Assembly (NCBI GenBank): GCA_965217865.1
Contig: CBDCJO010000002.1
Span: 1,024,001-1,088,000, forward strand
DNA: 64,000 nt
From: Candidatus Latescibacterota bacterium
GTDB lineage: Bacteria > Latescibacterota > UBA2968 > SICM01
Reading direction: 5' to 3'
Shown here: positions 1 through 64,000 of the stretch, piece by piece
Layout: every line of letters begins with the position of its first letter
Position numbering within the stretch: position 1 is the stretch's first letter
Notes under the pieces: generated by a model
Database searches by the model: none
Told to the model about the DNA's origin: nothing
What the model saw: the letters and a program-made list of their open reading frames with translations, nothing else
Translations under genes and position numbers: made by a program

Positions 1-29
1 CACATATTCCCGCTGACAGAGAGGCGGAG

Positions 30-744
30 ATGGCAAAAACAAGGTATAGAAATCAAAATCATGTTTACCATGAACGTGATATGTTTTCCTCGCCTGCGTA
101 TCTGTCCTTGTCTGGTAAATCGATTCAAGTGCTGATGCTTTTCCACTGTAAGAAGCAAGTTGAATCTCCACCAAAAGGAACAAAGCCGGTGGATTGGCAC
201 TGGCCAATTATAAATAACGGAAAGATAACGTTTACCTACGCTGAGGCTGATCAACTAGGAATATCTAACAGGCAGTTTGCTCACGCTATTAATCAGTTGC
301 ATGATCGAGGCTTCATAAACGTGAAGCAACCTGGAGGTGGAGTCAATAAATCAGCATCCCTGTATGAGATTACCTTTCGCTGGAAACGATGGGGAAAGGA
401 AGATTTTAAAGTAAATCACCCCGCCCAAAGGGCGGGGCATTAACCACTCCCCTCCCCAAACAGATCCAACTGTAGGGGCCCTTTCTGCTCTTGAAGATGA
501 AACCGAATATATCCTCTGATCACTTTAGAAGTTACCTTTTCGACTACGGTACGGACAAAACAGCCTTTTAGCTTACCCTCAGCAAGCTAAACTTTTCCTC
601 CCCTTCCAAAGGAAGGGGTATCCAAGTTCAAATACTTTCATGAAATTGAGACCAAAACCACGATTCCGAATCCCCGGAATGGGTTTTAAACCAGGACACT
701 CACCTTACAAAAGAACGAGTGCGAATTTTCCCAAACATACATAA
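30..744 (+). pseudogene. HTH replication-initiator-like protein (phage/satellite), interrupted by the 229-bp IS200-type mini-element
   Basis: ORF 30-410 has 'SPAYLSLSGKSIQVL...NNGKITFTYAEADQLGIS...LHDRGFI...SLYEITFRW'. Removing 411-639 rejoins it in frame to MKLRPKPRFRIPGMGFKPGHSPYKRTSANFPKHT* (stop 742-744). Confidence 0.6.
411..639 (-). mobile_element. 229-bp non-autonomous IS200/IS605-family element (PATE/MITE), copy 1
   Basis: Identical by inspection to 22334-22562 and to the reverse complement of 49223-49451. Subterminal hairpins, TCAT target at the left end, ends in TTAC, no TSD. Confidence 0.9.
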
Positions 745-910
745 AGGTGTGAGGTTCACATACATAAAGGTGTGTAATGGGGGTAATTGCATACATAAAG
801 GTATGAGCTAAAAATTCTCTTAAAATTCGTGTATATCTTTTCTGTGTAGACGGATAAGAAATAAAGTTGGGCTTTATACTAATTCTGAAATCCTCATACG
901 TTTATGTACG
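735..910. repeat. Iteron-like repeats (putative replication origin)
   Basis: CATACATAAAGGT(G/A)TG at 736, 759 and 790, plus an inverted 2-mismatch copy at 893-910, followed by AT-rich GTATATATATAAT. Lies directly after the Rep-like gene. Confidence 0.65.
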
Positions 911-1202
911 GTATATATATAATCTACCATCATCTAACTGAAATGGGTAAGGCCATGCCAAGACGAACCTATCTGATAACAAGCGGTACGGTTCGCGCCT
1001 GAGCTTGGTCTATCGCGAATTTCAAGGACCTCTTTTAGGTTGCCCAAGAGATGGGGGTCCCACAGGGTGTGCCCGACGCGACTGGTTTTTGCTGAAGGCC
1101 GACAGCAGTTAAGATCCCAGGCTGCTATAATCACAGTAAATACACTAAACCTAACATAGTAACGTAAAGCTATATATCCCATTTCCATGTCCCTGTTTTG
1201 AG

Positions 1203-1964
1203 GTGCTACCAGCCATGCCAGACGAGGAACAAGGCCAAGAAACACGCGAGGAACGAGGCGCCCCAGACCAGGAGACCGAGCTTGTCCAGGTCCCGGGCTT
1301 GGACACGGAGGCCGGCCCGGCCGGGGTGCCGCTAAGGGCGAGAAAGTTCTGGAAATTGCTGTCCATGTCCCAGCGCCTGGCCTTGGAATATATCGAGGTC
1401 CACGGCCTGGCCTCGATCAAGGCCTTGGCCGAGGCTGTGGGCTTGAAGGAGCGCACTGTTCACTACTGGGCCAAGCCGAGGACGGACGGGGGCCTTGCCC
1501 GGGCCGAGGCCTGGAAAGAAGGCCTTGACGCGGCCCTGGCCTTGCGGGGGGAACTGCGGGCGATAATAAGGGAATATTGGATTGCCAGGGATGAGGAGCA
1601 AGTGAGGGAATTGCAACGGCTTTATAACAGCCTACCAGATGACTATATCGACAAGATTATCGATACTCCCAAAGTCCCAGTCCGAGGCCCTGATGGGAAA
1701 GTCACGTATCAACACGGGGCGATTGTGGACCCGACAACGGGAGGGGTCTTGGTGGCCAAGATGCCGGACGGGTCCGAGGTCCCCGTGACCAGCCTGGCGG
1801 TCCGTAAATCGAATGCAGCGGAGAAGGCAGCGCTATTGAAACAAGCCCGGGAGATGGTCCAGGGAAAGGACCCGGTGCGTGTCCGGGCCGGGGTCCACCT
1901 TGACGCGAGCCAAGGCAAGGCCGGGGTGATCCTGGAGCTTGACGGGGCCCCGGAATTCATTTGA
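1203..1964 (+). CDS. Phage/satellite protein with N-terminal HTH, terminase small subunit-like
   Basis: 'SIKALAEAVGLKERTVHYW' is HTH-like and is followed by a helical region. Lies downstream of Rep and origin. Confidence 0.4.
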   Translation: MLPAMPDEEQGQETREERGAPDQETELVQVPGLDTEAGPAGVPLRARKFWKLLSMSQRLALEYIEVHGLASIKALAEAVGLKERTVHYWAKPRTDGGLARAEAWKEGLDAALALRGELRAIIREYWIARDEEQVRELQRLYNSLPDDYIDKIIDTPKVPVRGPDGKVTYQHGAIVDPTTGGVLVAKMPDGSEVPVTSLAVRKSNAAEKAALLKQAREMVQGKDPVRVRAGVHLDASQGKAGVILELDGAPEFI

Positions 1965-2424
1965 GGGAAAAAACCTACAATATTTGGAGCACTGTTTTTA
2001 ATCGTTCATTGGTTGTATTTGGGGAGTGGTATGTTTAGGATCAGTCTTATTCTGAATTGGAGGTGGATCATGGGACAGTTCGCCCTTGAGGCGCAGCCGA
2101 GCGGATGCAAGGCGGTGGTGCACCCCTGGGTTTGCGCCGTACCGGAAGCTGACAGTTAATGTGGGAGCCCCGCTCTTGGAAGTAGTCTGCAACATTGCAA
2201 ACGGCAGAAAGGAGAGCTTTGACATGAGGAGTCGCTGTGTTGGTTGTGCAGGTAGACTTGCCGTGGATTAAACTGCCACGCATGCGGAAGGCAGCGACAA
2301 CTCGGCTCCAGTTCTTTACCACCTCCGTGAGTCGCAGCGGGTGCTCAGCCGAGGCCACCTCACTTTGCCAGAGATCCCGAAATTGGACCCTAGCTGAATT
2401 GGTCATGTGATCGCGCGTGCCATC

Positions 2425-2521
2425 TGTTAACAGCACAGTTTGCGCTGCGGCGCTGCTCGCGCCTTGGCCTTCGGCAACGCCTCGTCAAGCTCGGCGTTCG
2501 CAAACCGGCGAAACTTTAACT
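2425..2521 (+). other. attC-like integron recombination site (degenerate)
   Basis: TGTTAAC...GTTTGCG...CGCAAAC...AAAC-TTTAAC imperfect palindrome of about 97 bp immediately upstream of a gene. R' appears mutated from GTTAAC. Confidence 0.45.
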
Positions 2522-2574
2522 GCAATGGCGGCACACGTGTTAAACACCACGTATCCCAGATTCGGAGATCTGAA

Positions 2575-3165
2575 ATGTCGTTTACTACTCAGTTCGGTCC
2601 ATCTAGCGGTTCTTTGGTGATCGTCGGTGGAGGAATGAACCCAGAAATCACCGAACGATTCATCCAACTTGCAGGGGGACCAGAAGCCTCGATCGTGGTC
2701 ATCCCTACCGCAGAGACCGACGAAGAGATTCATATGACCCAGGATAAGGACGGTGTGCATCCTTTGAAAGCTGCCGGAGCTGACACCATTTCCATCCTAC
2801 ACACGAGGGACCGCGAAGTAGCTGACTCAGAGGAATTTGTGCTACCAATTCGTAAGGCTATGGGGATATGGTTTACAGGTGGGAGACACTGGCGACTGAC
2901 AGACGCATATCTCAATACTTTAGCACTCAAAGAGTTTCACGGGGTCCTACAGCGTGGTGGGGTGATTGGAGGATCCTCAGCGGGAGCCACCGTTCAAGGC
3001 TTGTATATGGTAAGAGGTGACACAAATGAGAATACAATTATGATGGGAGATCACGAGGAAGGCTTCGGTTTCATTCGCAACGTTACAATTGACCAGCATC
3101 TACTAACCCGAAATCGCCAGTTTGACCTAACAGAAGTTATAGAAGCGCATCCGGACCTGCTTGGA
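2575..3165 (+). pseudogene. Cyanophycinase / peptidase S51, 3'-truncated
   Basis: 'LVIVGGG','VVIPTA','IWFTGG','GGSSAGA' (nucleophile Ser),'IDQH'. Ends abruptly against an IS3 fragment. Confidence 0.85.
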
Positions 3166-4088
3166 TGAGCCCCGGTTGCGGCTTGCGTCGCCGACAGGCC
3201 ATCCGAAATGCCCGTAAGACCAGATCCGCCGTCATAAGACAGCCTGTGGACCAGCCTACGACTTTGCGAGCAAACAGATCCAACACCACGCACAGGTAAA
3301 GATATCCCCGTCGCGTGCGGATATAGGTGATATCCGATGCCCAGACCTTGTCCGGCTTATTCACCTGGAACTGCTGCTTCACCAGATCCCGGGACGCCAA
3401 ACCAATGCCACCTTTGGTCAGCACCCGGAACCGACGCTTCGGCTTTCCCTGGATGCCGCAGGCCCGCATCAGCCGCGCAACACGATTACGGCTGCACACA
3501 ATGCCTTCAGCCTTGAGACCCTGCGTTATCCGAGGACTGCCATACGCCCTCTTCCTGGAATGCTGATGCATTCCTCGAATGTGCTCAATCAGAGCACGAT
3601 CGCGCTTGCATCGACCACTTTCTGGCTCCTGGTGCCAGGCATAATAACCGCTTGGATCAACCTCCAGCACCCGGCACATCCGCCGTATCGGAAACTGACC
3701 CCGGTGCTCTTCGATAAAGGCGTATCTCATTGGGACCGGTTGGAGAAGTAGGCCAGCGCTTTTTTTAGGATGTCTCGCTCCTGCTCGACCTGGGAAAGCT
3801 TGCGCTTCAGATCGTAGACCTCCTGGTCTTCCGTTGTCCGCTTCCCGTGACCCGGAAACACATCATCCGGATGCTTCTGAAACTGCCCGATCCATCGATA
3901 CAACACGCCTTCTGGAATGTCCCATTCCAGGGAAACTGCCTTCACCTTCTCGCCGTCCACCAGTACCTTACGAACGGACTCCAACTTGAACTGACGATCG
4001 TACCTGCAACGACGTACCATAGAGGACACCTCCCTTAACTAATTTACTTCTCCCTTATCTGGGTGTCCACTAAATCGGGGCAAGATTA
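3166..4088 (-). mobile_element. IS3-family element, right part deleted (orfA 3727-4029, orfB partial)
   Basis: orfA HTH. orfB 'YGSPRI...WASDITYI...VVLDLFARKVVGW'. Left IR TAATCTTGCCCCGATTTAGTGGACA. Confidence 0.9.
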
Positions 4089-4160
4089 GCCGTCTCACGT
4101 CTCACATCTCACGGTTCACGTTTGACCGTTTTTCTCTCTGGCCTCTGACCCCTGACCTCC

Positions 4161-4735
4161 ATGCTCTTGACCCCCTCTTCAACCGAATTCCTCGACCTGG
4201 CCCGGACCACACTCAATCATCGACGCCAGCCCTTCCGATTCCGGGCGACCGGGACCAGCATGGAGCCCTTCATCCGGTCCGGAGACATCCTGGAACGACG
4301 CGGCAGGCGGGTCCGCCTCGACCGCGGAGCACAGCGTGCCATGCGCTGGCCGGGAGCGCGTATCCCGATCGGCAGGCGAATCTCCAGGACCCTGGGCGGA
4401 TGGGGCACTGCGATCCGCGAGCGGCTCGACCGGGACGGGGGGGACCTCCTGCGGGTCGTTTCACTCTGCGGACCGTCCGTCCGTGTGGACGGGCTTCTCC
4501 CCGAATCCGAACCCGAATGGGAAGACCTGGTCTCCGTCGCCGTAACCCGGGACCTGGCCCCGCTCCTCTATTTTCAATTCCAGCGTTCCGGGACGGAACT
4601 TCCGCTCGAAGTATCCCGGGCCCTTTCACGCGCCTACTATGGTTCCGCCGCGCGGTATGTCGTCATGATCAACGCCTTCGGAGAGGTCCTGAAAGCCATC
4701 ACCGACGCAGAGATCTTGCCCAGCACCGGAGCCCG
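4161..4735 (+). pseudogene. Deleted S26/S24 peptidase-like plus nucleotidyltransferase-family fragment
   Basis: 'FRFRATGTSMEPFIRSGDIL' followed by 'WEDLVSVA...LAPLLYFQ' segment. Both are incomplete. Confidence 0.5.
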
Positions 4736-4737
4736 CG

Positions 4738-4910
4738 ATGACGAACGGCCGTTGCCGGATGCGCGGGGGAGCATCGCCCGGCGCACCGGTCGGTAACACG
4801 AACGCCTTCAAACACGGTCTTTTCACCGCCGCGGCGATCGCCGAGCGGCGGGAAGCGGCTGCGCTCATTCGTGAGATGAAGGGCCTTGTCGAGCAGGCCG
4901 ACGGTCAAGA
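4738..4910 (+). pseudogene. HGGxSTG-motif small phage/island protein fragment
   Basis: 'GRCRMRGGASPGAPVGNTNAFKHGLFTAAAIAERR'. Confidence 0.6.
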
Positions 4911-5502
4911 CTGGACCAGCCTGTGCAGCCCGTGCGGTTTCTTTTCGCCCACTTCATACATTGGGGGGCAACTCCGGGGCCAGTTGCCGCGGCCGGGGGA
5001 AGGCAGAGTTGCGCAAGCGTAGGGCAAATCAGCCGGACCCTGAAAGGAGTTTTTCATGCCTCAAAGAATGTTGCGGCGGCGCGAAGTCGAAGCGTGAACC
5101 ACCTGTTCCCGGCGAAGGACCTGAAAGGCCGGAGGCTGCGCCAAGCTCCTACTCGCCAAGCCACGCCGGGTGCTGGTCAACCTGCCGACGGACGTCGAGG
5201 CCGTCTACCCCTGTTGCGACCTCGACGGGGAACGAGTACGCGCGAACCTGTCGTTACCCTGCCGATCCCTGCCGACGCGACGGCGAGGCGTGGGCACATC
5301 GCATGCCCGGGAATCGCTTTCCGTACCGCGTCGAGACGCTGACCGGCGACGGACGGACGGTGAAGGGGACCGATGATCCTTCCCAACGAGTTGGAGAGAG
5401 TGATCGGCCCGGTGACTTTTACGGCGCCAGCGACCTGCAGCCTGGGCGCGCGGTCTACACCCCATTCGAGGTAGTACCGCATGGGCTCGAACCGACTTGT
5501 GG

Positions 5503-5531
5503 TTGACAGATATATATCCGTGCACTATATT
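5503..5531 (+). promoter_or_regulatory. sigma70-like promoter
   Basis: TTGACA-17 bp-TATATT. Confidence 0.55.
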
Positions 5532-5584
5532 CGGTGTGTCACCCACGGGGCGGCGCAGGGATTGGCATGGCTGTGATTGCACAC

Positions 5585-5710
5585 ACGAGATAAAGAACCG
5601 GGAGGCGAGTGGACGGGCACGGCCTCCTGGACCCTGGCCCAAGCGGCGTGCGATCACATCGCCAAGTCCAAGACGTGGCCAGACAGTCCCCGGGGGTGCG
5701 GCGACGGTCC
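5585..5710 (+). ncRNA. Putative IS110-family non-coding end / bridge-RNA-like fragment
   Basis: Adjacent stems CCGGGAGGC..GCCTCCTGG and CTGGCC..GGCCAG with large loops. Resembles IS110 left ends from memory. No recombinase follows. Confidence 0.35.
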
Positions 5711-5846
5711 GCCTTGAGGGTCAGCACCTCATCCTGGAAATCCTGGTTGTTTTCCAGGTCGACAATTTCAAGATGAAGTGCCCTTGCGGCGTCGCGGCAG
5801 ATTCGACTGCCATGATGCTCATGTTTAGCAGGTGAACTCCACGGCT

Positions 5847-6671
5847 TCAGAACACGTAGCGCAAGGATATCCGAAGTCCCTGGCTCGACAGATTCGCTCT
5901 GGTTTCGGCAAGATCTATCTCCAGCGAGTCGCGACTTCCGTCGCGCCAGACAATCCGACCCATGGCCTTGCTGGTTTCGACGATGCCGGAATCCGTGTAA
6001 CGCCAGGCAAGACCAAGGATCATCCTCTTCCGTAGCGATGTCGACACTCCCGCGCTCAGCATCCAAGCGAAATTAACCCGTTCTCCGCGCGGAACGACGG
6101 TCGTCGTCTTCAGGAACGCCATCCGCGTTTCATTAATACCGATGTGGGACAGGCCGACGCCACCCCCGGTAAAGGGGCTGAAGGGACCGAGCCGGGGTAG
6201 GCCAAATTCGGCAAGGTCCAGGTAAGCAGCAAGCATGCCGGACAGGGAGGACAAATTCGCCGAAATCGCCTGCCTGTCCGTGGTCAAGGGTTGCACAAAA
6301 TTGGCGCGACCCTCGAATGAAAAGCCTGGACGATGCTGAAGCACTGCTTCCAGCCGCAGGGCAGGCACCACGACATAGCCAACCCCGAGATTGAAACCGG
6401 CCATTGGTCCGAAATCGCCGAGCGAGCTCAAAGGTGCGCCGTCCACGCCGGTCCCGCAGCCATAAAGCGCATTCGGAGAAGCGCTCGAACAGTCCTTATC
6501 TTTGAATCGCGTTTTTTCCGACCAGTCGAAAACAACCCCAGTCACCAAATAGAAACCTTCAGGCGACATGGTGTGCAGGCCCGTCTGCGCGAATGCCATG
6601 ACCGGAATGACAGCCGCTATAACAGCCGAGACGAGTGCTGTCCGAGGCCATAATGCACGAAAACCGATCAT
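5847..6671 (-). CDS. Outer-membrane beta-barrel (opacity/Ail-like) protein
   Basis: Signal peptide 'MIGFRALW...VMAFA', amphipathic strands, C-terminal 'ISLRYVF'. Confidence 0.8.
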   Translation of the reverse strand: MIGFRALWPRTALVSAVIAAVIPVMAFAQTGLHTMSPEGFYLVTGVVFDWSEKTRFKDKDCSSASPNALYGCGTGVDGAPLSSLGDFGPMAGFNLGVGYVVVPALRLEAVLQHRPGFSFEGRANFVQPLTTDRQAISANLSSLSGMLAAYLDLAEFGLPRLGPFSPFTGGGVGLSHIGINETRMAFLKTTTVVPRGERVNFAWMLSAGVSTSLRKRMILGLAWRYTDSGIVETSKAMGRIVWRDGSRDSLEIDLAETRANLSSQGLRISLRYVF

Positions 6672-7149
6672 CGACTTGTGGCGCTTCGACGTTTTCAAGA
6701 TGTGTTTATTCCCTTGTACATATCCCATATTTACCAGCATATTGAGTTTTTTTGACATTCGGTTTTTTGCCCCTTCACAGAAACGAGCAGGGTGCTTCCT
6801 GGTGGTAGCAGAGGTATGTGGAAGTTCACCTCGTTTTCTGCCGTGCAGGATATTAGTCGCGTTCAAGGATTCCGGCAATCACATCGTCATATTGACAGCC
6901 TTTATCCAGGGCAGCGATCGCACGACTTGTCCATCCATTCGGAGAAGGCTTCTTCGATGATTGGATTCGGGTCAGCGACGAGTTTTTTGAATTCGGTCAA
7001 TTTATTAAGGTAAGGAGACTCGACGCAGGCGGAGATTTTCGGACTTGCAGTAGCCATGATCTCCTTCCAGCCTGGAACTGTCGATAAGATCGCGGTGCGC
7101 AGTCGGAGTTCGCCCCGCCGTGTGCGAGTCATTGTTTGAGAGCGCGTTC

Positions 7150-7620
7150 TCATAGAAAGTGTTCGTCCACTCCACGAAGCCAATCTCGTCGCTTTTCTGC
7201 CGACACGGTACTAAAGTGCGTCAACGCAATCTCATCGTCGAGATCCGGGGTGAACTGCAGGCTCCCGTCGTCGGGAAGAATCAGAAGTTCGCCCGAGTCG
7301 AACGCCGAGTGGCAGAAAGAGCACAGACAAATGCCGTTGGCGGGATTGGCCCGTTGCTCTGGATCGGTCGCATAACTGTGGACATGCGCCGCATCGAGCG
7401 CGGAACGCAGGCGAGTTCCGCAGACAACGCAGGTGTAGTTATGGCGGGCCAGAACTGTAGCTCGAAACGCTTGCATCCGTGGTCGCTTACGGGCGAGCGC
7501 CAATGAATCGCAGACTCGCCATTCAGTCTCATCCAGCATTGCCGTTTCCGGAGGTGCGGCGTTCAACGCGGCATCTAGCAGGCGCATGAACAGCTCTGGT
7601 CGAATGCCAGGCATTGACAT
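7150..7620 (-). CDS. HNH endonuclease (putative restriction-type), possibly 5'-truncated
   Basis: 'FRATVL..NYTCVVCG...LDAAHV...NGICLCSFCHSAFDSG'. Confidence 0.8.
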   Translation of the reverse strand: MSMPGIRPELFMRLLDAALNAAPPETAMLDETEWRVCDSLALARKRPRMQAFRATVLARHNYTCVVCGTRLRSALDAAHVHSYATDPEQRANPANGICLCSFCHSAFDSGELLILPDDGSLQFTPDLDDEIALTHFSTVSAEKRRDWLRGVDEHFL

Positions 7621-7928
7621 CGACCAGCCGACACTGTTCAGATCGTGGGGCAGGCCAACAGCTTGTCGGTTCCGTATGCCGGCTTTGGTACGGCTTGAGA
7701 GATCATAGATATCTTCCTGGAGCCGCTACATCAATATGTGGACCCCAATTCGACCCGCTGCCGGAGTTCCATCCGGCTACGCCCCTGGGGTTCGGGTTCT
7801 GGACATCTGGCGCCTCCACGATCTGGAGGGGAGATACCAAATCATAAGACACTTTACGTCAAAACAGAACACTACACGCTATTCTGAAATCGACCTCTAG
7901 ACCGCCCGCAGGCTCATAAGCTTGTCCG

Positions 7929-8042
7929 ATGGGGTGGACGCCTCCTCCCGACGGTATCGCAATGTGCCAAGGTGATGGTGTCTTTCACGACCTGAAGAAG
8001 GAGTCATCCGTGAAACAGGTTGGCATCATCGGTATCGATCCG
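7929..8042 (+). mobile_element. IS110/IS1111-like left end with transposase start, truncated
   Basis: ATGGGGTGGACG...GTGCCAAGGTG, RBS AAGGAG, then 'VKQVGIIGID'. Confidence 0.5.
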
Positions 8043-9419
8043 AGGTATCGGTCCGAGAGAGCCGATGCGGTGATGAGCATCGGAACTGTGGCAATGAGTA
8101 TTTACCTCTTGAATGCCTGCTTCGCGATTTTTCGCTCGTCGATGCACTTCCGGTTTTTCCAGGCGCGTCCGAGCGTTCTCCACAGGCCGCCTTCCTCAAA
8201 CGGGTTCAGGGTCGCCGCGAGCCCCAGCCTCTTGGGCGCCGGGGGGCTTGTCTTCCACACGCGGGCGGGGATCCGTAACGAGGGACCCTTCAGCTCGATC
8301 TCTTCCCCGCTCCTCTGATCGCTCACGACCAGGGCGAGCGCGATCTGCAAGTCGGGACTGTCCACGCCGAGATCTGCCGCAGGTATGCTCAGGATCGGAG
8401 CGAAGCGATAGGTGTGATCGGAAGTCGTGCGTCTCTCTTCTGGTTCCACGAAGCTGATCCAGCTGGCCTCTCCTCTCGACGTTGTCGTGAAGCGCCGGGG
8501 CGAAGGCGGCTCGCCCGGCTCACTCGCCTGGTAGGTCGCCACCTCATGTCCTTGGACGCGCCTCTCTCTCGTACGGGCCTTCATCTTCAGCATGTAGGAG
8601 GTCGCGCCCCAGTTCGTCCCGGCATGGAGCTCGAGTGCCACGAGCTCTACTCCGACCACGACTCGGGTTCCCGTGCTTGGCAGGTATCCGGCGATTACCG
8701 TGACTAGCGCGCTTGCGCGTCCATCCCCCGAGTCCATCAGCGTGTACGCTCGCGTGGTATACGGCTCCTCGTCCGCACAACTCCGACCCGGCCGGGGAAA
8801 TTTGTGCCAACTGAAGTGAGAGCGAATCTTATGACCGAGGGGTACGATATAACCATAGAGGCCGATTACTACGTCGTCGTTGAGGCGGCACCTAAATAAA
8901 AAGGATGTTGGCAAATGACCATGCATCAAAGGTGGAAAGACGACGAGGACGCCGGGATGGCCCCGTTCCAGCCGGTGACGCCCGTCAACCCGGAGAGAGC
9001 AAGAAAGTATGAGGAAGCGTTTAAAATGTATGATCTGACCGGGGACGAGAAATATCTCGACATTTTCAACCCCGTCAAGAATGAGGAGAAGAAGGATGCC
9101 TAACATGGCGCTTTTTCCCGACCGTGCCACGACAGTCCCGGCCCTTATGGGCGTGGTGGACGGGTTCCCCGACACCGTCCGCCGATTTCTCTTAACTGGT
9201 ATCGTTCGTAAGGCTGTGAATCTACCGCAAACACGTCACCTCCGACGGCTCCCCGCCTTGCGAAAAGGCCATGTTTCGCCTTGAACCCCCCTTTTCCCAG
9301 GATTAGCAGTGTCGCCGGGGTATGCGCCCCGGCCTTCGTTGAGCGGCCAGGCACGTCAACAACGCATCTTTGGTCCCTCGACCGAGGACATTGATGAAAT
9401 CAAGCGGTTGGGCGGCATC

Positions 9420-9760
9420 GACAGCCAATGGATTCGAGACGGATGTCTTCCTGGTGACCAAGGCCAAAGCCAAGGAACTCAAAGCGGCACCTGGAGATCC
9501 GCCACCGCCGCAACCGGAACCCACGCCAAGCCCAGATCCGGAACCCGAGCCAACTCCGGGCACTCCGAAAACAACACTTCGACTTGCGGGCAGCGTTCCC
9601 CCCGAAGTCTGGAACCGGCTCGGAACCAGGATTCTGCCCAAGCTGCGGTTGAGGGACGACCTCAGCGTCGGCATCGAGTTCTCGGTAAGCGTCAGTTCAC
9701 AGTTTGCACGGAAACATGGAGACGGAACTGAATCAGATTCTGGATGATCTCGGCCTTGGT
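9420..9760 (+). pseudogene. C-terminal fragment of DUF499-type ATPase (copy A)
   Basis: 'FETDVFL..KAKAKELK-Pro-rich linker-TTLRLAGSVPPEVWNRLGTRILPKLR'. Paralogous to 14700-14940. Confidence 0.55.
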
Positions 9761-9803
9761 GAGCGGATTCGCGTCGAGAGATCAAGAGTAAAGAGTCCGG
9801 GCA

Positions 9804-9945
9804 ATGACGAATGACGAGACAGCAAGGTTCTTTAACGAGACACGAGCCTTCATCCAGGGTAACCCGGATCTGCAAAACCCTCATGTGGAAGGGCGGTTCC
9901 GTACACGCCAACACCTTCGCAACAGTTCCGGGCATGCCATTCGGG
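9804..9945 (+). pseudogene. N-terminal fragment of DEAD/type III Res-like helicase
   Basis: 'GNPDLQNPHVEGRFRTRQHLRNSSGHAI' resembles the Q-motif region. Breaks before Walker A. Confidence 0.35.
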
Positions 9946-10107
9946 CCAGGTCGCAGTCGATGCTGTTCGACGTTGAGGTGGACCGGATGCTGACCGTCAT
10001 TCGGGAGTGACCTGATTCATCGAAATTTCGCCTGTACCGACGATTGGAAATATAATCCAAGACCTGTTACAATAACCGATGATGACAAACAACAAGGAGA
10101 ATTATGG

Positions 10108-11053
10108 GTGAGTAGGGCGACATTTGGTTTCACTCCGGCGGTTTTCGCAACATTTATACTGCTACTGACAACGAACGCGGCAGCTTCCGAGAAGAAAAGC
10201 GTCACCCGCCAGGGATTCTATTTTGGCATGGATACAGGAGTGTCTCTACCGCGAGATCTCGAGTCCACCCGTACGAACACCGGCATTCCGACGAACTGCG
10301 ATCAGTGGTTGGACGAGTTCACTTTCGGCGATGGCGCCAAAGTGCCATACACGATCGAACAATGTGATCCCAGGGTCTGGCCGGTAAGTCCGAATCATTT
10401 TGATCTTGGCGCCGGTTTTCTGGCAGGCGCCAATCTCGGCTATGCCTTGCACAACTTTCGCATTGAAGCCGAATACTTTCACCGCGAGCAGACTGGTGAA
10501 CATTTGCCATTGATTGTTCCCGGCGACGAAAAACAGCAAGAGTTTGTTGAGCGAAGTGAAAAAACCAGTGACTTTCGTGCCAACAACTTTTTCGCAAACC
10601 TCTACTATGATTTTCAAAACACGATATCGCCCAAGGTGATCCCCAACTTGGGCGTTGGGTTGGGTTTGATGCATACGACAATGGATTACTCGGCGACATC
10701 TATCAGGACAAACGACATGAACGAACTGATAAGACTGGGGCGAAACCCCAACGCGGCCGGCCTGGCATCCTTAGCCAACGAGGTGCTGTCCGATAATTTG
10801 CTTGGTTATCAGTTGATCGCAGGTTTGAATTACGCCTTGAGCGAGCCGGTTTTACGTAGGAACAAAATTACGCTACGGGGATGCCTTTGACGATTTCAAA
10901 GACGACGACAATGAGTGGAAGCCGTTGAGGGGCCACGAATCCACCGTCGGGCCGCCGGGGGAGCCGGGGGGTAATCTGCTCGTCCGTTACGGGATTACAG
11001 CCGACGATTTGAATTTCTGGGGTATTTCACTGGATCTGAAATACTTTTTTTAA
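10108..11053 (+). pseudogene. Outer-membrane beta-barrel (opacity/P44-like), frameshifted near 10860
   Basis: Signal peptide, 'GFYFG','FRIEAEY','ANLYYDF','YQLIAG'. An alternate frame ends 'WGISLDLKYFF*'. Confidence 0.75.
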
Positions 11054-11076
11054 CAGCTATAGCCAAGAGCCGTAGA

Positions 11077-11106
11077 GTTTTCCCCCACACGCGTGGGGAT
11101 GTACCG
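11077..11106 (+). CRISPR. Solitary type I-E CRISPR repeat (no array)
   Basis: GTTTTCCCCCACACGCGTGGGGATGTACCG is the I-E repeat pattern with CCCCAC/GTGGGG hairpin and one extra C. No second repeat at spacer distance. Confidence 0.7.
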
Positions 11107-11182
11107 ATGACCTGCTGAATACAATAGCCTATTCATCCGGGAATTATCACCCAATTACACTTGACAGTATCTCCAAATCCGA

Positions 11183-13339
11183 TCACGATGCAATCTCCAT
11201 CGCCAACCACTCATCGAGTTTCGACCAGCGCCGTCTGCCGGAGACATTCTTTACCGCGATGGCGACGGCCTTGCGCTGTCCGACCAGCACAACGAGTCGC
11301 TTGCCGCGCGTGATCCCGGTGTAGAGCAGGTTGCGCTGAAGCATGGCATAGTGCTGTGTCAGCACCGGGATGACCACGGCGGGATATTCGGAGCCCTGGC
11401 TCTTGTGTATAGTCGTCGCATAGGCGGGAACCAACATGTCCAGTTCACCGAAACCATAGACGACGCTTCGCCCGTCGAACCCGGCGGTCAGTTCGCCGTC
11501 CTCTGCATCGATGGTTTCCACATAGCCGATATCACCGTTGTAGACGTCCTTATCGTAATCGTTCTCGATCTGCATGACCTTGTCGCCCAGCGCGAAGGTC
11601 CAGCCGAAGCGCTCGACCTTCGCCTCGCCAGCGGGGTTCAGCGCCGCCTGCAACTCTATATTGAGCGACCGGGCGCCGACGCCGCCCCGGTTCATCGGGC
11701 AGAGCACCTGTATATCGCGCACCGGATCAAGGTCGAAGCGGCAGGGAATGCGCGATCGGACGAGGGTCAGGATGCGTTTCACCGCCTGTTCCGGATCCTC
11801 CGTCGGCACGAAGTAGAAGTCGCTCTTTCCATCGGCGGCGGTGAGATCCGGCATCTTGCCCGCGTTGATCCGGTGGGCATTGGTGACGATCCGGCTCTGG
11901 GCGGCCTGCCGGAACACCTCGGTCAGGCGCACGACGGGGATCGCGCCGGAATTGATGATATCGGCAAGCACCTGACCCGGCCCGACCGAGGGCAACTGAT
12001 CGATGTCGCCGACGATCAGCAGGGCGGCGTGATCGGGCATGGCCTTCAGCAGCGATTGCATGAGCATGACATCGACCATGGAGCTTTCGTCTACCACGAG
12101 CAGGTCGCAGTCGAGCGAGCTGTCTTCGTTGCGCCGGAACCCGAAGGCTTTCGGGTCGAACTCCAGCAGCCTGTGGATGGTCTTCGCTTCCATCCCGGTG
12201 GCCTCGGACATGCGCTTGGCCGCCCGGCCCGTGGGGGCGCAGAGCAGGAGTTTCACGCCCTTGGTCAGAAGAATGCGCAGGATCGCATTGACGATGGTAG
12301 TCTTACCCACGCCGGGACCGCCGGTGATAACGATCACCTTCGAACGCAGCGCGAGGCGCACCGCGTCGGCCTGGCTGTCGGCAAGGGTGAGACCAGTACG
12401 GGCCTCGACCCAGGGAAGCGCCTTGCCTGCGTCGATTTCCGGCCAGGGTAGCGGCCCACGGGTCAGCCGCCGCAGGTGTCCGGCGATGGTCTGTTCCGCG
12501 TGATAGAGACCGCTCAGGAAGACGCAGGGGGTTCCGGCCACGCTGTTGGCGGTCACGGTCTTCTCGGTCAACTCTATCTCAAGTGCGGTCGCGATGAGGT
12601 CTTCGGGCACCTCGAGAAGCTTCACTGCAAGCGCTGTCAGCTCCGATCCCGGCAGGCCGCAATGACCCTCGCCCATGGCTTCGGTCAGTGCAAACGAGAC
12701 GCCGGCGCGCACCCGGATCATGGCAGTCTTCTCGATGCCGAGCTTTTCGGCGATCAGATCGGCGGTGCGAAAGCCAATCCCCCTGATGTGGCGTGCCAGG
12801 CAGTAAGGGTTTTCGCTTATAACCTGCACCGCATCGGCGCCGTAGGTCTTGAAGATCCGCACCGCGCGCGCTGTGCCGACGCCGTGCTGGTGCAGGAACA
12901 CCATGATCTCGCGGATCATTTTCTGATCTGCCCAGGCCGATGTGATCCTGCCGGCCCGCTTAGGCCCGATCCCCTCGACCTCGCGCAGCCGCTCGGGACT
13001 AGCCTCGATGATGTCGAACACGTCTTTGCCAAACAGGCGAACCATGCGCTTCGCATAAACCGGTCCGATCCCCCGTATCATGCCGGAGCCGAGATATTTT
13101 TCGATACCCTCGAACGACGAGGGGGCGGAAGCCTTCAGGAAACACGCGCGGAACTGCAGGCCGTGGGTCCGGTCATTGGTCCATTCCCCCGAGGCGGTGA
13201 TCCATTCTCCGGCGGAGATCATCGCGGCATGACCCACAGCGGTGATGAGATCGCGCTGGCCCCTGGCCTTGACGCGCAGCACGCAGAAGCCGTTCTCGGG
13301 GTTGTGGAAGGTCACCCGCTCGACCAGACCGGCGAGCAC
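11183..13339 (-). CDS. recD2: RecD/TraA-family ATP-dependent helicase
   Basis: N-terminal OB and HhH ('GIGPVYAKR','GIGFRTAD'), Walker A GGPGVGKT, 'VVDESSM','GDIDQLPSVGPG','YATTIHKSQGSEY'. Confidence 0.95.
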   Translation of the reverse strand: MLAGLVERVTFHNPENGFCVLRVKARGQRDLITAVGHAAMISAGEWITASGEWTNDRTHGLQFRACFLKASAPSSFEGIEKYLGSGMIRGIGPVYAKRMVRLFGKDVFDIIEASPERLREVEGIGPKRAGRITSAWADQKMIREIMVFLHQHGVGTARAVRIFKTYGADAVQVISENPYCLARHIRGIGFRTADLIAEKLGIEKTAMIRVRAGVSFALTEAMGEGHCGLPGSELTALAVKLLEVPEDLIATALEIELTEKTVTANSVAGTPCVFLSGLYHAEQTIAGHLRRLTRGPLPWPEIDAGKALPWVEARTGLTLADSQADAVRLALRSKVIVITGGPGVGKTTIVNAILRILLTKGVKLLLCAPTGRAAKRMSEATGMEAKTIHRLLEFDPKAFGFRRNEDSSLDCDLLVVDESSMVDVMLMQSLLKAMPDHAALLIVGDIDQLPSVGPGQVLADIINSGAIPVVRLTEVFRQAAQSRIVTNAHRINAGKMPDLTAADGKSDFYFVPTEDPEQAVKRILTLVRSRIPCRFDLDPVRDIQVLCPMNRGGVGARSLNIELQAALNPAGEAKVERFGWTFALGDKVMQIENDYDKDVYNGDIGYVETIDAEDGELTAGFDGRSVVYGFGELDMLVPAYATTIHKSQGSEYPAVVIPVLTQHYAMLQRNLLYTGITRGKRLVVLVGQRKAVAIAVKNVSGRRRWSKLDEWLAMEIAS

Positions 13340-13374
13340 CTCACGGGCCGCATCTCCTGATCTGATAGCGCCGA

Positions 13375-13684
13375 CTATTCCTTTGCTCCTTTTGGAATAT
13401 TGAACGCCTGCACCGCCAGATAAAGATCTCTGGCTGGATCATCTTTCTGTCTGAACAAGTACCGGACATGCGTATCGCTGACTTTCCGTAGCTCTTGCTT
13501 AAAGTTTAGGTGCTCTGGAACAGCCGTCGCGATCTTGGCGAGAACGTCGGTAAAGCCCACATTCTTGCTGAACAGGAGTAGTGCCGCCTTCGTGTCCCTC
13601 CAAGTCAAGCACCCAAGTATCTGGTCGATGGCGGTATGCAATGCCTTCTGTCCCTCCCAGAACTTGCATTCGGCGATAAAGCGT
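13375..13684 (-). pseudogene. C-terminal fragment of conserved nuclease-like protein
   Basis: 'FIAECKFWEGQKALHTAIDQILG.LTWRDTKAALLLF'. Confidence 0.45.
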
Positions 13685-13685
13685 T

Positions 13686-14164
13686 TAAGAGTGGATCAAT
13701 AATAATCTAGAAAAGCCACCGGTTTTCTTCTACAGTTGGGTAACGCACCTAACCTGACGAAAGGAGAATCCCGATGGCTATACAGGATTATATCGACAGG
13801 CTGGTTGGTCTGCAAGGATTTTATGTGATCAAGCTGAGGTTCCGCGAGGATCTCTCGACTCTCTGGATAGAGGTTTCGCGACGGGAGGAGGAGTACCACT
13901 GCACGTGTGGTCGGACGTATCGATCGTGCTACGATTCCCGTCTACGTTCGGTCAGGGATCTGAGTTTCGGACCCTTCGGTCGTGTCTGGATCGAGTTCTC
14001 CCAGTGCCGGATACGTTGTGCGACGTGCGGCGTTCGGACTGAGTATCTGGATTGGGTGGAACCTCGTGTTGGTTACATCAAACGCTTGGCTGGAGCTGTA
14101 GCTTTGGCCTGTAGAGAAATCCGGTCGATCAAAGCGATTGCCCAGCAGTTCAGGTTGCACTGGA
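13686..14164 (+). mobile_element. ISL3 5' fragment, slightly diverged from 22819-24145 and lacking the terminal IR bases
   Basis: Nearly identical transposase N-terminus 'MAIQDYIDRLVGLQGFYV'. Breaks after 'FRLHW'. Confidence 0.9.
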
Positions 14165-14699
14165 CAGGCGCAGGAGAGCCTCACGGCGACGGTGCGGGTA
14201 TTTCGGGTGACTACCGCGCCGATCCTGAGCAGCCGTAGCCGAAGGGCCCGGCATTGCGCCCGCGCAAGAGCCGTGCCCCTCGCGCGGCCAGCCGAGGTCT
14301 AGAACGCGGTCCACGCGCGACAGGACATGATCCTCAGGCACCAGTTGCTGAAGCAAGCCCGTGACGAACAACTCCAAGTGGTAATGTAATACGTCTCACA
14401 TCTACTGGTACAAAAACTTCGGCCTGGTCAATCAATCGCCTAACGAAAAACCGATAGGATTCGCCTCGATCAACTCGATAACATGACGAATACCAATTGC
14501 GAGACGATACCATGGTTTTCCTGAACGTATAGCCCCGAGATGTCCATAATGCGCTCGGATTGACTATATCTAAATTGGCTGAAATAGCATGCTCAATCTG
14601 TGTTTGGGAGCCCATAGCGGAGTGTCCAAGGCACGTATTTGGTCGGCAAGCAATTCCAATCTCCCAATCGCTCTGTGACAGGGATTTGGCGATCTTGAC

Positions 14700-14940
14700 C
14701 AATCCAACTCCCGGTGCTCAGAAGACAACGCTTCGGCTTTCGGGCACCGTGCCTCCCGAAGTTTGGAACCGGCTCGGAACCAAAGTGCTACCCAAGCTGC
14801 GGTCCGGAGACGACCTCAGCGTGGGCATCGATTTCTCAGTGAGCGTCGGCTCCGGGTTTGCACAGAACATGGAGGCCGAGTTGCAGCAGATTCTGGACGA
14901 CCTCGGCCTGAGCGACCGGGTCCGTGTGGAAAAATCATAA
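14700..14940 (+). pseudogene. C-terminal fragment of DUF499-type ATPase (copy B)
   Basis: 'TTLRLSGTVPPEVWNRLGTKVLPKLRSGDDLSVG...LQQILDDLGLSDRVRVEKS*'. Confidence 0.55.
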
Positions 14941-14961
14941 GCTCGAACGGAGGTCACTGGA

Positions 14962-15072
14962 ATGAAATTGCTCCCGAAACGATTCAGAGTTCTGAATTAT
15001 CGCAATATCGACGACAGTAACTGGATTCCGCTCGAACGCGTTACGGCTTTAGTCGGGCGGAACGAGTCAGGG
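14962..15072 (+). pseudogene. N-terminal fragment of OLD/AAA_15-type ATPase
   Basis: 'FRVLNYRNIDDS..IPLERVTALVGRNESG' is broken within Walker A. Confidence 0.65.
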
Positions 15073-15305
15073 CCACATCGGAGTCAAGACCTCCAGCACG
15101 TCAGCCGTCGTGATCTCCGACACCGAACACCGGCTCAGGCGCGGGAACACGTAATGACGAAGCGAATGTTCCCATTGCGTCTCGCTCTTGCCGTTGCTCT
15201 TCGACGCCGGCCAAATCCTCGAACGGGACATCTAATAGGGTTCAACCGCGTTCTTGAGATACACAACTCGCAGCGCCTCGACAGGCACGCGAAGAGATTT
15301 CGCCC

Positions 15306-15495
15306 ATGACGCATGAACAGATCACCGCGCTGACCGCGACAGGCGAATCCGAAACTCTGGAGTTCAAGCACACGACGGGAACACGCCGCGAGGCGGTCAG
15401 CACCGTGTGCGCCATGTTGAACCAGCGTGGCGGTCACGTGCTGTTCGGCGTCACACCGGAAGGAGATGTAGTCGGACAGCAGGTGAGCGCCAAGA
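15306..15495 (+). pseudogene. Schlafen/AlbA_2 DNA-binding domain fragment
   Basis: 'GESETLEFK...VCAMLNQRGGHVLFGV'. Confidence 0.7.
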
Positions 15496-15874
15496 TCCAA
15501 AGGATCGAGCCGTCAGCCTTCACGGCAGTCAGCGAGGGCAAAAACCTTAATGGCTTTTTGAGCAGGAAGATTGACGGATCGAGTCTGGCGTGTAGGTGGT
15601 TGGCACAGAAGCTGCTGCATGAAATTGGACGCCATCAAGCTTACTTCGATACCCAACCTTCGGACCTACGATCCGCACTGGAGGACAAAGGGTTGGAGAA
15701 AGCAGGTGAAATGGAATTCGAACTTGTCTTACTGGATGGCTTGAATCCATCGGATGAACTGATTGATTCCCTGAGAGAAGATCAATGTTTGAGTAGAGAC
15801 CTTTATCAAATGGGTTTCGCGGTGGTGGAACGGACAACGCGTTCGCCTATCGTGGTTTCCCTCGAAGAGTAACC

Positions 15875-16590
<716 letters not shown>

Positions 16591-16749
16591 GTAGGAGAAC
16601 GCCCGGCTAAAGAAGTTAGTGGCGGCCATGGATAAGCCGCCGCCCAAGGGGATACGCCACCTGGACGGGTCCGTTGCTTGCCGAAAAGCTGGGCCTCTCC
16701 GAGCACTACGTCTGGCGTATCTTGCGCCGTGACCTTCTTGGAGACATTA

Positions 16750-17447
16750 TCCGCAACGTTGCATCCGGCCTGTGCCGCTAGCTTGCTGGCTTCTCTTCGG
16801 GGAACACTAAGTTCACCGGTAAACAATATTGTTTCGCCATAAAGCGATCCATCCGGATTAGCCTCTGGCCCAAAAACAGAGGCCCTGTCAGATGGCGGAA
16901 AAATTGACCGGTTAACTAGATGCAGCCAATCTGCAATTTCAGTATCAGTAGCTGTGCAGGCTCTCAGTACAATTTCAGCTGCCGCCCTTGCATCTTCCAA
17001 TGCATCATGGTGATTGAAGACAATATCAAGGTCCGTGGCAACATTCTTGAGCCCCCATCCGCTCTTTCCGTATTGTTCGGGCCATGCACGACGAACAATT
17101 CTTGCACTATCGAGCCAAGTGACACGAAGGGGTTCAAGATCATGCTCCTTCAATGCCCGTTCGACCGAGACACGATCAAATGAAGTGTGGCTTATCAGGA
17201 TGGACCCGCTTAGACGGTCCAATTCTCCCCTGATGTCGGAGAAGGAAGGGCTATTCTTCACATCCTGCGCATTGATTCCGTGTATTGAAACGTTAAGGGG
17301 GTCGAACCAGGCGTTCGGATCGATTAGCGACTGCCAGTGATCTGTGATTACTCCGTCCCGCACGTGGACGATACCAATTTGACAAATGCTTGCACGATCA
17401 GCGTTAGCTGTCTCGACGTCTATAGCATTGAAAGTTAGCGTCTCCAA
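16750..17447 (-). pseudogene. DEDDh 3'-5' exonuclease-BRCT protein, 3'-truncated
   Basis: 'AIDVETAN...ICQIG','HHDALEDA', BRCT 'ILFTGEL...NVSKKVT', then an IS630 fragment. Confidence 0.8.
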
Positions 17448-17491
17448 GACAGACTCCCTGAAGGTTATATCTGACGGACCCGAATTTGATG

Positions 17492-18030
17492 CTATCTCAA
17501 GCTCGGCTCAGCGGCTTGCCTCAGGGTGGCGTCGTTGAGATGGACGTAGCGGTTTGTCATGGACGCCCGGCGATGCCCGAGCAGGCGACCGGCGACATGC
17601 AGGCTTTCGCCGTTCATGACCGCGTGCGATGCGTGCGCATGGCGCAGGTCCTGAAGCCTAGCATCGGCCACGATTCCGGTCGCGTCGCGCGCCTTGATCC
17701 AGAACCTCCACAGATCGTCTGTATTCAACGGCCTGTCTCCCTTGTCGCCCGGAAACACCCACTCCCCGGACAGCTGACGCGGCGAGACCTTCCAGCAGCT
17801 CCCGTGCGGCCTCGCCGAGCAGAACGTGCCTCGGTCCCATCTTCGCGTCAATCAGGGCGAGCCGGTCCGGCTTGACCTCGCACCAGCGCAGGCAGCGTAT
17901 CTCGCCCGCCCCGCATTCGGTCAGCAGGAGCAGGCGCACCGCCGCGACGCATACCGGGTTTTCGTCCTCGCGCAGGCGGAGGACCGCACCGAGCCTCGCC
18001 AGATCGACCGCGCCAAGCAGCCGCGAAGAA
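17492..18030 (-). pseudogene. Tyrosine recombinase/integrase C-terminal fragment (copy A)
   Basis: 'LLLLTECGAGEIRCLRW','RLQDLRHAHAS...LLGHRRASMTNRYVH'. Frameshifted. Confidence 0.85.
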
Positions 18031-18158
18031 ATAGACGCCACGCTTCGGCCACGGCACTCGACCGTGGCACTCGGACAATTTGCACGTTCCGGCCAGCCGG
18101 TCCTCGAGCAAGCTCAGCAGACTATAGAACCGCCTGAGTTGACCAAGACGCGACATCA

Positions 18159-18641
18159 TCAGAGACGACTTTGCTGCCCCACTCTCTCGATAGATTCCGC
18201 AATAACAGCAAGCGACTTTGGACCACCGAACAATCCCTTCGCGTGCATCTCGCAGAGGCTGCGTGTTTCCAAGTCGGCGAGGCACTTGAATATGGCAGAT
18301 ACGGCTTGCTGCCTAGACTTAATGTGAGATATGTCTTTTCCTTGCTGCTCGAGAAATGCTCGAGCACTATTGACGTTTGGAATGAATGCCTTCGTTTCAA
18401 ATCGCTGCGCAAGAACCAAAAGAATATCTCTCTTGCGCTCATCGTCAACTCCTAGAGTCTCCACGATAGCAATCGCGTTTTGTCTCACCCTCGACTTGTC
18501 GTGGCCACCAAGGGACGATTTTCTTGATACGCCAACTCTGGTTTCGTTCGCGGAAAAATCATCTAACGATTTGCGAACTTCGTGATATCCGAAATCGTCA
18601 ACAAGTGCCGACAAGATTCTGTGCAAAGTGCCCTCTTGCAT
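18159..18641 (-). CDS. Hypothetical 160-aa protein, partner of adjacent ParA
   Basis: Intact ORF with RBS (GAGGA) 13 bp after the ParA stop. Confidence 0.65.
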   Translation of the reverse strand: MQEGTLHRILSALVDDFGYHEVRKSLDDFSANETRVGVSRKSSLGGHDKSRVRQNAIAIVETLGVDDERKRDILLVLAQRFETKAFIPNVNSARAFLEQQGKDISHIKSRQQAVSAIFKCLADLETRSLCEMHAKGLFGGPKSLAVIAESIERVGQQSRL

Positions 18642-18654
18642 GGGATCGTCCTCG

Positions 18655-19527
18655 CTACTGAAGCCCCATTATTGCTAAGAATTCCTCTGATATTTTCCGA
18701 AACTCCGGTCGGGCATTTCCGGTGTAACTAGGATATAACTCTCTCATCAACTTGGGGTACCCGCGGGAAAGAAACATTTCGTTTTCCATGATGGGCCAAT
18801 TGTATTTGCTAGCTTGTTCGTGGATTTCATTCCAAGCATTCTGATGATGCGGCCCGCGAGGAGACTCAGTTGATTCGCTGTTGTTAATCAGTACTCCGCA
18901 TACATCGATTGCATGGGTTGGATTTTCGGACTTAAATTTATCGAGAGACTCCTTTAGAAGTGGAAATCCGATAGTGGAGAAGAATTCTGTGCGAACTGGA
19001 ACAAGAATGTAGCGGGATGCGTAGTATGCAGTTCTCGTTATGATGGACTCTGTAGGCGCACAGTCGATAAGTATGAGATCTTTTTTCGTCATTTTCTTGG
19101 AAATGAATCTTGCCAACGCCCGGGCATCAGGTTTTACGGACCCAATCAGATTATCTGAGAAGTCAAATCTGGAAGGAATGAGATGAAAATCTTCGTTGGA
19201 ACCGACTTGTTTTACTACTTGGTTCTCGTTTATTGGAGTCGGCGCTGTATGTTGGCGAGACGGCGGTTTGTAGCCGTTCAAGAGCTCTACAATGGAGAGC
19301 TCGCCGTGCTCCATGAATTCTCTATATTCGTTCTCCGTCATGAGAGCTTGGCTCAAGTTAGATTGAGGATCTATATCAACAGCCAACACCTCTAGACCTT
19401 TGTTCGCAGCGTATTTCGCCAGCAGCGCGGCAATAGTCGTCTTACCAACGCCACCCTTCAAGTTGATTATCGATGCGACAATTGGAGTCTTCTTGGCTTT
19501 CTTGGGCACGTCGCTCTCCGCAGTCAC
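18655..19527 (-). CDS. ParA/Soj-family ATPase
   Basis: 'INLKGGVGKTT','VDIDPQSNLS','ILIDCAP'. Confidence 0.9.
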   Translation of the reverse strand: MTAESDVPKKAKKTPIVASIINLKGGVGKTTIAALLAKYAANKGLEVLAVDIDPQSNLSQALMTENEYREFMEHGELSIVELLNGYKPPSRQHTAPTPINENQVVKQVGSNEDFHLIPSRFDFSDNLIGSVKPDARALARFISKKMTKKDLILIDCAPTESIITRTAYYASRYILVPVRTEFFSTIGFPLLKESLDKFKSENPTHAIDVCGVLINNSESTESPRGPHHQNAWNEIHEQASKYNWPIMENEMFLSRGYPKLMRELYPSYTGNARPEFRKISEEFLAIMGLQ

Positions 19528-19860
19528 TCGACTATTCGTTTGAGATCAGGGTTACTGTACTGCAAGCGTAGTTCTATTGCCACCGCGACGCGCTCAGCGG
19601 CTTTGCTCAGGGTCGCGTCGTCGAGATGGACGTAGCGGTTGGTCGTGGTGGCCCGGCGATGCCCGAGCAAGCGCCCCGCGACATGCAGGCCTTCGCCGTT
19701 CATGACCGCGTGCGAGGCGTGCGCATGCCGCAGGTCATGAAGCCGCGCATCGGCCACGATTCCGGCCGCGTCGCGCGCCTTGATCCAGAACCTCCACAGG
19801 TCATCCGTACTCAACGGCCCGTACCCCTTGTCGCCCGGAAACACCCACTCCCCGGACGCC
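19524..19860 (-). pseudogene. Tyrosine recombinase/integrase C-terminal fragment (copy B)
   Basis: 'RLHDLRHAHASHAVMNGEGLHVAGRLLGHRRATTTNRYVH'. High DNA similarity to copy A. Confidence 0.85.
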
Positions 19861-20033
19861 GTTGGAGTCGAAAACGCTCGCACCCGCCTCGACCAGCTTC
19901 GCATAGTCCACCATCCCCTAAAGGCCGCTTTTGTGTGTTCGAACTCCCTGGAGATCAGCCGGTTTCTCCCCGAGACCATCTCCGACGTTGAAAAGATGAT
20001 CAGGAGTCCCCGCAGACAACAACCGGATGCCTA

Positions 20034-21561
20034 TCAGCCCGTTGAAGAACTACCTTTCAACGCACATAAACGGAAAAGACGCCTGGAGTGCGGGTCAGAT
20101 AAATCAAGGTAAGGAGATTGAGCAGGAGACGCTGATAAGAGGTTAAAAAGGTGACCGAGGGCAGCAAACGTGATTGTAGGACGAGCAGTAGACGCTGCAA
20201 GGCCTTGGCCAGGTCCTGGAGGGCCTTCGGAGTACCTACGCCCATCACTTTGCGCATGAGCAGAGCCAGGTTGCAGCCCCCGATGTGGATCAGCAAACGC
20301 TTGAGGATATTGCCGCGGTCTCTCAAGTGCAACCTGCGCATGCCACCGGTATCATATGTGTGAGCGATGGTTCTTTCCACCCGTTCTGCACGACTTCGGC
20401 GCAAGGCCTTGCCGCGATCTCCCTTGATCCGGCGTCGATTCGCATATACCGCGGCCTGCTCATCTCGTCGGCCGTTCCACTTGCGGCGTCCCCGATCCGG
20501 TTCTGAAATGTAACTCCGGATGCCGCCTTGCTTCAGACTGGTCAATACATCGTTGCTATGATATCCTTTGTCCGCAACCACCTCCCGTATACGCTGTCTG
20601 TGCAAACGCTTAGCAGCTTTTTCGTCCTTCGCAACCTGCTTGAGATTGAGCTGCGCCTCGAGCAGCGTCCAGGGCAACGACTCGGTATCTCCTTCATCTG
20701 CTCCCGACAACGCCACTGCCACAATGGCATTGGTGTCCAGATCCACCGCGTGCTCCACCTTGTGCGCCATGTGCGTGCGACCGTCCTTCATCTTAGCGAT
20801 CTTGGCATCCGGGTCGTGCGGGTGCTCCCAGTCCTGGTTCGATCCCTTCTTCGGTCGCTTCTTATCGATCTTGGACAAGTCCTCGCGGGTAGGCGTTTCA
20901 ATGCCCGAGGCCTTGGCCAGATTCTCAAGGAATGCCTGGTAGCCTTCACCCGTGTCACGGCGTACAATGCTGCGCATCGCGGCGTTGGCCTCCAGTGTCG
21001 TAGCATCCACGCCCAACGTCTTCCCCTTCACCAGACCCGCTTTGCACAAGACCCTCAGGATCCACTTGAAAACCGCTTCGTGAACTTCCAAGGGAAGCCG
21101 ATGCCGGATGCGAGACAGGCTGGAATGATCCGGGGTCTGTTCGTCAAGGGCATACCCCAAAAACCGGCGCAACGTCAGCGAGTCAGATACACGCCATTCG
21201 ATCCCACGTTCCGAATCAAGTCCCTCGAAATACCCAATCAAAAGCATCCGAAAATAAACCCCGGGCGGAATGCCCTTGCGACCCATATGAGGAGCGTAAT
21301 ACCGCTGGCAAAGCCCCTCGACGAACTCGTCGAAGCCGTTCGCCCCCAATACCTGATTCAGCTTCTCGTAGAACGGATGACCCGGAGATTTCACCAAAGT
21401 GTTCGATGCGATGAACAGGTTTTCCTGTCTCTGTCGTCCTCGTTTTCCCATTGCCATTTGCTCGTCCTCCCTTCTCAGTTTGAACCTGATATATCATAGG
21501 ACCAAACCACAAGGAAAGACAACAGTCATCTTGGCATAAACGCACTTTTTCAACAGGCTGC
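20034..21561 (-). mobile_element. IS1182/IS5-like element, copy 1 (transposase 20057-21457)
   Basis: 466-aa DDE transposase ('TPDHSSLSR','GVDATTLEANA','VADKGY'). IRs CAGCCTGTTGAA/TTCAACGGGCTG flanked by TA. Confidence 0.93.
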
Positions 21562-22764
21562 TATGCGTCGTAGCCCTCAGGCACGCCTATACTCTTTGGG
21601 GGAGGAGCCGGGGGAGGGGTGCGCAGTTCTATTTCAACGGGATCTATCGACAAATGAATGCCGTGCTGACTCTTCAATTTAGAAAGTCCACGTTGGGCAT
21701 GGCCTTTCCCTTCGAACTCGTCACGATACAAAGCGGTCGATGCTTCGATAAGGATTTCAGTGAAACGGCTTTTCCAATCCGGGTACATATCAGGAAACCA
21801 TCCTCTGAACTTCATTTCGGCCTCCAATGGAGCCATTCGGTCGATAAATGATGGATGGGCATGCAGCACTTTTCTCCAGTAAGAATGTGCCATTTCGTGA
21901 AAAACAAGATACCTTTGAGATCGATATCGTTTGAACCTAAGGGGAAGTGGACTAAATCGAAATACAACAGGCGGACCCCACAAGGCGAACGAGACCTTTG
22001 CATTTGATATCTCAAAACCAAAGGATGGTGGACAAAGTGGATTTGGGACTAAGACCAAGTTGTTAATAGAAAACCCAAATAAAAGGTTCATAAATTCGTC
22101 AACTCTAGCTTCCTCCAGTGACTCACTGCAATCACTAATCACTATATCCCATGAATCCTCAGTCTGTGCCCAGAAGGAACCGAGTTCAGCTTTTTCATAA
22201 AATTCAGCAAGAAGGGTTGAACATCGATGCTCTTCAAAAAAAGAGAGGAGCTTATTGGAGCATCCCCCTGGTACAAGATCTAATTGAACCATAAAGTTAG
22301 GTGCCATACCGAGATATGATGCGTAGGTAAGAAGTAAATCACCCCGCCCAAAGGGCGGGGCATTAACCACTCCCCTCCCCAAACAGATCCAACTGTAGGG
22401 GCCCTTTCTGCTCTTGAAGATGAAACCGAATATATCCTCTGATCACTTTAGAAGTTACCTTTTCGACTACGGTACGGACAAAACAGCCTTTTAGCTTACC
22501 CTCAGCAAGCTAAACTTTTCCTCCCCTTCCAAAGGAAGGGGTATCCAAGTTCAAATACTTTCATGAACTTATCCAGTGTTCTTCAGTTAATTGCCGTATA
22601 GCCATCACACATTGAAGGTTCTCAACTCTACCCAGATGTTTCAATGTCTGGATTCGCAGCTTGTGAGGTTTTCTTCCAGCCATGTTTTCGTCAACAAACT
22701 TCGTTAAAAGTAGCACCGATGAGACAAGACGAAACTGGTCATCTATTCGAATATCCAGAGCCAT
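21561..22764 (-). pseudogene. HExxH metalloprotein (DUF4932-like), interrupted by mini-element
   Basis: Excising 22334-22562 fuses '...EEHWISS' to 'FLTYASYLG...' in frame. Contains 'FHEMAHSY'. Confidence 0.6.
22334..22562 (-). mobile_element. 229-bp IS200/IS605-type mini-element, copy 2
   Basis: Same sequence as 411-639. Inserted next to TCAT, no TSD, host frame restored on removal. Confidence 0.92.
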
Positions 22765-22818
22765 AGTGGCATCAAGTTTGGGAAATAAATTGGGGAATTT
22801 TTGATGATTGAAAAAGTG

Positions 22819-24145
22819 GGATCTTCACGCAGAAGTATGGATAGATAGAAAAGCTCCACGAATTTTCAGGGCAAAGTAGTCGAAGTCTCTGAAGCCGAAG
22901 GCGATGCGCTTGATGACTTTGATCTTGTTGTTTATGCCCTCAACGATGCTTGTGTGGATGGGGTAGTCGCAGTGTGCCAGGATGCTTTCCTTGTGATATA
23001 GCAGCTTCCTGGTGAAGCGTATCAACGGCTTGATCCCGGAGTCAAGGGCTCTTGACACCAGGCGTCGAGCCATCTGGCTGCCCAGGCTTTGCGTTTGTAG
23101 ATCCAGACTCGTTTCAGGTCCTCTTTGAGGATGTAGACGGTGTTCAAACGTTGATTGATGGCCAGGAGATCGCGGAGTCGGGCTGGCTCATCGCGGTCGG
23201 TTAGCAAGTTCTTTCTGTTTTTGAGAAGTAGGTATTTGGTTCCTCGGATGATAGCCTTGTTGTCCTTGGAGGCTTTTCGACATTCATCGATCCGAACCCG
23301 ATCGATTACTTTCTGGGCATAGATCTGGAGCAGGTGGAAGGGATCATAGACCGTGGCAGCGTCAGGACAATGCTTGCGCTTCGCCTTGGCATAGCCGCGC
23401 CAAGCGTCCATCGCGATGGCCTGGATCCGGCTGCACTTTCCAGGGCCCAGCGCCTCGAAGAATGGATCCAGTGCTTCGGCGTTGCGGCCTTTGCCAACAT
23501 ATAGGACTTGTCCTGTTCCTGCATCAGCTACTGTAGTACCATAATCCTGGCCGCGTTTGACGGCGAACTCGTCAATGGCCAGCAGCGAGGCCTCAGTATC
23601 GCCTACGGCAGGCAAGTCGTCCTGTAAGGCCTTCTTGTCGATCTGTTTAACCACACTCCAGTGCAACCTGAACTGCTGGGCAATCGCTTTGATCGACCGG
23701 ATTTCTCTGCAGGCCAAAGCTACAACTCCAGCCAAGCGTTTGGTGTAACCAACACGAGGTTCCACCCAATCCAGATACTCAGTCCGAACGCCGCATGTCG
23801 CACAGCGTATCCGGCACTGGGAGAACTCGATCCAGACACGACCGAAGGGTCCGAAACTCAGATCCTTGACCGAACGTAGGCGGGAATCATAGCAAGATCG
23901 ATACGTCCGACCACAGGTGCAGCGGTACTCCTTTTCCCGTCGCGAGACCTCTATCCAAAGTGTCGAGAGATCCTCGCGGAACCTCAGCTTGATCACATAA
24001 AATCCTTGCAGACCAACCAGCCTGTCGATATAATCCTGTATAGCCATCGGGATTCTCCTTTCGTCAGGTTAGGTGCGTTACCCAACTGTAGGAGAAAACC
24101 GGTGGCTTTTCTACATTATTGATCCACTCTTAAGCGTGAAGAACC
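22819..24145 (-). mobile_element. ISL3-family element, transposase frameshifted near 23060
   Basis: Zn-finger, 'AIDEF','IAMDAW','YDPFH','VEGINNKIKVIKRIAFGFRD'. IRs GG(A/T)TCTTCACGC. 8-bp TSD AAAAAGTG at 22811-22818 and 24146-24153. Confidence 0.95.
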
Positions 24146-24339
24146 AAAAAGTGAGTAATGAGGAAGTGATTTCTCCGTCAATGGAGGAGATATCATAGAA
24201 AACCACTGTTTCACTTCATCCTAGCCACCAAACAGGTCCGGTCCGTTCTCATGTCAGACAATTTCGACTTTCATCTTCGCGGTATACGTCTTCGGTCGTT
24301 ACAGATAAGGATAAAGCACCAAGGCGGCGGATCGGATTC

Positions 24340-25230
24340 TTAGTGATCCGCCACGGGCACATACTCAAGCCTGATCTGGGGATATGCGTGCTGTAGCGCC
24401 TCCATGACTTTCAGCCAGGATCTCCCCCCCCACTGATTGGTCAGTGCGAAGGTCTGACCGTTTGAGACCATCAGACTACCCGGTTCCGTGTACCACCGCC
24501 GGTCGTCGTACGTCTTGCCCCGTGCCTCGAGTGCTGCTGCAGCGAGCGCGAGGAATTCGTCAACGTCTTCCGTTTCTTGTTCTATCACCAGGAATGTATT
24601 GCTACACCCAAGACGGAGAAAGAGGTCCTGAATATCACCGGGTGGGACGCCAGATGCGTGCAGCGTTTTTACCACCAACAAGATGGCGCGTCTTTTCCAC
24701 TGTCCCGGATGTTTTTCTCCGCCTACCGTTACATCGTACCGCGTAAAGTCAGGACCGTTCTTTCGAGCAGTCTGTTCCCGCCGTTTCTTTTCGCGGATTT
24801 GCACTTGGTAATCTACCGTCTCCGGCAAGGGGATCACCTGCTGGACATCGACGAGCGTGCGTCCGTCATAGTCATAGGGCTGAATCCGCACGTAGCGTAT
24901 ATCCAGACCCTTCTCATTAAGCCACAATACCGCCGTGGTCAGTTCTCGCGAGAAGCCTGCTGAGACCAGAACAATCCGAACGTCTTGTCCAAACCGCTCC
25001 TCGTCGAGTTCATCCCATTCGAGAAATTCCAGCAGCGCCTGTTCGGGATCAACCTCCCGATTGTAAGTGGCGAGGTACTGGCGGAAAATGTCCACGGCCC
25101 GTCCTATGGTTAGCGTGGACACCATTGCGGCATAGCGTACGGCCTGGAGTTCCATGTGCCCGCCATCCTCGGTACGCTTCAACTCCATCACGACCAGGTT
25201 GGCATCCTTATCTATACCCAACAGGTCGGA
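24340..25230 (-). pseudogene. NucS/DUF91-like PD-(D/E)XK endonuclease, 5'-truncated
   Basis: 'DLLGIDKDANLVVMELKRTEDGGHMELQAVRYAAMV'. C-terminal domain contains 'ALTNQWG'. Confidence 0.7.
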
Positions 25231-25239
25231 GCCGCGCCT

Positions 25240-25730
25240 CCTGTCCCACCCGTCCCACCGTGTCCTGCGCCGGTTTAGGCTTGGAAAAACCGGTCAACTC
25301 CGAAAATTCCGGCGCAGGACGGGCGGCGAGTTTGCCTGGATCCAAACCGATCGTCGCCAACGCCAGCGCTGTGGCATTGTACGCCGTAGAGTCGTAGCTG
25401 GAGTCAAGAGGTTCCGTGAAAGGGAAAAACCTTGTATCCGAACCGATCCAGTCCGCCAGCGCTACCAGCCCGGCAACCGCGTGATGGAATTGCGGCCTGT
25501 CGGACAATGGCGAGCCTCCGGATTCGAAAGCTCCGCCGAACCAGCGATGCAGAGCATCATCCATGACGCGCGCTTCCGCCCGCCAATCATAATGTGGCAG
25601 GACCGGCCAATCATTGAACGTCGGAGCCGACGGTCGCTCCACGGGCCGTCCATGATGCGCGATCATCGCCGCGAAGAGCGGGTCGACCGCCTTGCCCCAT
25701 CCCATGATCCACTGCATCGTCTCGTGGAAT
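25240..25730 (-). pseudogene. cas3: Type I-E Cas3 HD-domain fragment
   Basis: 'MIAHHGRP...AGLVALADWIGSD..FFPF...KPAQ'. Confidence 0.75.
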
Positions 25731-25752
25731 GGGTGATCCGGGCCGTTCTATT

Positions 25753-28455
25753 TCATTGAAGCACAAGGTATTGGTGACTCACGATAGTTCCCTTGTCACG
25801 AATACCATGGCTTTCACAGTGCGACACACACTCTGTGTAGATGTCCACCACCCGGAACCACCTTCTGGCGATGCGGGCGAGTTCCTTTGCCATATCGCAT
25901 TTCTTGCTCGCTCCGAGATGGAGCACGGCTACGCCGCCTGATTTGAGTCGTTCGCGAGACTGGCGCAGAATCGGATGGTAGACCTCAAAGCTTCTCTTCT
26001 GCCGCTCATCCACGAATGCCAGCGGGCGTTCCTGGAAGTCATTCGTTTCCCAACCGCAGAACCACAGACGCATCCAGTTGCTTAGATGGAAGCGCGTGCT
26101 GTCGAAAAACGGGGGTGAAGTGATCACAGCATCAAGCTCTTCGACATATTCGGGCCACCATTCGGTAGCGTCCTGGAACATTGAATAACCGTAGGCGAAG
26201 CCATCCGGCATAGCGGTGGACAAACTTCGTTCCAGCTTGCCTCGAAGCCGCGGGATCAAGGCACGGTAATGAGTATCTCCGGTCGGGGCGAAGGGCGTGA
26301 TTGGATGCGACCGTCGGCTCAGGGCGTAAGGTCGATTTCCGTGAAGGATGTGCAGCAGGCACGCAATGACAAGCGATTGCGATGCATTTACGGGAGGATT
26401 ATCGAGAAAATACCTACGGGCGAGAAGGATATCTTCAAGGGTACTCTTGTGAAAATAGGCAGTGAGGATCCCATTGAAACGGATAGACTGCGCCGACTTG
26501 ATCTCTCCCGGTCTGACTTTGTGGTCCCGCAAATACTGTTCGAGCTCCTCGACCACCTCTTCGCATTCCGAGGCGCTCGACCTCCCAATCTTTCCAGCGG
26601 TGATGTGCACGGCGGGAGGGCTTATGTCGAATCCCCAGCTCTCAACGCTGTGCAATGCAGCTTCGAAGGGTATCGTGCCGACACCTGAGAAGGGATCGAG
26701 CATCCGGTTACCTGGCGACGTGAATGTTCGAATCAGGTGCGCAGCCAGCGAGGGCTTCATCTTACCCTGATATGAACAAAGCGAATGGAGAGGATGGCCC
26801 CAATTGCGCTTCGCAAACTCGCCCTGTTGATGCGGTAATGTTTTCTTGAAGCTCGTCCAAGCGGCCGTCCACTCGTTTGTCCGTTTCGCTGCGCACCGCG
26901 TGTTTGGACGCATTTCGGGCTTCGACCTAAACACGAGAAGTTTCTGCGTCAGCTTCATCTGGCTGCGCGAATAGCGCTGGCGCAGTACGAGCTCGTCACT
27001 GAGTTCGAAGCCGGCTAAATCGAGTGACTCTACTATGAACCGATCCGTCGGAACGTGTACGCCCGCATATGCCGAATCACCTATGTCAATGACGATCGTA
27101 CCAGCCTTGTGCATGTGACCGCCCAACGCTTGTAGTATCGCGTACATCTCCGACGCGAAGCACGCGACCATGCGCGGAATCCGAGCATCGTAGGCGTTTT
27201 CCTCCAGGAGTTTCAGGACTGGTGCAGCGCCGGTCGGTAAATCCCCGATCGGCTTGCCGACGGTCACGTCATTGATCCCTACGGTCATCGAACCGAATCG
27301 GAACCGCGCTAGGTCATCTCGCTCATTCAGACATCGAAGGAACCACAGTTCAACCTTGGTATTTCTGAAATAATTGGTGCCGTTCAAATAGGGCGGGCTG
27401 GTGATGACAGCATCAACGGAAAGGTTGGGGATCAGACCCAAATTCTTCGCGTTCTCAAGTATCAGTGTAGGGAGCTGGTCGATCTGCGACAAGGATTCGA
27501 TATCGAAGGCAATCGTCCTTAACGCCGCGCACGTTTCCTCGCGTAGATCGACGCGTCCACGGGCCAATTCCGTATGCGTTTTGAACCGGACGTCGCCCCG
27601 ACGTATCAGCCGCGACGCCGGTATCAGCGAACGCAACACCGCAATCGTGAGAAACCGCGCGGTCACCGGTTTGGTGCATCCGATTTCATCAATCAGCGCC
27701 CGGCAGCGTAGAATGTCCTCGAGAACATCTCTGTCAAAAAACTCGCTTTCACCGAACGTCGCCTTGTAGGTATGCCGAAGTTGCACATCTTGACGGGATT
27801 CGTCGAGACGCGCATCTAACGTGTCCGCCAGCATCGAGAGGCCAGCTGCCAAGTCCTCACGATCCCGGTCGCGTAATTGCAGGGCGACCACTTTCGAGGC
27901 GATTAGGAACTGAAGGATCGGGTTGATTTCGCAGAAATATGCCTTTTTCCCGAGACGTGAGGCAGTGAGTGGCGTTGTGCCGGTACCCCCGAAAGGATCA
28001 AATACGCTCTTCGCAGTCGGGCAGTAACTTCCGATGACTGATTCGACGAAGGCCGGAGAGTAGCCCTCCAAATAAGGATACCAGTCGTGTAAAGGTTCAT
28101 GGCGGCCACCGCTAAAGGTAGCCTGAACCGGATCGAGCACAATTGGACTTTTGGCCTTCAGGCCGGGCAAATATGCGGTTGTAGAATGAGTGCTGGCTTC
28201 GAGATGCTGGCGGAGAATGGACAGGCAGAAGGCGTTGAGAGATTTCTCTTGCTTCTGGGCATGCTCCTGAAGCGTCACGAAACTGTGGTATCCGAGCGCG
28301 TTTCTGAGTGTTTCGCTGGAAAGATGCCGTACGGCCTCAAAGATGTGCCGGTCGCCCGCGCCGAATGCGATCGTGAGACTGGATCGTCCCGATGCCACTG
28401 GCGGGCAATCTTTGAAATAGACGTTCTTATACGATTGTCCCATCGCTCCCTGCAC
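25753..28455 (-). CDS. Tandem two-domain DNA amino-methyltransferase (likely N4-cytosine, alpha-type)
   Basis: Two modules: 'DPFGGTGTT...VITSPPYLN' and 'DPFSGVGTIP...VITSPPFFD'. RHH-like N-terminal segment. Confidence 0.88.
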   Translation of the reverse strand: MQGAMGQSYKNVYFKDCPPVASGRSSLTIAFGAGDRHIFEAVRHLSSETLRNALGYHSFVTLQEHAQKQEKSLNAFCLSILRQHLEASTHSTTAYLPGLKAKSPIVLDPVQATFSGGRHEPLHDWYPYLEGYSPAFVESVIGSYCPTAKSVFDPFGGTGTTPLTASRLGKKAYFCEINPILQFLIASKVVALQLRDRDREDLAAGLSMLADTLDARLDESRQDVQLRHTYKATFGESEFFDRDVLEDILRCRALIDEIGCTKPVTARFLTIAVLRSLIPASRLIRRGDVRFKTHTELARGRVDLREETCAALRTIAFDIESLSQIDQLPTLILENAKNLGLIPNLSVDAVITSPPYLNGTNYFRNTKVELWFLRCLNERDDLARFRFGSMTVGINDVTVGKPIGDLPTGAAPVLKLLEENAYDARIPRMVACFASEMYAILQALGGHMHKAGTIVIDIGDSAYAGVHVPTDRFIVESLDLAGFELSDELVLRQRYSRSQMKLTQKLLVFRSKPEMRPNTRCAAKRTNEWTAAWTSFKKTLPHQQGEFAKRNWGHPLHSLCSYQGKMKPSLAAHLIRTFTSPGNRMLDPFSGVGTIPFEAALHSVESWGFDISPPAVHITAGKIGRSSASECEEVVEELEQYLRDHKVRPGEIKSAQSIRFNGILTAYFHKSTLEDILLARRYFLDNPPVNASQSLVIACLLHILHGNRPYALSRRSHPITPFAPTGDTHYRALIPRLRGKLERSLSTAMPDGFAYGYSMFQDATEWWPEYVEELDAVITSPPFFDSTRFHLSNWMRLWFCGWETNDFQERPLAFVDERQKRSFEVYHPILRQSRERLKSGGVAVLHLGASKKCDMAKELARIARRWFRVVDIYTECVSHCESHGIRDKGTIVSHQYLVLQ

Positions 28456-28605
28456 GCTGCTGTAGCGTAGAAATAACTACCATAGTATGTTAGTTAGTGT
28501 CAAGAAGCGCTGGATGAGAGGGAGCAGGTCTGTGCAGCGACTGTCCCAAGGTCCACATAGGCACCGGCACTACTCCGTTGGCACCCGCTCGGAATGCGCG
28601 CCCTA

Positions 28606-30133
28606 GCAGCCTGTTGAAAAAGTGCGTTTATGCCAAGATGACTGTTGTCTTTCCTTGTGGTTTGGTCCTATGATATATCAGGTTCAAACTGAGAAGGGAG
28701 GACGAGCAAATGGCAATGGGAAAACGAGGACGACAGAGACAGGAAAACCTGTTCATCGCATCGAACACTTTGGTGAAATCTCCGGGTCATCCGTTCTACG
28801 AGAAGCTGAATCAGGTATTGGGGGCGAACGGCTTCGACGAGTTCGTCGAGGGGCTTTGCCAGCGGTATTACGCTCCTCATATGGGTCGCAAGGGCATTCC
28901 GCCCGGGGTTTATTTTCGGATGCTTTTGATTGGGTATTTCGAGGGACTTGATTCGGAACGTGGGATCGAATGGCGTGTATCTGACTCGCTGACGTTGCGC
29001 CGGTTTTTGGGGTATGCCCTTGACGAACAGACCCCGGATCATTCCAGCCTGTCTCGCATCCGGCATCGGCTTCCCTTGGAAGTTCACGAAGCGGTTTTCA
29101 AGTGGATCCTGAGGGTCTTGTGCAAAGCGGGTCTGGTGAAGGGGAAGACGTTGGGCGTGGATGCTACGACACTGGAGGCCAACGCCGCGATGCGCAGCAT
29201 TGTACGCCGTGACACGGGTGAAGGCTACCAGGCATTCCTTGAGAATCTGGCCAAGGCCTCGGGCATTGAAACGCCTACCCGCGAGGACTTGTCCAAGATC
29301 GATAAGAAGCGACCGAAGAAGGGATCGAACCAGGACTGGGAGCACCCGCACGACCCGGATGCCAAGATCGCTAAGATGAAGGACGGTCGCACGCACATGG
29401 CGCACAAGGTGGAGCACGCGGTGGATCTGGACACCAATGCCATTGTGGCAGTGGCGTTGTCGGGAGCAGATGAAGGAGATACCGAGTCGTTGCCCTGGAC
29501 GCTGCTCGAGGCGCAGCTCAATCTCAAGCAGGTCGCGAAGGACGAAAAAGCTGCCAAACGTTTGCACAGACAGCGTATACGGGAGGTGGTTGCGGACAAA
29601 GGATATCATAGCAACGATGTATTGACCAGTCTGAAGCAAGGCGGCATCCGGAGTTACATTTCAGAACCGGATCGGGGACGCCGCAAGTGGAACGGCCGAC
29701 GAGATGAGCAGGCCGCGGTATATGCGAATCGACGCCGGATCAAGGGAGATCGCGGCAAGGCCTTGCGCCGAAGTCGTGCAGAACGGGTGGAAAGAACCAT
29801 CGCTCACACATATGATACCGGTGGCATGCGCAGGTTGCACTTGAGAGACCGCGGCAATATCCTCAAGCGTTTGCTGATCCACATCGGGGGCTGCAACCTG
29901 GCTCTGCTCATGCGCAAAGTGATGGGCGTAGGTACTCCGAAGGCCCTCCAGGACCTGGCCAAGGCCTTGCAGCGTCTACTGCTCGTCCTACAATCACGTT
30001 TGCTGCCCTCGGTCACCTTTTTAACCTCTTATCAGCGTCTCCTGCTCAATCTCCTTACCTTGATTTATCTGACCCGCACTCCAGGCGTCTTTTCCGTTTA
30101 TGTGCGTTGAAAGGTAGTTCTTCAACGGGCTGA
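28606..30133 (+). mobile_element. IS1182/IS5-like element, copy 2 (transposase 28710-30110)
   Basis: Identical 466-aa protein and same IRs. Inserted in CTAG at the stop codon of the nuclease gene. Confidence 0.93.
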
Positions 30134-31383
30134 TAGGCGTTTTCGCCGACGGCTCGCAGCCATTCGGTGCGAGAAATTACATAGCTGGTGGCCATTCGCT
30201 TCTCGATTTTGAGGTTGGCTACCGGATTCTGGATCATCTGTAGACGGGGTGAATCGCTGCCCATGTGCTCGACGAGAGCCAAGACATAGTTGTCGGTGTG
30301 TTCACAGGCCGCATGATACTCGGTAGTGGTCAAGCTGACCGTGTCCAGTGCATGGAGGCTGCTTTTCACTTCGATCACCATCACCCGACTTTCCTTTCGC
30401 GCCCAGAGATCGAAGCCATAGCCGCGCCGATTGGTATAGAACGCGACCTCCCATCCTTGTGAACGGAGCACCTTCGCCACGAAGCTCTCCGCATCAGCAC
30501 CGTCGTTGCTGGCCGGTGCGGCGGGCGGCGTGAGCAGTTCCTCCAACTCAGGCGGTTCCGGCATACGCAATTGGGGAGCAGGGATACCTTCGGGTGCGGC
30601 AGGCGCGGCATGTTCTCCGACCCAGTCCGGAGTTAGCAGCAGGCGTGTCCCTTCGCGGACCACACTGGTACCGAGCGAGAAGAGCGAAAACGTATGCAGC
30701 CCGACATCACACCAGTTCGAATACGCCTTAGCCCCTGGTATACGGTTGCGGACTTCAGCATGCAGGGTGGTCTGTTCGTCCGGGGACAGTGCACGATACT
30801 CCGCGATTGCGGCGACAGCCCAGGAGACTTCGTTGCGCGCGCGTATCCGGGACACAAAGAAATCAAACTCGTTTCGGTCGATATAGCCGCCGCAACTCCG
30901 GAGTACCTGTTTCGTCACTTCATAGACACGCACATCGAATTCGTCATATTGTGCAACCCGGTTGGACGGCGACCACGGTTCGACAGCAAACCGCATCGCG
31001 GAGAGCGATTGTTCGAGCACTTCCGCCGGATCATCCGTATACGCAAGCACACGCCCGCGTTCGGTGAGCACTATGCGATCCCATCTGCGACCGTCCTCGC
31101 GCTGCAGGAGTTGTAATAGCTTGTCCATAACCAGAAGGTGATGACGCCTGAGCTGTACACCGGGATCATCATTGTCCGTTTCTATGATTGTCGCCAGTCT
31201 GTCGTAGTCGTGCTTAGTCAGACGAATGATACCGTGGCCTCCTCGGTTCTCCAGATATTCGGCAATACCCTTCAACCATGACAACGCGACGTGGACACGG
31301 GTGATTACAAACCAGCCACGGTCTCCGCGATCTCCCTTTTCGAGGCGATCCACCAGCCTCCGGCGAACCTGTTCCAGACTCAC
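30133..31383 (-). CDS. DUF3883/NOV-type PD-(D/E)XK endonuclease, probable restriction partner of the tandem MTase
   Basis: C-terminal 'AESFVAKVLRSQGW...GYGFDL...IEVKSS'. The original TAG stop is disrupted by the IS. Confidence 0.7.
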
Positions 31384-31584
31384 GCACAGCCTCCATTGAA
31401 TTCACACTGGAAGAGAAGGGTGACCATAGCAAACGTCAAGGGACATGCTCCCACAGAACCGAGGTGTAAGTGCCAGGGGCACTTCAGGGTGATATCACCA
31501 CGAAACTGCCATTGTAGGAGGGAATGGGACGCATTTCTAGTGACTTCGATGAAGGGAAGCGATTCGGACGTAACGCTTCAATGA

Positions 31585-32018
31585 CGGGTTGCGCCACCGC
31601 CTGCGTTGCTGCCGAGAAACTGCACCGCCAGTGGGTGGGTATAGACATATCAGAGAAGGCGGTCGATCTCGTCCAGGTCCGTATTCGGCAACTCGACCTG
31701 TTCAGCGACTTCACGCCTGTCAAGCGCTCCGACGTTCCCAAGCGAACGGACTTGGGCAAGCTTCCCCACTACCGCACTCACAAGCATATCCTTTTCGGCA
31801 AACAGGAAGGAATGTGCGGTGGTTGTCGTTCTTCGTTTCAATTCAGGAACTTCACGGTGGATCATATCGTACCCCAAAGCAAAGGAGGAACCAACCATCT
31901 GGACAACCTGCAACTGCTCTGCGGAGCCTGCAACAGTACCAAGGGCCCCAGGACCCAGGAATTTCTGATCTCCACGCTGAAGGCGGATGGTATACTACCC
32001 GCTTCCGTCAGACTTTGA
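31585..32018 (+). pseudogene. C-terminal fragment of DNA methyltransferase-HNH fusion
   Basis: 'GCATACVAAEKLHRQWVGIDIS' then 'CGGC...VDHIVPQSKGGTNHLDNLQLLCGACNSTK'. Confidence 0.8.
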
Positions 32019-32235
32019 CAATATAACCGTCCAGAGGTTACGCGCGTTTTTCAAATCATTATTCAAGGCAAGTGGAGCCAAATAAAGAAGGAAATTGAAC
32101 CATGTGATCACGTAACGTTTATTGTCAGGGTTTATTTGCGGGCATTGAATACCAAACCTGTGCAGCATTCCAGCAAGGTCAGAATCGACAATCACAATTC
32201 CGCCGAGCTTAACTGTGTCCTCAAGATCATGAACA

Positions 32236-32860
32236 TTAGGTGGAGAAACTCGATTGGATTACGACCGCGTTGAACGTTCTCGCGATAGAAGCACCATCTA
32301 ACCGGCAATTGTCTCTGGTTCCCCACTTTTGACTGTTGAAATAGTTTCGGGTCACTGAGGGCCATAGGATAACACCGCTCTTCTCAATTCCAGTGCCATT
32401 GAGTTCCTCCAGATGACTCACTTCGTCACAGATCACGAAACCGAAATCATACCCCTCAATTTGGACTGGATCTTTCCTTTCTGGCATCGTGAATCCGTAT
32501 CTTAACCAACCCTTCGACCAGACCTTTCTCCCCCCAGCGTAGAGAATTCCGCTGTCGGAACCGACCAGTACCATGGCATTCTGATATTCGCCATTTAGTC
32601 GAAATGGTGTACCGATAACCGCCTTCAGCCCAAGCTCTTGGGCGTCCGCCGCGAGTGTTTCCAGCCCTTCCTGAACTTTAGAATACCAACCCTCTTGTTG
32701 GAATAAACCATGTAGGTGGGAATCATACCCGACAACAGCCATCTCGGGGAATACTGCAAGGTGGGCCTGACTCTGCGCGGCAAGGGACAAGCAGTGCGAG
32801 ATGGTAGAGACGTTCGATGAAACGTCAGCAGCCATTGGGATTTGGAAGGTGCAACGTGGC
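32236..32860 (-). pseudogene. Carbon-nitrogen hydrolase (nitrilase-fold) fragment
   Basis: 'LAVFPEM..GY','YQNAMV','GFVICDE'. Confidence 0.7.
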
Positions 32861-33305
32861 ACCTTCAACGTAGCCCCTGAAGCTGCAAGTTCTGCAGTCG
32901 CTTGGATGATCATCTTTACGGTGTTCGACTTCCCCGTGCGCGTCATTCCGAAAAGCGCCGTGCGCTTCCCCAGGTAGTCGAGGGCCGACACATACAGCGG
33001 CACAGAAGCGGCCTGAGCGTGGCGTCGGCTCGACGCGTAGCGAACTTCGCCGATCCGCAAATCTCCGGGCCCACCAGGAAGTACGTCCCCTTCACGGAAG
33101 TTGACGATGTACTCCAATACGCTGCCCGAGGGCTTATAGACTGAGTAGTTGTTCGGACCGTATAAATTGTTGACATCCGCCCCGAAGCGTGTCCCGCCTT
33201 GCGCATCCCGATAGAACGACCCGAGCACTCTGCACTCTAGCGTCCGCGACATCCTTGAAGACATCGATTGTCGCCAGTTTCCTAAGCCTCTCGTTGATCG
33301 ACATC
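32861..33305 (-). pseudogene. HerA/FtsK-family defence ATPase fragment (internally deleted), fused in frame to the nitrilase fragment
   Basis: 'LECRVLGSFY...FGADV','DYLGKRTALFGMTRTGKSNTVK'. Confidence 0.75.
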
Positions 33306-33638
33306 ACTGCTACACTCCTTCCGCCCACTCGATTAGCCGGCTCCCATCGAATCGGGCCGAGCGCAGGCAGCTGTGTGAGCTGGTGTCCATCGCGGGATAA
33401 GATGAGGATTCGGTCCGTCTTCGTCGCTTGTCCACGGCCTTGCTTCCAGATTCGGCTGACCTTGTGCTGAGTCGGAAGTCGGTCGGCAACGATGCCATGA
33501 AGGTGCTAACCAAGTGGTCGCGCAACGTCCTCCCATACCTGCGTAGCGAGGTTTGTAGTGTTTCCTGTGCCGCGCTCGCAGACGTCGCCAATCATCAAGC
33601 ACAGATACCCGTCGAGGTCCCACTGGGTTTCGGATTCT

Positions 33639-33869
33639 CTAATCGTCTCTCTCGTCCTGAGTCGTCTTGCCCGATGGGCTTTTTTCAGGCTCATCTCCGC
33701 TGCTGTTTTGCACCCACTCGTCCACCTCCGAGAGCCTGAATCGCAGCAACCGTCCCACGCGGTGTGCGGGAAGGCCCTTCGAGTCGACCCAACGGTAGGC
33801 GGTATCTCTGGCTACCTGCAGGTGGGCAGCGACTTCACCGATACCGACCCAGCCTTCTTCAACTGCCAT
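33639..33869 (-). CDS. Excisionase-like HTH_17 DNA-binding protein
   Basis: 'WVGIGEVAAHLQVARDTAYRWVDSKGLPAHRVGRLLRFRLSEVDEWV'. Confidence 0.88.
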   Translation of the reverse strand: MAVEEGWVGIGEVAAHLQVARDTAYRWVDSKGLPAHRVGRLLRFRLSEVDEWVQNSSGDEPEKSPSGKTTQDERDD

Positions 33870-34339
33870 CTTTGACAGACCTCGCTTCAGGAAGAAACCA
33901 AAGAAACTCGACTACAATATATGAAACTCAGGCATTCCTCGTCAATGTATTTCCGGATTTTGGGGTACTGGAGCATCTGTCATCGGAAACCGTGATTAAC
34001 AAACCAGAAGATCAACGTCCTGGACTTTGGACTCAATTAACGATGCTCACTCGGAAACACAGACGCTTTTCTGATGCAAAATGGGCTTTGAGCGGCGAGA
34101 TCGTTTCTAGGATTGAGAGTATTACCGACAAGCTTGCTCCTCAAAATCCATTGGCCCGTCACCGCATGTTGTTCAGTGGGCATGGTCGTTATCTCTATGA
34201 GGAAATGGGAGATTTGCAAGAGCAGAAGCTTGAAGAGCAACGCCGGCAAGCAATAGAAAAAATTCTGGACGATGGCGCTATGGATGCGATCATACAGTTT
34301 GTCAAAGATGTTGAGCAACCTAGCTGTGTAGGACATTCG

Positions 34340-34717
34340 CTGACGGTTGGTGAACTGCGGGAGAAGTACATCAAGGTCTTCGGGGAGGAGACCCGCTCGT
34401 ACCACAAGGCGTTCCTGCGCAAGCGTATCGCCTGGCGTCTGCAGGCCCTGGCCGAGGGCGGCCTCTCGGAGCGGGCCCGGCGGCGCGCCGGGGAACTGGC
34501 CAACGATGCGGACCTGAGACTGCGCGCCCCGCGGGATCAGAGCAGGCCGGGCTCGGCGGCGGAGCAGGCGCGGACGACGGCCGGTCGTCTGTCGCCCTCG
34601 CGGGACCGGCGGCTGCCCCTGCCGGGGACGCTTCTGGTACGCACCTTCCAGGGCCGCGACCTGGTGGTGCAGGTGCTCGATGACGGCTTCGCGTTCGAGG
34701 GACGCCGCTACCGGTAG
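34340..34717 (+). pseudogene. DUF2924-family fragment (usually beside serine recombinases)
   Basis: 'LTVGELREKY..VFGE...FLRKRIAWRLQALAEGGLS...PLPGTLLVR...GFAFEGRRYR'. Confidence 0.75.
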
Positions 34718-35206
34718 ATCGATAAGGCCTCGGATTCCTGGGGTATCAAGGTGCTGCGCTACGAGCTGAGAAACATCACGCCTTCGCCCAATGTGGTGCA
34801 CACCCTTGAGAAACAAATGGAGGCCGAGCGAGAGAAGCGTGCCGAGATCACAAGAGCTTCGGCGGAGAAAGAGGCCACCATCAATGTCTCACAGGGAGAG
34901 CGCCAGGAAGACATCAACCTCTCCGAAGGCGAGAAACAGCGCCGCATTAACGTGGCCAAGGGCCGCGCCGAGGCGATCTCCACTCTGGCGGAAGCCACGG
35001 CAGAAGGCACAAAACTCATCGCCGCTGCCGTGCAGAAGGAGGGTGGTTCTTCGGCGCTGAAGATGCAGCTGGTGGAGGAATTCATTGAAACTTTCGGTGA
35101 GGTTATCACGAAGGCCAACACCTCCGTGGTTCCCTTGGAGCTCGCAAAAATCAAGGGCTTCTTCGACGGCCTTTCAGAAGTGGCCGACGGTGTGCCCGCA
35201 AAGTGA
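34718..35206 (+). pseudogene. SPFH/stomatin protein, 5'-truncated
   Basis: 'WGIKVLRYELRNI...MEAEREKRAEI...SEGEKQRRIN'. Confidence 0.85.
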
Positions 35207-35225
35207 ACTCGTGAGGAGACCTATA

Positions 35226-36167
35226 ATGTCGCAGACTTCACCGTCAGAGATATTCAACCTCGTTGTCTGGGGAATTCTGTTCCTCGTACTGATCGTCAAG
35301 TTCTTCCGATCGATCCGTCTCGTGCCCACGCAGTCCGCGTATGTTGTGGAGCGGCTGGGTCGATATTCCAAGACTCTGCGTCCGGGATTCCATGCCCTTG
35401 TCCCCTTTTTCGACCGCGTGGCTTTCATCCAAGATCTCAAGGAGGAGACGGTTGACGTGCCGCCCCAGGAATGTTTCACCCGTGATGAGGTGCAGGTGGA
35501 AGTGGATGGTGTGATCTACATGTCCGTGACCGATCCGGTCAAGGCGAGCTACGGTGTTACGGACTACTCCTTCGCTGCGATGCAGCTTGCCCAAACCACA
35601 ACACGCTCGGTCATCGGAACCCTGGAACTGGACCGAACCTTCGAGGAGCGCGACCTGATTTCCTCCAAGGTAGTAGAAGTGCTGGAGAAGGCCGGAGAGC
35701 ACTGGGGAATCAGGGTGCACCGCTACGAAATCAAGAACCTGGCTCCCCCGCCCACGGTGAAGGAAGTCATGGAAAAACAGGTCACATCCGAGCGCAACCG
35801 CCGTGCTATCGTGGCCCAGTCGGAAGGAGACAAACAGAGTCGTATCAATACATCGGAAGGCAGGAAGCTCGAACTCATCAATCGATCCGAAGGCGAAATG
35901 CAGCGCACGATCAACGAGGCGCAGGGAAAGGCCCAAGAGATCCGCTCCATCGCCCATGCCACAGCCCAGTCGATTGAGCAGATAGCGTCAGCCATCAGCG
36001 TGCCCGGGGGTGAATCGTCGGTGCGACTGCAGCTTGCGGTGAAGTATCTCAAGCAGCTGAGGACTTTGGCCCAAGACAAGACCCAGGTGCTCCTGCCCGC
36101 GGATTTGACCAACCTGGAGGGACTGCTCAAGTCGATTGAGCTGTCGGGACCGGGCGAGAGATCATGA
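35226..36167 (+). CDS. SPFH/band 7 (QmcA/paraslipin-like) protein
   Basis: TM segment, 'VVERLGRY..LRPGFH','VPPQECFTRDEVQVEVDGVIY','AQTTTRSVIG'. Confidence 0.92.
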   Translation: MSQTSPSEIFNLVVWGILFLVLIVKFFRSIRLVPTQSAYVVERLGRYSKTLRPGFHALVPFFDRVAFIQDLKEETVDVPPQECFTRDEVQVEVDGVIYMSVTDPVKASYGVTDYSFAAMQLAQTTTRSVIGTLELDRTFEERDLISSKVVEVLEKAGEHWGIRVHRYEIKNLAPPPTVKEVMEKQVTSERNRRAIVAQSEGDKQSRINTSEGRKLELINRSEGEMQRTINEAQGKAQEIRSIAHATAQSIEQIASAISVPGGESSVRLQLAVKYLKQLRTLAQDKTQVLLPADLTNLEGLLKSIELSGPGERS

Positions 36168-36189
36168 ATGGCGGGGGGACATCCGAGAC

Positions 36190-36304
36190 GCGAAAACTCT
36201 AAGAGGACTGGAAGGCAGCGCTGAATCGGTTTGAGATTTTGTTCGAGGACAGGGTCCCATTAACTTAGGGGAGGAGGGCCGTTTACACAAAACTCTTGAC
36301 ACCT
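36190..36304 (+). mobile_element. IS256-family right-end fragment
   Basis: 'DWKAALNRFEILFEDRV*' followed by TTTACACAAAACTCTTGACAC. Confidence 0.75.
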
Positions 36305-36860
36305 CCGCCGAAATTCCACTACTACATATAAAAGACCTATTGCCACATTCGCTTCGCTACGGCCAGCTTGAATCTGAGTTCCTTTTCGGATTCTTCTCCA
36401 CACCAGTAGAACCCACCTTCTTACCGTTAAAGTCTGGCTGGTCTTCTTCCTTCCAACGATCCTGGATTTGACTTACCCAACCCTATCGCGGGTTTCGTTT
36501 CACTCTGCCGCAACCAAAAAGGTGTACGCATCTTGCGTAGAAGTCAAACTGTAAGACTCTAAATCCCCTCCCGGGAGGGGTGCCCCGGCGTGACTTAAGC
36601 CTGGGGTGGGGTGGGTCATATCCCATTCTCATCTATCCAATTCCGAATGGAGCTCTCGTCAAGAGGTGTGTATAGGACGTGTCTACCTTGTAGACTCGGA
36701 ACTCGTTCTTAAGCCGCTCCGCACACTCAAGGTTTGTTTCCTTGATCTGGCTAAGGACCTCGAGATTCATGATCGAGCCTTTAGCGGCCCTGAGACCGCT
36801 TCGGGCGCAGGTGGCGATTCGTTGCACCTCGTACATATGAGACGGACGATAAATTTTCAT

Positions 36861-37127
36861 GAAAGTATTTGAACTTGGATACCCCTTCCTTTGGAAGGGG
36901 AGGAAAAGTTTAGCTTGCCGAAGGCAAGCTAAAAGGCTGTCTTATCGTGTGCAGACCACTGAGACACAAATCGACTCAGGAGGCATACGATGGGACTCCG
37001 ACGGACCAGTCACGCAGTCTATGATAGCCAGTATCCTCTGGTATGGGCACCGAAGTACCGGAAATGGATTCTGCGAGGTGACCTTCGAGCGTATGTGGGC
37101 AAGCTGTTTCATCGGATCAAAAAAGAG
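36861..37127 (+). mobile_element. tnpA: IS200-family left end plus tnpA 5' fragment (relative of the 229-bp element's parent)
   Basis: First 80 bp nearly match the mini-element left end after TCAT. ORF from 36990 'MGLRRTSHAVYDSQYPLVWAPKYRKWIL' is a Y1 transposase N-terminus. Confidence 0.88.
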
Positions 37128-37462
37128 GTGGCCGGCACGGCGTCCCGCTTCTCGTCCGGGCGCCGCATCGCGGGCTCCGGTGCATGGGCAATCTACTTTG
37201 CGGGGGTTGTTCCTCAAATTTTGATTGAATCCCCCCCCTCCCCTGGGGGTGCAGGAATGTAGCTATTTGACCGGAAGCTGTCAACCAGAGAGGCTTCAGA
37301 TCCGAGCGATCAGAAGCGGCGCCAGCATCTACTATGGTGTGTCTCATTCCTGTAGTGACTATCACAACTGTGATCTTTTTGCTGAATACAAAAACACTGA
37401 AAAGACAGATAAGGTGATGGTCGGTCCGTTATTCCTTTCTTAATGACAAAAAACAACACGGC

Positions 37463-37553
37463 GCTTAACACACATTTGCCGGTCACTACGCTCCCTCCGC
37501 CCCAACCTTCCCTCGTTCCTCGGTCAGGTTCGGCAACTGTGAGAACGTTATGC
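37463..37553 (+). other. attC-like site
   Basis: GCTTAAC...CACATTTGCCG...CGGCAACTGTG...GTTATGC imperfect palindrome, 91 bp. Confidence 0.65.
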
Positions 37554-37631
37554 AAAATGCCGTTTTTGTGACTATTGGAATGTTATAGGGGAAAATATAG
37601 AACATGATATTCCTCATATGGGAATGTTTCG

Positions 37632-37979
37632 ATGCTAAATGCAGAATGTGTTAAAATTAAGCTTAAACCAGGCTCATTAGATCGGGTGAGAGAATGGGCA
37701 GATGAGATATCTCGGCGGTCGGATGAAGCGCTTGAAACCCTCCGAGATGAAGGTGTTATAGTGGAGTCTGTATTTCTTGACTGCACGAATGAGGGGGATT
37801 TCCTGATTTATTATATGAAAGCCGAAAGCATAGAAAGGGCTAAGGAAGTTGTGAAGAAATCGGTGCATTCGATTGATAATTATCATCAGAAATTCAAAAG
37901 GGATACTTGGGAATCCAGAAATAAGCTTGAGCTTCTAGTTGATCTGGATCGAATTTTAGAAGCCAGAAAAGACGGATGA
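37632..37979 (+). CDS. DUF6176-like small protein in an integron-type cassette
   Basis: 'KIKLKPGSLDRVREW...EALETLRDEGVIVESVFLD...FLIYYMKAES...SVHSIDNYHQKFK'. Low GC, flanked by attC-like sites. Confidence 0.7.
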   Translation: MLNAECVKIKLKPGSLDRVREWADEISRRSDEALETLRDEGVIVESVFLDCTNEGDFLIYYMKAESIERAKEVVKKSVHSIDNYHQKFKRDTWESRNKLELLVDLDRILEARKDG

Positions 37980-38307
37980 ATCTTCCTTTGATATCGAGAT
38001 TGATTTCAAGAACGAAAAAATCCATAAATTATGGGTTAAATCCGCCCCTTTCTTCTTTTTCCGATCACAAAAACGGCACAATGCATAACACCGAGTACCC
38101 GCCTCCGCTTTCGTTGAAAATACATTAGATGCTCTCCTGGTGAGGTATTTCCGCGATCTAACGATCGCGGCCTCATTGAAGCTTCACCCTAAAGGAGAAC
38201 CGGAAATGAGGGTTCGCCGAAGGAAGCCGAAACTCAAGCTCGTGAGGGAGAAGATGCTCGATGACCCCTGGAAGGACTTCCCCCCCCATTCGACCTGAAG
38301 CGACACC

Positions 38308-38418
38308 CTGAAGGAACTCCCCGCATTAGACAACATCCTGAAGGAACTCCCTGAACTCCCCCCATTCGTGTGACTGTCGCACTCCACTGTTGCAACTCCA
38401 CTGTTGCAACTCCACTGT
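38308..38418. repeat. Short direct/tandem repeats
   Basis: CCTGAAGGAACTCCC twice and CTCCACTGTTGCAA about 2.5 times. Confidence 0.6.
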
Positions 38419-38884
38419 CCCCCCCACGGTCGCTTTTCTGAAGGTTCCGCATCCAAATTTGCCCGGATTCCTGAATAAAGTCGCACACGGAGAGAATCCG
38501 ATGCCCTGTGGCCGATTATTGTATCCCCTCTGTGCCGACCAATGCCGGTTTGCTGGCTGGGAAGTATCCGAAGCGCCCGGCAATCTCCGCCACGTATGTT
38601 TGCCATCTGTTTGGCGTCCTTAAATACCAGCCATGGAGATACGTCCCAAAATCCTGATTCTGGTCACACGAAACTGGTCCTTGAATATTCAGAAAGCGGA
38701 CAGCGTTCCACGCCTCTTACCTCCACAGGAAACCTGCAAGCCCAGAACGAGAATGGTGACAGTCCAAAGCCCCGTCTCCTGCCTCCACCGGCTCATAGAC
38801 TACCTCCTTGTCGCGCTCTACAAGAGCGTTTAATTCTCTCGGCAGAATAGATCATGTGACACGAGCACAGTGGACCCGCTGCCG

Positions 38885-39932
38885 CTACCATGTGAAGGTG
38901 AAAAATACCCCCGTTGGTTGCTGCCGCGCGGGCCTGCTGAAGTCCGGGATCTTGTACCGGTCGGGCACGGTGGACCAGCCGTTGTAGATGTTGCCGCCGA
39001 CATAGAAGCGCCGCGGCCGTTCCGGCTCCGGGATCGGCCTGCCCGTCGCGAAGAGTGTGTAGGAACGCTGCGGCGGCTCCGGGTCGATTCGTTCCGCGTG
39101 AGGCACGTACTCCCTGAGACCGTCGCCATCGACGTCCGCATGAATCCAGTCGAGGTGGAGCAGGCGATGGTAGCTGCCGTCGGCGATCATGCCGCGCAGC
39201 TCGGCGTTGAACCGCGAGATGATCGACTCGGCGTCCGGAAACGAGCGACGGACGGCGAGGTGAAGCGAGCGTGTGAGCAGCGGCGTCGAGCCGAACGCGA
39301 GCCGCGTTCGAGCTTCTTCTCCGTGGTTGCGGATGAGGTACTGGATGACCAGGTCGTCCATCAGCGTGTAGTCCACCTCACCGTTGAGGAGTCTTGTGAC
39401 GCTGTTCTCTTCGCTGTTCGAGCCAACGAAGATCGGCCCGTCCGTCGTCTCGACCGCCTCGCCATACGCGTACCCGGCTTTTGACCAGGGCGATCCGCTT
39501 GCCGGCGAGGTCGGCCAGCGCGGTCGCGGATACATCGCTGCCCTGCCGCCCGACGAGGATCAACCGGTTCTCGAGATACGGCTGCGAGTAAATCAGCGCG
39601 CGTTCGCGCTCCGTGTCCCTCCAGAGCGCCGCGCTTCCGTCGAACTCCCCGCTCAGCAGTGCGGGCGTCAGCCTGGCTTCGTCCACGATGACCGTTTCGG
39701 CGACGATCCCCACTCGTTCAAGAGCCGTGTCGACCAGATCGAGAGCGAACCGCGCCTGCCCCGGCGCGTTGGTGAACGGCGACCACGCCGTCGACACGAG
39801 CTGCAGCTGCCGACCTTGCGCGGCTGCCATGATCGGGTCCGGATCCTGTCCGAACGCCCAAGGCGCGGTTAGCGTCAAGGCCAGCACGGAAATGGCAAGT
39901 GTCGTAAGTATGCTTGTTGGCCGCCGTTTCAT
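38885..39932 (-). pseudogene. Amino-acid ABC-type substrate-binding protein, frameshifted
   Basis: 'STAWSPFT...LDLVDTAL','ERERALIYSQPYLENRLILV','LLNGEVD'. Frameshift near 39480. Confidence 0.75.
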
Positions 39933-40282
39933 TTCAACCTCCGATCTGCGTCATTGAGGCGTGTGCCGACTCGTGGATGAGCACGAGCCGGTATCGAACG
40001 TTTGTTAGGTTCTGATCAGAACGAGAACGTCCTACCGACCTGCACTTGCCTTGGCGTGGCACTGATGGTCAAGTCCCTCATCACCGGAACGTCCGACCAG
40101 ATGGTTGCGAGCAGCACGCCGCCCACGGCAAGTCCAATCCCAAGCGCACCGAAGACGTTGACCTGCTCACAATGGAGGGACATCAAGGAAGTACACAGTC
40201 TCCTCATCTTCCCCGCAGGGTCGTCCGACCTGAGTTGCGAGCAACGCGGTGCCTCCAGCCATCAGCGCGACACCCGCCCATG

Positions 40283-41294
40283 TGATATGACCCGGGAAAA
40301 GTGGACAGTGGTTTAAGCCGCTTTTTGCAGCGATAGGCGTTCAAAAAGGGCCGGGGACACATAGTCCAGGTAAGCGTGCAGCCGCTGATTGTTGTAAAAC
40401 ATTTCGATGTACTCGAAGAGTTCGCGCTCTGCATGATCGAGGTCGATCAAGTCGACGTGATACAGCCATTCGGTCTTCAAGGTTTTGAAGAATGACTCGG
40501 AGACGGCATTGTCCCGGCAATCGGCCTTCTTGCTCATGCTTTGAACAAACTGATGCGCGTCGACGGCCTTTCGGAAGCCATCGCAGCAATACTGAATACC
40601 TCGATCGGAATGAATCATCAGATTCGGCTGCGGTCTGCGTTGCCATACTGCGCGTGACAGGGCCGTGAGTACCGTTTCGTGCGCCAGCGAGGTGCTGACG
40701 CACCAGCCAACCACGCGACGTGAAAACAGGTCAATGAATACAACCAGATACAGCCATCCCGATCGACTGGACAAATACGTGATATCGCTGACCCACACTT
40801 CGTTGGGACGACCCGCGTCAAAGGCCCGGTTCAGCAAGTTCGGGGATGCCTTCAGGTCGTGCTTCGTATCCGTGGCCACCACGAACTTCCGACGTACCTT
40901 CGACCGGAGGCCCTGACGACGCATCGAAAAGGCCACGCGGTTGCGCCTATACGGCTTTCCTTGTGCCGCCAGCGCACGGCTGATCTTCAGGCTCCCATAC
41001 CGGCCACGGCTGGCCTCGCAGGCCGCTTTTACCAGGACATCCAGAAGAAGTCGTTCCTGCTCGCGGGGCAACCCTTCGGGGTCTTGTCGTTTCTGCCGTA
41101 TTCACAAACGCTTAGGCCATCTTCCCCCCTCTCTGCAAATTCTCTGTTTCGAAGCGCTCCACCCGGGATTGCAAGCGCAACCGTGGGGGCTGCATCCGTT
41201 GAGCAGAGATATCTCCTCCGGATTCTCCGATTCTCTGTTTTTTCAGTCGGCCTTGTTTAACAGCCCGGTTGCATCCGGACGGTTTGGACCATAA
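40283..41294 (-). mobile_element. IS3-family element (second type), orfA degenerate
   Basis: orfB 'WVSDITYL...IDLFSRRVVGW...IHSDRGIQY...DNAVSESFFKTLKTE'. Right IR TGATATGACCCGGGAAAAGTGGACA. Confidence 0.9.
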
Positions 41295-41467
41295 GTAGTG
41301 ACATTATAGTTTGGCTCGGCAGCAAGGACGTCAGAACGGCTGCGGAAGAAAGTTCGTGGATGCCGCGTAGAACGGAACGGTCGTCAGGAGCCGTTGGAGC
41401 CCGCGCGACATCGCAAGAGGGCGATGGTCAAATCCTGATCATCCTGCAAAAATGGATGGAGTGAACC

Positions 41468-41722
41468 GGAGATCCTGTGAGTTTCACGCAACGGCTACCA
41501 TTTCAGCTGGTGGTGCGATCTGTCGTTCCTCATAGAGCAGCTCAATCTGGAGGCGTTCAGTAGACGTGATGTTGATGTTCTGCCATCCGGCTGCTACGCG
41601 AATGAGAACGGCGTGAACGAATATCAGGCAGCTCTTCTCCGTGAAGAAGCGAGGGAGCGTTTGGGTTCTGCGTCGCTCCTCGGCGAAGCTGTGCTCAATG
41701 AGATTGGTGGTGCGGACATATT
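41468..41722 (-). mobile_element. IS256-family transposase C-terminal fragment
   Basis: 'VRTTNLIEHSFAEERRRT..LPRFFTEKSCL'. Confidence 0.7.
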
Positions 41723-41834
41723 TCCTGAGTCGTCAGGCAACTGAAGGCCGCCAGGAGAGCATCCGGATCCTCGGATGGGATGGTACTCGCCTTACCTCGG
41801 CTTGGAGTCTAGGCCCCGATGGCCCCCTACCCTA

Positions 41835-41906
41835 TGTCAAGTCTAAAATTTATAATCACCTAAGAGTTTTTATCCCTTGGTGTCAAGTCTAAAATTTATA
41901 ATCACC
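41835..41906. repeat. 26-bp direct repeat, two copies
   Basis: TGTCAAGTCTAAAATTTATAATCACC at 41835 and 41881. Confidence 0.8.
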
Positions 41907-42904
41907 CTGTTTTTTTTAAAACCTTCCCGTTTGAGTTCTACGAGCAAATTTTTCGTCTGAAGAAGCAGCCTGGACCCGATGACGCGAAACGTACATCCGT
42001 AGATCGGACACTATACAAATAAATATTGTCTATGAGCGCATAGATTTCCGAACCGTGACGTCCGTGCTTGGGAATTATATCTCTTCATCTGGAGATATGG
42101 CGCGGATACTTCTTCTGTCTTGCGGATCAAGCAGGAGTATCCACAGGTCTATCCGCTTGCGCAGATCCTTGTGGACACGCTTCAACTGGTTGAGATAGGC
42201 ATGTGTTTCTGGAAGAGCAAGACCAAGCCGGACTGACAGTTTTGGAGTGCTCTCTCTGAAGTACGATACAACGCTTGCCAGTGCCCGATCACGGCCCGGG
42301 CAATCATCTCGACTCTATTTCAAGGCATCTCCACGTGCCTGCCAGGGCACGGGAGAACACGCCTGATCCTTTGAAAACGAATACTCATGTGCGAACGCGT
42401 GTCATATTCCAAGGGGGGGGACAAAAGTGAATTGCGCTCCCATACCGGGAACCGTGGTTTCCGTTGCAAGCAAAAATTCTATGGAAAATTAAGCATGTCT
42501 TAATATTGAATCTTGACGAGCATCTCGAAAAACGTGACGTATAAATCGCACAAGTGTATTATATACAAATATGTAAAAGAGAAAGGCAGGATGATCAATA
42601 AATTCCTGGAAAGCGAAAAGAGGCCGGGAAAAATACCGGTAATTCATCCTTGAAAACATGAGGATCCTTTCTCCTGACTTGAACTTCGAGGTCGGAGGCA
42701 ACCCGGGTCATGGTTTTTCCGTAGGGTATCTTTCCTCTTGCCAAGATTCAACGGCAATTGTACATTTGATCCACTATGTATCCCGCGAGGTGGATTTTTG
42801 TCAATGGCCCTGATTATGATATATTAAGATTTGGTTTATCCCGCAGAGAGGAAAGGGACATTGAGGCGGCTTCGCTCGGAACACTTTCAACGGAGGTGAC
42901 TGGC

Positions 42905-45538
42905 ATGTCCAACGACTTCGCCCGCCGTATCCGGTCTGTGCACCTCGCCTGGCTTCTCTTGGCTCTGCTGCTTTTTTCCCATTCCCAAGGGTCAGCACAG
43001 GTGACATTGACCGGCACCGTGGTGGATGCCGATGGCGGCATTGGATTGTCCCAAGTCAACATTGCCGTTGAAAAAGATGCCATGACAGCTACCATCACGG
43101 ATGCGCAGGGCGCCTTCAGACTCGAGGTCGACCGCCTCCCCGTTATCTTGATCGTCAGTCTCATTGGCTACGAGACGGACCGGGTGGTCGTCAGCGAAAA
43201 CGTCGCTATCGAGGTAATGCTGCGCGTGCTGGCTGTGGAAATGGAGGGCTTGGTGGTCGTGGGATCCCGCTTTGTTCCACGCACCGCCATCTCCTCACCG
43301 GTCCCGGTCGACAACATATGGGCTTCGGAACTGGCTGCCACTGGCCAACTCTCCATCGACAAAGCGTTGACCTACACCGTCCCGGCCTACAACTCCACCC
43401 AGCAGACCATCTCAGATGCCACGGCCCATTTCGACCCCGCCGACCTGCGTGGGCTCGGCCCCAGCCGCACCCTGGTGCTGATCAATGGCAAGCGCAAGAA
43501 CCCCAGCGCGCTCGTCTACATCAACGACACACCTGGCAAGGGCGAAGTGGGGGTCGACATGAAGAGTATTCCGGCCTCGGCGGTAAAACGGATAGAGGTG
43601 CTTCGCGATGCCGCCGCCGCCCAGTACGGGTCTGACGCCATCGCCGGCGTCCTCAACGTGATTTTGGACGACGAACCGGACGGCACCGAAGTGCAGTTGT
43701 TTTCTGGTCTGATGGATGAGGGGGACGGCGGTTTCCGGGGGTACAATCTCAGCACCGGATTCAAACTGGGTGGGGAGGGGTTCTTACGCGTCAGCCACGG
43801 TTTTAGCGATCAGGACGAGACCAACCGGGCGCCCAACCCCGGTCGCGACGATCTGTTCGGTGTCGGTGCGGATGACCCGTGGATTCAGGCGAATCCCGAC
43901 CTGGGCATGCGGGTCGGATTGCCTAACACCACCGGTGCCGAGTTCTTCTACAATGCCGGCATGCCCCTGTCTGAAGAGGCGGACATCTACAGCTACGGCG
44001 GCCTGCAGTACCGCAACGGCATCAGCTACGCACTCTACCGCACGCCCTATTGGATTCCCGATCCGAATAACATTTATCATGATGAAGGAGAGACTTACAA
44101 CGGATTCCATCCCACCTTCGAGACCGACATCTTCGATCGCACGCTCGCAGTGGGCACGCGGGGCAAAAGGTCAGGGTGGGACTTCGACATCAGCAACACC
44201 CTTGGCAGCAACAGTGTCGACTACACGGTACGTCAATCCCTCAACACCGATCTGGGTGCCGAAAGCCCCACCACCTTCCGCACCGGTGGGTACGAATTCA
44301 GTCACAACGTCAGCAACTTGGACATCGCCCGGAGGATTGGCAACGCCACTGTGGCGATGGGTACCGAGTTTCGCACCGAAAACTTCCAGGCCAAAGCGGG
44401 CGAGGAGGCCTCTTACATTGGCAGTGGCACGCAGTCATTCCCCGGCTTGCAGCCGCAGAATGAAGTGGATGTCAACCGTCACAACGTCGGAATTTATGCC
44501 GATGTCCATTACGACTTCGACGGACAGGTGCTTCTCGGCGCCGCCGCCCGTCGGGAAAACTACAGCGACTTCGGCGACAATCTTTCCTGGAAATTGATCG
44601 GTCGATATGGGTTCATGGAGAACCGGGGATCGGCAAGAGTGTCCGCCTCTACTGGCTTCCGCGCGCCCTCACTACACCAGATCTATCTGAGCAACATCCA
44701 GACGCTGATTTCAGGCGGCACCGTTTCAAATCAAGGCACGTTCAACAATGAAAGTCCGGTCTTACGCGCGCTGAACGTGCCGAAACTCGAAGAGGAAAAG
44801 TCCTTCAACATCACCGCCGGGGTAGCTCTGCGTCCGATCAAGTCAGTGCTTCTGTCGGCAGACGTTTATCAGGTGGATGTAGACGATCGCATCGTTTACT
44901 CCAGCAGCATTGCTTCGTCAGATACCTCGTCTACGGTAGGCTCCATTCTCGACCAGTACGACATAACCAGTCTTAAATTCTTCACCAACGCGGTTGACAC
45001 GCGCACCCGCGGCATCGATATGGTCGCCTCCTACGCTAGGGCCGTGGGGCGCGGTCTGGTCGATGTGGACTTCGGCGCCAACTTCTTCGACACCGACATA
45101 CGTGGTCAGATCAGCACCCCGGCACCCATTGCCAGCGCTGACTTCGAAATCTTTGACCGCAAGGAGCAGTCGCGCATCCTCACGGCCAGACCGAAAAACA
45201 AAATCCTGCTCAGGGTCACTTACACAAGAGGCCCCCTGAGCGCAACGTTGAACAACGCCCGCTTCGGTGCCGTTACCTGGCGACACGCCGATGATCCAGC
45301 CAAGGACCAGACGTTTGATCCGCGGATTGTCACCGACTTGACGGTCGAATATCGACTGAACGAGACCGTTCGGTTTGGTGCAGGCGTCAACAACCTTCTG
45401 AACGTCTACCCGGAGAAGATTGACAGCAAGGGAGACGTGCTGACCGACTTGGGCGGACGCTTCCAATATCCCTGGGAGGTGAATCAGTTCGGTTTCAACG
45501 GCATGACCGGAGTTGCGCGTCTGCGTCTCAGTTTCTGA
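42905..45538 (+). CDS. TonB-dependent outer-membrane receptor with carboxypeptidase-regulatory-like N-domain
   Basis: RBS GGAGG, signal peptide, plug 'LRGLGPSRTLVLINGKR','RIEVLRD..AAQYGSDAIAGV', C-terminal F. Confidence 0.93.
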   Translation: MSNDFARRIRSVHLAWLLLALLLFSHSQGSAQVTLTGTVVDADGGIGLSQVNIAVEKDAMTATITDAQGAFRLEVDRLPVILIVSLIGYETDRVVVSENVAIEVMLRVLAVEMEGLVVVGSRFVPRTAISSPVPVDNIWASELAATGQLSIDKALTYTVPAYNSTQQTISDATAHFDPADLRGLGPSRTLVLINGKRKNPSALVYINDTPGKGEVGVDMKSIPASAVKRIEVLRDAAAAQYGSDAIAGVLNVILDDEPDGTEVQLFSGLMDEGDGGFRGYNLSTGFKLGGEGFLRVSHGFSDQDETNRAPNPGRDDLFGVGADDPWIQANPDLGMRVGLPNTTGAEFFYNAGMPLSEEADIYSYGGLQYRNGISYALYRTPYWIPDPNNIYHDEGETYNGFHPTFETDIFDRTLAVGTRGKRSGWDFDISNTLGSNSVDYTVRQSLNTDLGAESPTTFRTGGYEFSHNVSNLDIARRIGNATVAMGTEFRTENFQAKAGEEASYIGSGTQSFPGLQPQNEVDVNRHNVGIYADVHYDFDGQVLLGAAARRENYSDFGDNLSWKLIGRYGFMENRGSARVSASTGFRAPSLHQIYLSNIQTLISGGTVSNQGTFNNESPVLRALNVPKLEEEKSFNITAGVALRPIKSVLLSADVYQVDVDDRIVYSSSIASSDTSSTVGSILDQYDITSLKFFTNAVDTRTRGIDMVASYARAVGRGLVDVDFGANFFDTDIRGQISTPAPIASADFEIFDRKEQSRILTARPKNKILLRVTYTRGPLSATLNNARFGAVTWRHADDPAKDQTFDPRIVTDLTVEYRLNETVRFGAGVNNLLNVYPEKIDSKGDVLTDLGGRFQYPWEVNQFGFNGMTGVARLRLSF

Positions 45539-45930
45539 AGCAGGGTTCAATAGGGTGCTGCGAGCAGGCGGCCGATGATGGCGACAACCAGGACCGTCGC
45601 CTGAGATCCTTCCGGGGTGGACGGTCCAATTTGTATACAAACTTATCCGTCTGATTATCTTCCGGTTCGCCATCGACGGCCGCCGCCAACCTCCGGAGGG
45701 TTGGGAGCAGGTCCCCGCGTCGCTGCACCTTCTCCGAAACCCTTCAGCTGTGTCAAGATCGGGTCCACTTCCTCAGAATGCGCTCAGACCAGGCGCTTCC
45801 GCTCCTGCAAGTAATGCTCGATCCTCTGCACACTTCACTCTTCTTCTTCGATAGCGTCCGCACAGCCCCAACCTGAGAATCAGTCCGGTTCCGGTTCGAG
45901 TATCGAGAAGAATGTAGTACACCATGACAC

Positions 45931-46705
45931 CTAAAACTTGGGATATAGCTTCTTCAGTTTGATGCGGGCGTCGGTGGTCGTGAACTGCCAATCAAGGGTT
46001 CTGTGTTTCTCGTTTCGATCACATTTCCAGGCCTCCACTTCGTTGGTGAGGGTCTGCAGGTCAGGAATGCGGCTGTGCAGGCATTGTCTGGCAAGGACGC
46101 TCAGTTCGATCTCAGCGATATTGAGCCAGCTGCCGTGCCTGGGCGTGTAGTGCAATTCGAGGCGTTTGGCTAGAGAACGGGCCTTTTCGGGTGGGAAGGC
46201 CTTGTAGAGAGATGCGATGGTGTGAGTATTGAGGTTGTCGCAGACCAGCACCACGACTTGCGCATCCGGGTAGTCCACCTCAAGCAGTTCCTGGATCTCG
46301 TAAGCCCAGTCTACGGCGGTCCTGCGTTCCCGGACGTGGACCTTTCCGACGTCCGGTCAGGGGCTCGAGGAACAAGAAATTCGCGGCTGTGCCGTGACGC
46401 TCATACTCATAGTCGTAACGTCGGGGATGCCCCGGTCTTTCCGGGACCGGGATGCGTGTCTCTCCGATCAACTGCACGGGGTGTTCGTCCATGGCCAAAA
46501 GCGGCCTTTTCGGATCATAGGGCCGGTGATACAGATCCAGAAGATTCTCCATGCAAGCTACGAATGCGGCGTTTTCCCTGGGCGGAATCACTTAGCACGT
46601 TTTCAGATGGGGCTTGAGTTCGTTTTTTTGAGCGCCCGTTGCACGGTCCGACAGGAGATGCTCTCGACGATGTTGAGTTCAACCAGCTTGTCGGCGAGCA
46701 ACTCC
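45931..46705 (-). mobile_element. IS630-family transposase, frameshifted and truncated
   Basis: 'MDEHPVQL','YDYEYERHGTA','VCDNLNTH','HYTPRHGSWLNIAEIEL'. Confidence 0.88.
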
Positions 46706-46787
46706 CTGCAACGACGTACCATAGAGGACACCTCCCTTAACTAATTTACTTCTCCCTTATCTGGGTGTCCACTAAATCGGGGCAAGA
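46706..46787 (-). mobile_element. 82-bp fragment of the IS3 left end seen at 4004-4085
   Basis: Same sequence, lacking the terminal bases. Confidence 0.85.
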
Positions 46788-46837
46788 CGAATTCGCTCAC
46801 TATTCACTGCTCACAATTCATCCCTCACCCTACGATA

Positions 46838-46872
46838 AAAAAATGCCCCGATGGATTTCCCGCCGGGGCATG
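46838..46872 (-). terminator. Rho-independent terminator after ABC ATPase
   Basis: ATGCCCCG...CGGGGCAT stem with a U-tract on the minus strand. Confidence 0.55.
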
Positions 46873-46892
46873 GGATTCATCGTAACTCCCCT

Positions 46893-47639
46893 TCAATTCT
46901 CAATCGGAGCCTGTTCCGATCGGCCTTCCGCATTTGTTCCGTACATGTAGTCGAGATACATCTTCTCCAGGTCTTCCGTCTCCAGCTCCTTCTTCGTCCG
47001 CTCCATGATCAGCTTGCCGGCCTTCATGATCCCCACCCGGTCCGCCAGCGTGCGGGCCCGGAAGATGTCGTGCGTGGACATGAAGACCGCCTTCCCCTCC
47101 GACCTGAGTTCCTCCAGGAGATCAATAAACTCCGAGCCGGCCTGCGGATCCAGTCCGGCCGTCGGCTCGTCCAGAAGGATCGCCAAGGCATCCCGGATGA
47201 TCACGATGGCGATCCCGACCTTCTGCCGCATACCCTTGGAAAACTCCTTCACCCGCTGTTCATAAGCCTTCTCCTCCAGACCGACCCGCCTGAGAATCTT
47301 GTAATATCCCTCCCGGTCCGTCTGCTTGCCAGCCAGCCCCGCGAAAAAATCCAGATTCTGCCGTGCCGTGAAATTTCCGTAGAGCATGACGTTTTCCGAC
47401 AGATAGGCCAGGTGTTTCTTGGCCTCCAGCGGGTCCCGCGTAACGTCGATGCCGTTGATCTTGGCCGTTCCCTCCGTGGGTTCGATGAAGTTGAGCATCA
47501 GGTTGATCGTCGTGGTCTTGCCCGCCCCGTTGGCCCCGAGCAGGCAGAAGATCTCCCCGGTGTCCACTTTCAGGTTGAGATTGTCCAGGGCAAGCACCCC
47601 GTCCTCGTAGCGTTTACTCAGACCGATGGCTTCAATCAT
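46893..47639 (-). CDS. ABC transporter ATP-binding protein
   Basis: GANGAGKTT, FSKGMRQK, LLDEPT, H-loop STHD. Confidence 0.95.
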   Translation of the reverse strand: MIEAIGLSKRYEDGVLALDNLNLKVDTGEIFCLLGANGAGKTTTINLMLNFIEPTEGTAKINGIDVTRDPLEAKKHLAYLSENVMLYGNFTARQNLDFFAGLAGKQTDREGYYKILRRVGLEEKAYEQRVKEFSKGMRQKVGIAIVIIRDALAILLDEPTAGLDPQAGSEFIDLLEELRSEGKAVFMSTHDIFRARTLADRVGIMKAGKLIMERTKKELETEDLEKMYLDYMYGTNAEGRSEQAPIEN

Positions 47640-47694
47640 TTCGTCTCTCCTTTGGTTTAAAACCCTTTGGTGTCTTCAAAAGGCCTACCTCCTC

Positions 47695-49222
47695 GTCAAT
47701 TTCACGCCATACCATACGATGCCGATCACGATGCCGATCACGCTGAAGACCAGTCCCGCGCTCAAAATCAGGTTCGTCCTGGCGCTCACGTGAATGCGCA
47801 CCGTCTTGTCCTGGGTCTGAACGGGCCGGTTGTCCGCCAGGGCCTCGGTCTGGATCTGGATCTCATAGTCCCCACGTCCACCCCCGATGGCGGAAGGAAC
47901 TTCAGCTTTACGAGGGTCTCCTTATCCGGAATCAACGAAGATATCACATCCGGGTTGATCCTGGACTGCCAGTTGATCGGCATGTTTGTGCGGATCCGAA
48001 TGTTGTCCAGACGCCGCGTGCCCCCATTGAGCACCCTGATGTCCATGTCCACGGTGTCATCCGTCTTGATCTCGTGGTAGAGGTTCACCGCCCGGACCTC
48101 GATGCGTCCCACACCCCGCGGCGTCATCTCCAGCTTGACTTTGCCTGTGTTGAGCTCGGCGATCTGTTCATCTGAAAACATTTTGTCGTCAAGGGGTTGA
48201 AGCTTCCGCCAGATCTCCTGGGGGACCACCAGTACGTAGAACGCCAGCGGCTTATCGATGGTCACGCGGTCGCTGGTACGGTCGGGCAGGAACACGTCCA
48301 GCTCCAGTTGCTTGCTGCTCACCCCTTGAGTGAAATTGACCTGGGAAAGCCTGCGGGATTGCGCGGAAGACGGGTCCATGAAGCTGTAGGAGATCTGCCG
48401 CGGCAGGTTGATCACACTCAGCTGAAATACGTCGTTGTCACTCGAAAATCGCTCCAGGTCCAGGGTGAAAGTGGCGCTTTCGCCCAGGTTGGCCTCCTGC
48501 GAGAAGTTCGGCGAGGTCACGATCACCCGGTCGGCCCCGGCGTCCTTCTGGAGATAGATGTGTCTCTGATCCGTCTTTCCCGCGTAGGTCATGCTGACCG
48601 TGACGACCTCCACGTCCTTCAGCAGCAGGAAGTCGATCTCTGCCTTCTGGCCGAAGCGAATCGTCGCAATCTTGCCCTCATACGGCTGGCTGATAATCGG
48701 CCCCACCCCACCCGTCTCCGTGGCCTCGTGGAGGGAGATGAAGACATTGTTGATCTTGTCCGGTTGAAGGCTGGGGTCGAAAACGTCCGCGTCCGTCTCG
48801 ACCAGCTTCGCATAGTCCGCCACCCCCCCTGTGGTGTTCTTCAAACTCAGACGCACCCGTTTTTTTCCGTCCTGGGCCTGGTACTTGACGGCCTTCTCGA
48901 TCAGGATGTGGGGTTGGTCGAAGATGACCCGAAGCATCGCCTGCTGGTAGTTGATCTCATGGTTGATAAAGGACGCTTGTGTCTTTTCGAATTCCTCCCG
49001 GGAGATCAGCTCCCTTTTTACCAACTCGAGGGCAGACTGGTATTCCGACTTTGCCAAGTCATACGCGGCCTTCTGCTTCTTGAGCGCCAGGATCAGGAAA
49101 GTCTCGTCGTTCCGTTCCGAGTTTAAGCTCTGGGAATACCCCGGGATCCGGGAACACGGAATCGAAAACAATACCAAAACCAAAAATGTCGAGACTTTGA
49201 TTTTCAACGGTTCGAATGTCAT
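47695..49222 (-). pseudogene. Secreted NEW3-domain protein of an ABC-2 operon, frameshift near 47870
   Basis: Signal peptide, coiled coil, 'VLNGGTRRLDNIRI...WQSRINP'. An alternate frame gives a C-terminal TM segment. Confidence 0.65.
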
Positions 49223-49451
49223 GAAAGTATTTGAACTTGGATACCCCTTCCTTTGGAAGGGGAGGAAAAGTTTAGCTTGCTGAGGGTAAGCTAAAAGGCT
49301 GTTTTGTCCGTACCGTAGTCGAAAAGGTAACTTCTAAAGTGATCAGAGGATATATTCGGTTTCATCTTCAAGAGCAGAAAGGGCCCCTACAGTTGGATCT
49401 GTTTGGGGAGGGGAGTGGTTAATGCCCCGCCCTTTGGGCGGGGTGATTTAC
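49223..49451 (+). mobile_element. 229-bp IS200/IS605-type mini-element, copy 3
   Basis: GAAAGTATTTG...GGGTGATTTAC after TCAT. Encodes the tnpA tail FVRTVVEKVTSKVIRGYIRFHLQEQKGPLQLDLFGEGSG* (49303-49422). Confidence 0.92.
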
Positions 49452-49534
49452 TTACACGTTGAAATTTACGTACTTAAATTCATTCAACGGATAAGATTTA
49501 ATGGTAGTTATATATCTTGATGTAGCAAGGCGTT

Positions 49535-49742
49535 GTGCCGGGCCAATTGACCCTACACGCTGACCGAGGCGCTTCGATGACCAGCAAAACCCGTGGCACT
49601 CCTGCTGGCCGATCTGGGGCTGACCAAATCGCACTCACGACCGCACGTATCGAACGACAACCCATACTCCGAGGCGCAGTTCAAGACCTTGAAGTATCGC
49701 CCGGCCTTCCTGGAACGCTTTGGTGGGCTCGAACACGCCAGT
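49535..49742 (+). mobile_element. IS3-family transposase fragment
   Basis: 'LTLHADRGASM','SHSRPHVSNDNPYSEAQFKTLKY'. Confidence 0.8.
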
Positions 49743-49913
49743 TCATTCGGGAATTATATACTTGACAAAGACTATCTTGATTTATCCCAAAGTGTTGAGT
49801 TTTTGCGAAAATCTCGCAGAATGCCCCGTCCCTTGGACTTTGATGTCCTGTTTCTATATTTGTCGGCATGAGACTGCCAACAGACTGTTTGAGTAGACAG
49901 AGCCTTCATCACT

Positions 49914-50215
49914 ACTGTCATGTCCCAGAAGTTCCTTACAAAAGAAGGTAATTAGGAAGATATTGGTACCAGATTCACCAGATATGAAGCAATAATTGGG
50001 AAGAGATCCTCGTCTTCCTGGTTGAATCTGAACTCTGTTTCCTTCAGGTATAAATGGAAATGATGTCGAGGGATCCCTCTGTATTGATATAGCCAATTTT
50101 CAGAAAAACTCCAGAAGCCTTCGATGCCATTGATGTGATGTCGGCCTTTGCCTTTGGGCACCCCTTCTTCTTTTCGAACAACCACGTGGTCACCTTTGAC
50201 TGACACAGCCAAGTA
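49914..50215 (-). mobile_element. IS1595-family transposase C-terminal fragment
   Basis: 'HINGIEGFWSF..WLYQYRGIPRHHFHLYLKETEFRFN'. A related piece lies at 57324-57408. Confidence 0.8.
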
Positions 50216-50498
50216 TAGGCGTGCCAGTCATCGGTATCTTTTAATTAGGTATCGCATGAATGGGCAACGAGTATTCTCGTTTCCCCCGACTATGCCCGGG
50301 AGATTGCTAGCGTACAACGTGACGCAACCTTTCATTCCTGCCGATACTTGTCGCCCGCATGAGGGTTTCGATGGGTGTGTTGTCGGGGTTCAACATCTTG
50401 GTAGTCTTTGTGAAAGGCGGTGACGTGTCAGGGGATGTCGTATGAGATTGAGACCAGGAACCTAGGGTCACATCCTGAGGGGGGTAAATGGCACTCGG

Positions 50499-50660
50499 AT
50501 CGCGAGGGGCTTGAGAGGTAATGGACAGTAGGAGCAATGGAAGTACGCACCCCAGCATACCGAAACTGAGGGCGGATGACCGCAAGGGAGCAGGCTGTAG
50601 AAGCCGTCAGGTGGGGGAGGACGACCGGGTCATGAACCGTCGGATACCGCCCGCCATCGC
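50499..50660 (+). ncRNA. Group II intron 5' (domain I) fragment, with a short inverted RT remnant
   Basis: GCTTGAGAGGTAATGGACAGTAG...AAGTACGCACCCCAGCA...CTGTAGAAGCCGTCAGG resembles IIB intron 5' ends from memory. A frameshifted 'GIPTVHD.VV'-like piece lies on the minus strand. Confidence 0.4.
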
Positions 50661-50837
50661 GACGTGGCTGTTTGTTACTGCTTACGATAAATTTGATAGT
50701 TATATACTCGGTAGCATCCGGGCTGGGAAATTGAATCGTTGTGGGGACGGCTACAGCACTGCCAGGTGTAGCGCCAATTGAGGTAATCGCCATCCATTTT
50801 GCAGGACGCTTTTAGGACTTGCCCAGATCCGTGGGTC

Positions 50838-51240
50838 GGCGGAACATGCCAACAATTTTGAGACACTGAAAGTTGGAATTCAGTGCAGTTTCCGGCCGTC
50901 TCCATAAGAGGTGTCATCGGCACCGTGGATCCCCGTGCAGGTATCGGGACCAAGTTCGATTTGGTATCACCTGGCGTAATAACGATTGGATCGTGCCGGT
51001 ACTTATCCGAGATCCGGGGTGGATTGATCCAGACCTCGGAAGGCAGGTCGGTTGGCAGCGGGGGACCCTGCACAAAACGTTCGGGGTGGGCGATATAGGC
51101 ACGCCACAGGGTCTGCTCACGGGCGGCAAGGATTTCCTTGGCGTAGCTATAGTGCACAGATTCCGGGGTCAGCAAGCCCAGGCCTGAGTGGCGATGCTCT
51201 GTGTTGTAGTAGGTGAAGAACTCATGGCAGAATTCTTGAT
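50838..51240 (-). mobile_element. IS3-family C-terminal fragment with right IR
   Basis: 'YYNTEHRHSGLGLLTPESVH...HPERFV...VWINPP'. End TGTCTCAAAATTGTTGGCATGTTCCG. Confidence 0.75.
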
Positions 51241-51379
51241 GAACCAGATAACCCCGGAGGAACAGGCCGCAAACCATAAAGATTTTACAAGATCCTCTTC
51301 CTACTTCTTGAAATCCGCTCAATTAAAATTGCCAGGTATCAGAATGCTCACCCGATTGCCGTGTTAAGAATAAGTTCCC

Positions 51380-52879
51380 TTATCGTGGATCATATTTGAG
51401 GAAAGAGACATAAGCACCCACAAAAAAAACAACGGCTAAAACCGCCAACAGCATCAAATCTATGTTTACACGTCCCATTATATCGGAAAGACTCTCTTTT
51501 TGATATTTGAATATCGGCATATCACTGATATCCACTGTTTTCTGTTTTGTGGTTGGTCTGGAACGACCTTCCAAAATGGGGGAAAATACAACTCTTCCAA
51601 GAGTTTCTTCCTTTGATTTTAAATAAGATGTAAAAATATCTTTGTGTGCGCGGGCCAAATTAAGGAAGTGCTCCTGGCTTTCGATACCCGTACCAGCTAT
51701 GTTCATGGAGGCAAGGGTCATAATCGAGGTAGGAGAGATTCGTGATAGACCCAAGGCTAACTTGGCTAAACGCTCTTGTTTATTGTGATAATCCTTCTCC
51801 ATTCTTGCACTTTCAACCTTCTTTTCAGCATCCATCCGAACTTTATACTCATCTAGCAAGGCTTGCTGCTTTGCCGTCCACTCGGAAAAGGTCTTTCTGT
51901 ATTGGGCTATAATCTTTTCTCGCTTTCCACTTGGAGTACCTGGCTCTATTTTAGGGGATCGGGGTGCAGGGTTTTCCATATCAATTTGTTTTAGATATGG
52001 AATAAAGTTTAGTTCAATATCTCTCTGAACCTGACTCGACTGCATGCGATACTGGTGAATTGAGGGCACCTGAATGAATTGGCTGGCAAGAATCACACTT
52101 CCCTTTGGGATCACCAGTGTCCAAACAACCCATATTAACAATAGTACCAAAAATGAAATGTTCGACCGACTTGTGCTGGCGGAGACGAACATTCCGAGGT
52201 TAAAAAAAACCGCAAGGTATAGGACAAAAACACAAAAGATCAACAACAGTTGGATTATGTCTTGGCTGTCCGGTTGGAAATCAGGGGAGATCGTGAGCAA
52301 CGCAAAACCTAGACAAACCGGGATACTCAAAGGTATCATCAAGCTAAGGAAACCACCGACCATCTTGCCCAGGATAAGAGTGTCTCGCGGCACTCGGTGA
52401 GACAGTATCAGCCCTAGGGTGCCATCTTCCTTCTCACCGGAGATGGAGTTATAGGTAAACAGGATGGCCATCAGGCTAAAAACGACCTTAACAAGAAAAG
52501 CCATATCCAAGTCCCCGAAAATACCAAAGATCGGATTTCCTTCGATTTTTCCTCCTGTGGGCGTAGGATTTCTATAACTTTTTACCGATATATGACGCCC
52601 TAGACTGTTTTCTAAACCCGATACGATGATGCTGGGAACTCCCGGAGGCTTACTTAGTTGCACTCCTGTGTTTGAAATTGCCAAGTAACTGGTTTGCTCC
52701 TTTAAGATCTCTCGACTAAGTTCCTTGGTCGTCCTGTATTCGGCAACTTTATCGTTGTAGTTGCGCATGCCTGTGTACAGGCTCAAGAGAATCAGGAAAA
52801 AGCAGAAGATTAAAGTTCCATAGAATTTGGGGCTGGAGAGATTGGCTAAAATCTCTTTGCTGAGAATGTGTCCAAACAT
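51380..52879 (-). CDS. ABC-2 type transporter permease
   Basis: 'VFSLMAILFTYNSISGEKEDGTLGLILS..VPR..LILGK', multiple TM segments, C-terminal 'FLKYDPR'. Confidence 0.88.
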   Translation of the reverse strand: MFGHILSKEILANLSSPKFYGTLIFCFFLILLSLYTGMRNYNDKVAEYRTTKELSREILKEQTSYLAISNTGVQLSKPPGVPSIIVSGLENSLGRHISVKSYRNPTPTGGKIEGNPIFGIFGDLDMAFLVKVVFSLMAILFTYNSISGEKEDGTLGLILSHRVPRDTLILGKMVGGFLSLMIPLSIPVCLGFALLTISPDFQPDSQDIIQLLLIFCVFVLYLAVFFNLGMFVSASTSRSNISFLVLLLIWVVWTLVIPKGSVILASQFIQVPSIHQYRMQSSQVQRDIELNFIPYLKQIDMENPAPRSPKIEPGTPSGKREKIIAQYRKTFSEWTAKQQALLDEYKVRMDAEKKVESARMEKDYHNKQERLAKLALGLSRISPTSIMTLASMNIAGTGIESQEHFLNLARAHKDIFTSYLKSKEETLGRVVFSPILEGRSRPTTKQKTVDISDMPIFKYQKESLSDIMGRVNIDLMLLAVLAVVFFVGAYVSFLKYDPR

Positions 52880-53093
52880 GCCGTCCTTCAAAACTCCCCT
52901 GATTATGTGTTTGCGACTCAAAGACTTCGATAAAAATCTTTCTATTTAGATTTCCAGTGTACGATACATTGTGGCGCTACATCCATCTTTCCTCTGTACC
53001 AAACGAAAATATAAGCAAGGTTCGTTTGATTTGACAATTTTCAATTATAACCCAGAAAAAGATAACACGAGTTCAATAAGGAAGTGCAACACT

Positions 53094-53312
53094 TGGGATA
53101 GTTTTTGTTCTATCCTAAGTGTATGGGAAACAATTATAAACACCTTACGGCTGACGAGAGGGACCATATTTGTGCGCTTCGAGCATCAGGTAAGTCTCTA
53201 GGCGATATTGCCAAGAGCCTCTGCCGGAACAAGAGCACCATTTCCAGAGAGCTCAAGCGCAACCGGTCCTCGGTTTACAACTACTACTGTTCAAACCAGG
53301 CTCAGCAACGGG
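53094..53312 (+). mobile_element. IS30-family 5' fragment
   Basis: 'YKHLTADERDHI...SLGDIAKSLCRNKSTISRELKRN'. Confidence 0.85.
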
Positions 53313-53599
53313 CCGGGCTGCAAGCCATCGTTTGACTTTAGAGTGCTTGTGCGTGCCAAGTTGTCCAGGATCAGGTGAATTATCGAGTGGAACCATAAGA
53401 CAAATCCATTACTTTATCATGTTATTTATGGGACAAACACTTGTTGCCAGTTCCATAATTACTCATAACGCATCACTGCTGTCCAAGATAAATCAGATTC
53501 GCGTAAGCGACGGGTGCGAAATCCTTACTCGCCTCGTACATACGATAACGGATGCCATCGGTAACGACCACGTCACACGACACGCCGAGGGCGGAGAAC

Positions 53600-54019
53600 A
53601 AGCCGGTTGCCTGCTCGAGGCGTTGAATATGGCGCTCTGGCAACGACAGCCGGAAGCCGTCATCCATCACTCCGACCAAGGATGTCAGTACACCTCCATC
53701 GCCTTCGGTCTACGGTGCTGCAAGGCCGGTATCCGGCCCTCTATGGGTTCCACCGGTGATTGCTACGACAACGCGTTACGCGAGAGCTTCTTCGCCACAT
53801 TCGAATAGCGAACGCCTGGATCGCCGAAACTATCGCACACAGGCCGAAGCCCAGATGTCCGTATTTCAATACATCGAGGGCTGGTACAACCCCCATCGGC
53901 GACACTCAGCACTCGGATATTTCTCTCCAATGGACTTCGAGAAGACCTCCAGCGCTGTCGACCATGCAGCCGACTGAATCGAAACTGATAAACCGTCTGC
54001 TAAAACCGGGGTAACTCCA
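53600..54019 (+). mobile_element. IS3-family 3' fragment with right IR
   Basis: 'VIHHSDQGCQYTS...SMGSTGDCYDNA','YIEGWYNPHRRHSALGY'. End ...AAACCGGGGTAACTCCA. Confidence 0.85.
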
Positions 54020-54241
54020 AAGAAGAGTGTAATGTGAGAATAATTGGCGCCAACCTATGGGTGAATCTGCCCGTCCGGATATTCGCTTCTGGTTGTCGCT
54101 TGGCGTTCCAAAGCGAGGTACTCCTCCGGCGCCAGGCGGGATTGTGTAGCGACGGATGACATGATTTTCCTCCATTAAACAGAATAACCATGTTATCATA
54201 TCCCCGCACTTTGACCCCCGTACCCTGTATCCCTTTTCCCC

Positions 54242-55489
54242 TCACCTTGGATCGTAGATCGCCCCCAGGAAGAGGATGGTCCCACTCAGCCGTTCCCGGA
54301 TTGCGAGCAGGAACGGCCGGTCCACCTTAATGCCGCTCGGCCCTGCCGATGACGGACCCATGCGCACCGATGTAGCGGCCGCCGCTACCGTTCCTTCCTC
54401 GTCCACCTTCAGGAACGTTTTGTGCTTGACCTGAGAGATGTGTGTCTCCGGGACAGAAGTGAGCCTGGAGAAATCCGCCGCTTTGGGATCGAACGCCGCC
54501 CCCATGCCCATCTCAACAAGTGGGGTGTTCAGCAAGGCGTCGTACTCCTGCTCAAACGCCGGCAGCTGCACGGGCAGTTCCCGAAACTCGATCCCATTCG
54601 TCCACTCGTCCCACTGCGCTAGATCGATGCTGTTCACCAGGTCCGCCAGACCGCCTCCAGGGCGCGGCTGCAAGATCACCATCGTGAACGCCTCCGCCCC
54701 GTACGGCAGCTCGGCAATCTGCAATCCCTTTGCGAACCCGGTTGCTCCACGCCCATTCGGATTGAACATCGCCGGCACGTACACAGGATCGGTGCTTCCT
54801 TCCAGGAAGAACGGTCGGGAGTCCGTCTTTGCTGGATCGAACTGGACCGTCCAATCTCCCTCGAAGTAAACAGCGTTCAGGAGAAAGAGGTTGGTGTACC
54901 GGTCAATCCTCTGGACGATCGATTCGATGCGACCGCGGGTCTGCTCTTTCACCCAACCGTTGATGGTCTCCCTGGCGCCGGGATCGGCGAAGTCGAGCGC
55001 CTGAGCTTTGGCATCGAAGTACGTGCGGATGGCGTCGAAAAAGCTCGTCTCGAACGTAACTCCCTGTCGTATCCACACCGAACTGGCGACTGCGATCTGC
55101 ACGCTTGGATCCAGCGTAAATAGAAGGTCGTGCAACCCTCGGTAGCCCTCGTTGATCTCGCCCATCGCCATGCCGGATAGCTGGAGCCCCGAGCGCATCG
55201 CCTCAAACGTCTCCCCCGCAGCGCCGTTCAGGGTCATTCCAAGCGCCATCGACACGCTCAGCGGAGACACGAACACATTCCTACCCGGTTCGGTTTCTTC
55301 TGCCACCTCGCGCAGCAGTTCAAAAGCGAAGACGTTGTTGGCATGGATCGCCGCGTCCTCGCTTGCCGTCAGCGGCCGGGGCAACTTTGTGAGGGGTTCC
55401 TGCGGTCCAACGGGGTTGCTCGTGCAGGCGACAAAACCAAGCATCGTCGCCCCAACAAGCGCCGTCAAGGTCCAGTTGAGTGCAGACAT
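54242..55489 (-). CDS. Serpin family lipoprotein
   Basis: Lipobox 'LGFVAC','NVFVSPLSV..ALGM','LLNAVYFEGDW', hinge 'VDEEGTVAAAAT','VDRPFLLAIRE'. Confidence 0.93.
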   Translation of the reverse strand: MSALNWTLTALVGATMLGFVACTSNPVGPQEPLTKLPRPLTASEDAAIHANNVFAFELLREVAEETEPGRNVFVSPLSVSMALGMTLNGAAGETFEAMRSGLQLSGMAMGEINEGYRGLHDLLFTLDPSVQIAVASSVWIRQGVTFETSFFDAIRTYFDAKAQALDFADPGARETINGWVKEQTRGRIESIVQRIDRYTNLFLLNAVYFEGDWTVQFDPAKTDSRPFFLEGSTDPVYVPAMFNPNGRGATGFAKGLQIAELPYGAEAFTMVILQPRPGGGLADLVNSIDLAQWDEWTNGIEFRELPVQLPAFEQEYDALLNTPLVEMGMGAAFDPKAADFSRLTSVPETHISQVKHKTFLKVDEEGTVAAAATSVRMGPSSAGPSGIKVDRPFLLAIRERLSGTILFLGAIYDPR

Positions 55490-55904
55490 TAGCGGTAATG
55501 GATCAAGTGGATGTCGGCGCGGTGTGTTGCAGTTGTGCGTCTGGTTGGCCCTACGGTGGCGGAGATTCAACCTCTTCGGACCGTCCGACACCCAGGCCGC
55601 AACACTGCAACGGGTGCATTCTCTTCAATGTATATCCAGTATATCCGACGCCCGGGGATCTCCCAAGTTTCGTTTTTTCAGGGGTGGCATGTTGATGATG
55701 CCTGCCGCATCCTTTCACCAGGACCTTTCAGGCACACCTTTCTCCACACTATCTGTATCTATATCAACATGTTACGCTGTGTTGGTGGAAGGGTGAAGGA
55801 TTTTCAGAAAATCTCCCCGCATAGAGCGATGAAAAAAACCTTGGAGTATCGCGGACGTCCCACGGGCCACAAAAAATCACGGCCCCACACGCCCCACATC
55901 GTTG

Positions 55905-56020
55905 GCCAACCCCTGGTGTTCTCTGGAGCTCGTCGCGGTCGATTGAGTGACGTGGCACTGACGAAGGCGGTACGGGTCTTCGATCTGACGGCCACGGTGC
56001 ACGGGTTCCGATTTTCCTGA
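55905..56020 (+). pseudogene. Phage integrase fragment
   Basis: 'LVFSG..RLSDVAL...TATVHGFR'. Confidence 0.55.
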
Positions 56021-56559
56021 CTCAAGGAGTTCCAGCTTTAGCTTCGTGCTTGCCATCTTACATTGAAGCTATTGGAAAAACTGGTGGAGGCATAATCTGT
56101 AATTATAAATTCGATTGGGAAGTTGCACTTGACCAAGTCTTGAAAAATCGGCAGATTTTAAAGGATTGTTCCATTAATGCAAAGCGGGGGATGCTATCAT
56201 ATTCGACTGAATTAATAACACAAAAGTACATACAACTATTCCAAAGCCTAAGTGGGACCGGGTTTTAAATCTAAAATAGATGTGGGGTATAGTAACTTGG
56301 AAGTGCCAAAAGCCGAGCGCACAAAACTAGCCTCCCCAAAATCTAATCATATACTGCCGAAAAGTTAGCTCCGCAACACAAGGATACAGGCTCTTGCCAT
56401 CGGACCACCCCAAACCTGCTTTGTAGGTTTGGGGCAGCATTAGAATCCCACAACCAGCGCTTCTGCTACAGGCGCACGAAAACCCATTATTATCTTCTTT
56501 ATTCTCTCAACACAATCATCAAGGTAAAAGGATACACTTTTTTGTTGAAAGGTTTGAGA

Positions 56560-57294
56560 ATGTCTAAGAGGAAGACAAAAAGGGCCTTAGTAATAATCCC
56601 AACTTATAATGAACGAGAAAACGTTGAACGGATAGTCCAAGCAATTTTGCCAGTGGACCTGCGCATTAGTATCCTAATTGTGGATGACAATTCCCCTGAT
56701 GGAACGGGCGAGATTGCTGAGAACCTAGCCAAGTTGTACGACAAAGTTTACGTATTACACCGGGAAAAAAAAGAAGGGATCGGAAGAGCTTATATTGCAG
56801 GGTTCAAATGGGCAATTGAAAGGAAATTCAATTACATTTTTGAGATGGATGCTGACTTTTCTCATCGACCCCAATATTTGGAAGACCATTTGAGGGAAAT
56901 AGAAAACCACGACTTGGTGCTGGGTTCAAGGTACATAACGGGGGTAAATGTTATTAACTGGCCAATAACGAGGCTTTTACTGTCCTACTATGCCAATGTA
57001 TATGCTCGGTTGGTAACTGGAATGCCGGTGAGAGATGCCACAGGTGGATTTAAGTGCTTTCGCCGAGAGGCCTTGGTGGCTATTGATCTTGAAAGTCTTC
57101 ATGCATCTGGCTATGCATTTCAGATTGAAGTTACAATGCGAATATGGAAGAAGGGATTCAGGATAAAAGAAATTCCTATCATATTTTATGATCGCACAGC
57201 AGGTGATTCAAAGATGTCAAAAAGAATCATGGGTGAAGCCATTTGGACAGTATGGTTGTTGCGCATCAAATCGATCTTTGGATTGTTGACTTAA
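56560..57294 (+). CDS. Polyprenol-monophosphomannose synthase-like GT2 glycosyltransferase
   Basis: 'IIPTYNERENV','IVDDNSPDGT','EMDADFSH','DATGGFKCFR','GYAFQIE'. Confidence 0.92.
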   Translation: MSKRKTKRALVIIPTYNERENVERIVQAILPVDLRISILIVDDNSPDGTGEIAENLAKLYDKVYVLHREKKEGIGRAYIAGFKWAIERKFNYIFEMDADFSHRPQYLEDHLREIENHDLVLGSRYITGVNVINWPITRLLLSYYANVYARLVTGMPVRDATGGFKCFRREALVAIDLESLHASGYAFQIEVTMRIWKKGFRIKEIPIIFYDRTAGDSKMSKRIMGEAIWTVWLLRIKSIFGLLT

Positions 57295-57408
57295 CAATGA
57301 CATGCTCAACCGGCCTCTAAAAATTGGTATGTCAATACAGAGGAATCCCTCGACATCAGTTCCATTTATCCCTGAAGGAAATAGAGTTCAGATTTAACCA
57401 CGAAGACC

Positions 57409-58045
57409 AGCGCCCGGCTTGGCACATGTTTCTTGTGCAACTTGGCGCACTTGCGCTGTGGGCGGCGAAGCGCAACGACCTGTCAGTGGATGCGGCGGAC
57501 TGGGCAGTTGACCTGCGGAGATTGACTCGGGATCATACCGACGACGCGCCATGGCGGCTCACTATAGACGAACGGGAAAAACCAGCCTTCCTGCAGCCGC
57601 CGGACCCGGGAGGCCTTAAATGGTCCGCCGTGGCGACGCCCGATGCGCTCGACATGCTGATCACTTCGAAGAATCACGACCTGAAACAATCTGTGGCGAA
57701 GCGGGCGACACCGGAGGATTGGGTGTGCGCGCTGGTGTCGCTGCAAACGTCCGAGGGCTATGGCGGCGCAGGAAACCAGGGTGTTGCGCGCATGAACGGC
57801 GGCTCATCCAGCCGCCCGATGTTGGGGCTTACCCCCGGTCGGGACAAGGACATTTCGGTTGATCCTTCCGCGTGGTGGGCGCGGGACGTGCGACGGCTGG
57901 TTGAGGCGCGCGCGACAGGACAGAGGAGCGGGATCGGTGCCGTGGCCGGACCGGCACTTTTGTGGTGTCTCGACTGGCCGGAAGGCCGGCAACTCGACCT
58001 GCGCGACCTGGACCCGTGGTTCATTGAGGTCTGCCGGCGAGCCGT
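57409..58045 (+). pseudogene. casA: Type I-E CasA/Cse1 (Cas8e) fragment fused to an IS1595 fragment
   Basis: 'QRPAWHMFLVQLGALAL','PAFLQPP','TPDALDMLITSKNHDLK','LVSLQTSEGYGGAGN.GVARMNGG','PWFIEVCRR'. Confidence 0.75.
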
Positions 58046-58310
58046 TGGGGGCGGTTGATTGATTTCCAACTGTATGACGTCCCATAACGTTCTCGAGTCC
58101 GGTTACTATTGTACCAAGTACTTCAACAGGTTTACTTGGCTTCACACCTAGTCTATCAACGAATCTGTAGCTTGTTTGCTCACTCAAGATCTGTCGGTTT
58201 AATGTTTCAGTCTGCCGGAAAACGCCGCATTAGGAGACGATCCGGTCCAGGATGGAGTGTCGAGAAAATGTCCTTGATAGTATATGACGGTTAGACTATA
58301 TTGTTAAATC

Positions 58311-58545
58311 ATGAACTGGGAAGTCGGATTTGATCCGGCCTTCGACTCGGAATTCGATGCCCTGCCCACCCGCAGTGCAGGATGAGCTACTTGCTCAAGC
58401 GAAGCTTCTTGAGACATTCGGACCGTCTCTGGGCCGTCCACGGGTGGACACTCTGGACGGGTCGCGCCACGCCAACATGAAAGAGCTTCGCTTTAACGCC
58501 GCCGACGGCGTGTGGCGGGTCGCCTTTTTCCTTTGACCCCAAGGG
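58311..58545 (+). pseudogene. RelE/ParE-like (Gp49/HigB) toxin, frameshifted and truncated
   Basis: 'FGPSLGRPRVDTLDGSRHANMKELRF..ADGVWRVAF'. Confidence 0.8.
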
Positions 58546-58661
58546 GAGCCATCCTGCTTGTGACCGGCTGAAAAGTGACGATCGAGAAGATGAAATAAGA
58601 GCGGATTTAGATGCTCTGGGTCCGGTGTAAGTTGCTATAAGGAAGCAAGGAGGCCTCTCAA

Positions 58662-59315
58662 ATGGTTGAATTGATAAACGTTTCACAAAAAACACACTTG
58701 AAGCGTCTTTTTGGTGTTGTTTCAAATGGCCAAACCTATCTCAATGTGATTTACCTGCTATTGGCTTTCCCTCTGGGACTGGTTTATTTCGTTTTCCTGG
58801 TAACGGGGTTGTCCCTGGGGATTGGCTTGATCATCATAGGTATTGGTATTCCAATACTACTGTTGATGATGACATCATGGTGGGGATTGGCATCATTCGA
58901 ACGTAAAATAACGATATGGCTGCTGCGTGTAGAGGATATACCTCCAATGTTAACCAAAACAAAATCAAGAAAGGGCATATGGGAGCGGTTCGGATATTAC
59001 CTGAGCAATCCTGTGACGTGGAAAAGCTTGGTCTACCTTTGCGCAAGGTTTCCGCTTGGGTTACTTTCATTCATTGTTTCGGTTATTCTGATATCGCTGA
59101 CAACAGGGATGGTGGCTGCGCCGGTAATCTATGAGAGCCATACATTGAACGTCGGCTTTTGGCAGGTAGACACTTTGGGAGAGGCTCTGATCTGCTCAAT
59201 TCTGGGAGTTGGCGTGGGTTTAATTTCAATCCACGTGATGAATAGTCTTGCATTCGTATCGGGCAGGTTTGCCAGTTTGATGCTGGGTCCTGCTCTACAT
59301 TCGTCCCCAAAATGA
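58662..59315 (+). CDS. Membrane 'sensor'-domain protein
   Basis: 'TYLNVIYLLLAFPLGL','LASFER','TWKSLVYL..RFPLG', 4 TM segments, RBS GGAGG. Confidence 0.8.
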   Translation: MVELINVSQKTHLKRLFGVVSNGQTYLNVIYLLLAFPLGLVYFVFLVTGLSLGIGLIIIGIGIPILLLMMTSWWGLASFERKITIWLLRVEDIPPMLTKTKSRKGIWERFGYYLSNPVTWKSLVYLCARFPLGLLSFIVSVILISLTTGMVAAPVIYESHTLNVGFWQVDTLGEALICSILGVGVGLISIHVMNSLAFVSGRFASLMLGPALHSSPK

Positions 59316-59585
59316 TTCCATCCAGGGGTTGTCTCGGGCTCCGTTTTCGGCATAGGAGACCCAACCCCCTTCTCCCTGAATAGGATGCGGCGTAACCAGG
59401 TGTAGCTTTGTGTAGACAGAATCCCCTGTCGGCCACGGCCCGAGCCACCCACCCATTTGCTCTCAATATCCAGGAGGCCGTCAGATGGGCCTTCCGGGCG
59501 CCACGGGCATAGATCAGTTCTGTGAAGTCGGTCGTAAAGGCCTAAACACTCAATGAATTGGCGGCCTTTCACCAAATTCGCCTGG

Positions 59586-59848
59586 GATCCCGCAACAGGG
59601 TTTGCCAGGAGAGCTTGCTCTCACGCTGGCCGTCCTCGATAGCGATGACTTCCTTGCAGCCATCAGCCGTTGCACCGACCAGCACGAGCACACAGGGCCG
59701 ATTCTTATCCAGGCGCACGTTGAAATAGATCCCGTCCGCCCACACATACACGTCGTGTTTTCCGGTCAGGTCGCGCTGCTTCCAGCTCTTATACTCATCT
59801 TCCCAGATTTGCTTCAGCCTGGTGACATTAGTCGGTGATAAACCCGAG
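59586..59848 (-). mobile_element. IS256-family transposase internal fragment
   Basis: 'GLSPTNVTRLK...RDL...YVWADGIYFNVR...GQRESKLSW'. Confidence 0.85.
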
Positions 59849-60108
59849 TTCTTGAGAAATGTGGGTTTCAAAAAAAGGGTACTGGGCGGTCTCCCCACGA
59901 AAAATGGGTATTGGAATTAGACGGAAAGCTCGTTGCTCGAACTTCAGTACCCCATGGGAGTAAGAAGCTAAAAAAACCGACGTTTTTTCAAATATTAAAT
60001 AGCCAGATTTACTTAAATTTGGAGGAATACGAAAAATTATATTCCTGCGAAGAAAACGCCGGTTACTACCACCAGCTATTAAATCAAAAGGATATTTTGG
60101 AAGATTAA
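59849..60108 (+). pseudogene. HicA-like small protein, 5'-truncated
   Basis: 'LEKCGFQKKGTGRSPHEKW.LELDGKLVARTSVPHG'. Confidence 0.45.
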
Positions 60109-60131
60109 AGACACTGATATTGAGTCTGTCG

Positions 60132-60170
60132 TTTTTTTCAGCCCGGCCATCATCGGTCGGGCTTTTCTTT
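60132..60170. terminator. Hairpin terminator
   Basis: AGCCCGGCC..GGTCGGGCT followed by TTTTCTTTT. Confidence 0.6.
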
Positions 60171-60294
60171 TGCCTTTCCCACCACCTTCCCTGCCGGCAG
60201 CAGTTCCCCCCGATGGTCTACCTCACACGCCCACGTCTCGCCCGCCTTCGGCTTATTCCCTGCTACATCGCTGACCTCGATCGGGGTCGGCGGA

Positions 60295-60803
60295 CGTCCA
60301 TAGTAAACTATAGGCCCCGTAGGTTCATAATGAATTACAATATCGGAGGTCAAGGTAGATGCGAGATATTTTGAAAACGCACCTCTGGTACTTTCACATA
60401 CCATCTTGATTATATCAGCAGCAGATTGACCCCAACTAAAAGGAACAACAGTAATTATGGACTCCGGTTTTTCCTGCTCTATGGTTTCAAAAACAACGGT
60501 AGTGTCTCTGAATACCTGAACGACAGTATCCCGGATGGTTTGGACGGTAGTATCTCTTACTACTCGTACAACAGTAAGGGTATCAACCTGGAAGGTCGTG
60601 TCTCGAACAATGACAGTATCCAACGAACCAACGCCAAAAACCGCCCCGTCTCCTTTGCCGAAATTTTCAGCAAGAATGAAAAAGTCATCAAGGTCTACCT
60701 TCCCGTTTCCGTCCAGGTCCCCAGGAATTCTCTCTTTAGCGAAGGCTGTAGCTGTTACAATCAATACCGCGCATATAGCATATCTCCATAATAACATTCG
60801 CAC
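60295..60803 (-). pseudogene. Secreted dockerin/EF-hand-like protein, 3'-truncated
   Basis: Signal peptide, 'GDLDGNGKVDLDDFFILAENFG', 'RDT' repeats. Confidence 0.65.
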
Positions 60804-61090
60804 TCAAGCGGTCCTCCCTGGGTCTCGATCTCTACCTATGGCTGGTTTACCGGACCTTCTCGCTCCGCGCTCCGCAACGGCTCACTTGGCGGCAGGTGTA
60901 CCACCAGTTCGGAGCACACCCGGCCAAGGCGAAGGACAAGTTGGTTGTGAATGATTTTCGCAAGGATTGTTTGCGCGATTTGAAGAAGATCAAGCTGGCT
61001 TGGCCGGAGTTGAACTACACGACGGCTCCGGGCGTCCTGATCCTCTTGCCCTCGACGCCCGCCATCGCGCCGCTCAATCAAGGCCAGCTA
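60800..61090 (+). pseudogene. Plasmid-type RepA C-terminal fragment, interrupted by IS copy 3
   Basis: 'YLWLVYRTF..LRLTWRQVYHQFG...DFRKDCLRDLKKIKLAWPELNY...GVLILLPS'. Continues as GS* at 62621-62629. Confidence 0.65.
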
Positions 61091-62618
61091 GCAGCCTGTT
61101 GAAAAAGTGCGTTTATGCCAAGATGACTGTTGTCTTTCCTTGTGGTTTGGTCCTATGATATATCAGGTTCAAACTGAGAAGGGAGGACGAGCAAATGGCA
61201 ATGGGAAAACGAGGACGACAGAGACAGGAAAACCTGTTCATCGCATCGAACACTTTGGTGAAATCTCCGGGTCATCCGTTCTACGAGAAGCTGAATCAGG
61301 TATTGGGGGCGAACGGCTTCGACGAGTTCGTCGAGGGGCTTTGCCAGCGGTATTACGCTCCTCATATGGGTCGCAAGGGCATTCCGCCCGGGGTTTATTT
61401 TCGGATGCTTTTGATTGGGTATTTCGAGGGACTTGATTCGGAACGTGGGATCGAATGGCGTGTATCTGACTCGCTGACGTTGCGCCGGTTTTTGGGGTAT
61501 GCCCTTGACGAACAGACCCCGGATCATTCCAGCCTGTCTCGCATCCGGCATCGGCTTCCCTTGGAAGTTCACGAAGCGGTTTTCAAGTGGATCCTGAGGG
61601 TCTTGTGCAAAGCGGGTCTGGTGAAGGGGAAGACGTTGGGCGTGGATGCTACGACACTGGAGGCCAACGCCGCGATGCGCAGCATTGTACGCCGTGACAC
61701 GGGTGAAGGCTACCAGGCATTCCTTGAGAATCTGGCCAAGGCCTCGGGCATTGAAACGCCTACCCGCGAGGACTTGTCCAAGATCGATAAGAAGCGACCG
61801 AAGAAGGGATCGAACCAGGACTGGGAGCACCCGCACGACCCGGATGCCAAGATCGCTAAGATGAAGGACGGTCGCACGCACATGGCGCACAAGGTGGAGC
61901 ACGCGGTGGATCTGGACACCAATGCCATTGTGGCAGTGGCGTTGTCGGGAGCAGATGAAGGAGATACCGAGTCGTTGCCCTGGACGCTGCTCGAGGCGCA
62001 GCTCAATCTCAAGCAGGTCGCGAAGGACGAAAAAGCTGCTAAGCGTTTGCACAGACAGCGTATACGGGAGGTGGTTGCGGACAAAGGATATCATAGCAAC
62101 GATGTATTGACCAGTCTGAAGCAAGGCGGCATCCGGAGTTACATTTCAGAACCGGATCGGGGACGCCGCAAGTGGAACGGCCGACGAGATGAGCAGGCCG
62201 CGGTATATGCGAATCGACGCCGGATCAAGGGAGATCGCGGCAAGGCCTTGCGCCGAAGTCGTGCAGAACGGGTGGAAAGAACCATCGCTCACACATATGA
62301 TACCGGTGGCATGCGCAGGTTGCACTTGAGAGACCGCGGCAATATCCTCAAGCGTTTGCTGATCCACATCGGGGGCTGCAACCTGGCTCTGCTCATGCGC
62401 AAAGTGATGGGCGTAGGTACTCCGAAGGCCCTCCAGGACCTGGCCAAGGCCTTGCAGCGTCTACTGCTCGTCCTACAATCACGTTTGCTGCCCTCGGTCA
62501 CCTTTTTAACCTCTTATCAGCGTCTCCTGCTCAATCTCCTTACCTTGATTTATCTGACCCGCACTCCAGGCGTCTTTTCCGTTTATGTGCGTTGAAAGGT
62601 AGTTCTTCAACGGGCTGA
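61091..62618 (+). mobile_element. IS1182/IS5-like element, copy 3 (transposase 61195-62595)
   Basis: Identical 466-aa protein, same IRs, CTAG target. Confidence 0.93.
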
Positions 62619-62772
62619 TAGGGAGCTAATTCTCCCCTTTCCCACCTCTCAGCGGCCAGCCACCGGCTTTCCGCAGCGCGTTGGATTCTAGGTATCCCCC
62701 CACACCCCTGAATCGCCTGAATCCGTAAATCGTTTATTTCCACAGGCTTCTGTGATTTCTTTGGGTTTTCCA

Positions 62773-62823
62773 CGAACATTCACCCCTACTCAATTTCGAT
62801 CTATTTCGAACATTCACCCCTAC
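62773..62823. repeat. 17-bp direct repeats, putative iterons downstream of repA
   Basis: CGAACATTCACCCCTAC at 62773 and 62807. Confidence 0.6.
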
Positions 62824-63661
62824 CATACAAGTAAAGTACATTGGCAGTCAAATAGTCCAAAGCCATTTCTGGACCGTTCCCTGGCAGCATGGGAACCGAT
62901 AATAGCGGAAGCGAAGTTGTGAGCAAGGCAAATCTATGCCCAAGCGTTGGGTGGATTTCTTGCGACGCGCACCGGTAAAATATGTTCATACCGTCACCGA
63001 TCTTCTTTAATATATCTGCAAAGAGGACTCGAGAACCGGGGTTATTTTCTTGGAATACCGGTTGCGCCCAAACATAATCTCTAATTCCCGACCCAAACTT
63101 CTCCTTATACGTTGACTTCATATGGGAGATTACCGATTCAGCATAGTGAGGTTCCTTACCTGATCGTCCACATAATTCGTTATAGGATTCCTTTTGGCGA
63201 ATCCAAGAACGCAACAGCGTGCTGCTGATGTAGTCGCGGAACACTTGCGGATGTTCACTGCAAAATCGTGCAAGGAATTCACAGACCACGTGAGCTTCAT
63301 ATAGCGTGCGCCATAGTTGCCAGCCTGCCCAGTAAGATTTTTCTATAAGAAGTCCTATAGCGTTCGCCTGTTGACTCGCGTTCGTGTACAGGTGCATGAA
63401 TACGTAGGACTTAGCCGCTTGGAGATCGTACGTCTCATTGAGACATTGATGAAGAATATCTTCTTCGGCAAACCAACTTGGGCGACACACGAGGTCCTTC
63501 TCAAGGTCTGCACTAAAGTAAGCGGTTTCTCTGATTAGCTCTTCGAGTATTTGGATTCTATGGGGCTTCCAATCAGGTTTCTGGCCACTACGCTCCATGT
63601 GCCTCTCTAGCCAATAGTTCTTCATTTTGAAACCTCGTTCCCCTCGAGGATGGCCAGCCAC
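62801..63661 (-). CDS. Hypothetical protein (DUF5677/HEPN-like), probably 3'-truncated
   Basis: 'AIGLLIE...QLWRTLYE','FYRCASQEIH'. Confidence 0.5.
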   Translation of the reverse strand: MAGHPRGERGFKMKNYWLERHMERSGQKPDWKPHRIQILEELIRETAYFSADLEKDLVCRPSWFAEEDILHQCLNETYDLQAAKSYVFMHLYTNASQQANAIGLLIEKSYWAGWQLWRTLYEAHVVCEFLARFCSEHPQVFRDYISSTLLRSWIRQKESYNELCGRSGKEPHYAESVISHMKSTYKEKFGSGIRDYVWAQPVFQENNPGSRVLFADILKKIGDGMNIFYRCASQEIHPTLGHRFALLTTSLPLLSVPMLPGNGPEMALDYLTANVLYLYGRGECSK

Positions 63662-64000
63662 GGGCGAGTCCTGGCCTCACTAAAGCGACTGATAGAGTCA
63701 GGGGGGACGCCGGTGCCCTTAGAGGGGATCATTTCATAACTTTCGGGTTTAATATCAGTAATACCTCTGAAAACACAGGATTTTTGAGGAGCTTCGATTC
63801 CGGGTTAACGTGGGATTCGGTCGCCCCTTCGCTCAAAAATCTGATAATTACCGGATTCGATGCCTCCATGGACGGTCAGACCATCTACGCGAATGCACGG
63901 GATTCCTTTGTGATACAAATATCCGCCGACGGGGGGGCCAACTGGACCACGACGGAAATCAACCAGGCCAACGGTCCTGTCGCGGTTTCTCCTTCGGATT

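What the first reader, a model, noticed from the sequence alone, without database searches (positions are those of the whole stretch)
1..64000. Whole window is a dense archive of shredded mobile-element and defence genes
Seen: dozens of roughly 0.1-1 kb fragments are joined directly, usually with no IS end at the junction, and composition shifts abruptly. They include integrases, hsdR, cas3, casA, HerA, OLD ATPase, DUF499, repA, toxins and IS3/30/110/256/630/1595/L3. Several genes are also internally deleted. Yet the same young elements (IS1182-like three times, mini-IS200 three times, ISL3 with TSD) are inserted cleanly across different fragments, which suggests they share one genome. Inference: this is either a region that accumulates foreign DNA by end-joining or microhomology capture, or extreme deletional erosion of stacked islands. 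One junction (3162-3165, TGGA) fits both partners, consistent with microhomology. A memory, decoy or guide-source role is speculative. Amplification or assembly chimerism is the main alternative.
Basis: partly seen in the sequence, partly recalled or inferred. Interest (0 to 1): 0.7.

Follow-up and report, generated by a model that had tools for sequence, protein, structure and literature searches.

The report
Blunt-joined scrapyard of captured DNA
This real 64-kb stretch is one of about twenty patchwork zones, together a quarter of this bacterium's chromosome, where wrecked mobile elements and short copied pieces of host genes are glued end to end with almost no shared sequence, likely by the cell's DNA end-joining repair, and nothing found suggests the patchwork has a job.

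Summary
The patchwork is real. Junctions recur base for base in public runs of two to three studies, and young IS copies sit in it with target duplications. It is not wholly shredded: about 18 kb is whole-looking genes and 6.6 kb intact IS. The window is a degraded island behind tRNA-Leu, one of about 20 zones (1.6 Mb) that share pieces. It holds remnants of a tRNA-Asn serine-recombinase element family with 38 att-arm sites in this genome. Erosion occurs, but three events need insertion: a 154-bp copy of host DNA replacing 150 bp with 1-bp overlaps, a 45-bp internal IS piece between unrelated flanks, and a band-7 operon allele under purifying selection (22 synonymous, 7 other changes) joined bluntly. 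Genome-wide, 42 of 49 clean joints share 0-2 bp, so the joining is end-joining-like rather than microhomology capture. Intact Ku-LigD lies 11 kb away (inherited, 8 of 30 relatives); its role is inferred. No Argonaute; no support for memory or decoy roles. The scan earlier noted similar patchworks and tRNA-Asn stacks in other genomes, without this junction evidence.

The parts
1..1964 (+). tRNA-proximal remnant of a satellite-like element (replication-type HTH ORF 30-443, ORF 1203-1964), continuing 1.8 kb left to tRNA-Leu(CAA) at C2:1022147-1022230; an HTH_17 ORF lies in that 1.8 kb; no integrase and no second att copy found
   Evidence: ORF roles inferred, no Pfam or PHROG hit
409..645 (.). 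mini IS200/IS605-type element, copy 1 (others 22332-22567, 49219-49453; related left end 36854-37117)
2425..3165 (+). attC-like repeat plus cyanophycinase gene cut at residue 197 of 272
   Evidence: intact with other flanks in run X8
3164..4123 (-). IS3-family element lacking one end; 2-bp (GA) joint to cyanophycinase
   Evidence: joint bridged by X2 contig 2349-3206
4157..4716 (+). 5' part of a host S24-peptidase/nucleotidyltransferase gene (intact copy beside ruvC/yebC, C2:3026760-3028445, 98-99%), with an in-frame 192-bp deletion at GACATCCTG
4716..5654 (-). remnant of the right end of the tRNA-Asn serine-recombinase element family
   Evidence: maps 433-1198 bp before att cores at 6 sites
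9181..9345 (.). CRISPR leader-like stretch and lone repeat, 100% identical to C2:2442384-2442548
   Evidence: the repeat carries spacers in other contigs
11183..13339 (-). intact recD2 helicase; its 5' 319 bp is copied at C2:2525672-2525990, joined there to a copy of window 38300-40385
14661..14705 (-). 45-bp internal piece (positions 942-986) of a young 1,837-bp IS, 100% identical, between unrelated flanks: filler-type insert
15797..16607 (+). hsdR N-terminal fragment, frameshifted
17495..19860 (-). two tyrosine-integrase C-terminal fragments flanking a whole-looking ParA and partner pair
   Evidence: bridged by X1 17931-19634 and X2 17879-19006
19968..21651 (-). 154-bp captured copy (100%) of C2:795655-795808, the 3' tail downstream of a PcRGLX-like host gene, replacing 150 bp of the DUF4932 gene end; 1-bp overlap at each joint; later split by IS1182 (20035-21560, duplication CTAT)
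22819..24145 (-). ISL3 with 8-bp target duplication
25211..25747 (-). cas3 HD-domain fragment, 98.8% identical to the truncated cas3 at C2:138640-140247
28607..30132 (+). IS1182 copy 2 (copy 3 at 61092-62617); about 95 copies genome-wide
32236..33303 (-). chimeric frame: HerA piece (301 bases shorter than in run X8) fused to a carbon-nitrogen hydrolase piece
34341..34715 (+). DUF2924 fragment of the tRNA-Asn recombinase module
34716..36584 (+). 5'-truncated band-7 (SPFH) operon, 97.4% identical to the intact resident operon at C2:4.425-4.429 Mb, dN/dS about 0.1, joined with 0-bp overlap
37117..37353 (+). second right-end remnant of the tRNA-Asn element family
37547..38089 (+). DUF6176 gene bounded by inverted GTTATGC/GCATAAC ends (cassette-like), followed by a lone CRISPR repeat at about 38146-38177
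38300..40385 (+). 2,086-bp mosaic chunk, 100% identical at C2:2523587-2525672
41062..41282 (+). left-arm remnant of the tRNA-Asn att site, 1-bp joint to an IS3 fragment
42776..45538 (+). intact TonB-dependent receptor, shared with runs X6 and X8
46705..53593 (+). 6.9-kb mosaic chunk (IS3 end, ABC-transporter genes, mini-IS200, IS1595/IS3/IS30 scraps) duplicated at C2:3764207-3772627 with 2 mismatches; 1-bp joint to an IS630 fragment at 46705
54242..57294 (.). whole-looking serpin and glycosyltransferase genes
57321..59846 (.). cas8e (casA) fragment, Gp49/HigB-like toxin piece, sensor-domain piece, IS256 piece; HicA piece follows at 59842-60105

Best explanation
The window is a dead island behind tRNA-Leu in which remnants of integrative elements and IS, and short pieces copied from other zones, from the host chromosome and likely from kin cells, are joined with 0-2 shared bases, most likely because double-strand breaks there are repaired by Ku-LigD end joining that both deletes and patches in loose DNA. 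SHOWN: the joints; three insertions that deletion alone does not readily give; IS truncation far higher in zones than outside; an intact TPR-Ku-LigD locus. INFERRED: (a) integrative elements first made large dispensable regions, above all the tandem stack at tRNA-Asn; (b) transposases, recombinases and restriction attack break DNA there; (c) the loose DNA is mostly broken-down mobile DNA and only sometimes core DNA; (d) scars persist because they are neutral and are purged elsewhere; (e) Ku-LigD is the ligase. Small in-gene deletions with 7-17 bp repeats are a second, slippage-like process. The patchwork most likely has no function of its own, though whole genes inside it may.
For: Replacement event: 154 bp, 100% identical to C2:795655-795808, in place of 150 bp that the copy at C2:3.255 Mb still holds as the DUF4932 C-terminus; 1-bp overlaps at both joints. 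Band-7 piece: 22 synonymous and 7 non-synonymous differences from the resident operon over 347 and 1,078 sites, 0-bp joint. Ten young IS families: zones 97 full, 44 one-ended, 17 internal; outside 121, 14, 1 (one duplicate IS1182 reference dropped). All 17 internal pieces have unrelated flanks; 6 are 100 bp or shorter (P=0.004 under two uniform breaks); about 2.5 are expected under a uniform rate. 49 clean three-way joints of 57 called: overlaps 0:19, 1:13, 2:10, 3:2, 4:2, 5:1, 13:1, 25:1. Only 12 of 141 blocks shared between zones have a collinear companion within 20 kb (shuffle 7.6 +/- 3.7), and median block length is 0.4-0.9 kb in every identity class. Recent duplications reach at most 7.3 kb, and 52 of 66 ends are not element ends. 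Single Ku and full-length LigD at C2:1098732-1101949. The same scar types (0-6 bp homology, 30-83 bp inserts, one from a transposase gene, deletions up to 23 kb) were reported for NHEJ in Streptomyces (PMC5869714, section 5 read); NHEJ capture was shown in Sinorhizobium (PMC6379672, passages).
Against: No test ties Ku-LigD to the joints. Ku is in 8 of 30 relatives, with the TPR gene beside it in 5 of 6 loci, yet most sampled stretches of Ku-positive relatives are gene-dense, so Ku is not sufficient and its nearness to the window may be chance. With strongly uneven break rates (gamma shape 0.5), erosion alone predicts about 14 internal IS pieces, and IS1182-calibrated erosion can also give kilobase-sized blocks. 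The HFIR paper reports no junction homology in 3 of 4 E. coli events, so blunt joints are not unique to Ku-LigD. Single unmatched bases at joints (3 of 49) are not clearly above background divergence (my estimate). Five of the 49 joints are ends of small elements. Zones were defined by shared low-copy repeats, which partly shapes the block statistics. The 154-bp joints were not among the read-supported pieces listed.
Confidence: 0.6

Rival explanations
1. Erosion only: whole elements integrated in tandem or into each other and were cut down by large RecA-independent deletions; pieces shared between zones descend from duplicated or related elements, and nothing was captured as a small piece.
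For: 38 att-arm sites, the first nine co-oriented behind tRNA-Asn at 12-46 kb spacing (assumes the C1-C2 join through a 6.3-kb overlap). 39 of 56 relatives of the recombinase sit behind tRNA-Asn. In-place deletions are shown. Uneven rates can explain the internal-IS count. This is the known CIME route (PMC5704250 and PMC7563491, passages).
Against: It cannot easily give a 154-bp 100% copy replacing 150 bp. About 90% of shared blocks lack collinear companions. The window has no paired att sites. Host-gene pieces are present.
Confidence: 0.22
2. Natural transformation with homology-facilitated illegitimate recombination: DNA from lysed kin anchors on a shared repeat at one end and joins by short homology at the other, so junk breeds junk.
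For: comEC and recA are intact. The band-7 allele came from a diverged functional copy. 14 of 66 recent block ends lie at repeats.
Against: HFIR joints mostly show 3-10 bp homology (PMC3240628, passages); here only 5 of 49 share 3-10 bp. Inserts of 45 and 154 bp have no anchor.
Confidence: 0.1
3. IS-driven shuffling (adjacent deletions, one-ended or rolling-circle transposition of IS91 type) builds the patchwork.
For: More than 200 full-length young IS copies; zones are IS-rich. An earlier AI note on another genome invoked IS91 ends.
Against: No Y2 transposase hit (the control rang nowhere, so this is weak). Most block ends and joints are not IS ends.
Confidence: 0.04
4. The zone is a selected archive that serves as immune memory, decoy or guide source.
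For: Defence and mobile-element fragments are enriched. Some joints persist across samples and studies.
Against: No Piwi domain (control found 2 of 14). No regular spacing, leader or common insertion site. Host metabolic pieces are included. Other strains hold the same pieces in other contexts.
Confidence: 0.03
5. Amplification or assembly chimera.
For: The assembly shows 9.3% contamination. In run X1 the contigs over 16.7-19.6 kb have about half the depth of those over 0.6-3.2 kb (contig depth is a weak measure).
Against: 7 runs from 6 samples in 2 studies hold at least 55% of the words of window 1-10000. Identical contigs from separate studies cross joints. An IS1182 with target duplication sits inside the captured 154 bp.
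Confidence: 0.01

Closest known systems
CIMEs and tandem accretion of integrative elements (ICESt1/ICESt3 relatives; PMC5704250, PMC7563491, passages read)
   Same: Integrase-less remnants and att junctions stacked at a tRNA 3' end, including roughly 180-bp mini-units between two cores, like microCIMEs.
   Different: Those arrays hold 2-3 elements in the survey read; here 38 arm sites are spread over a dozen zones, the recombinase is a large serine recombinase with DUF2924, and interiors are shredded to about 250-bp pieces. The window itself has only arm remnants, no att pair.
Bacterial NHEJ repair scars and DNA capture (Streptomyces ambofaciens PMC5869714, section 5 and passages; Sinorhizobium meliloti PMC6379672, passages)
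   Same: 0-6 bp junction homology, large deletions, 30-83 bp endogenous inserts including transposase DNA, Ku and LigD present.
   Different: Those were induced laboratory breaks. Here the scars are natural, accumulated over about 1.6 Mb, and enzyme dependence is untested.
Homology-facilitated illegitimate recombination (PMC3240628, passages)
   Same: Insertion coupled to a deletion of similar size; uptake of kin DNA.
   Different: It needs a homologous anchor and mostly 3-10 bp microhomology; the joints here are mostly 0-2 bp and small inserts lack anchors.
Degraded IS fossil record of Wolbachia (PMC3205602, passages)
   Same: Many truncated IS copies retained.
   Different: There decay is by substitution and deletion over time; here 97-100%-identical internal pieces of young IS lie between unrelated flanks, confined to zones.

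Membership tests
CIME / tandem-accretion array | Located at the 3' end of a target tRNA gene | tested here: met
   Starts 1.8 kb behind tRNA-Leu(CAA); the related array starts at tRNA-Asn
CIME / tandem-accretion array | Element bounded by retained attL and attR | tested here: not met
   No second copy of the tRNA-Leu 3' end (11-18 nt) within 108 kb; only arm remnants of the tRNA-Asn family in the window. Met for the tRNA-Asn array elsewhere.
CIME / tandem-accretion array | Integrase lost | tested here: met
   Only integrase and DUF2924 fragments in the window
NHEJ-mediated capture | Ku and LigD encoded and intact | tested here: met
   Ku 285 aa over the cut-off; LigD 774 aa with three domains and a KxDGxR motif
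NHEJ-mediated capture | Joints blunt or with 1-6 bp homology | tested here: met
   47 of 49 clean joints share 0-5 bp
NHEJ-mediated capture | Templated inserts at deletion scars | tested here: met
   154-bp replacement; 32-99 bp IS pieces
NHEJ-mediated capture | Non-templated single-base additions | tested here: inconclusive
   3 of 49 joints show one unmatched base, near background
NHEJ-mediated capture | Dependence on ku/ligD | not testable with these tools
   Needs genetics or many conspecific genomes
HFIR | 3-10 bp microhomology at the illegitimate joint | tested here: not met
   5 of 49
HFIR | Homologous anchor at one end | tested here: inconclusive
   14 of 66 recent block ends at repeats; none for the 45- and 154-bp inserts
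HFIR | DNA-uptake and RecA genes | tested here: met
   comEC and recA; competence itself untested
IS91 rolling-circle capture | Y2 transposase in the genome | tested here: inconclusive
   No hit, and the control was silent
Argonaute guide source / piRNA-cluster-like archive | Argonaute gene | tested here: not met
   0 Piwi matches; genome 96% complete
Argonaute guide source / piRNA-cluster-like archive | Small RNAs from the locus | not testable with these tools
   Only contig-level RNA runs with small shares
Integron cassette array | attC hairpins in series with IntI | tested here: not met
   Isolated attC-like sites (label recalled); the folds tried were not better than shuffles; no intact integrase in the window
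MDA or assembly chimera | Joints absent from independent libraries | tested here: not met
   Joints reproduced in runs X1, X2, X6, X7 and X8

The most novel reading that the evidence does not exclude
A quarter of a natural bacterial chromosome is being continually rebuilt by Ku-LigD end joining that swallows 30-bp to 7-kb scraps of its own, kin and mobile DNA: a bacterial counterpart of eukaryotic filler-DNA scars at megabase scale, seeded by a 38-unit serine-recombinase stack at tRNA-Asn, and a working route to homology-free gene transfer and in-frame chimeric genes such as the new DUF4932 tail.
Probability: 0.35. Interest if true: 0.72.

Novelty: new variant of a known kind. Interest (0 to 1): 0.5.

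Why it matters
Whether bacterial NHEJ brings in DNA in nature has rested on laboratory breaks and genome-level correlation (as described in PMC6379672 and PMC5869714). Here donors and recipients of many joints lie in one near-complete genome, so junction rules can be read directly and followed across strains in existing public runs. It also warns that 'defence islands' and gene fusions called in such zones can be scrap. If erosion alone explains it, it is an unusually large but ordinary mobile-element graveyard.

Tried and rejected
Rfam scan: 0 matches. attR search for tRNA-Leu: none. An inversion reading of 4732/37127 was dropped: the two remnants overlap on the parent and are separate copies. 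A 209-bp insert at C2:317213 first looked like core capture but sits before ATGAA at both loci, so it was treated as a small element. The first overlap histograms were distorted by end mismatches and were replaced by the breakpoint caller; 8 of 57 joints were dropped there (3 with related parents, 5 unresolved). The genome-wide replacement search was swamped by IS and att repeats and was not counted. The 28-mer search for core donors was dominated by small intergenic repeats and paralogues; it shows few clear core donors but gives no clean count. CRISPR self-targeting as the breaker: 2 of 35 spacers match the genome outside arrays, but the adjacent cas3 is truncated. A metagenome scan for other strains' tRNA-Leu alleles found 0. 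attC folds were not significant. Long-ORF cover in 20 stretches of 6 relatives (2 as low as the window) is confounded by GC and was chosen around homologues, so it is weak. Literature: ten searches listed no paper describing such zones; the library lacks most subscription papers and no supplements were read.

Full report
Setting. The window is G000:C2:1024001-1088000 in a 6.43-Mb, two-contig genome with one rRNA operon and 50 tRNA genes. It begins 1.8 kb behind tRNA-Leu(CAA), and gene-dense DNA lies on both sides. Lineage and habitat were not determined. By my own threshold on shared low-copy repeats, the genome has 20 such zones totalling 1.61 Mb (25%). Long-ORF cover is 0.61 inside them and 0.77 outside. 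The window fills one zone almost exactly.

Noticed in passing
G000 C1:620047 onward into C2 (to about 630 kb) and other zones; example L003:460-3550: 38 att-arm sites of a DUF2924/large-serine-recombinase family at tRNA-Asn, with nested mini-units of about 180 bp between two GGAGCC cores; 26 of 37 copies leave the intact module at +263 to +295 and share a second arm type, which suggests a recombinase-less sub-family.
   Followed up: partly
G000:C2:317213-317426 and C2:2852460-2852673: A 209-bp segment, 100% identical, sits directly before ATGAA in two unrelated genes and is absent from a sister copy at C2:1780552: a possible small mobile leader.
   Followed up: partly
G000:C2:140203-141024: Type I-E-like CRISPR array beside a truncated cas3; two of its 13 spacers match the chromosome perfectly (C2:3321103 and C2:5507873).
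   Followed up: partly
window 9309-9345, 11081-11109, 38146-38177: Three lone CRISPR repeats of different types; two of them carry spacers in contigs of other runs.
   Followed up: partly
L002:10732-13949: TPR-Ku-LigD block conserved in class relatives; absent from both searched genomes of the same family (fragmented assemblies).
   Followed up: yes
G000:C2:1830702-1884000: A second pair of DUF2924/serine-recombinase modules at tmRNA, with the tmRNA 3' end repeated at C2:1881711: a two-element tandem.
   Followed up: no
L013:1-9000 (G011): A Ku-positive relative has about 9 kb of fragmentary DNA beside a related att arm and a type I-C cas cluster, about 34 kb from its Ku gene.
   Followed up: partly
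window 21561-22442: The captured 154 bp gives the DUF4932 frame a new in-frame proline-rich tail; its 5' part is interrupted by mini-IS200, so expression is doubtful.
   Followed up: partly
L002:642-2209 and 5947-7334: Two glycoside-hydrolase-32-like genes right of the window are each split in two frames: frameshifts or consensus errors.
   Followed up: no
L001:257-3058: Fused inositol-phosphate cytidylyltransferase / CDP-alcohol phosphotransferase-like gene (below the family cut-off), near a T9SS sortase-like protein.
   Followed up: no
window 16698-19634: In run X1, contig depth here is about half that at 616-3193, a weak hint that only part of that population carries this stretch.
   Followed up: no

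Follow-up and report, generated by a model that had tools for sequence, protein, structure and literature searches.

Gene-less ends of the IS200/IS605 family have been shown to be mobilised in trans, with excision reported to exceed integration by orders of magnitude (PMC10055086), and scarless excision has been demonstrated for the same family (PMC2806898). Guide-dependent scarless excision in particular was shown for the ISGst ends (PMC10055086), and a second left-end hairpin is described for IS608, ISDra2, and IS605 (PMC5934647). Among the systems closest to the locus presented here are the PATEs of Haloquadratum walsbyi, some of which arose by core deletion and some of which carry a C-terminal coding remnant, such as HqIRS71 (PMC3119063).

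We analysed a 64,000-nt stretch of a Candidatus Latescibacterota genome (hereafter the window), which carries a 229-nt element (the mini-element) in three identical copies. A first-pass annotation, made from the sequence itself, had described each copy as following TCAT, ending in TTAC, containing three hairpins, and encoding a TnpA C-terminus with the Tyr helix. Sequence comparison agreed on the identity and on both borders, all three hairpins were recovered in a DNA fold (z -3.27; 1 of 200 shuffles folds equally well), and the interior corresponds to the last ~40 tnpA codons, the conserved Tyr helix included. The features are as follows, with the parts of the element given for copy C.

411..639, minus strand: copy A, antisense in a 161-aa ORF
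22334..22562, minus strand: copy B, sense in a 324-aa DUF4932-like gene
49223..49451, plus strand: copy C, immediately before the ATG of a 478-aa ORF on the minus strand
49219..49222, plus strand: target and left cleavage site TCAT of copy C, outside the element
49240..49243, plus strand: predicted left guide GATA, located on the 5' side of the hairpin like its IS608 counterpart (PMC5934647), with covariation in relatives
49244..49262, plus strand: left subterminal hairpin, predicted TnpA binding site, seen in the fold and the same in the parent
49271..49295, plus strand: second left-end hairpin, three changes from the parent and weaker (-6.0 versus -10.5 kcal/mol)
49301..49308, plus strand: junction of a 376-nt deletion, at imperfect microhomology
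49303..49422, plus strand: decayed tnpA 3' remnant (Tyr helix and QLDLF tail, without the tnpA start)
49421..49424, plus strand: predicted right guide AATG, overlapping the tnpA stop, with covariation
49425..49443, plus strand: right subterminal hairpin, seen in the fold
49448..49451, plus strand: right cleavage site TTAC, the element end
36861..37117, plus strand: truncated parent fragment with the left end and the first ~42 tnpA codons (ATG at 36990)

The genome-wide search for further copies and an intact tnpA that the annotation had proposed was productive: the genome holds 15 identical mini-elements, one truncated copy of 99 nt, and 12 full-length copies of a 605-bp tnpA-only IS200/IS605 element (the parent), these 12 lying outside the window, so that a cognate tnpA with the same ends does exist. 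The 15 copies represent 14 independent sites with 14 different flank pairs, two of the copies (copy C and C2:3766725) being the product of a segmental duplication rather than of a separate insertion. The mini-element equals the parent minus 376 nt of its middle, with 80 nt of the left end and 149 nt of the right end retained; the deletion removed the tnpA start and about 108 of the 148 codons. The two differ at 20 of 229 positions (91% identity over the full mini-element). The main hairpins, the guides, and the cleavage sites of both ends are common to them, and identity reaches 57 of 58 nt at the left terminus and 82 of 84 nt at the right one. Within the tnpA remnant, nine residues are changed against three silent differences, which fits neutral decay. 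Together, these data support the annotation's view of an internally deleted, tnpB-less IS200/IS605 derivative, which appears to have spread recently. None of the three outcomes that the annotation had named as counter-evidence was observed: TSDs or a lack of TCAT preference, the absence of a cognate tnpA with these ends, or, the duplicated pair aside, copies that are assembly duplicates.

Strict MITEs have terminal inverted repeats and usually a target duplication, and we rejected this name for the mini-element, which has neither: GAAAG... at one end and ...TTTAC at the other do not form an inverted repeat, and its hairpins are subterminal. It has the gene-less length (too short for a transposase, with stops in all six frames) and the IS200/IS605-related ends of a PATE, and it is multi-copy and more than 90% identical among copies, with empty alleles in other sequencing runs, as homogeneous PATEs are. 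The mini-element is a homogeneous PATE, an already known kind of element, and we consider it highly probable that it derives from the parent in the same genome and moves by parent TnpA in trans.

The parent TnpA (148 aa, Y1) scores 130-137 bits against PF01797 in the 12 copies, above the cut-off, and phmmer matched it to solved TnpAs, that of IS608 among them (2vhg, E 1.9e-16). It is a Y1 HUH transposase with an HxH motif and one catalytic Tyr, as in IS200/IS605 elements, and these residues are kept among 80 relatives (H60 in 76, H62 in 79, Y126 in 78). His16, conserved in 79 of 80 relatives, is replaced by Pro in six of the 12 parents, so perhaps only six could supply enzyme. The annotation had also placed a parent left end and a tnpA 5' part at 36861; these are indeed there, but the match to the parent stops after 257 nt, and the piece is a dead fragment with His16>Pro and no right end, the intact tnpA lying outside the window. 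TnpB was not found, with no PF07282 or PF01385 match in this 96%-complete genome (controls were positive in 8 of 14). A cassette carrying only a TnpB guide RNA was rejected, as no TnpB was found and a tnpA tail makes up the right part; an Rfam search gave nothing near threshold (E 0.33 or worse).

A full-length donor closer than the parent was not found: the left-end variant of the mini-element had no match in the metagenome contigs (metagenome_contigs), and the shared hairpin pattern hit eight loci, each of which carries tnpA sequence and shows 75-81% identity to the parent, and none of which is a mini-element. The mini-element was likewise absent from 60 related genomes, with partial matches in four. 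Given the 20 differences from the parent, its true donor may belong to a sister lineage. Depth ratios suggest that mini-element abundance varies among samples, depth not being copy number.

TCAT precedes all 36 left ends, in line with the TCAT preference first noted for the window copies. In addition, T occupies position -5 in 31 of 33 unique flanks and target position +1 at 28 of 29 unique sites (background 0.20), and a more accurate form of the target is (T)TCAT↓T, the arrow marking the insertion point. At one mini-element site and at most of the parent-type sites shown, empty paralogous repeats align over the junction without extra bases, and no target-site duplication is seen; insertion is 3' of a fixed 4-5-nt target, as in IS200/IS605 elements. 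T at +1 holds throughout the subfamily, yet the first base of the element is G. T at +8 was seen at 19 of 29 sites here versus 18 of 54 in relatives and is not family-wide. The guide/cleavage pairs GATA/TCAT and AATG/TTAC fit the pairing of IS608, with the fourth pair deduced from published sequences. Among relatives, the cleavage site expected from the guide is present in 32 of 40 cases on the left (permutations: mean 10.2, maximum 21) and in 63 of 70 on the right (mean 32.6, maximum 48), a significance that the permutation test overstates because the relatives are kin.

The three genes interrupted by or adjoining the window copies are listed here.

30..744, plus strand: gene A, 161 aa, without a Pfam match, in two parts, 30-410 / 640-744
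21561..22764, minus strand: gene B, 324 aa, DUF4932 match, split 22764-22563 / 22333-21561
47786..49222, minus strand: 478-aa ORF, NPCBM_assoc match, cut from its upstream DNA by copy C

Removing 229 nt restores the 161-aa ORF at A and the 324-aa ORF at B, as the annotation had stated, and homologs in other genomes align with both restored products over a range that includes the junction (residues 12-155 of A, E 2e-24; residues 2-276 of B, E 1.6e-5). Copy C lies outside any gene, and the CAT of its target TCAT, read on the opposite strand, is the ATG of the 478-aa ORF. Targeting of start codons (TTCAT being the reverse complement of ATGAA) was rejected for lack of enrichment over an 11.6% background, both for mini-elements (3 of 14 sites, p=0.22) and overall (4 of 29, p=0.44). 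By frame length alone, 11 of 14 mini-elements versus 6 of 12 parents lie in frames, a trend only, and the gene model used for the genic/intergenic contrast missed low-GC genes, A and B among them.

Sequence data from other runs contain alleles without the element. At site B, contigs of runs X3 and X7 (two of four runs, from two other studies) omit exactly 229 nt at flank depth. At site A, one X3 contig omits the mini-element (one of four runs), a weaker case with a side of 30 letters against a 31-letter threshold, and contigs of X2 and X6 run from the flank into the mini-element. X3 also yielded a 52-nt contig joining the left end to the same flank, likewise below the threshold, and the two X3 contigs hint at two alleles in one sample. 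The annotation's suggestion to look for empty sites was thus borne out at B and less firmly at A, while the circle junction it had also named (right end to left end) was found neither in the assembly nor among the joints listed from eight comparisons with contigs of six runs; since contigs drop rare forms, this is weak counter-evidence. No orientation bias towards the inferred lagging-strand template was evident among 33 unique sites (17, 18, and 16 for the three window sizes used), against a noisy GC skew; such a bias is common in the family without defining it, and for IS200 it was reported in only 32% of chromosomes (PMC3971601).

Mechanistically, shared ends and intact parents make trans-mobilisation of the mini-element likely, and parent TnpA would move it by single-strand peel-and-paste. 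By analogy with IS608 and ISDra2, a TnpA dimer would bind both hairpins on single-stranded DNA, the guides GATA and AATG pairing with TCAT and TTAC, respectively; the top strand would leave as a circle, the donor would be resealed without a scar, and the circle would insert at a new TCAT. One master copy may have drifted to about 9% from today's parents before a recent burst of amplification. Insertion within a gene would truncate it, because stops occur in all six frames, and excision would restore the gene as a by-product of the chemistry.

That the mini-element is a self-erasing knock-out cassette, which lands mostly in accessory genes of low GC and in which TnpA excision keeps on and off alleles within single populations and accessory functions are lost reversibly, with no TnpB to re-install the element, seems improbable to us. 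If true, the system would also be a test of how copies are gained by an element without tnpB and by its parasite. The mini-element would matter more only if the empty alleles turned out to arise by excision, again and again, within populations. A reversible gene switch, as the annotation had raised, is possible, but precise excision is a general property of the family, and the empty sites may be ancestral alleles. That the mini-element is actually useful, as an on/off switch for accessory genes or through a short peptide with the Tyr helix and a QLDLF clamp-binding-like tail, we regard as very unlikely. Long open frames contain nine of the 14 sites, and for several of these there is support from Pfam or from a homolog; three sites are at likely start codons, and the possible two alleles in X3 would suit a switch; however, the targets are unrelated genes of low-GC regions, each struck once, start codons are not enriched, no ribosome-binding site stands beside the ATG, no sigma-70-like promoter was found, and an empty site is indistinguishable from a never-occupied one. 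Since removal of any precise insertion would restore the frame, the restored ORFs carry no information on a switch. A GTG-started frame of 27 codons is open in the remnant, but a functional peptide was rejected in view of the neutral-looking decay.

Also very unlikely is an immobile mini-element, with full-length parents inserting at each site and later taking on the short form through homologous recombination, across the shared ends, with one master mini-element. The near-identical ends would permit this, and in-place collapse of parents is evident from further deletion forms in the genome (531, 317, and about 63 nt). Against it, positions 12 and 224 differ from the parent in all 15 mini-elements, and position 224 is so near the end (five bases) that conversion through end homology would rarely carry the difference; mini-element sites have lower GC than those of other elements (median 0.475, n=14, versus 0.533, n=15; p=0.003); and the other allele seen at A and B is empty, not the 605-bp parent. 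An assembly artefact from a collapsed or duplicated repeat can practically be dismissed, as despite an estimated contamination of 9.3%, a 6.3-kb overlap between the end of contig C1 and the start of contig C2, and the location of copy C in a 100% identical 5.7-kb duplicated segment (also at C2:3764207-3769918), the 14 flank pairs differ and all follow the target rule, and for A and B it is refuted by clean empty alleles at the exact borders and by independent runs containing the unique interior and junctions to several flanks; save for the one duplicated pair, the copies are not assembly duplicates.

Overall, the trans-mobilised PATE remains our preferred reading, and parent, target code, deletion derivatives, and empty alleles together make a convenient natural substrate for TnpA assays; the T at +1 against the first G of the element, and a recent burst without TnpB, may interest specialists. 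The mini-element resembles the homogeneous PATEs of H. walsbyi (PMC3119063) in its near-terminal palindromes without terminal inverted repeats or target duplication, a length too short for a transposase, copies more than 90% identical, and strain-specific insertions, and differs in deriving from a tnpA-only element with intact copies in the same genome, in its 229 bp, and in its TTCAT target. Archaeal IS200/605-derived 'MITEs' of 341-570 bp are also multi-copy, lack IR and DR, and have an IS200/605 partner, to which they are only weakly similar (PMC3852290), whereas the mini-element matches its parent at 91% identity from end to end. As in IS608 of Helicobacter pylori and ISDra2 of Deinococcus radiodurans (PMC5934647, PMC3201880, PMC2806898), we find a Y1 HUH TnpA, hairpin ends with guides 5' of them, a second left-end hairpin, insertion 3' of a 4-5-nt target, and a preferred +1 base; in contrast, those two use TTAC↓C and TTGAT↓G as targets and the mini-element (T)TCAT↓T, there is no tnpB, and the first element base is G against a preferred +1 T, both bases being C in IS608. 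In bacteria, gene-less IS200/IS605 ends accompanied by an autonomous tnpA are known from the PATE-like minimal ISGst elements of Geobacillus stearothermophilus (PMC10055086) and from a 271-nt PATE-like element of Halanaerobium hydrogeniformans (PMC7290912). Those two genomes carry tnpB/iscB elements, whereas no TnpB domain was found in the genome of the mini-element, whose right part is a tnpA tail rather than a tnpB tail or a guide-RNA region.

The 229-bp IS200-derived mini-element (the mini) is well evidenced as a real element that has spread recently. Its three copies in the window (A, B and C), which the first-pass annotation had judged identical by eye, are each 229 nt long and exactly identical, and the three hairpins that it described were all recovered in the computed DNA fold (left 49244-49262, second 49271-49295 and right 49425-49443 in copy C numbering; z = -3.27, with equal folding in 1/200 shuffles). 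Searching the whole assembly (6.43 Mb in two contigs, C1 and C2; 96% complete, 9.3% contamination) for further copies yielded 15 full minis, all identical, plus one cut at nt 99. As copy C and the mini at C2:3766725 share one duplicated 5.7-kb segment of 100% identity, these represent 14 independent sites. Through this duplication window 46705-53593 has a second copy at C2:3764207-3772627, which matches over 5.7 kb with 100% identity and over 1.2 kb with 99.8%, and which contains a 1.5-kb insert.

Features of the window and of the source assembly
411-639 (-), mini copy A
22334-22562 (-), mini copy B
49223-49451 (+), mini copy C
20029-21563, 28604-30138 and 61089-62622, three identical 1.53-kb DDE (DUF772/IS5-like) insertion sequences
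54242-55591 (-), serpin of 449 aa (PF00079, 328 bits), with genes for ABC transporters and a TonB receptor nearby
C1:577410, C1:651602 (= C2:1915), C2:3294161 and C2:3762125, 317-bp mini family (L123)
L122:521-592 (C1:426923 region), ~63-bp ends-only remnant after TTCAT, left hairpin absent
C2:911846, 1190675, 1511683, 2055605, 2779987 and 3278266, full-length parents with the TnpA change His16>Pro
L121:1545-2160 (C2:~3476044-3476659), ~616-bp repeat, dozens of copies genome-wide at >99% identity

The DDE element has about 90 long matches genome-wide, with no orientation bias. C1 ends in 6.3 kb that overlap C2 1-6322 at 99.97%, so the two contigs may be one chromosome; this segment occurs again at C2:3289754-3296505.

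Scanning the assembly for the element ends returned 36 left and 35 right ends, among which 12 pairs bound elements of 604-605 bp (the parents), each with a single ORF for a 148-aa Y1 transposase (PF01797, 130-137 bits) that also matches solved TnpAs, IS608 among them. Eleven 605-bp parents differ pairwise by 0-7 nt, and their closest named relative (L109, 82% identical) stands in a record that likewise bears the name Candidatus Latescibacterota. The mini corresponds to 80 nt from the left end of the parent and 149 nt from its right end, with a 376-nt deletion, imperfect microhomology at the joint and 20 differences; no donor closer than today's parents was found among metagenome contigs and related loci. 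Other deletion forms in the genome measure 531, 317 and about 63 bp. The 317-bp form (4 copies with both ends, two being one locus in the contig overlap) is a second mini family from the same parent, joining the left 267-272 nt to the right ~50 nt at TTTGG microhomology; its independent sites are few and its copies non-identical. The ~63-bp remnant shows an identical 166-nt skip in X1, X2, X3 and X7 (sequencing runs). The piece at 36861, proposed as a related parent left end with tnpA, does match the parent, over 257 nt, and then ends, lacking a right end and carrying His16>Pro; full-length tnpA with matching ends lies elsewhere, in the 12 parents. His16>Pro occurs in 6 of these 12, where 79/80 relatives have His, so about half of the parents may depend on the others for enzyme, possibly as a dead-enzyme sublineage spreading in trans.

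Insertion after TCAT without target-site duplication, as claimed earlier, was upheld: TCAT stands directly 5' of 36/36 left ends, and at seven selected sites (one of the mini and six of parent type) empty paralogs of intergenic-repeat sites align across the junction with no extra bases, one of the seven having a paralog with a small, unrelated gap. Target position -5 is T in 31/33 unique flanks, and +1, the first flanking base beyond the right end, is T at 28/29 unique sites, compared with 0.20 after genomic TTCAT. Insertions within small intergenic repeat families holding TTCAT lie at C2:473495, 1511683, 2055605, 2321072, 5161982 and 5252673. In IS608, according to PMC5934647, guide bases one and two pair with target -3 and -4, and a fourth guide-target pair can be deduced from the sequences published for its guides and cleavage sites. 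For the mini and parent, this rule gives TCAT from the left guide GATA and TTAC from the right guide AATG, both matching the observed sites. Across 80 related loci (59-82% protein identity), from which 61 left ends (40 after repeat removal) and 71 right ends (70 unique) could be parsed, the guide predicted the cleavage site at 32/40 left ends (permutation mean 10.2, maximum 21) and 63/70 right ends (mean 32.6, maximum 48; 10,000 permutations), with significance overstated because the loci are kin. Left-end misses mostly had the predicted site one base beyond the scored window, and each of the targets TTAT, TCAT, TTAC and TCAC tracks its own guide. The +1 T is subfamily-wide (51/54 in relatives). 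At relatives' left ends (L035-L114), the third guide base and first element base were T/G in 28, A/T in 3 and T/A in 1. This covariation resembles the pairing at +1 known from ISDra2, but target +1 is T regardless. Target +8 is T in 19/29 insertion sites of the source genome (background 0.24, p = 2e-6 before correction), a preference not seen in relatives (18/54).

We consider it very likely that the mini was moved by TnpA from parents retaining His16, which would bind both hairpins in single-stranded DNA, make guide-directed cuts after TCAT and after TTAC, release a single-strand circle while the donor is resealed, and insert this circle 3' of a new TTCAT. The observed basis is the common ends, target rule, absent duplication, guide covariation, intact enzyme genes and exact empty alleles. 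The earlier reading of an internally deleted, tnpB-less element mobilised in trans held for the deletion and for TnpB, no domain of which was found in the genome by profile search (controls positive in 8/14 genomes); action in trans, like TnpA binding and the circle, is inferred from IS608, ISDra2 and ISGst. No circle junction was found in the assembly or among the joints listed from run contigs. The parent TnpA ends in QLDLF, which we take to resemble the sliding-clamp motif consensus (a looser pattern occurs in 57/80 relatives), and the mini retains this coding tail, its changes looking neutral. An IS200 C-terminal peptide binds the sliding clamp, and IS200 orientation bias appears in only 32% of chromosomes carrying IS200 (both from PMC3971601). 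In this genome, where GC skew is noisy, no replication orientation bias of insertions was seen (16-18 of 33 unique sites).

Without the element, site A reads as one ORF of 161 aa and site B as one of 324 aa, whose downstream part matches DUF4932. Homologs align across both junctions, in agreement with the frame restoration proposed for both genes. Nine of the 14 sites lie within long frames (A, B, three SAM-methyltransferase matches, one MFS transporter, one frame with a weak proteasome-fold match and two without Pfam match). Three are immediately upstream of a probable start codon (that of copy C and those before a di-haem oxidoreductase match and a 72-aa ORF), and two look intergenic. The mini has stops in all six frames, so genic insertions truncate. 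The three methyltransferase targets (L116, L025 and L034) are probably chance. Median flank GC at mini sites is 0.475, against 0.533 at 15 other element sites (p = 0.003) and 0.534 at all TTCATT sites (p = 8e-6), which would fit survival in dispensable accessory DNA.

Site B was compared with contigs (contigs only, among the matches listed) of four runs, each from a different study. In X3 and X7, contigs connect 22333 directly with 22563, an exact 229-nt skip at flank depth (shorter sides 255 and 79 letters), confirming empty sites; those of X1 pass from flank into the element, 22-27 letters inside only, and X10 covers the region piecewise, showing neither the filled nor the empty form. At site A, an X3 contig joins 410 to 640 with a side of 30, one below the 31-letter rule, and a 52-nt X3 contig links the left end to the copy A flank, a hint that this sample holds both alleles; X2 and X6 contigs enter the element, and X7 has a diverged relative only. 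Copy C is taken as filled in X1, X3 and X6, since its flank there is a loose contig end. X1, X2 and X6 come from one study, possibly including the source of the assembly. Occupancy is polymorphic across samples, and excision and ancestral absence are indistinguishable in these data. That the mini serves as a reversible switch, with TnpA-driven excision keeping on and off alleles of accessory genes coexisting, seems improbable to us.

A literature search, with subscription papers mostly outside its scope, returned nothing on the 229-bp mini or natural IS200 phase switching, and element lists such as PMC3119063 Tables S8-S9 may bear on the novelty of the mini. Excision restoring an interrupted gene has already been demonstrated with tetA and lacZ reporters, as reported in PMC2806898 and PMC10055086. 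The mini fits the homogeneous PATE (a gene-less element with IS200/IS605-related ends) as described in PMC3119063, and bacterial PATE-like examples appear in PMC10055086 and PMC7290912. This kind of element is already known, and the 229-bp mini is a further example.
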